Notes under the pieces: generated by a model
Told to the model about the DNA's origin: nothing
The model's database searches: none
The model's input: the letters and a program-made list of their open reading frames with translations, nothing else
Shown: positions 1 through 19,403 of the stretch, one piece after another
Position numbering within the stretch: position 1 is the first letter of the stretch
How the letters are laid out: each line of letters starts with the position of its first letter
Translations under genes and position numbers: made by a program
Assembly (NCBI GenBank): GCA_034722055.1
Contig: JAYENL010000295.1
Location: 1-19,403 of the forward strand
Source: Armatimonadota bacterium
Lineage (GTDB): Bacteria > Armatimonadota > Zipacnadia > Zipacnadales > UBA5352
DNA: 19,403 nt
Direction: 5' to 3'

Positions 1-145
1 CTACTGGCCCGCCGCCTTCTGGGGGCTGCTCAACGCCGGCCTGTGGCACTGGGCTTGGCTCCGACATCGCGAGGGCACACTCCGGTGGTCACCAGCCGCG
101 CGTCATGAACCGGAGGCCGGAACGGATGCCGCATCGCCACGATAG
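1..145 (+). CDS. 3' end of an upstream gene, probably a membrane protein (partial)
   Basis: Frame starting at nt 2 reads YWPAAFWGLLNAGLWHWAWLRHREG...SPR to TAG at 143-145. It has a Trp-rich hydrophobic segment and GC-rich third positions in the first half. Not in the ORF track because its start lies outside the window. Confidence 0.55.
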   Translation, partial: YWPAAFWGLLNAGLWHWAWLRHREGTLRWSPAARHEPEAGTDAASPR

Positions 146-250
146 TCCGCCAGCCAGCCTGAGGAATCGGGGGCGCGTCCCTGCGCGGTGGACAAGGGGC
201 CTCAGTTCGCATCTCCTTGTGGCGCGTGCCTGCGAGCGAGGAGCAACGGT

Positions 251-278
251 TTGCACCAGAGGCCACATGGTGTATCAT
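251..278 (+). promoter_or_regulatory. Putative sigma70-type promoter for the MATE gene
   Basis: TTGCAC (251-256), 16 nt spacer, TATCAT (273-278); an AT-richer patch in a GC-rich intergenic region. Confidence 0.45.
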
Positions 279-407
279 GTCGGGCAGATGGGAGAGCGTG
301 AGGGCGAGGGCCAGGCCCCGGCCAAGCGGTCGGGGTCTGTCGCATGATGCGGCCCCCAACGGTGCCCCGGCGGCCACACCAGCAGCCGTGCGCAGGGAGA
401 CGACAGC

Positions 408-1859
408 GTGGAGGACGACGACCAACTGCGGCGCCACGGGGGGCAGCCAGAGGGAGAGGCCGGGCCCGACGACGGGGCGTCGGAGCCGCCACAGACTGGC
501 ATGGAGCGCCGTGTGGACCTCACGGAGGGTCACCTGCTGCGGCGCATCGTCCTGCTGGCGTGGCCCATCGTCACGGCCTCCTTCCTGCAGTGGGCCATGG
601 GCGCGGCGGACATCAAGATGGTGGGCAAGCTCGGGCCCACAGCCATTGCGGCGGTGGGGCAGTCGCGCCAGGCCATCTTCACCTTCATGACCATCGTCTT
701 CGCGGTCGCCACGGGCACCCAGGTGCTGTCGGCTCGCTACATGGGCGAGCGCGACGCCCAGCGCGCGGCGGATGTCACCCGCCAGGCCGTGATCCTGTCC
801 CTGATCTTCGGCGTCATCATCGCACCGCTTGGGTACTGGCTCTCTGCGCCGCTTCTCACCGCCATGGGCGCGCGGGGCGTGGTGCACGAAGCCGCCACGC
901 AGTACATGCGCGTCTACTTCTTCGGCACCATCTCCCTGATGCTCAACTTCATGATCGTATCGTCGCTGCGTGGCGCCGGGGACACTCTCACGCCCCTGTG
1001 GGTGCTGCTGGGGATCAACTCCGGCAACATCCTCTTCGACTGGCTGCTGATCTTCGGCGTGGGGCCGTTCCCGGAGCTGGGGGTGCAGGGGGCGGCGTGG
1101 GCGGTGGTGATCTCGCGAACCGCCGGGGCGATCATCCTCCTGTGGATCGTCTGCTGCGGGCGCTTCGCCATCCACATGCCCCTCATCGACCGCTGGCGGA
1201 TCGACCTGTCGCTGTGGGGGAAGATGTTCTACATCGGCGTCCCGTCGTCGATCCAGGGCTTCACACGGAACATGGCCTTCCTATTGCTGTTCTGGATCCT
1301 CAACCAGACCGACGCTGGGCGGATGGCTGTGGCCGGCTACACTGTCTCGGTCCAGATCCGCATGTTCGGCGTGATGTTCGGACTGGCGCTGATGAGCGCG
1401 GCCATGACGGCCGTCAGCCAGAACATGGGGGCCGAGGACCCACAGCGGGCGGAGCGCTCGGGCTGGACGGTGACCTGGATCTCGGTGGCCGCCACCGGCC
1501 TGATGGCGGCGGTCTTCATCGTGGCGGCCAGGCTCCTGATCGGCTTCTTCACCACCGACGCCGAGACCATCAAGTGGGGCGTCATCGCCCTCATCACGCT
1601 CTCGGCGGCGCTGCCCTTTACGGGCGCCTCCATGGGCTGCTCGGGCGCCCTCCGCGGCGCCGGCGACACCCTCTCGCCCCTCTACGCCAGCCTCATCTTC
1701 ACCTCCGGCGTCGGCCCGGCGATGGCCTACACCCTCACTGTGGTCCTGGACCTGGGGCCCTTCGGCGCCTGGCTGGGCCTCTCCGCCGCCTGGGTGATGC
1801 AGTCGCTGATGGTGGCCTGGATCTTCAAGCGCGGAAAGTGGAAGCAGATCAGGCTGTGA
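408..1859 (+). CDS. MATE family (multidrug and toxic compound extrusion) transporter, NorM/DinF/MepA-like
   Basis: 483 aa with about 12 hydrophobic segments. Typical MATE motifs: DLTEG..LRRIVLLAWP, D..MVGKLG..AIAAVG, two copies of LRGAGDTLxPL, FGVGPFPELGVQGAAWA, C-terminal GKWK. GTG start after AGGGAG; alternative ATG at 501. Confidence 0.93.
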   Translation: MEDDDQLRRHGGQPEGEAGPDDGASEPPQTGMERRVDLTEGHLLRRIVLLAWPIVTASFLQWAMGAADIKMVGKLGPTAIAAVGQSRQAIFTFMTIVFAVATGTQVLSARYMGERDAQRAADVTRQAVILSLIFGVIIAPLGYWLSAPLLTAMGARGVVHEAATQYMRVYFFGTISLMLNFMIVSSLRGAGDTLTPLWVLLGINSGNILFDWLLIFGVGPFPELGVQGAAWAVVISRTAGAIILLWIVCCGRFAIHMPLIDRWRIDLSLWGKMFYIGVPSSIQGFTRNMAFLLLFWILNQTDAGRMAVAGYTVSVQIRMFGVMFGLALMSAAMTAVSQNMGAEDPQRAERSGWTVTWISVAATGLMAAVFIVAARLLIGFFTTDAETIKWGVIALITLSAALPFTGASMGCSGALRGAGDTLSPLYASLIFTSGVGPAMAYTLTVVLDLGPFGAWLGLSAAWVMQSLMVAWIFKRGKWKQIRL

Positions 1860-2030
1860 CGGACGCTGCCCCGGTCCGGTGCTGCGCTGTGAGCTGCGCA
1901 CGGTGGGCCGTTCGAGCCCGGGCGGAGGTCGGCATGGAGAAGGCGATGTGGGCGGCGGGCTGAAGGTCCCTCGCAGGGGTAATCTCACCGGCACGATGGG
2001 GATTTCTCGGCCTTTTCCCCTCAGAACCTC

Positions 2031-2059
2031 TTGCGCTTGCACGGGCAAGTACGTATACT
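2031..2059 (+). promoter_or_regulatory. sigma70-type promoter of cold-shock gene 1
   Basis: TTGCGC (2031-2036), 17 nt spacer, TATACT (2054-2059). Implies a 5' UTR of about 90 nt. Confidence 0.7.
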
Positions 2060-2158
2060 ATACGCAGTATCAGTCTGTTGTGTCGTTGTTCGAGGCGCTG
2101 CTAGGGTCACTCCCCGGCGCGCGAACAGCGCACGAAACACACGGGGAGGCAACCCGTA

Positions 2159-2395
2159 ATGGCGACCGGGACGGTCAAGTGGTTTGACGACGCGAAGGGC
2201 TACGGCTTCATCGAGCGCGAGGACGGCGAGGACGTCTTTGTGCACTACTCCGCGATCGTCGGCGAGGGCTACAAGACCCTCACGGAGGGCTCCGAGGTGG
2301 AGTTCGACGTGGAGGACGATCCCAAGGGGCCTCGCGCCGCCAACGTCATCGTGACCAAGGCGGCCCCGGCCGACGACGCCACCACGATGTGGTAG
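2159..2395 (+). CDS. cspA: Cold-shock domain protein (CspA family), copy 1
   Basis: 78 aa: GTVKWF, RNP1 KGYGFI, RNP2 [23 protein letters not shown] upstream. The symbol denotes the family, not orthology. Confidence 0.97.
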
Positions 2396-2417
2396 TCTGA
2401 CGCGTGGTCACAGCGCG

Positions 2418-2449
2418 GACGCCCGGCTTCCGGCCGGGCGTCACTTATT
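2418..2449 (+). terminator. Hairpin / probable intrinsic terminator after csp copy 1
   Basis: GACGCCCGGC (2418-2427) pairs perfectly with GCCGGGCGTC (2433-2442), followed by a weak U-rich tail ACTTATT. Confidence 0.55.
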
Positions 2450-2504
2450 GGGCCGACCGTCGCCGGGAGGGCGTGGGGCTCACGGCCTCTCGGACGCAGC
2501 GTCC

Positions 2505-2534
2505 TTGCACGCCCTCCGGGGCGTGTGCTATTAT
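2505..2534 (+). promoter_or_regulatory. sigma70-type promoter (extended -10) of cold-shock gene 2
   Basis: TTGCAC (2505-2510), 18 nt spacer, TATTAT (2529-2534) preceded by TGn (TGC). Confidence 0.65.
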
Positions 2535-2653
2535 TCTGGTGCATTAACTCGGCGGCGAGACCGCCGGCCTCTGTTGTTGTTCGGCGCGCTTGCGGCACCC
2601 GCCGCGACCGCCGGCCAGGCATCGGGGGAAAAACCGGACGGAGGATGTATCGT

Positions 2654-2890
2654 ATGGCGACCGGGACAGTGAAGTGGTTCGACGACGCGAAGGGCTACGG
2701 CTTCATCGAGCGCGAGGAGGGCGAGGACGTCTTCGTGCACTACTCCGCAATCGTGGGTGAGGGGTATCGTACCCTCACCGAAGACTCCGAGGTGGAGTTC
2801 GACGTAGAGGACGATCCCAAGGGTCCGCGGGCGGCCAACGTGGTGGTCACCAAGGCCGCGCCCAGCGAAGACTCGCCGTTCGTGTGGTAG
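2654..2890 (+). CDS. cspA: Cold-shock domain protein (CspA family), copy 2
   Basis: 78 aa from ATG 2654 after GGACGGAGG; 68/78 residues identical to copy 1 by manual alignment. The ORF-track start at 2525 is too long. Confidence 0.97.
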
Positions 2891-2910
2891 AGGCCCCAGC
2901 ATTCGCGAAC

Positions 2911-2947
2911 CGCGTCCGGCCGCAACGGCCGGGCGCGCTTTCTTTTT
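2911..2947 (+). terminator. Rho-independent terminator after csp copy 2
   Basis: CGCGTCCGGCCG (2911-2922), loop CAA, CGGCCGGGCGCG (2926-2937), then CTTTCTTTTT. Confidence 0.85.
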
Positions 2948-3152
2948 GTCGCCTAACGCCCCGGTGACCACACTACAGCAGCGGTAATCGGTACAGGGGA
3001 GAGTGCGCCACCGCCCAGGTCGCCCCGACGCTGACGGACGTGCTACAGCTCGTCCACCGAACTAGTGGTGACTTGCGCAATTCCGCCTATGTTGACGACG
3101 AGCGCACTCAGCGCTTAGTCTTGGTGGTGTTGAGGATGTGCGGCATCTCCGG

Positions 3153-3428
3153 TGGAGGGGCCGCCGGGCGCGCAGCGCCCGGTGAGGCCTGTGACTGAGA
3201 CTTCGTAGAAGTCTCCCAGCGAATAGGCCTCAGGTTCCACCCCGGCCCGGCACGTGGCCCTACGCAGGGCCGAAAAGGGGCGCAGCGGGGGCGCCTGCGC
3301 TACTTAACCAGTGGGCCGGGGTGGAACCTGAGCGGTGCGTTCGGGAACGCACCGCTCACCGGAGACGCTACGCGTCTCTCCCCGCCCCCACAGCTCGCCC
3401 GCTCGCTTCGCTCGCGGCGGCCCCTCCA
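3153..3428. repeat. Nested inverted-repeat element (REP/REPIN/MITE-like or structured ncRNA)
   Basis: 14-bp outer IR 3153-3166/3415-3428; perfect 20-bp IR 3229-3248/3313-3332; 13-bp hairpin 3329-3358; 8-bp hairpins 3164-3182 and 3197-3215; 7-bp hairpin 3362-3378; 6-bp hairpins 3256-3271 and 3280-3300. The repeats are certain; their nature is not. Confidence 0.7.
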
Positions 3429-3580
3429 TGGTGGGCGCGCGTCTTGTCGGCACGCAGGAAGGTACGCGAACTTCTGCGACTCAGCACTGGCTCGCACAGG
3501 CTCTTCTCACTGTGTGGCATCCGTCCGCACTTCCCACAGATGGAGCGGCCATTGTGTGCCAGCCGGCGAGGTCCTGCACC

Positions 3581-4921
3581 CTATTCCTCTTCGCCACCCT
3601 GCACAGCTTCATCGCCAGCGGCTCTCCCTCTCCCACGCTGCTCGCCGCCGATGGCCTCCGCCAGTATGGCCTCCATATCGCGTGCCACAACGCCGGGCGA
3701 GTAGTGCTCGTCAACGGCCTCAGCGCCGGAGCCGGCCAGGCGGTCTGCCTCCCCGGCATCATCCATCAGCCCCGCCAGCGCCGCGGCAAGGGCCTCGGGC
3801 TCCTCGGGCTCAAAGAGCACGCCCCCGCCGGTCAGCTCCATCATCTCCGGGAAGATGCCCTCCTCCGGCACCACCACCGGCAGGCCCGCGGCCATCGCCT
3901 CCAGCGCCGTCGTGCCCAGCGCCTCCCGTTGGATGCTGAGCTGGCAGAAGGCGCTCAGCGAGTGCAGCAGGGCGATCTTCTCATCAAGCGGCACCTCGCC
4001 GAGGTGCTCGAAGCGATCCCCCAGGCCGGCCCGGCGCACGTCGCGCCGGATCTGCCCCCAGTAGCGCCTGCTCAGCACCTGGCCGGCGACGCGTAGCCGG
4101 AAGTCGCGGTCATCCTCGGCCAGCAGCCGGCAGGCCTCCACCAGCACGTGCAGGCCCTTGCGCGGCGTGATCACCGACAGGTAGCCGATGATGAACGGCT
4201 CCACCGCACGTGGCCGGTGGCGCCGGAGCCTCTCGGCGTCCACCGCCGAGCGCACAACCGCCATGCGCGCCGGCTCCACGTCCAGGAATCCCGCCATCTG
4301 CCCGGCGTATGCGTGGCCCGGAGCGACGAAGCGATCCACCGACCGCGCGTTGCGCCGGATCAGCTTCACGGCCTCCGACCGGTGCGGCTCGGGGATGCCC
4401 TCGATGAACCCGTCCTCCCCCTTCACCTCGCAGACGACCGCCACTGCCAGCCGGCGCTTGACCTCAGGCGCGATTCCCGACAGCATCGAGTTGGTGATGC
4501 TCACCACGTCCGGGCGCGCCTCACGCTCGAGAAAACCCACCAGGCGGTCGAGCTGGGCGCGCTGGCGTCCCTGGGCGCCGGCCAGCACCGACACGGTCAT
4601 GGGACCGAGCTGCGAGGCCGTGGTGCTGACGGCGAAGCGTGAGACGAGGCGCAGCAGGGCGGGATGGTCGAGGGCGCGCGTGATGAAGCGCGGCAGGCGC
4701 GCGAAGAGGCCGGAGAGCTGCTCCAGGCGGGCGTTGATGGCTCCCATGTGCACGTTCCTGACGGGCAGCACGTGGTCGCCCTCGATGCGCAGCGGCGTGT
4801 ACAGCGGCACGATCTGCACCTGGTGGCCGCGGGCCATCAGCGCGCGCGCCATGGCCGCGTCACGGGCGCACGCCCCGCAGTACATGCTCGCCGCGCCGGC
4901 GGCGAGGTGCACGATGCGCAT
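3581..4921 (-). CDS. Glycosyltransferase family 4 (GT-B, RfaB-like)
   Basis: 446 aa: MRIVHL start, GHQV, PDVV, GYLS.ITPRKGLHVLVEA, E-x7-E motif EALGTTALE, AMAAGLPVV. Start overlaps the upstream stop (TGATG). Confidence 0.92.
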   Translation of the reverse strand: MRIVHLAAGAASMYCGACARDAAMARALMARGHQVQIVPLYTPLRIEGDHVLPVRNVHMGAINARLEQLSGLFARLPRFITRALDHPALLRLVSRFAVSTTASQLGPMTVSVLAGAQGRQRAQLDRLVGFLEREARPDVVSITNSMLSGIAPEVKRRLAVAVVCEVKGEDGFIEGIPEPHRSEAVKLIRRNARSVDRFVAPGHAYAGQMAGFLDVEPARMAVVRSAVDAERLRRHRPRAVEPFIIGYLSVITPRKGLHVLVEACRLLAEDDRDFRLRVAGQVLSRRYWGQIRRDVRRAGLGDRFEHLGEVPLDEKIALLHSLSAFCQLSIQREALGTTALEAMAAGLPVVVPEEGIFPEMMELTGGGVLFEPEEPEALAAALAGLMDDAGEADRLAGSGAEAVDEHYSPGVVARDMEAILAEAIGGEQRGRGRAAGDEAVQGGEEE

Positions 4922-5841
4922 CAGCCCTCTTCCCCCACCATCGACTGCATCAGCGCCAGGGAGGCGATGCCGTAGTAGGTGTACTCCACGTCGGCGCCCG
5001 CGTCCGATGGCGAGGCGCCGAAGCCGCCCTGCGGCCGGGCCGCCGAGCGGATGAAGCGGGCCAGGGCAGGCAGGTCCAGCGCCGCCAGCGATCCCAGCAT
5101 GACCAGCGTCAGCAGGCCGGTGAAGCTGGAGAGCAGGTCGCCCTCCGGTGCGTCACGGTGGGCGCGGAGGCCCCCGTCGTCGGCTTGCATGCCGGCCACG
5201 AAGTCGGCCGCGCCCCGGGCCGCGTCGGCCTCCAGGCCGCCGCGTATCAGCAGCACCCCGGCCGCCGCGGCGGTGGCGTTCGTCTGGGCGCGGTCTGAGT
5301 CCCCACGCTCGACGTAGCCCCCGGAGGGCCGCTGCAGAGCCTGCAGCGCGGGCACGGGATCCGGCACGTCAGGCGCCACCTGCTCCAGCATCTGCACGCA
5401 GAGCGATCCCAGGAAAGTACCGTATGCGCTCAGCTCACCCGAGCAGGACGCGAACCCCCCGTCCGACAGCGACTGCCGCCGGACCACCTCCGCGAGATGG
5501 CCGCGGTCGATCCTGGGGACCAGCGAGCGCCGGCGGAGGAGCCGATCGATGCTGAGCATGCTGAAGGCCTCCAGCAGATTGTCGATGCCCGCAGGGATCT
5601 GTCCCAGGAAGCCCTTCGCCGTGGTCTCGAACGCCGCCGACTGCGGCGCGACCAGATCCAGCGCTCTGAGAGCGAAGTCCGTGTAGTAGAGGTCGGCCGG
5701 CCCCTCCCGGCCCGGGAAGCCGCCGCCGGGCGCCTCCTGAGCCTCGACCCATGCCGCCTGCGGGCCGATGAATCCCTCACCCAGACCGTGAGCGCCGCTG
5801 CGGAGGATGCCATCCACCAGGTCCAGGTAGCCCACTGTCAC
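4921..5841 (-). CDS. Prenyltransferase/squalene-oxidase repeat protein (single alpha/alpha barrel, GGTase-beta-like)
   Basis: About 306 aa from GTG 5841 (GTGA overlap with the upstream stop). Five QW-like repeats: QEAPGGGF, QSLSDGGF, QRPSGGY, QADDGGL, ARPQGGF. Also DLYYTDFALR and DVEYTYYGIASL. No DxDD. Confidence 0.85.
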   Translation of the reverse strand: MTVGYLDLVDGILRSGAHGLGEGFIGPQAAWVEAQEAPGGGFPGREGPADLYYTDFALRALDLVAPQSAAFETTAKGFLGQIPAGIDNLLEAFSMLSIDRLLRRRSLVPRIDRGHLAEVVRRQSLSDGGFASCSGELSAYGTFLGSLCVQMLEQVAPDVPDPVPALQALQRPSGGYVERGDSDRAQTNATAAAAGVLLIRGGLEADAARGAADFVAGMQADDGGLRAHRDAPEGDLLSSFTGLLTLVMLGSLAALDLPALARFIRSAARPQGGFGASPSDAGADVEYTYYGIASLALMQSMVGEEG

Positions 5842-7580
5842 GCCCCCGGCTGCGCGGCGGGACGCTCCCGGAGGATCGCCCTGACCAGGAAGCGCAGCAG
5901 CTCGCCGATAGCGTCCGGGCGGGCGTCGTCGGCCAGCTCCCCGCATCTCATCTTCAGGCGGTCCACCAGCACCCGGGCCTTCTCGAAGGCCCCCAACTCC
6001 TCGTAGAGGGCGCGGACCTCGGCCACGATGCGCTCGGCGCTGTCCTCCTCCGACACGCGTGAGAGGCGCTCCCAGCCGCCGGCCTGGATGGCGAAGGCGC
6101 GCAGGATCGTCGGTCGGCCGGCCAGCACATCCTGCCCCAGCGCGGCCTTGTTGCGGCGGTCCAGCCGCCAGTCCTCGAGGTCGTTGAGCACCTGGTAGGC
6201 CTCGCCGAGATAGTTTGAGAAGCGGCCCAGGAGCTCCTCATCCCGCTCCGCGCCCGAGGCCCTCAGCCCCGCATACAGCGCCACCTCGAAGGCCGGCGCG
6301 GTCTTCAGGGCGGCGATGGCGAGGGCATCGACGGGCCGGAGGGCCCCCGGCTGGCGGCGCATCCACTCCAGCTCCGCGCCCTGCCCGCGGCACAGGTCAA
6401 GCTGCGCGCGGGACAGCCGCCCCAGGATGTCAGCCACGGCCTCGGCGCCCAGCTCGCCCGAGCGCGCGGCGATCAGGCGGTAGCCCAGGCCCACCAGCCA
6501 GTCCCCGACGTTCACCGCCGGGCCGACGCCGTGCGAGCGATGCAGCGTGGGGCGGCCGTAGCGAAGCTCGTCGCCGTCGGCGATGTCATCGTGCACCAGG
6601 GAGGCCTTGTGCAGGGCCTCGATGGCCACGCCGAGGTCGCGCACGGGGTCGGTGACTAGCTCGGCAGTAGGCGCGTCGGGCGCCAGCGCCGCCACCCCAT
6701 GCGTCCCCAGCGCCCAGGCCGCCAGCGTCACGAACGGCCTCAGGCGCTTGCCTCCGCAGCGCAGCCAGTCGATTCCGACCGCCTCCACCGCGAGCATCGG
6801 GTCGGCGGTCTGGCCCTCAGCGTCGAGCTCCAGCGCCTGGGGTGTGACGTGAGGTCGCAGGATCGCGTCCATTGCCTCCCGCTCGAAGATGCGACGGGCC
6901 TCCCGCAGCAGCGGAACGGGGCTGCGCGTGGCCGACGAGGCGTCGGACCGGCTGGCCGCCAGGAGCTCCAGGATCAGCCCCGGCTCTGTCTCCGTCCGCT
7001 CGCAGCCGTCGCGGAGCAGGGGAATGGCCTGATTGGGCACGCCCAGGTCGGCGATGGGCTCGAAGGACTCGTCCAGCGACTCCAGGCAGGCCACGCCGAG
7101 AACGGCGTCGGCCTCGCCGTCAAGCACCTTCATGATCACCGAGGACGTGCCCTCGGCCACGACCACCTCGTAGCCCAAGTCTCGGGCGCGGGAGACCAGA
7201 TCGTGGATGACGCAGGCCCCGCAGCCGGCACAGTGCAGGCCGACGGAGTCGAATCGCCCCCTGCAGGCGTCGGGATCCCGCAGGCACTTCGGCAGCAGCA
7301 GCAACCGGCGGCTCGGCCGCACGGCCTCGAACTGCTCCCGCCAGAAGCCGTTGCTGACCGCCACCATGGCGAAGCCCAGGAACTCACGCGGCAGGTCCAG
7401 CCGCTGCAGCACCTGCTCGCCCAGCTCCGCGAGCGTGTCACGCGACGGCGCGGCGTCCCGTGGCACACCGCAGGCGACCTCGGCGGCGGCCTCACGTATG
7501 CGCCGCCGGACCTGGGGTGCCTGCGGGACGCGCTTGGTCTCGTCAGGCGCTGCCTGCGCGGGCACGGGCTGCCCGGTCAT
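5838..7580 (-). CDS. DUF116-like Cys-rich domain fused to a trans-polyprenyl diphosphate synthase
   Basis: 580 aa. N-terminal RRLLLLPKCLR..C...HCAGCGAC...GVACL...DGC (DUF116-like). C-terminal GGKRLRP, FARM HDDIAD..RYG.PTLH, GQGAEL, KTA, SARM YQVLNDLED. GAGGAG RBS. Confidence 0.88.
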   Translation of the reverse strand: MTGQPVPAQAAPDETKRVPQAPQVRRRIREAAAEVACGVPRDAAPSRDTLAELGEQVLQRLDLPREFLGFAMVAVSNGFWREQFEAVRPSRRLLLLPKCLRDPDACRGRFDSVGLHCAGCGACVIHDLVSRARDLGYEVVVAEGTSSVIMKVLDGEADAVLGVACLESLDESFEPIADLGVPNQAIPLLRDGCERTETEPGLILELLAASRSDASSATRSPVPLLREARRIFEREAMDAILRPHVTPQALELDAEGQTADPMLAVEAVGIDWLRCGGKRLRPFVTLAAWALGTHGVAALAPDAPTAELVTDPVRDLGVAIEALHKASLVHDDIADGDELRYGRPTLHRSHGVGPAVNVGDWLVGLGYRLIAARSGELGAEAVADILGRLSRAQLDLCRGQGAELEWMRRQPGALRPVDALAIAALKTAPAFEVALYAGLRASGAERDEELLGRFSNYLGEAYQVLNDLEDWRLDRRNKAALGQDVLAGRPTILRAFAIQAGGWERLSRVSEEDSAERIVAEVRALYEELGAFEKARVLVDRLKMRCGELADDARPDAIGELLRFLVRAILRERPAAQPGA

Positions 7581-7628
7581 CGTGCGATCTCCTCGGCGAT
7601 TGCCGGTGTGATCTGGTCTTCCGTCAGT

Positions 7629-9065
7629 CTACCCCGCATCCGGGCCGATGCACCACAGCTTCTCGTAGCCGCGCACATACATGCGGTCTCCGTCGAAGAC
7701 CGGCGTGCTGCGGACCGTGTCGCCGAGCTGATTGCGGGCGACCTCCACGAACTCGCCGCCGGGCTCGAAGATCACCGTGGTGCCGTTCTCGTGGGTGGCG
7801 AAGAGCAAATCACCCGCCAGCACGATGCTGGCGAAGACGTCGCCCTTCCCCATCTGCAGGTCCTGCTCGTAGACGATCTCGCCCGTCTCCGCGTCGAGGC
7901 AGGAGAGCACGTTGTGGCGGGTGACGGCGTAGATCAGCCCATCCTCGACGATTGGGGACGCGTAGTAGCGGTTCTTGTTGGGCTCGGCCTCCCACAGCAG
8001 CTCGGGCTCGAACGGGCTCTCCGCGGTCTCGGGCAGGCGGTAGGCGCGGCTGATGGCGTCGCCGCCCTGGTTGTCGATGTAGTAGAGCACGCCATCCTCC
8101 ACCATCGGCTCCGAGCCCCACTCCAGCTTGCCCAGGCCGCTGGCGATGATCTCACCGTCCTCGGCACGCACGACATCGCCCTTGCAGGTGAAGATGAGCG
8201 TCTCGCCGCCGATCTCCTGCACCCACGGCGTGCCCCAGCTCCAAGCGGCCTCCGGCTGCGCCCATATCTCCTCCCCGGTCGCGGGATCGAGCGCCCGGAG
8301 GTGGTTGATGTGCACTACCAGCTTCCCATCCGCCATCACGGGCGTGGTGGCGAGCCCGTAGTCGTGGGGGTGCTTCTCGATGAAGCGCCCCCACACGCGG
8401 TTGCCCTCCATGTCGTAGCAGGCGGCGATCCCGTTGCCGTAGATCACCCACACATGCTGGCCGTCGCTGATAGGGGTGGGCGTGCTGTAGCCATTGTAGC
8501 CGTGTGCGGGCGGGCGCACGTACCAGGTCTCAGCGAGGGGCTTGATCTGCGCCTGAAGCTGCTGCTGCTTCTGGCGCAGCTCTCTGAACTGCGCCTTCAG
8601 ATCCTCGTTGGACTGATCGTCCTGAAGCTGCTTCTTGACCTTGCGGAGCTCAGCGTTGACCTTTCCCAGCTCTCCCCGAAGCCGGTTGAACTCCTGTGTC
8701 TTGTCCTCAAGGTCCGCGACCTCATCGGGCGGCGCGACGTCCGCCGGCTCGTTGGAGGCCTGCCACCGGATCACACCGCTGCCCACGTCAACACACAGCA
8801 GCAGCGCCGGCTCCGAGCACGTGTAAAGCCTGTCGCCGACGATGATCGGCAGGGAGTTGGAGCTGCCCGGCATCTCCGTGGCCCACACCACGTTCTCGTC
8901 CGGCGACCAGGTGATCACCGGGCTCGCGTCAGGATACTCCCCCGTCCCGTCCGTGCGCCAGCCGACGTAGTCGTCGGCGGCCGCCGGCACCAGCGTCACT
9001 GCGACGAGAAGCCCCAGGAGCGCCTGGAGCGGGCCTGCAAGGCCAGAAAGCCATCCGTCCGCCAT
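7629..9065 (-). CDS. Secreted PQQ-like (BamB/AfsK-type) beta-propeller protein with a coiled-coil insertion
   Basis: Signal peptide ending VPAAA; WRTDGTG, W...NVVW.TEMPG..NS.PIIVGD, repeated xxPxxxDG and DxxTGExxW blades; helical K/Q/E/L-rich insert at about 8550-8720. ATG 9065 is best spaced from GGAGG; alternatives are 9071 and 9074. Confidence 0.85.
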   Translation of the reverse strand: MADGWLSGLAGPLQALLGLLVAVTLVPAAADDYVGWRTDGTGEYPDASPVITWSPDENVVWATEMPGSSNSLPIIVGDRLYTCSEPALLLCVDVGSGVIRWQASNEPADVAPPDEVADLEDKTQEFNRLRGELGKVNAELRKVKKQLQDDQSNEDLKAQFRELRQKQQQLQAQIKPLAETWYVRPPAHGYNGYSTPTPISDGQHVWVIYGNGIAACYDMEGNRVWGRFIEKHPHDYGLATTPVMADGKLVVHINHLRALDPATGEEIWAQPEAAWSWGTPWVQEIGGETLIFTCKGDVVRAEDGEIIASGLGKLEWGSEPMVEDGVLYYIDNQGGDAISRAYRLPETAESPFEPELLWEAEPNKNRYYASPIVEDGLIYAVTRHNVLSCLDAETGEIVYEQDLQMGKGDVFASIVLAGDLLFATHENGTTVIFEPGGEFVEVARNQLGDTVRSTPVFDGDRMYVRGYEKLWCIGPDAG

Positions 9066-9138
9066 CCCCATCATCCTCCCGCCATAGTGCGGGCGCCGTC
9101 TGGCGGCGCCCGGGCTGCATCAGGTCTACCACTTGCGC

Positions 9139-10953
9139 CTATTGACACCGGAGTGCTGACGAAGGTTCTGTGCCCGGCGGTCGCATCCGGGCCGAAAACG
9201 CCTCGCGCGCCCGTCCCAGCGCCTCCACCGTCCAGGCCACCGGGTAGAGGTCCTCAGCATACCACAGGGCGGCGAAGTAGAGGCCGATCGGCGTCGGCTC
9301 CGTCCAGGACCCATCCTTCACGCGTCGGAGCAGATACGTTACGCCCGTCTCCAGCGCCGGCTGCACATCGCGAGTAGCCGTGAAGCGGGTCAGCGCGCTG
9401 ACCGCCACCGCCGTCTCCTCCATGCTGCTGCGCACACCGGCGGCGCCGCCCCAGCCGCCATCCTCGTTCTGCGCTCGGAGCAGATACTGCACGCCACGCC
9501 GGGCGGCGTCATCATCAGCGCGGCCGCAGTCTCCCCAGGCCGCCAGCACCCGGGCGGTCCCGAAGACGGGGTTGCGCTGCCCCGGCGCCTCCTGGTTGCC
9601 GAACCACAGCGGCACCCAGGAGCCGTCCTCCCGCTGCGTGGCCTCCAGGTAGCGGAAGCCCTGCCGGCCGACCCTCCTGAGGTTGGCGCCGATCAGCCCT
9701 GCCAGCCTCGATTCCTCGCCGCTGTTGACCATCCCCAGCAGCGCATTGTGCGCTCGCAGGGCGTGCCCCGTGATGTCAGGCGAGCTCTGGTCGAAGGGCA
9801 GCCGGCCCCACCCCTGGCAGAAGGTGGGCCAGCCGCCATCGAGATTGTGGAGCCCGACGAGCCAGAAGCCGCCCGCCATCGCGGCCTGCTGCTCGCCCAT
9901 CGCGGCCATCAGGAGCACCGCGCCCGCGGTGTCGTCCGCGTCGGGCACTCCGCCCGAGAGGTGCGTCCAGGCCCATCCGCCCGGCGCCGCGCCAGTGAAG
10001 GGGTGCACCTCGGAGTGCTGCTGCTCCAGGAGCCAGCGGCGCGCGCTCCCGGCCAGCCCGGGTGGGATGCCGCCCGAGTGGCGCAGGGCCTGCAGGGCGT
10101 TGGTGGTGACCCACACGGAGAGGTTCGTGTCGATCGGCCAGCTTCCGTCCTCCCGCGCGGTGTCGCGCAGGAACTGCAGGGATCGCTGCACGACGCCGTC
10201 CTCCGCCCCCAGCACGGGAATCAGACTCATCGCCACGAAGCCCGTCAGCGGGGCGGCCTCCAGAAAGCCGCCGTGTTCGGGCTGCAGCTCCGGCAGCCTT
10301 CCCAGCGCCCGACCCAGTGTCAGCGAGCGCATGAGACGGGTGAGCGGGTTGAGCGGCGGGCTGTGACGGTGGATGACCGCCCCGACGGCGATCAATGCCG
10401 GCAGGGCGTAGCTGACCACCTGCAGCCGCAGAAGCCGGTGCCATGAGCGCGGCAGCGCGGCCAGCTCCACCGGCAGCGACGGGACCTGGCTCCAGGGCAC
10501 CAGCCCGGCCAGGGCACAGGCCGCCAGGACGGGAGCCGCGAAGGTCCGGTCCTCACCATAGCGCCGGGTCACGGCCCCGACGATCTCCTCCGGCCGCTCG
10601 CCCGCGACGTCCGCAACATGCTCCCGCGCCTGCGCAAGCGCCTGGCCCTCCGCATCCGCTACTGTGAGGGCGCAGATCGACAGCAGCGTGGCCGCGATGT
10701 TGGAGGGGCTGTCGGGCGTGTCGCCCCAGCCGCCGTCCGCATTCTGCGTCCGCTGCAGCCAGCGAACGGCGGCCTCAACCAGCTCTCGGTCCTCGTCCCG
10801 GCCGGCCATCCGCAAGGCCATGGCGGCCGTTGCGGTGGAGACCGCCGAGGATGACAGGCGCCCCTCCCACCACGATCCGCCGGCGCGCAGGGACAGGAGG
10901 TGCTCGCGCGTGGCGTCGATGGCGGCCTCCAGGCGGTCGGGGTCAATGCTCAT
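9139..10953 (-). CDS. Squalene-hopene cyclase-like class II terpene cyclase
   Basis: 604 aa from ATG 10953 (ATGA overlap). WEGRLSSS, QW repeats QNADGGWG, REDGSWP, HNLDGGWP, QREDGSW, QNEDGGWG; GGWAW followed by the catalytic PDADDTA (DxDD); C-terminal LWY.EDLYP. Confidence 0.88.
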   Translation of the reverse strand: MSIDPDRLEAAIDATREHLLSLRAGGSWWEGRLSSSAVSTATAAMALRMAGRDEDRELVEAAVRWLQRTQNADGGWGDTPDSPSNIAATLLSICALTVADAEGQALAQAREHVADVAGERPEEIVGAVTRRYGEDRTFAAPVLAACALAGLVPWSQVPSLPVELAALPRSWHRLLRLQVVSYALPALIAVGAVIHRHSPPLNPLTRLMRSLTLGRALGRLPELQPEHGGFLEAAPLTGFVAMSLIPVLGAEDGVVQRSLQFLRDTAREDGSWPIDTNLSVWVTTNALQALRHSGGIPPGLAGSARRWLLEQQHSEVHPFTGAAPGGWAWTHLSGGVPDADDTAGAVLLMAAMGEQQAAMAGGFWLVGLHNLDGGWPTFCQGWGRLPFDQSSPDITGHALRAHNALLGMVNSGEESRLAGLIGANLRRVGRQGFRYLEATQREDGSWVPLWFGNQEAPGQRNPVFGTARVLAAWGDCGRADDDAARRGVQYLLRAQNEDGGWGGAAGVRSSMEETAVAVSALTRFTATRDVQPALETGVTYLLRRVKDGSWTEPTPIGLYFAALWYAEDLYPVAWTVEALGRAREAFSARMRPPGTEPSSALRCQ

Positions 10954-12440
10954 CGCGACGCCCGCCAGGCGTGCCAGGCGAAGAGGGCCTTCCACCGCAC
11001 GACCTGCCCCCGGCCCAGAAGCTGCAGCAGGAGCCTGCGGCCCACGGGGACGCCGGCGGCACGCTGGTTGTCCCAGAACATGCGAGGGACCTCGCGGAAG
11101 CTCACGTCGTAGCAGCGCTCGATGAGCCGCCAGTGCAGGGGCGCCAGGTCGCGGCGCGTGGGCGTCGGGCTTCCGTCAATGGGCGCATACAGCACCGGGA
11201 AGATCATCAACGGCTCGTGCGCGATCTCCTCGACCCACTCCAGGTTGCGCCGCACGTGCTCGGGACGCTCCCCGGGCATGCGCATCATGAGGCTGGCCAT
11301 GGGCATGAAGCCGGCCGCGATCAGCCGCCGAAGCTGATGGGCGCAGAACTCGCCCCACTGAGCCGGCTCCACGTCGCCGAGCTTGGCGGCGCCGCTGCGC
11401 GCCAGCAGCTCCCCGTCCGCCGACTCCACGCCGAGGTTGATCCACGGATGCGTGCAGCCGGTGTCGCCGACCATGAGCTGTCGGACCTCGCGCAGCTCGT
11501 CGTCGGAGTAGCCGCCGACGCTGATGACATTGGCGTGATCGGTCTGGATCAGCCCCACGCCCTTCACCCGGCGCATTCGCCGCAGAAGATCGATGAGGGC
11601 CTGGGGATCGACATTCCGGGCGGAGCCGCCGTAGCGCAGCATGTCCTCGCTGATGGTGCTCACGCCGGTGAGGCCCGCCGCCAGGTTCCTCTGCAGGTCC
11701 GCCAGAATTGTCTCCTCCGGGAGGTGCCGCATGGGCACCGGGCCCATGGTGCAGTAGTCGCAGCCCATCCCGCAGCCGCGCGACAGCTCCACCACGCCCA
11801 TGGTGGCCGGCCCGCGGATGGCAGGGATGTCCGCCGACCCCACGCCTCGGCCCTCCATGACGGCGGGAAGCTCCTCGCGGTCGGTGATGCTGCGGAACAG
11901 CTCCGACACGTTCCCCTCCACCTGGCCGGTCACGAGGTGGTCAACGCCCAGCTCCCGGCGCAGGCCCTGGTCGGCCACGAGCTGCCAGGCTCCGGGGCCG
12001 CCAATTACGACCCGAGCCTGAGGCGCCTGCTGCCTCAAGCGCGCAATGCGCGCCATCAGCTCGCGCACCAGCCGCCGGGCGTAGATCTCTCCGCCGGCGA
12101 TGGCGGTCATGGTCGTGGAGCTCATGCCCAGCCCGCAGGCCTCGCCGGCGCTGACCGCGATGATGCGCGTGTCCGGGCCGACGTGCTCCGAGAGGCGGGT
12201 GGGATGCACCACCACCACATCATCATCCGCGAAGCCGTCCGAGAGCAGGGACGCCTCCACGCGCCGGAGGCCCATGGGCGCCAGGCAGGTCTGCGGCGTG
12301 GGGGCCAGCAGGCGGTCGAGGATCGGCCGCGGCGTGGTTGTGGTCTGGCTGGCCGCCAGCATCCCGGCGAACAGCGTGCGGTGATCCGCCATCAGGATGC
12401 GGTCCGCGGTGAGTACGATGGGCGTGCCACGACGCCTCAC
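10950..12440 (-). CDS. B12-binding-domain / radical SAM protein
   Basis: 496 aa from GTG 12440 (GTGA overlap with the ferredoxin stop). VELSRGCGMGCDYC (CxxxCxxC), N-terminal B12-binding-like region (APMGLRRVEASL...RVVIGGPGAW...GQVEG), and LGVESAD. Confidence 0.9.
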   Translation of the reverse strand: MRRRGTPIVLTADRILMADHRTLFAGMLAASQTTTTPRPILDRLLAPTPQTCLAPMGLRRVEASLLSDGFADDDVVVVHPTRLSEHVGPDTRIIAVSAGEACGLGMSSTTMTAIAGGEIYARRLVRELMARIARLRQQAPQARVVIGGPGAWQLVADQGLRRELGVDHLVTGQVEGNVSELFRSITDREELPAVMEGRGVGSADIPAIRGPATMGVVELSRGCGMGCDYCTMGPVPMRHLPEETILADLQRNLAAGLTGVSTISEDMLRYGGSARNVDPQALIDLLRRMRRVKGVGLIQTDHANVISVGGYSDDELREVRQLMVGDTGCTHPWINLGVESADGELLARSGAAKLGDVEPAQWGEFCAHQLRRLIAAGFMPMASLMMRMPGERPEHVRRNLEWVEEIAHEPLMIFPVLYAPIDGSPTPTRRDLAPLHWRLIERCYDVSFREVPRMFWDNQRAAGVPVGRRLLLQLLGRGQVVRWKALFAWHAWRASR

Positions 12441-13303
12441 CGGCCGCCACCCCCCGGTCCCCGCTGGCCGGTGGCGCGGTCCAGGGCGTCGATGAGCGCG
12501 TCGATCTCGGCGTGGACCGTGGACTCCTCCTCGCACTCGCCGGCGGCCTCTGTAGCGCGGCCACACTCCTCACAGATGACCGCGCCGGCGCGGGCGAACG
12601 CGGCGTCCTCCGCACCGGGGACCTCGCCGCACACCGGGCATCGGCGGCCGGTGCGCACGTAGAACATCCGCCGCGCCGCAGCGTCGGGCTCCATGCATGT
12701 GCCCGGCGCGCCGGCGATGGCCGGCTCGTCGCACAGCGGAAACATAATGGCCCCGTGGGGGCAGATGCGGGCGCAGGCGGGGCAGCCAGGCTTACACAGG
12801 TCCGGGCTCGTCGCCACCACCCGAGCCGCCTTGTCCCTCTCGTAGACGCCGAAGAGGCAGAACTGCAGACAGTGCCCGCAGCTCGTGCATTGCGATCGGT
12901 CCAGGACCGGATACCACCGTGCAGGGGTCTCGTCCTCGATCTCGCGGAGCCGCCCCTCACCCTCGGCCGGGCCCAGGGCCTCGCTGATGGCAGAAAGCGC
13001 CTCGCCCGCTGATTCCGCCGCGCCGAGGTCGATAGCGCAGCGAAGCTCACCCTGCACGCCGCGGTCGCGCAGCACGCACTCTGCCGGCCGGGGATGCAGC
13101 CAGGAGGCGACCGCCAGCGGACCCTCGAGGGAGCGTAGCTCCGGCCAGACGGCGCTGTGCTCAGTCAGATGATAGAGGTGCGGAATCAGGATCACGTCAC
13201 GGCCGGCGCTGCGGCACCGTGACGCGATGTGGTCCTCCAGGACCCTCCGGTCGGGATGCTCTCCGCGATGCCGGGACACGATCACCGTCGGCCTCTCCGC
13301 CAC
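12437..13303 (-). CDS. 4Fe-4S dicluster ferredoxin-domain protein with an extra CxxC..CxxC module
   Basis: 288 aa: WYPVLDRSQCTSCGHCLQFCLFGVY, CKPGCPACARICPHGAIMFP, then CPVCG...CEECG and an acidic C-terminal helix EIDALIDALD. Confidence 0.85.
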   Translation of the reverse strand: MAERPTVIVSRHRGEHPDRRVLEDHIASRCRSAGRDVILIPHLYHLTEHSAVWPELRSLEGPLAVASWLHPRPAECVLRDRGVQGELRCAIDLGAAESAGEALSAISEALGPAEGEGRLREIEDETPARWYPVLDRSQCTSCGHCLQFCLFGVYERDKAARVVATSPDLCKPGCPACARICPHGAIMFPLCDEPAIAGAPGTCMEPDAAARRMFYVRTGRRCPVCGEVPGAEDAAFARAGAVICEECGRATEAAGECEEESTVHAEIDALIDALDRATGQRGPGGGGR

Positions 13304-13375
13304 AACCTGTCACCCCACCGATCTCCTCACACGCGATAGCTGCCACGCCGCGATCGCCGGCGCGACGGTGCACAC

Positions 13376-13404
13376 ACAATACCGCGAGCGGACGCTTTTG
13401 TCCA
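13376..13404 (-). promoter_or_regulatory. sigma70-type promoter of the minus-strand terpenoid operon
   Basis: On the minus strand: TGGACA (13404-13399), 17 nt spacer, TATTGT (13381-13376), about 70 nt upstream of GTG 13303. Confidence 0.6.
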
Positions 13405-13558
13405 GCCACCCCTCGCACGTCGGTCCGTGCGACGCCGAGCGCGTCGTCATACCTCACCACGCCGATGAACTATGCGCACAGCCATCGCGTCACCATGTGT
13501 ACTGGACCGGCTCTGCGCGAGGGCGCCGGCTTCCCAGCATGGAAAGGGTCGGTGGGCC

Positions 13559-13693
13559 CGTACGGAGGTCGGGCGTCCCTGCGCCCGACGCGGGCCGAGA
13601 GGCCCGCATTCGTTGGGATGCCTTCGCAGGCCCGGTCGAACGAGAGTCGCGCTTCGCGCGACGGCTGGCCTAGGCAGGCCGGCGCTCCGTACG
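13559..13693. repeat. Multi-branched palindromic element between the divergent promoters
   Basis: Closing IR CGTACGGAG (13559-13567) / CTCCGTACG (13685-13693) encloses hairpins 13568-13589 (8 bp), 13590-13607 (7 bp, GAGA loop), 13646-13662 (7 bp) and 13664-13683 (8 bp with one G-U). Confidence 0.65.
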
Positions 13694-13817
13694 ACGCTGA
13701 GCCAACGTCAACCGGGCTGTGGCCGCGGAAAGAGCCGCCAAGGCGCCTCCGGGCGCCCTTGGCCGGCGTTCTGCCGACACTGCGGATGCGCGCCCCAGGA
13801 CGGCTGCAGCCTGCAGC

Positions 13818-13846
13818 TTGACGGGCTGACGCGCCCGGAATACTAT
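13818..13846 (+). promoter_or_regulatory. sigma70-type promoter of the plus-strand Fe-S/propeller operon
   Basis: TTGACG (13818-13823), 17 nt spacer, TACTAT (13841-13846); GAGG RBS and ATG 13886 follow. Confidence 0.75.
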
Positions 13847-13885
13847 GTCGCACAACCGCTCCCATCTCGGGCCCCCGAGGAATCC

Positions 13886-15493
13886 ATGGGGAACAGCACT
13901 AGCCAGGACAAGCGTCTGCCCCATCGCCGCGTCCCGTCCACGGTCGAGGACGAGCAAGACGGGGTCGAGGCTCCGTCAGGGACGGGGCCAGCGGAGAGCC
14001 CGAAGAGCAGTGGAACTGCACACACGCTGGCGATCGCAATCCCCGCAGTGCTCGGCTTCATCGGCGCAGTCTTGATCGGCCTGTGGCTGCTCAGCGACAG
14101 ACAGCCGGTGGGGGTGGAGCCCCGGACGCCGCAGGAGCACACGCCGGCGGCCAGAGCGCAGGGGCAGCCCGCCCCCAGCCCGGCGGCGGCCACCGACCAG
14201 CCGGCGGGCGGAGAGGGCGGCACCGGTCAAGCTGCCGGCGCGCAGCCCGGTCAGCGCCGGGCTCAGGCGAGCACCACGCAGGCGTCCGGCCCGGCTCCGG
14301 CTACCACGCAGGGCGGCGGGAGGTGGCCGTGGTTCCGGGGCGTCGGCCGCGACGCCATCGCTGACGAGGAGGTGGGGCTGGCACGAAGCTGGCCGGAGGG
14401 CGGCCCGCGCAAGCTCTGGTCAAAAAAGATGCTGGGGCCCGGCCACGCCGGCGCCGCCATCCTGGGCGGTCGCGTTTATGTACTCGACTACGACCTCGGG
14501 GCCCGTGCCGACGTGCTGCGCTGCATGTCGCTGCAGGACGGCAGCGACATCTGGAAGCAGTCCTACGCCGTGCAGATCAAGGACAACCACGGCATCTCTC
14601 GCACCGTGCCCGCCGTGACCGAGCAGTTCGTGGTCTCCCTCGGCCCCATGGGGCACGTCACCTGCGCGCGCGCTGACAGCGGCGAGATCATCTGGCAGAT
14701 CGACCTGAAGCAGAAGTACGGCACCAAGATCCCGGGATGGTACGCCGGCCAGTGCCCGCTGATCGATGACGGGAAGGCTATCGTGGCACCGGGCGGCCAG
14801 GCCCTCATGATCGCAGTGGATTGCGCCTCCGGCCAGGTGGTGTGGCAGACGCCCAATCCGCGGGGGTGGCAGATGACGCACACATCCGTCATGCCGTGCA
14901 CTCTGGGCGGCCGGAAGGTCTACGTCTACACCGCCAGCGGCGGCATCGTGGGCGTGTCCCCCAGCGACGGCTCCCTGCTGTGGGAACAGCCGGGGTGGAG
15001 CGTCAACACGGCCAACGTGCCCAGCCCACTTCCGGTGGGTAATGACCGCCTGTTCATCACCGGCGGCTATGGCGCCGGCAGCATGCTGCTCAGCCTCGCA
15101 GGCGGCAGTCCCAGCGAGGTCTGGCGGATCCCGCAGAAGGTCTTCGGCTCCCATCAGCACACGCCTATCTACTACCGGGATCACATCTTCGGCGTCAGCA
15201 TGGACCAGCAGCTCGTGTGCCTGAACCTGCAGGGCGAGCGGGTGTGGAGCAGTGGCCACACCAACACCCTCGGCATCGGGCCCTACATCATTGCCGAGGG
15301 CCTCATCTACGCCCTCAACGGCAACGACGGGACCCTGGTGATGGCGGAGGCCAGCACCTCCGGGTACAAGGAGCTGGCGCGGGCGAAGGTCCTGCCGGGA
15401 ACGAACGCCTGGGGGCCGATGGCCCTGGCCGGCGGCAAGCTCATCTGCCGCGACCGGACCACGATGGTCTGTCTGGATGTGAAGAACCCCTGA
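13886..15493 (+). CDS. Membrane-anchored PQQ-like beta-propeller protein
   Basis: 535 aa from ATG 13886: one TM helix (LAIAIPAVLGFIGAVLIGLWLL), A/P/G/Q linker, WPWFRG, W..GGPRKLW, multiple PQQ-type blades, and a C-terminal WGPMALAGGKLICRD...CLD. The ORF-track start at 13472 is an over-extension. Confidence 0.88.
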   Translation: MGNSTSQDKRLPHRRVPSTVEDEQDGVEAPSGTGPAESPKSSGTAHTLAIAIPAVLGFIGAVLIGLWLLSDRQPVGVEPRTPQEHTPAARAQGQPAPSPAAATDQPAGGEGGTGQAAGAQPGQRRAQASTTQASGPAPATTQGGGRWPWFRGVGRDAIADEEVGLARSWPEGGPRKLWSKKMLGPGHAGAAILGGRVYVLDYDLGARADVLRCMSLQDGSDIWKQSYAVQIKDNHGISRTVPAVTEQFVVSLGPMGHVTCARADSGEIIWQIDLKQKYGTKIPGWYAGQCPLIDDGKAIVAPGGQALMIAVDCASGQVVWQTPNPRGWQMTHTSVMPCTLGGRKVYVYTASGGIVGVSPSDGSLLWEQPGWSVNTANVPSPLPVGNDRLFITGGYGAGSMLLSLAGGSPSEVWRIPQKVFGSHQHTPIYYRDHIFGVSMDQQLVCLNLQGERVWSSGHTNTLGIGPYIIAEGLIYALNGNDGTLVMAEASTSGYKELARAKVLPGTNAWGPMALAGGKLICRDRTTMVCLDVKNP

Positions 15494-16494
15494 TGGCCCC
15501 CGGTCGGCACGAGGGCATGCTGTTCACCGCCGCGGCCGTCGTGCTGGCCGCGCTGCTCGGCGGCTGCGAGGCCCGCGAGCAGATCGCGCGCGATACGGTG
15601 GCCGTGAAGGCAGCGGACACGGCTGCGGAGATCGAGGCCGGACAGGCCGCCCAGAAGTGGGTGGCCTGGCGCCAGGTGGGGAGGATCGACACCGGCCTGT
15701 CGAAGCCGCGGGCCATCGCCGTGGGCACGGACGGGAACATCTATGCGGGAGGCGAGGGCGCCATCCGCTGCTTCAGTCCCGAGGGCGAGGTGCAGTGGGA
15801 GCTTCCGGTTGACGGGGAGGTGTGGGCGCTGGAGGTGGCGGACGCGGGGACCATGTTCGTGGCCTACATCGAGAGCGTGGCCGTCCTCGACCCCTCCGGA
15901 CGGGAGCACCTGAGAATCACGCCGCAGGATCGCAGGACGTGGATCACGTCGCTGGCGGTCAGTGATCATGCTATTTTCGTCGCAGACGCTGGGGCGCGGA
16001 AGGTCTGGCGCTACGACCGGCAGGGAACTCCCACGGGCGAGATCGGGAGCGAGGACCCCCAGCGCGGCATCCCGTCACTGGCCACCCCCAGCCCGCACCT
16101 GGACATCGCGCTCTCCGGGGACGCCATCCTCGTCGCCAACCCGGGGCGACACTCCGTGCAGCGTCACGCAGTGGCGGACGGCGCGCTGCTGGGACGCTGG
16201 GGGGACTACGGCCCGGACGTTGAGGGCTTCAGCGGCTGCTGCAATCCCACGGACCTGGCCGTTCTGCCGGACGGCCGGGTGGTGACCAGCGAGAAGGGCA
16301 GCCCGCGCGTGAAGCTCTACTCGCCCGACGGCGAGCTGCTCTCGGTGGTGGCGCCGCCGTCGGAGTTCCGGGACGACACCGCGGGCATCGACCTGGCGGC
16401 GGACTCGTCGGGGCGAGTCCTGACGCTTGACCCGGTGCGCGGGGAGATCCGCATCTACGAGGAGATCGCGGGGTCGGAGGAGGAGACGGGATGA
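15493..16494 (+). CDS. NHL-repeat/6-bladed beta-propeller lipoprotein with a vicinal Cys-Cys motif
   Basis: ATG 15493 (TGATG overlap; alternative 15517). Lipobox LLGG-C; PRAIAVGTDGNIY, IFVADAG.RKV, VANPGRH, FSGCCNPTDLAVLPDGRVVTSEKG. Confidence 0.8.
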   Translation: MAPGRHEGMLFTAAAVVLAALLGGCEAREQIARDTVAVKAADTAAEIEAGQAAQKWVAWRQVGRIDTGLSKPRAIAVGTDGNIYAGGEGAIRCFSPEGEVQWELPVDGEVWALEVADAGTMFVAYIESVAVLDPSGREHLRITPQDRRTWITSLAVSDHAIFVADAGARKVWRYDRQGTPTGEIGSEDPQRGIPSLATPSPHLDIALSGDAILVANPGRHSVQRHAVADGALLGRWGDYGPDVEGFSGCCNPTDLAVLPDGRVVTSEKGSPRVKLYSPDGELLSVVAPPSEFRDDTAGIDLAADSSGRVLTLDPVRGEIRIYEEIAGSEEETG

Positions 16495-16733
16495 AGAGCG
16501 CTCGACGGGAGTTCCTCAGGAGTATCCTGCGAGGCGGGGTGGGCGCGCTGCTGGTGGGGGGCACTGGGTGGCTGGCGCTGCGCTCCGGCGAGCCCTGCTG
16601 GTCGGATGGCGGCTGCCGACGGTGCCCGGAGCTGCGGGGCTGCGAGCTGCCTGAGGCGCGCATCGCACGCATGCAGCGGGGCATCCCGGAACCGGCTGAC
16701 CAGCCCCCGACCGGCGAGGGGCCCGCGAGCTGA
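16491..16733 (+). CDS. Small protein with a twin-arginine-like N-terminus/TM segment and four Cys
   Basis: 80 aa: SARREFLR, a hydrophobic helix, then C-x5-C-x2-C-x5-C. ATGA overlap with the upstream stop and GAGGAG RBS. Confidence 0.75.
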   Translation: MKSARREFLRSILRGGVGALLVGGTGWLALRSGEPCWSDGGCRRCPELRGCELPEARIARMQRGIPEPADQPPTGEGPAS

Positions 16734-16738
16734 GCCCA

Positions 16739-17545
16739 ATGGCTGATGAGCGAGACGAGCGGATGAACAGGCGGAAGTTCCTGACCGAGGCCGCGCGCCT
16801 GCTCGGGATCGCGGGCGCCGCCGGCACGCTCGGCGGCGTGGCCATGGCCGGTCAACGGGACAATATGGTGTGGCAGATCGACCCGGAGAAGTGCATCGCC
16901 TGCGGCAACTGCGCCACGGCCTGTGTGCTGACGCCCTCGGCTGCCAAGTGCGTGCACGATGTGGCCCTCTGCGGCTTCTGCGACCTGTGCTTCGGGTTCT
17001 TCGCCGAGCAGCGGCCCGGCGATACTGAGGCCCCTGAGAACCAGCGCTGCCCTACCGGCGCCATCATCCGCAACTTCGTCGAGGAGCCCTACTACGAGTA
17101 CATTATCGACGAGCCCAAGTGCATCGGCTGCGCCACGTGCGTGGAGGGCTGCATGCAGTACGGCAACGGCTCGCTGATCATGCAGGTGCGCCACGACCGC
17201 TGCGTCAACTGCAACGAGTGCGCCATCGCCGCACAGTGCCCGGCGGACGCCTTCGTGCGCGTCCCGGCCGATGAGCCCTACCTGCTCAAGAGCGAGAAGC
17301 TCGAGAAACAGGCGGAGGAGGCCGAGGAGGAGCCGGCTGCGTCTCCCCGCCCACCGGAGCCATCGCCCCAGCAGCCAACCTCAGAGGGGCCGCCCGAGAT
17401 GCCCCGGGAGGCGGCGGGCACACCGGAGGCCGCGCAGCCCCCGGAGGTGGAGCCGGACGCTCCCCAGCCGCCGGCGCCGCAGCCCGAGCCGGCTCCGGAG
17501 GAGGCGGACTCCCTGGAGGAGCTTATCGGCGGGGATCTGCGATGA
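16739..17545 (+). CDS. Tat-signal polyferredoxin (multi 4Fe-4S) with a Pro/Glu-rich tail
   Basis: NRRKFL Tat motif; CIACGNCATAC, CGFCDLC...CPTGAI, CIGCATCVEGC, CVNCNEC....CPADAF; disordered P/E tail. Start is 16739 or the downstream in-frame ATG at 16763. Confidence 0.88.
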   Translation: MADERDERMNRRKFLTEAARLLGIAGAAGTLGGVAMAGQRDNMVWQIDPEKCIACGNCATACVLTPSAAKCVHDVALCGFCDLCFGFFAEQRPGDTEAPENQRCPTGAIIRNFVEEPYYEYIIDEPKCIGCATCVEGCMQYGNGSLIMQVRHDRCVNCNECAIAAQCPADAFVRVPADEPYLLKSEKLEKQAEEAEEEPAASPRPPEPSPQQPTSEGPPEMPREAAGTPEAAQPPEVEPDAPQPPAPQPEPAPEEADSLEELIGGDLR

Positions 17546-18843
17546 CGCGCCGCGCCATCGCCCTTGCCGTCATCGTGGCCCTGCTCGTCCCCGCGCTGGT
17601 GCTGGCGGCGGAGCGCTTCCCACCGCCCGAGTTCAGCTTCGACTACCAGTTCCCGGACGTTCGCACGCCGCGGCCGCGGCCTCCCATCTTCGAGTGGATC
17701 GATGTGGCCGTGCTGGCGGCGGCGCTGGGGCTGGCGGCCTGGCTGGCGCTGAGGCGCCGCTCGCGCCGGGAGCTGTTCGTGCTGGCGGTCTTCGGACTGC
17801 TCTACTTTGGCTTCTATCGCCAGGGCTGCGTCTGCGCCATCGGGGCGATCCAGAACCTGGCGCTGGCCCTGGGCACCGACTACGTGCTGCCCATCAGCGT
17901 GGGCGCCTTCCTGCTGCTGCCGCTGCTGTTCGCGCTGGTCTTCGGGCGCGTCTTCTGCGCCGGCGTCTGCCCGCTGGGCGCAGTTCAGGAGATCGTGCTG
18001 CTGAGGCCGGTGCGCGTGCCCGTGTGGCTGGAGCGGTCCCTGGGGCTGTTCCCCTTCATTTACCTGGGCTTCGCGGTGCTCTTCGCGTGGACGGACACCG
18101 GCTTCCTCATCTGCCGCTACGACCCGTACATTGCGTTCTTCCGCCTCGGCGGGCTGACCCACATCGTCATCGCCAGCGTGGCGCTGCTGGTGGTGGCGGT
18201 GTTCATCGGCCGGCCCTACTGCCGCTTCGTCTGCCCCCTGGCGGCCCTGTTCCGGCTGGTGGCGCCGCTGTCGGTGTGGCACGTGCGGCTCGGTGGCGAG
18301 GAGTGCATCAACTGCCACCTGTGCGCCGACGCCTGTCCCTACAACGCCATCCGGCCGCCGACTGCCGAGGAGCGCTCGCATCCGCCCTCGACGGGCCGTT
18401 GGACGCTGGCCGCGATCCTCGTCGCCCTCCCGCTGCTTATCGCCGGTGGCGCATGGCTGGGCCACGGGGCCAGCGACTACCTCGCGGGCTACAACTCCAG
18501 GGTGGCGCTGGCCGCCCGCGTCTACGCCGAGCAGCAGGAGGAGGTAGAGGGCACCACAGAGGAGTCCGAAGCGTTCTATGCACAGGGCAAGGAGGTGACA
18601 GGACTCTATCAGGAGGCCGCCGAAATCAGGAGCAGGTTCGAGGTGGGGAGCGCCGTGCTGGGCGCCTGGATCGGGCTGGTAATCGGCGCCCGACTTGTGG
18701 CCGTGTCCCTGCGACGAACGCGAGAGCACTATGAGGTCGATCCGGCCGCGTGCGTCTCCTGCGGGCGGTGCTTCTCATCGTGCCCCATCGAGAAGGCGCG
18801 CAGGAGCGGCAGACCATTGCAGGCGGCTGAGAGCACACAATGA
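17542..18843 (+). CDS. Integral-membrane 4Fe-4S protein of the NapH/MauN/NosR/RdxA type
   Basis: 433 aa with several TM helices; GCVCAIG, GRVFCAGVCPLG and RPYCRFVCPL (two CxxxCP motifs); ferredoxin motifs CINCHLCADACP and CVSCGRCFSSCP. ATGA overlap. Confidence 0.88.
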   Translation: MTRRAIALAVIVALLVPALVLAAERFPPPEFSFDYQFPDVRTPRPRPPIFEWIDVAVLAAALGLAAWLALRRRSRRELFVLAVFGLLYFGFYRQGCVCAIGAIQNLALALGTDYVLPISVGAFLLLPLLFALVFGRVFCAGVCPLGAVQEIVLLRPVRVPVWLERSLGLFPFIYLGFAVLFAWTDTGFLICRYDPYIAFFRLGGLTHIVIASVALLVVAVFIGRPYCRFVCPLAALFRLVAPLSVWHVRLGGEECINCHLCADACPYNAIRPPTAEERSHPPSTGRWTLAAILVALPLLIAGGAWLGHGASDYLAGYNSRVALAARVYAEQQEEVEGTTEESEAFYAQGKEVTGLYQEAAEIRSRFEVGSAVLGAWIGLVIGARLVAVSLRRTREHYEVDPAACVSCGRCFSSCPIEKARRSGRPLQAAESTQ

Positions 18844-19403
18844 GCCACGACGCCATGGCGGGCGAAAGCCAGCAGGTTCGTGCAGATGAGGAGCGGGGCG
18901 AGGAGCGCCGGCCGCAGGATCTGCGCTACCTCATCGCCACCCGGGTGGCGATCGTGGCGGGGGTCTTCTGCGCCATCGTCTTCGCCCTCATGCTGGCGAA
19001 CCTCATCCGCGCTCGCAGCGCCGATCCCACCGCCCCCGCCAGGATCGAGCAGCTCAAGGCCAAGGCGAATCGGGATGGCTGGACCCCGGAGCTCAGGGAG
19101 CAGTTCAGCACCCTCGACCAGCAGCTTCGCCGGGAGTACTTCAGGAGCCGACGCTTCGCCATCCAGGGCATCTTCATGCTGCTGGGCGGCGTAGTGGTGC
19201 TGCTGATCTCCCTGCAGTTCGCGGCCCAGTGGGCCGATGAGGGTCCCTTTCCCGACGCCAGCTCGGTGGAACAGCCCATCCTGGCCTCGGCGGTGAATCG
19301 CCGGGCGGTCGTGGCCATGGGGCTGCTGATGGGCGGGCTGCTCGCGGCCCTCGCGGTGCTGGCGCGCCATGATGCTGTCGCGGCGTACGCCAGGCAGGCA
19401 GAG
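18840..19403 (+). CDS. Membrane protein, N-terminal part, running off the window end (possibly the anchor of another PQQ-like propeller)
   Basis: ATG 18840 overlaps the upstream TGA (ATGA). The frame is open for 188 codons to the window end: MSHDAMAGES...VAIVAGVFCAIVFALMLANL...FMLLGGVVVLLISL...VVAMGLLMGGLLAALAVLA (three hydrophobic helices). Missing from the ORF track because there is no stop in the window. Confidence 0.85.
   Translation, partial: MSHDAMAGESQQVRADEERGEERRPQDLRYLIATRVAIVAGVFCAIVFALMLANLIRARSADPTAPARIEQLKAKANRDGWTPELREQFSTLDQQLRREYFRSRRFAIQGIFMLLGGVVVLLISLQFAAQWADEGPFPDASSVEQPILASAVNRRAVVAMGLLMGGLLAALAVLARHDAVAAYARQAE

Follow-up and report, generated by a model that had tools for sequence, protein, structure and literature searches.

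What would a bacterium make with a terpene cyclase, a polyprenyl synthase and a radical SAM enzyme encoded back to back with exported Fe-S proteins and β-propellers? This question is raised by a 19,403-nt stretch of DNA (the window) from an Armatimonadota bacterium, which is the entire contig C295 of genome G000 (92.7% complete) and comprises two-thirds of a cluster of about 32 kb and about 20 genes. The closest named relatives are Armatimonadota (Ca. Zipacnadia), with no more than 68% identity. The original prediction of a seven-gene minus-strand operon and at least six plus-strand genes agrees with what was found: all 13 genes were located, seven on the minus and six on the plus strand, the last one cut by the contig end. 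The start/stop overlaps proposed for four of the six minus-strand junctions are also there (4, 4, 4 and 1 nt), the remaining two junctions being gaps of 64 and 48 nt. The start codons of the radical SAM, cyclase and barrel genes were set from overlaps and homologue alignments, and Tat motifs, lipobox and transmembrane segments come from a simple motif/hydropathy script, not a dedicated predictor. The features are the following:

3581..4921, minus strand: GT4 glycosyltransferase with an N-terminal YCGxC motif (PF00534)
4921..5841, minus strand: single (α/α)6 barrel, like protein-prenyltransferase β subunits (PF00432)
5838..7580, minus strand: DUF116 fused to a trans-polyprenyl diphosphate synthase (PF01976 and PF00348)
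7629..9074, minus strand: secreted PQQ/BamB-like β-propeller (PF13360; N-terminal hydrophobic segment)
9139..10953, minus strand: class II terpene cyclase with two domains, of the orphan "SHC-like" type and with its catalytic DxDD preserved (PF13249 and PF13243)
10950..12440, minus strand: B12-type radical SAM enzyme (homology to archaeal GDGT ring synthases, Grs)
12437..13303, minus strand: ferredoxin with 2x[4Fe-4S] and an additional N-terminal domain (Fer4 families; conserved Cys)
13376..13404, minus strand: sigma-70-like putative promoter of the terpenoid operon (consensus match only)
13818..13846, plus strand: sigma-70-like putative promoter of the redox/transport operon (consensus match only)
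13886..15493, plus strand: membrane-anchored PQQ-like β-propeller (PF13360; transmembrane segment at 48-66)
15493..16494, plus strand: lipoprotein with a six-bladed NHL propeller and an invariant pair of vicinal cysteines (PF01436; GCCNP motif kept in 22 rows)
16491..16733, plus strand: small Tat-signal protein with four Cys (Tat motif; orthologues in 7 of 17 regions examined)
16739..17545, plus strand: Tat-signal polyferredoxin with four Cys groups and a NapG/MauM-like role (Fer4 families; conserved Cys; Tat motif)
17542..18843, plus strand: NapH/MauN-like membrane polyferredoxin (PF12801; seven transmembrane segments)
18840..19403, plus strand: 5' part of a gene for a membrane-plus-propeller protein of about 700 aa, cut by the contig end (the 3' part opens contig C58)

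The 582-nt intergenic gap holds two divergent sigma-70-like sites, against 0.0 expected in shuffles. The gene order recurs in the relatives G008, G017, G021, G027 and G040, so the arrangement is not due to chance. This cluster of about 20 genes, common to several bacterial phyla, is real and uncharacterized; the claim that no characterized pathway has this gene set was upheld by a literature search, which found none in print.

The cyclase (604 aa) scores 89 bits against the canonical SHC model TIGR01507, for which the cut-off is 431, and keeps both the DxDD motif (D338, D340 and D341, invariant in 71 alignment rows at the position aligned to the SHC motif) and the other SHC catalytic residues. 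Homologues from Pirellulales and other groups, 41-50% identical, suggest that it fits the published orphan SHC-like clade, described in the available parts of two papers (Santana-Molina 2020, PMC7306690; McShea 2025, PMC12414744) as two-domain cyclases of 550-700 aa with intact catalytic residues, adjoining a polyprenyl synthase and ranging over PVC, FCB and Acidobacteria. The protein has the two domains, the length and the DxDD of that clade, its homologues have the same phyletic range, and the synthase is its neighbor in 70 of 80 loci (here and below, the best 80 of 379 confirmed loci, with flanks to 10 kb or the contig end). Those parts of the papers make no mention of Armatimonadota, DUF116, the barrel, a radical SAM swap, the transporter or the redox operon. 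The pairing of cyclase and polyprenyl synthase had already been raised in the literature as an open question (PMC7306690, in the part available).

Squalene is probably not the substrate. PF00494 (the squalene synthase family) was not found in G000 or in two carriers with fused operons (G061 and G062), and among 33 cyclase-bearing relatives it is present in just five and was not found in 28. PF00494 or hpnC/D-type genes are present in three of five distant planctomycete and acidobacterial carriers, so squalene is available in some hosts. G000 has a single cyclase and no HpnH above the cut-off, and the view that this is not a hopanoid cluster holds. It would be very improbable that an ordinary hopanoid cyclase acts here on squalene from a source outside the cluster, next to a respiratory operon that has nothing to do with it; the retained catalytic residues, the PF00494 genes of the few carriers just given and a genome only 92.7% complete are consistent with that idea, but the cyclase lies far below the SHC cut-off, PF00494 was not found in most relatives, HpnH is missing above its cut-off, the plus-operon genes miss the NapH, BamB and PQQ-dehydrogenase cut-offs, and three genomes from two other phyla have both operons merged into one. 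Distribution already largely refutes the idea.

The layout does resemble that of hopanoid (hpn) clusters, which likewise combine genes for supplying prenyl chains with those for a class II cyclase, a tailoring radical SAM enzyme, a glycosyltransferase and an exporter. The differences are that HpnCDE/Sqs and HpnH were not found, that the synthase is of the head-to-tail type with an Fe-S domain, and that the exporter is ABC/FtsX, whereas that of hopanoid clusters is of the RND type (HpnN). Another system for comparison is the sporulene pathway of Bacillus (HepS/T, YtpB, SqhC), in which, according to the available part of PMC7306690, an SHC homologue cyclizes a squalene-independent head-to-tail polyprenyl chain; unlike it, the cluster shows no YtpB-like gene and has DUF116, barrel, ferredoxin and radical SAM proteins in addition. 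A non-squalene precursor was also proposed for the SHC-like clade in that same part of PMC7306690. As regards the possibility that DUF116 plus synthase supplies the squalene of anammox bacteria and Geobacter, whose source is missing, a class sample of 71 genomes held no canonical SHC, and DUF116 was paired there only with the SHC-like type (four of four strong matches); a stand-alone DUF116 family was sought and none was retrieved.

The DUF116 part of the synthase has seven invariant Cys and probably carries an Fe-S cluster, to judge from its sequence. In the synthase part, an Ala lies five residues ahead of the first DDxxD and RY replaces the usual RR; these features, which contrast with solved synthases, are invariant in 65 of 65 rows (L091 was excluded from the alignment). 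An NDxxD second motif was considered as a terpene-synthase-like signature and dropped, since the variant occurs in just 38 of the 65 rows. The single-sequence AF2 model of this protein reached a pLDDT of 46, too low for use.

The barrel model is of much higher quality (pLDDT 94.9), and its best fold matches are the β subunits of RabGGTase, GGTase-I and FTase (TM 0.73, Z 25, against Z 18 for MstE). It shares the (α/α)6 barrel with these subunits and with the monodomain cyclase MstE, the latter being less similar. The Zn ligands of protein prenyltransferase β subunits, which we take to be Asp, Cys and His, are only partly retained in the sequence alignment: Asp is kept, Cys is replaced by Leu and His by Tyr, and there is an invariant Asp/Tyr/Glu set. 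The fold is thus that of the β subunits, and the Zn site is not. No α-subunit-like partner was seen among the conserved cluster neighbors. These data bear on the proposal, which we consider improbable, that the barrel is a bacterial protein prenyltransferase placing a (possibly cyclized) polyprenyl anchor on envelope proteins such as the propellers, to be sorted by a LolCDE/MacB-type transporter. Its fold is nearer to Rab/CaaX prenyltransferase β subunits (Z 23-25) than to monodomain cyclases (Z 18-20), and the cluster holds five propellers and an FtsX-type permease; against it, the Cys and His that bind Zn and activate the acceptor thiol are replaced, the cluster shows no α-subunit-like gene, the propellers are exported but the barrel carries no signal peptide, and transporter and propellers are frequently present without the barrel's module. 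A putative cyclase-barrel heterodimer, an idea prompted by a rate shift at the dimer surface (PMC12414744, in the part available), received an uninformative complex prediction score of 0.03. What looks like a barrel-cyclase fusion in locus L077 is an artefact that extends across an N gap.

The radical SAM enzyme is 25% identical over 457 aa to GrsB (S. acidocaldarius Q4JC22; pairwise E 3e-47, 159 bits), within the published limits for a Grs homologue (E <= 1e-20 over at least 400 aa; 10.1101/2023.10.20.563219) with GrsB as reference. It shares with GrsA/GrsB full-length homology, a Rossmann-type N-terminus and CxxxCxxC, and belongs with them to one compact family of 291 representatives (E <= 1e-10); its TM to an archaeal cluster is 0.89. 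In a FastTree analysis, with one distant outgroup, GrsB as the sole characterized row and only representatives of 470-600 aa, it falls outside the clade of GrsB, in a separate clade with SH support of 0.999. The new result, as far as sequence can tell, is a bacterial clade that is sister to archaeal GDGT ring synthases and differs from them in its setting in a terpene-cyclase operon and in a host without a known GDGT substrate.

Among the best 80 of 379 loci, the radical SAM slot is occupied by the Grs-like gene in 12, always in the same position, by an alternative family in 31, by both in none, and by neither within the examined flank in 37; it is in other phyla that the alternative family takes the place of the Grs-like enzyme. 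This family may resemble Mss (membrane-spanning lipid synthase). The criterion published for Mss is at least 30% identity and E <= 1e-50 to the T. ethanolicus or T. maritima enzyme (PMC13159169). Two more SPASM-type radical SAM genes of G000 are related to the alternative family. Such genes, the 37 loci with neither family and the facts that Grs works on membrane-spanning lipids (PMC13459092) and that GrsA matches in planctomycete MAGs were interpreted as lipid-ring makers (PMC11868695) would accommodate an enzyme acting on ordinary membrane lipids (rings or cross-links, of the branched tetraether type), with its lipid neighborhood incidental and the cyclase pathway separate. We find this doubtful, because the gene is translationally coupled to those of the ferredoxin and the cyclase, has a fixed slot and a clade of its own, and because Grs works on isoprenoid chains, of which the cluster would itself be a source. 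The ferredoxin probably reduces the Fe-S enzymes of the operon.

The plus-strand operon continues on C58. Both pieces of the interrupted gene align to one protein in three relatives (C295 and C58 have no sequence overlap), and downstream lie a fused BfuC/B (NuoEF-like) gene, a BfuA/NfnA-like gene, an ABC ATPase, a 1135-aa FtsX permease and two propellers, in the same order in G008, G017 and G021. Bifurcating subunits of the NfnB/HydB type are the top solved matches of the NuoEF fusion and rank ahead of complex I NuoF (E 1e-217 to 1e-173 for the bifurcating type); this gene, outside the window, has the BfuBC core of FMN and Fe-S domains, including the C-terminal 2x[4Fe-4S], and its NAD/ferredoxin coupling is putative. 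The Bfu/NfnABC enzymes, in the available part of PMC9304861, have likewise a BfuB-type subunit, which combines an FMN site and thioredoxin-like 2Fe-2S domains with a C-terminal 2x[4Fe-4S], and a BfuA-like partner with 2Fe-2S and FAD domains; the fusion of C and B and their linkage to a NapH-like protein, a Tat ferredoxin and propellers is a combination absent from that part. The pair of a membrane polyferredoxin and a Tat-exported one recalls NapGH, MauMN and NosGH, but the NapH-like protein is far below its family cut-off (49 bits against 213, TIGR02163) and the cluster shows neither a nitrate reductase nor an amine dehydrogenase gene. The propellers are also far below the cut-offs for BamB (TIGR03300, 46-47 against 285 bits) and PQQ-dehydrogenase (TIGR03075, 27 against 480). 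A close characterized relative of the NHL lipoprotein was searched for and none was found.

How the parts are tied together was analyzed in genomes that are related to one another and mostly MAGs, with one query per marker and an E-value threshold set by the analyst; Fisher P values for co-occurrence are overstatements, and 11 weak NHL matches (E >= 1e-6) and a weak cyclase match in G028 (E 1e-11) were left out of the orthologue counts. Beside the cyclase, the same best 80 of 379 loci contain the barrel in 43 and the ferredoxin in 37, and in six an ABC ATPase directly follows the barrel gene. Among 201 Planctomycetota, the cyclase was found in 48, FtsX in 62 and the NapH-like protein in 24; FtsX accompanies 46 of the 48 cyclases and 22 of the 24 NapH-like proteins, while 30 cyclase genomes lack the NapH-like marker, six NapH-like genomes lack the cyclase and 10 FtsX genomes have neither. 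Among 221 Bacteroidales, all the genomes with cyclase (10), FtsX (35) or GT4 (32) lie inside the set of 36 with the NapH-like protein, 26 of which have no cyclase, and 25 of the 35 with FtsX lack the terpenoid module. The cargo of FtsX thus cannot always be the terpenoid. The plus operon also occurs without cyclase in 10 of 39 relatives, and the DUF116 synthase is absent as well in five of five tested (91-95% complete).

The distribution pattern shows that the terpenoid module (A) and the redox module (B) are each optional add-ons to a transport module (C) and not to each other. That the two operons belong together was correctly predicted, since they form one co-directional operon in G061, G062 and G244 (two Bacteroidales and one Phycisphaerae), which makes the link between A and B real, and gene order and fusion together extend over three phyla; an obligate tie is contradicted by the 26 Bacteroidales and 30 Planctomycetota exceptions, and the cyclase-less occurrences in all three samples do not support a plus operon dependent on the terpenoid product. 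The shared PQQ-like propellers, proposed as the tie, are a weak argument given 11-15 paralogues in G000; what actually connects the operons is the ABC/FtsX transporter encoded on the next contig. The GT4 gene is present in the terpenoid operon, but its place in the terpenoid pathway is not supported: GT4 carriers among Bacteroidales have the NapH-like protein in 32 of 32 cases and the cyclase in just six, and four cyclase-bearing Bacteroidales lack GT4, so that on co-occurrence it belongs to the transport/redox core.

It has also to be considered whether module A provides module B, in quinone-less hosts, with a cyclic-prenyl stand-in for quinone that acts as a membrane electron carrier or a prosthetic group, while hosts without A run B on menaquinone. 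G000 has no visible quinone pathway (no PF02621, MenD under the cut-off, and a sole UbiA that is a decaprenyl-phosphate phosphoribosyltransferase); a quinone prenyltransferase was found in none of three cyclase-bearing genomes tested (G000, G010, G021) and in two of three cyclase-less module-B genomes (MenA in G020, MqnP-like in G023, none in G031), and module B is present in all 10 cyclase-bearing Bacteroidales. In 16 planctomycete loci the gene next after the synthase may be chorismate-lyase-like, with no Pfam match, weak NCBIfam and PDB matches and only one of 14 members at E 0.014. The comparison is of only six genomes with one counter-example, module A lacks the NapH-like marker in 30 of 48 planctomycetes, and a polycyclic chain is suited more to a structural lipid than to a mobile carrier, all of which makes this role unlikely.

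We favor, at slightly better than even confidence, a three-module cell-envelope system consisting of a squalene-independent cyclic polyprenoid lipid pathway, an exporter and an optional anaerobic electron conduit; the cluster probably makes a ring-containing isoprenoid lipid without squalene, and this lipid would be loosely coupled, through the shared exporter, to an electron-transfer chain across the inner membrane. In module A, with a conjectural order of steps, the DUF116-fused synthase would extend farnesyl-PP to a long all-trans chain, as the small residue ahead of the first DDxxD suggests; the barrel would transfer the chain to an acceptor, or the Fe-S domain may assist diphosphate removal; the SHC-like cyclase, with its catalytic residues in place, would protonate the terminal alkene and fold the chain into rings; and the Grs-like B12 radical SAM enzyme, with the ferredoxin as its electron source, could by homology close a further C-C bond on it. 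Module C, the putative hub (GT4, ABC ATPase, large FtsX permease and periplasmic propellers), may, judging from its families, glycosylate and extract a lipid or lipid-like cargo from the inner membrane. Module B, with a Bfu-type NADH/ferredoxin core, the NapH-like protein, the Tat ferredoxin and the vicinal-Cys NHL lipoprotein, would be an electron conduit across the inner membrane to the periplasmic side of C, direction and acceptor being conjectural. More speculative, and rather unlikely, is a new class of bacterial isoprenoids, in which a long polyprenyl chain, loaded onto an acceptor by a Zn-free prenyltransferase, is polycyclized by the orphan cyclase, then ring-closed further or cross-linked by a radical SAM enzyme of archaeal type, and exported by a dedicated ABC/propeller system, serving in quinone-less anaerobes as redox carrier or cofactor of a bifurcating trans-membrane chain.

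The ABC/FtsX-propeller system, with its Bfu-type electron conduit, is widespread (62 of 201 Planctomycetota and 35 of 221 Bacteroidales searched), and no description of it was found in the literature. What SHC-like cyclases act on has been named as an open question, one that matters for the evolution of cyclases and for orphan fossil biomarkers (PMC7306690 and PMC12414744, in the parts available), and it becomes directly testable now that a minimal module A gene set and cultured carriers, Parabacteroides sp. PF5-6 and Blastopirellula marina, can be named. Bacterial Grs homologues gain a context besides tetraether lipids, suggesting that the GrsA matches of planctomycete MAGs, which were taken for brGDGT ring-makers (PMC11868695), may partly be members of this clade.

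Domain and sequence comparison of the window recovered the seven minus-strand and six plus-strand genes of the original prediction, with overlaps of 1-4 nt at four of the six minus-strand junctions, so the two-operon observation is real. The inter-operon gap contains two divergent sigma-70-like sites, which are putative promoters. Two further genes lie in the window:

408-1859, plus strand, MATE-family transporter (PF01554)
2525-2890, plus strand, cold-shock domain protein (PF00313)

In homologue clustering, homologues of the MATE transporter did not recur beside the cyclase in other loci. The 6.1-Mb genome (92.7% complete), whose closest named relatives belong to Armatimonadota, carries the window as a full 19.4-kb contig, and the cluster exceeds it: the contig end cuts the last plus-strand gene, whose C-terminal propeller opens a second contig (C58). 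Next on C58 come a NuoE/F-type fusion, a protein with 2Fe-2S and FAD domains, an ABC ATPase, an FtsX permease of 1135 aa and another two propellers. The join rests on synteny, because the contigs do not overlap; both pieces of the split gene match a single 665-744 aa protein in three relatives, and the complete gene order is unbroken in genomes G008, G017 and G021. Terpenoid, redox and transport genes form one co-directional block in Parabacteroides sp. PF5-6 (G061), in a further Bacteroidales genome (G244) and in a Phycisphaerae MAG (G062), and chance does not explain a linkage seen across three phyla in two arrangements.

Co-occurrence was the check set by the original prediction. Among 61 relatives (analyst-set thresholds, counts made by hand), the cyclase was found in 33 and the vicinal-Cys NHL lipoprotein of the plus operon in 39: both in 29, neither in 18, NHL alone in 10 and the cyclase alone in 4, each of these four less than 90% complete. 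The DUF116 synthase is likewise absent from all five NHL-only relatives at 91-95% completeness. In Bacteroidales (n=221), the 36 genomes with a NapH-like gene contain every carrier of the cyclase (10), FtsX (35) and GT4 (32); GT4 is present in 26/26 of those without the cyclase, and the four lacking GT4 are all cyclase-bearing. In Planctomycetota (n=201), FtsX (62 genomes) accompanies 46 of 48 cyclases and 22 of 24 NapH-like genes, and cyclase and NapH-like gene occur together in 18 only. These counts, limited by genome kinship and MAG gaps, indicate that the operons are associated, as originally proposed (29/61 relatives with both), yet separable, and that the transporter is the element common to both.

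The cyclase, the only one detected in this genome, scores 89 bits versus a cut-off of 431 for true SHC, and retains a DxDD motif that is invariant across 71 homologues. No squalene/phytoene synthase family gene was found in the genome, and HpnH had no match above cut-off there. PF00494 occurs in 6/61 relatives, five of which are among the 33 with a window-type cyclase; hpnC/D-type genes are present in 3/5 distant cyclase carriers. Plain hopanoid synthesis, in keeping with that last count and the conserved motif, is very improbable given the low score and the finding of no squalene synthase family gene in the genome. Of the 379 confirmed loci the best 80 were compared: 70 have the DUF116 synthase, 43 the barrel and 37 the ferredoxin. 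The cyclase and its gene company fit the 'SHC-like' clade as outlined in two papers: Santana-Molina 2020 (PMC7306690) reports a polyprenyl synthase near SHC-like genes and proposes a non-squalene precursor, and McShea 2025 (PMC12414744) states that the function of the clade is not yet demonstrated. The pairing of cyclase and synthase is an already recognised orphan.

The synthase has Ala five residues ahead of the first DDxxD, which is typical of long-chain synthases, together with an invariant Lys and RY replacing RR in 65/65 rows, and its DUF116 domain holds seven invariant Cys (65-row alignment); the one further trans-synthase of the genome is an ordinary IspA-type. The fusion was noted, with a predicted electron-transfer role, in PMC5898192. 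A figure legend (fig. S12 of 10.1101/2025.11.21.689855) lists a Bipolaricaulota terpenoid cluster of DUF116, IspH, SHC, HpnH and polyprenyl synthetase without HpnCDE, and DUF116 plus synthase might be the precursor route in some anaerobic hopanoid makers. By fold, the predicted model of the barrel (pLDDT 94.9) comes nearest to the beta subunits of Rab/CaaX prenyltransferases, at Z 25 against Z 18 for MstE. This likeness would suit protein prenylation, but the barrel lacks both the Zn Cys and the His of those subunits, and we consider that role unlikely. In planctomycetes another conserved gene follows the synthase:

L043 (a cyclase locus) 13725-14285, with counterparts in 15 further planctomycete loci, gene of ~185 aa immediately downstream of the DUF116 synthase, no Pfam hit

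No match to it was found in the Armatimonadota genome. One of 14 members gives a weak chorismate-lyase signal (E 0.014), which, if real, suggests an aromatic acceptor (meroterpenoid). In Pirellulaceae-type loci (L032, L037, L041, L043, L048), a YbgC/FadM-type thioesterase sits close to the barrel gene or immediately upstream of it. A CobW-like GTPase (12 loci) and a cysteine desulfurase (12 loci) flank terpenoid genes (L051, L055, L060, L062, L068, L075, L101 and others), consistent with metal/Fe-S loading needs.

At E<=1e-10 the radical SAM enzyme has 291 representatives out of 1.84 billion, which makes its family a compact one. Ten second-tier representatives (~30%) were looked up, and all five with organism-named clusters come from archaea (Nitrosopelagicus, Acidilobus, Bathyarchaeia, a euryarchaeote and Methanopyrus); one led to S. 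acidocaldarius Q4JC22, to which the window enzyme is 25% identical over 457 aa (E 3e-47). Q4JC22 is named GrsB in PMC13023045, and Grs introduces cyclopentane rings into isoprenoid chains (PMC13459092). A FastTree phylogeny with 106 rows places the cluster enzymes in a separate clade (0.999), apart from GrsB. In other phyla, a SPASM-type radical SAM enzyme, possibly Mss-like, occupies the slot after the ferredoxin instead; among the best 80 of 379 loci, one family fills it in 12, the other in 31, both in none and neither within the flank in 37. Mss is a lipid enzyme for C-C coupling (PMC13159169). Two interchangeable radical enzymes would point to C-H activation on a lipid chain. Related genes lie elsewhere in the genome:

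contig C159, 9174-10643, SPASM-type radical SAM, 27% identity to the alternative family
contig C281, 7104-8534, SPASM-type radical SAM, 27% identity to the alternative family

These are possible membrane-spanning-lipid genes; the C159 copy adjoins another B12-type radical SAM gene. The Grs kinship could also reflect a membrane-lipid modification unrelated to the cyclase pathway, which, set against the linkage, seems about as unlikely as protein prenylation; both, like plain hopanoid synthesis, are less likely than the leading and carrier readings discussed below.

The best matches of the NuoEF fusion are NfnB/HydB-type subunits, which make up the Bfu family core (PMC9304861). No redox-module protein scored above the cut-off of a named family. 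Together with the NapH-like protein, the Tat ferredoxin, the small Tat Cys protein and NHL, the fusion would plausibly form a wire linking NAD(P)H/ferredoxin with the periplasm. At locus L137 (G249:C1, after 320000), tandem few-gene cassettes and then RHS-like open frames stand beside redox genes. The terpenoid product may itself be a membrane electron carrier or cofactor for the redox module, a doubtful reading. In its favour, the genome yielded no quinone pathway, and a quinone prenyltransferase was found in 0/3 cyclase-bearing versus 2/3 cyclase-less genomes with the redox module, although these genomes are very few and one of them is a counter-example. No menaquinone pathway marker was found in the whole genome, whose sole UbiA is a decaprenyl-phosphate phosphoribosyltransferase, an enzyme also present in 5/5 relatives tested.

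The open-access literature searched contained no description of the link to Grs, the exchange of radical SAM families, the transporter as hub or the fusion with a Bfu/NapGH-like chain; bioRxiv supplements, papers behind subscription and fig. S10 of PMC7306690 may bear on it. From the genes, motifs, homologies, linkage and distribution observed, we infer every reaction and the cargo, and lean, by a little, towards two modules that are each joined to a GT4/ABC-FtsX/propeller envelope system: a terpenoid module that would make a cyclic polyprenoid lipid independently of squalene, and an electron conduit that would be an optional add-on.

What the first reader, a model, noticed from the sequence alone, without database searches (positions are those of the whole stretch)
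10950..12440. Radical SAM enzyme resembling the archaeal GDGT-modifying (Grs/Gms-type) family, embedded in a bacterial isoprenoid operon
Seen: N-terminal signature IVLTADRILM...APMGLRRVEASL..GF..DDVVVVHP..L...VGPDTRII...GLG.SS, plus GGPGAWQL and ELSRGC..GC.YC. From memory, this signature matches a largely archaeal B12-like/radical SAM family that includes the GDGT ring synthases GrsA/B and the related GMGT synthase, which form C-C bonds on unactivated isoprenoid chains. This recollection is unverified. Inference: the enzyme may form rings or cross-links in the polyprenyl product instead of acting as an HpnP/HpnR-type methylase. It is translationally coupled to a ferredoxin, its likely electron donor, and to the cyclase.
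Basis: partly seen in the sequence, partly recalled or inferred. Interest (0 to 1): 0.72.

Follow-up and report, generated by a model that had tools for sequence, protein, structure and literature searches.

The report
Archaeal ring-synthase relative in terpene operon
This bacterial gene is a distant relative of the archaeal enzymes that close rings in membrane lipids, it is always found together with an uncharacterised terpene cyclase, and it likely forms a new carbon-carbon bond in a still unknown bacterial isoprenoid lipid.

Summary
The gene is real: 12440-10950 (-), 496 aa, with 4-base overlaps to the ferredoxin and the cyclase. It belongs to the GDGT ring synthase (Grs) family: 23% identity, E 5e-41 to Sulfolobus acidocaldarius GrsA, 116-170 bits to GrsA/GrsB types against 12 or less for methylase types, one branch with GrsA/B at 100/100. 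It forms its own bacterial clade, orthologous to neither. 'Gms-type' is wrong: Gms is SPASM/Twitch. In 401 genomes of the phylum, 54 carry the SHC-like cyclase; 46 have this enzyme, the other 8 an unrelated B12-less radical SAM in the same slot, none both, and none of the 347 others either. No tetraether synthase passes cut-off in 16 carriers tested, so the substrate is likely the operon's own polyprenyl product. Best reading (0.55): oxidative C-C ring or cross-link formation; activity untested. The scan found this operon before on other DNA. Bacterial Grs homologues and the SHC-like clade are each in print; I found no paper linking them.

The parts
10950..12440 (-). Grs-family B12-type radical SAM enzyme, 496 aa (the finding)
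11751..11774 (-). CX3CX2C radical SAM cluster motif; the only cysteines invariant in the family
11982..12002 (-). GGPGAWQ loop of the predicted cobalamin-binding domain; Trp shared with GrsA and GrsB types, absent from the Cgm-type methylase
12437..13303 (-). 2x[4Fe-4S] ferredoxin-domain protein, 288 aa; directly upstream of either radical SAM type; electron donor role inferred
9139..10953 (-). SHC-like class II terpene cyclase, 604 aa, DADDT motif aligned to SHC DVDDT; below SHC, OSC and tetrahymanol synthase cut-offs
7629..9074 (-). PQQ/BamB-like beta-propeller protein; present at this position in some relatives only
5838..7580 (-). DUF116 (CxxCxxC) fused to a trans-isoprenyl diphosphate synthase with DDxxD and NDxxD motifs
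4921..5841 (-). single alpha-alpha toroid (prenyltransferase-beta-like) protein; start placed at the GTG that overlaps the upstream stop (frame open from 5946)
3581..4921 (-). GT4 glycosyltransferase; predicted to add the polar head
13886..19403 (+). divergent cluster: beta-propeller, NHL protein, small Cys protein, ferredoxin, membrane 4Fe-4S (NapH-like) protein; syntenic with the operon in many relatives, role unknown

Best explanation
The protein is a member of the GDGT ring synthase family that likely uses cobalamin and SAM-derived radicals to form a new carbon-carbon bond (an extra ring or a cross-link, net loss of two hydrogens) in the polyprenyl lipid predicted to be made by its own operon. 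Shown: family membership, a separate bacterial clade, the obligatory link to the cyclase, and the lack of a tetraether synthase match. Inferred steps: (1) the DUF116-prenyl synthase makes a head-to-tail polyprenyl chain; (2) the ferredoxin reduces the SAM cluster; (3) two H-abstractions, with the first substrate radical held by cobalamin as proposed for GrsA/B, close the bond; (4) the DxDD cyclase cyclises the chain by protonation, before or after step 3; (5) the GT4 enzyme adds a sugar and, in relatives, an ABC/FtsX system exports the lipid.
For: Family: 23% identity over 456 columns, E 5e-41 to S. acidocaldarius GrsA. phmmer gives 136-170 bits to four GrsB-type and 116-126 bits to two GrsA proteins, against 5.9-8.6 bits to four Cgm-type and at most 12 bits to the genome's other B12-rSAMs. 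36 positions are conserved in both the bacterial clade and the archaeal family, several absent from Cgm. IQ-TREE puts it with GrsA/B against methylase types at 100/100. The characterised members named in the papers I read close cyclopentane rings on isoprenoid chains. The model (pLDDT 95.8) matches B12-type radical SAM structures and ends in long helices, as described for Grs. Substrate: all 46 carriers among 401 genomes have the cyclase; 18 of 19 cyclase genomes tested have the DUF116-synthase, the miss being 80% complete; tetraether synthase passes cut-off in 0 of 16 carriers; no PcrB/GGGP synthase match in G000; squalene/phytoene synthase in only 4 of 16. The slot is obligatory and can be filled by a radical SAM with no B12 domain, which argues against optional B12-dependent methylation if both do the same step.
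Against: No activity has been measured for any member of this clade. Identity to GrsA is low (22.6-29.4% in 133 of 133 clade proteins), and the clade is sister to neither GrsA nor GrsB. B12-rSAMs change reaction easily: Gmm homologues methylate or desaturate. GrsA/B act on saturated chains, whereas a polyprenyl product would be unsaturated. The best solved structural matches are methylases and methylthiotransferases, though no Grs structure was in the library's hits. The two radical SAM types need not do the same chemistry, and the three alternative-type cyclases tested form one clade, so the swap may be a single event.
Confidence: 0.55

Rival explanations
1. It is a cobalamin-dependent C-methylase of the cyclic terpenoid, doing the job of HpnP/HpnR from a different family.
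For: B12-type fold whose nearest solved structures are MgmA, MiaB, TsrM, CysS, OxsB and TokK; methylation is a common B12-rSAM reaction (established knowledge); position next to a class II cyclase.
Against: No match to HpnR or HpnJ models at E<=0.01, while the Cgm-type control scores 163 and 142 bits. At most 8.6 bits to Cgm-type proteins. The slot is filled in 54 of 54 cyclase genomes, in 8 by an enzyme without a B12 domain; hopanoid methylases are patchy (recalled).
Confidence: 0.15
2. It desaturates the operon's lipid without oxygen, like Ted, stopping at the olefin stage.
For: One mechanism proposed for Grs passes through an olefin; Ted shows that a B12-rSAM can do this on isoprenoid chains.
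Against: Ted is a Gmm homologue (31% identity), and Gmm/Cgm-type proteins are not close to this protein. Ted itself was not obtained.
Confidence: 0.1
3. It adds the 5'-deoxyadenosyl radical to the cyclised terpene to start a polar side chain, as HpnH does for hopanoids.
For: HpnH is the radical SAM step that follows squalene-hopene cyclase (established knowledge); an obligatory slot beside a cyclase and a glycosyltransferase fits; the alternative enzyme has a weak HpnH match (36.8 bits, cut-off 225).
Against: No such reaction is reported for the Grs family in the papers read, and it needs no cobalamin domain. The alternative enzyme is far closer to another family (33% identity, E 2e-64) than to HpnH. 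No nucleosidase gene lies in the window.
Confidence: 0.1
4. It closes rings in membrane-spanning fatty-acid or ether lipids (branched GDGT type), as proposed in print for bacterial Grs homologues, and the operon position is incidental.
For: Grs homologues of Acidobacteria, Planctomycetota and Cloacimonadota are proposed brGDGT cyclases. G000 has two members of a 460-490 aa SPASM family that I recall as Mss-like, unverified.
Against: 46 of 46 carriers have the cyclase and 0 of 347 cyclase-negative genomes have the gene; the two genes are adjacent in 15 of 16; that SPASM family is in only 4 of 16 carriers; tetraether synthase in 0 of 16 over cut-off.
Confidence: 0.05

Closest known systems
GDGT ring synthases GrsA (Saci_1585, WP_011278400.1) and GrsB (Saci_0240, WP_011277158.1) of Sulfolobus acidocaldarius
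   Same: Full-length homology, shared N-terminal signature, GGPGxWQ loop, CX3CX2C, no conserved extra cysteines, predicted B12 domain plus barrel plus C-terminal helices; one branch against methylases.
   Different: Separate bacterial clade at 23-29% identity to GrsA; no tetraether synthase in the carriers tested; sits in a terpene cyclase operon with a dedicated ferredoxin.
Bacterial Grs homologues in Acidobacteria, Planctomycetota and Cloacimonadota (10.1101/2022.08.15.504015; PMC11868695)
   Same: Bacterial members of the Grs family of untested function.
   Different: Proposed there as brGDGT cyclases. PMC11868695 used a >=30% identity cut-off, which 0 of 133 proteins of this clade reach in my comparison, so its hits are probably other clades. 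The supplementary hit lists were not examined.
'SHC-like' / unknown-function class II cyclase clade (PMC7306690; PMC12324236)
   Same: Two-domain cyclase with intact DxDD and a neighbouring polyprenyl synthase; substrate and product unknown.
   Different: The word 'radical' does not occur in the supplement text of PMC7306690 and 'radical SAM' not in either main text. Here the radical SAM slot is shown to be obligatory and swappable.
GMGT synthase Gms
   Same: Radical C-C bond formation on isoprenoid chains, the chemistry proposed here.
   Different: SPASM/Twitch enzyme with two auxiliary clusters and no B12 domain; not this family.
B12-dependent lipid methylases and desaturase: HpnR, HpnP, Gmm, Cgm, Pgm, Ted
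   Same: B12-binding domain plus radical SAM barrel.
   Different: Cgm-type proteins score 5.9-8.6 bits against this protein; HpnR model does not match it.

Membership tests
GDGT ring synthase (Grs) family | Full-length homology to GrsA/GrsB, far above any other radical SAM family | tested here: met
GDGT ring synthase (Grs) family | Groups with GrsA and GrsB to the exclusion of B12 methylases | tested here: met
   100/100, 46 rows, long-branch warning on the outgroup; in the 114-row FastTree the two outgroups attach at different places
GDGT ring synthase (Grs) family | N-terminal B12-type Rossmann domain, partial barrel with CX3CX2C, C-terminal helix, no auxiliary cluster | tested here: met
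   predicted model and fold search; cysteine conservation
GDGT ring synthase (Grs) family | Published screen cut-off: >=20% identity, >=70% coverage, E<=1e-40 to both GrsA and GrsB | tested here: inconclusive
   identity and coverage met; E 5e-41 pairwise but 2.6e-34 at a database size of 1e6, where 57 of 133 clade proteins pass; S. acidocaldarius GrsB itself not obtained
GDGT ring synthase (Grs) family | Published screen cut-off: >=30% identity to GrsA | tested here: not met
   0 of 133
GrsA or GrsB orthologue | Falls in the GrsA or the GrsB clade | tested here: not met
   own clade at 100/99
GDGT ring synthase in the strict sense | Host makes GDGT (tetraether synthase, GGGP synthase) | tested here: not met
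   Tes over cut-off in 0 of 16 carriers, best 241 of 450 bits; PcrB not found in G000, 93% complete
GDGT ring synthase (Grs) family | Binds cobalamin and forms cyclopentane rings | not testable with these tools
   needs enzyme assay
GMGT synthase Gms | SPASM/Twitch domain with auxiliary clusters, no B12 domain | tested here: not met
   no Gms sequence was compared directly
HpnR / HpnJ | Match to TIGR04367 or TIGR03471 | tested here: not met
   no match at E<=0.01; control scores 163 and 142 bits
HpnP | Orthology to characterised HpnP | not tested
   no HpnP sequence or model was obtained
Gmm / Cgm / Pgm / Ted | About 31-40% identity to Gmm or Cgm | tested here: not met
   only short local matches to four Cgm-type proteins; Gmm, Pgm and Ted themselves not obtained
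SHC-like cyclase clade (neighbour gene) | Two-domain class II cyclase, DxDD intact, below SHC/OSC cut-offs, polyprenyl synthase nearby | tested here: met
   not placed on the published tree

The most novel reading that the evidence does not exclude
[quoted passage not shown] It would be the first Grs-family enzyme with a non-GDGT substrate and would give the SHC-like cyclases their product.
Probability: 0.25. Interest if true: 0.85.

Novelty: new variant of a known kind. Interest (0 to 1): 0.63.

Why it matters
GrsA/B are known from genetics only, their mechanism is proposed rather than shown, and bacterial homologues are assumed to cyclise branched GDGTs. This clade ties the family to a different, operon-made substrate, and lies below one published identity cut-off. 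It also tells anyone trying to find the product of the SHC-like cyclases, an open question named in two papers, that a radical SAM enzyme and its ferredoxin belong in the reconstitution, and that either of two enzymes can serve as a cross-check. It warns against reading every bacterial grs hit as a tetraether producer.

Tried and rejected
A published S. acidocaldarius qPCR primer found nothing in genome contigs, so GrsA was reached through protein searches instead. A supplement search by RefSeq accession found nothing; peptides of GrsA/B in the deletion strain are not zero, so they were used only to type paralogues. PDB sequence search gave only RimO at E 0.003-0.008. The Atlas gave automatic MtaB/MiaB names, not used. 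Ferredoxin-rSAM complex prediction gave no answer (score 0.00). Attempts to verify that the 460-490 aa SPASM family is Mss failed: no NCBIfam model reached its cut-off, four motifs were not in the supplement text, plasmid hits carried only the name 'radical SAM protein', and no Gms-like neighbour was found in 80 archaeal loci. No plasmid carries the window protein. No RNA holder was listed. An aerobe/anaerobe split between the two enzyme types is a trend only: a full-score COX1 match (475 bits or more) in 4 of 5 alternative-type and 1 of 10 Grs-type genomes, any match in 4 of 5 and 6 of 10. 'Gms-type' and 'HpnR/HpnJ-type' were rejected as above.
Full report
Observation. The frame runs 12440-10950 on the minus strand, 496 aa from a GTG that overlaps the ferredoxin stop; its own stop overlaps the cyclase ATG. 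Pfam finds a radical SAM domain and a weak B12-binding domain, both under cut-off; no NCBIfam family reaches its cut-off, the best being TIGR04013 at 53 of 251 bits. Downstream lie an SHC-like cyclase, a beta-propeller, a DUF116-polyprenyl synthase fusion, a single toroid protein and a GT4 glycosyltransferase. Named close homologues come from Armatimonadota, WS1, Planctomycetes and Kiritimatiellota, so the host is likely an armatimonad or near it (inferred). The four runs that hold this DNA are brine metagenomes of one study.

Relatives. A search of 1.84 billion representatives shows two tiers: a tier at about 41-53% identity, and a second at about 24-35% whose named members are Bathyarchaeia, Archaeoglobaceae, Thermoprotei and Methanopyrus. 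In five Sulfolobaceae genomes the protein hits two paralogue types at E 1e-31 to 8e-43 and nothing else better than 9e-6.

Getting real references. GrsA is WP_011278400.1 (PMC11868695 section 4.6); its transcript and that of WP_011277158.1 vanish in the grsA grsB deletion, and WP_011278593.1 is the third B12-rSAM in that table (PMC12107092 supplement). Protein P0550 is named by its source as S. acidocaldarius Q4J8I0 / AAY80898.1. Elp3 is AAY80401.1 at row 953 of that table and GrsA is at row 1450; both differ by 497, which ties P0550 to GrsA. P0552 is a 505-aa member of the same 90% cluster. The second paralogue type resembles peptides of Q4JC22, which rise in the complemented strain; I call these 'GrsB-type' by inference, and S. 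acidocaldarius GrsB itself was not obtained. A third type (L171-L176) holds a peptide of Q4J7Z0, which rises in the deletion as the WP_011278593.1 transcript does; I call it Cgm-type.

Family test. Against P0552 the protein has 23% identity over 456 columns, E 5e-41. Among 18 references, phmmer gives 136-170 bits to four GrsB-type, 116-126 to two GrsA, 5.9-8.6 to four Cgm-type, 1.9-12 to four other B12-rSAMs of the same genome and 2-9 to MtaB types; a profile of the bacterial clade gives 229-260 bits to Grs and at most 37 to the rest. The HpnR model finds five other genes in this genome but not this one, while the Cgm-type control scores 163 bits on HpnR and 142 on HpnJ. 36 positions are conserved in both 24 bacterial and 81 archaeal-tier sequences, among them R55, E58, W148, D262, Y266, H298 and K349 (numbered from 12428), which Cgm lacks; only the three motif cysteines are invariant. 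IQ-TREE on 46 of these rows (504 columns, LG+G4) puts the 42 Grs-family rows against four methylase-type rows at 100/100 and the 11 bacterial-clade rows together at 100/99, sister to neither GrsA nor GrsB; the tool warns of long outgroup branches and the family's base is unresolved. In a FastTree of all 114 rows the clade also has full support, but the two outgroups attach at different places. The gene context of the P-numbered rows was not checked. The AlphaFold model (pLDDT 95.8, pTM 0.93) has an alpha/beta N-terminal domain, a barrel and long C-terminal helices; its best solved matches are MgmA, MiaB, TsrM, CysS, OxsB and TokK at TM about 0.5, which shows the architecture and not the reaction. 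None of 133 clade proteins reaches 30% identity to GrsA (22.6-29.4%).

Context. The cyclase is adjacent in 19 of 19 loci of relatives and the ferredoxin in 18 of 19. In nine metagenome loci the ferredoxin is upstream in 9, the cyclase present in 6, and the other 3 end in or just after the gene. In 401 genomes of the phylum, 46 have this enzyme, 54 the cyclase and 8 a close orthologue of an unrelated 396-aa radical SAM; the 46 and the 8 do not overlap and together are exactly the 54; none of the other 347 has either enzyme (only the best 3-4 candidates per genome were scored, and 300 of the 401 are at least 90% complete). The alternative enzyme sits between the same ferredoxin and the DUF116-synthase in the three loci read, has no B12 domain and scores best on SPASM/Twitch models. 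Kin are not independent: the three alternative-type cyclases tested form one clade, so this may be one replacement. What it does show is that the slot is always filled.

Substrate. Among 19 cyclase genomes from the smaller sample (16 Grs-type, 3 alternative), tetraether synthase passes cut-off in none, the best Grs-type score being 241 of 450 bits; squalene/phytoene synthase is found in 4 of 16 and 3 of 3; the DUF116-synthase in 18 of 19. G000 has no PcrB match. The cyclase keeps DxDD in all 19 loci where it was read, and the synthase keeps its first aspartate motif. So the substrate is likely the operon's own prenyl product and not GDGT or squalene. The alternative enzyme is 33% identical (E 2e-64) to a 460-490 aa SPASM family that I recall as Mss-like; this could not be verified. 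That family is in only 4 of 16 Grs-type genomes.

Mechanism. By analogy with the routes proposed for GrsA/B, the enzyme would abstract two hydrogens in turn, park the first radical on cobalamin and close a C-C bond. Whether this is a ring within one chain or a link between two, and whether it precedes or follows the cyclase, is not known. I give C-C formation 0.55, methylation 0.15, desaturation 0.10, HpnH-like adenosyl addition 0.10 and a brGDGT-type substrate 0.05. The ferredoxin's role rests on gene order alone.

What is in print. Bacterial Grs homologues are noted in Acidobacteria and in Planctomycetota and Cloacimonadota as candidate brGDGT cyclases. The SHC-like clade is noted as of unknown function, with a polyprenyl synthase nearby. 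Paper searches showed no paper that links the two; the library lacks most subscription papers, and the supplementary hit lists of PMC11868695 and PMC11214058 and the closed bioRxiv supplements were not seen and may list members of this clade. What I saw: 10.1101/2025.10.20.683597, parts 1-3 of 9, passages and part of section 9; PMC13459092, outline and sections 2.2-2.4; PMC11214058, passages; PMC11868695, passages and section 4.6; 10.1101/2022.08.15.504015, passages; PMC12107092, supplements only; PMC12324236, passages; PMC7306690, passages of text and supplement; PMC13159169, passages, most of section 9 and supplement passages; PMC7671984, 10.1101/2025.11.21.689855 and PMC13274423, passages, not relied on. 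The original Grs paper was not read. Earlier notes of this scan describe the same operon in other genomes, two of them with the swappable radical SAM; I had found the swap before reading them.

Verdict. A real, well-placed member of a distinct bacterial clade of the Grs family, bound to an orphan terpene operon, with an untested but testable function. New variant of a known kind; interest 0.63.

Noticed in passing
window 2159-2395 and 2654-2890 (+): Two tandem, near-identical cold-shock proteins; the first matches Pfam CSD, the second was read by eye.
   Followed up: partly
window 408-1859 (+): MATE-family transporter; no link to the operon was tested.
   Followed up: no
window 13886-19403 (+): Divergent cluster of beta-propeller, NHL, ferredoxin and NapH-like membrane 4Fe-4S genes, two with twin-arginine-like N-termini; syntenic with the Grs-type operon in most long loci and not seen beside the three alternative-type loci.
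   Followed up: partly
L024:16291-20499; similar in L023, L028, L029: ABC ATPase and a 1128-aa double FtsX/MacB permease follow the operon in relatives; a candidate exporter, not in this window.
   Followed up: partly
L184:896-6444, L185, L208: Alternative-type operons carry a cysteine desulfurase and a CobW-like GTPase upstream of the ferredoxin.
   Followed up: partly
L207:4810-7629 (G000:C159): A 485-aa SPASM-type radical SAM, Mss-like by recall only, next to a conventional B12-rSAM; a second family member lies on C281.
   Followed up: partly
L202:17-2697 and L203: A 423-aa SPASM radical SAM directly upstream of a 462-aa member of the same Mss-like family; resembles the gms-mss pairs described in print, unverified.
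   Followed up: partly
L209 and L210 (G098); L193 (G171): The operon is split in some genomes: in G098 the rSAM, cyclase and synthase are on three contigs with unrelated neighbours, yet all are kept.
   Followed up: partly
P0138 and P0147: Two unnamed proteins branch as successive sisters of the bacterial clade; their hosts and gene context could show where the clade came from.
   Followed up: no
L043:5553-6785: A Cgm/Gmm-type gene beside a GrsA-type gene in a Nezhaarchaeota record, as described for gmm-grs clusters.
   Followed up: no
L212:1567-2868 and L213:1501-2880: Members of the 460-aa SPASM family (38-39% identity) on two enterobacterial plasmids.
   Followed up: no
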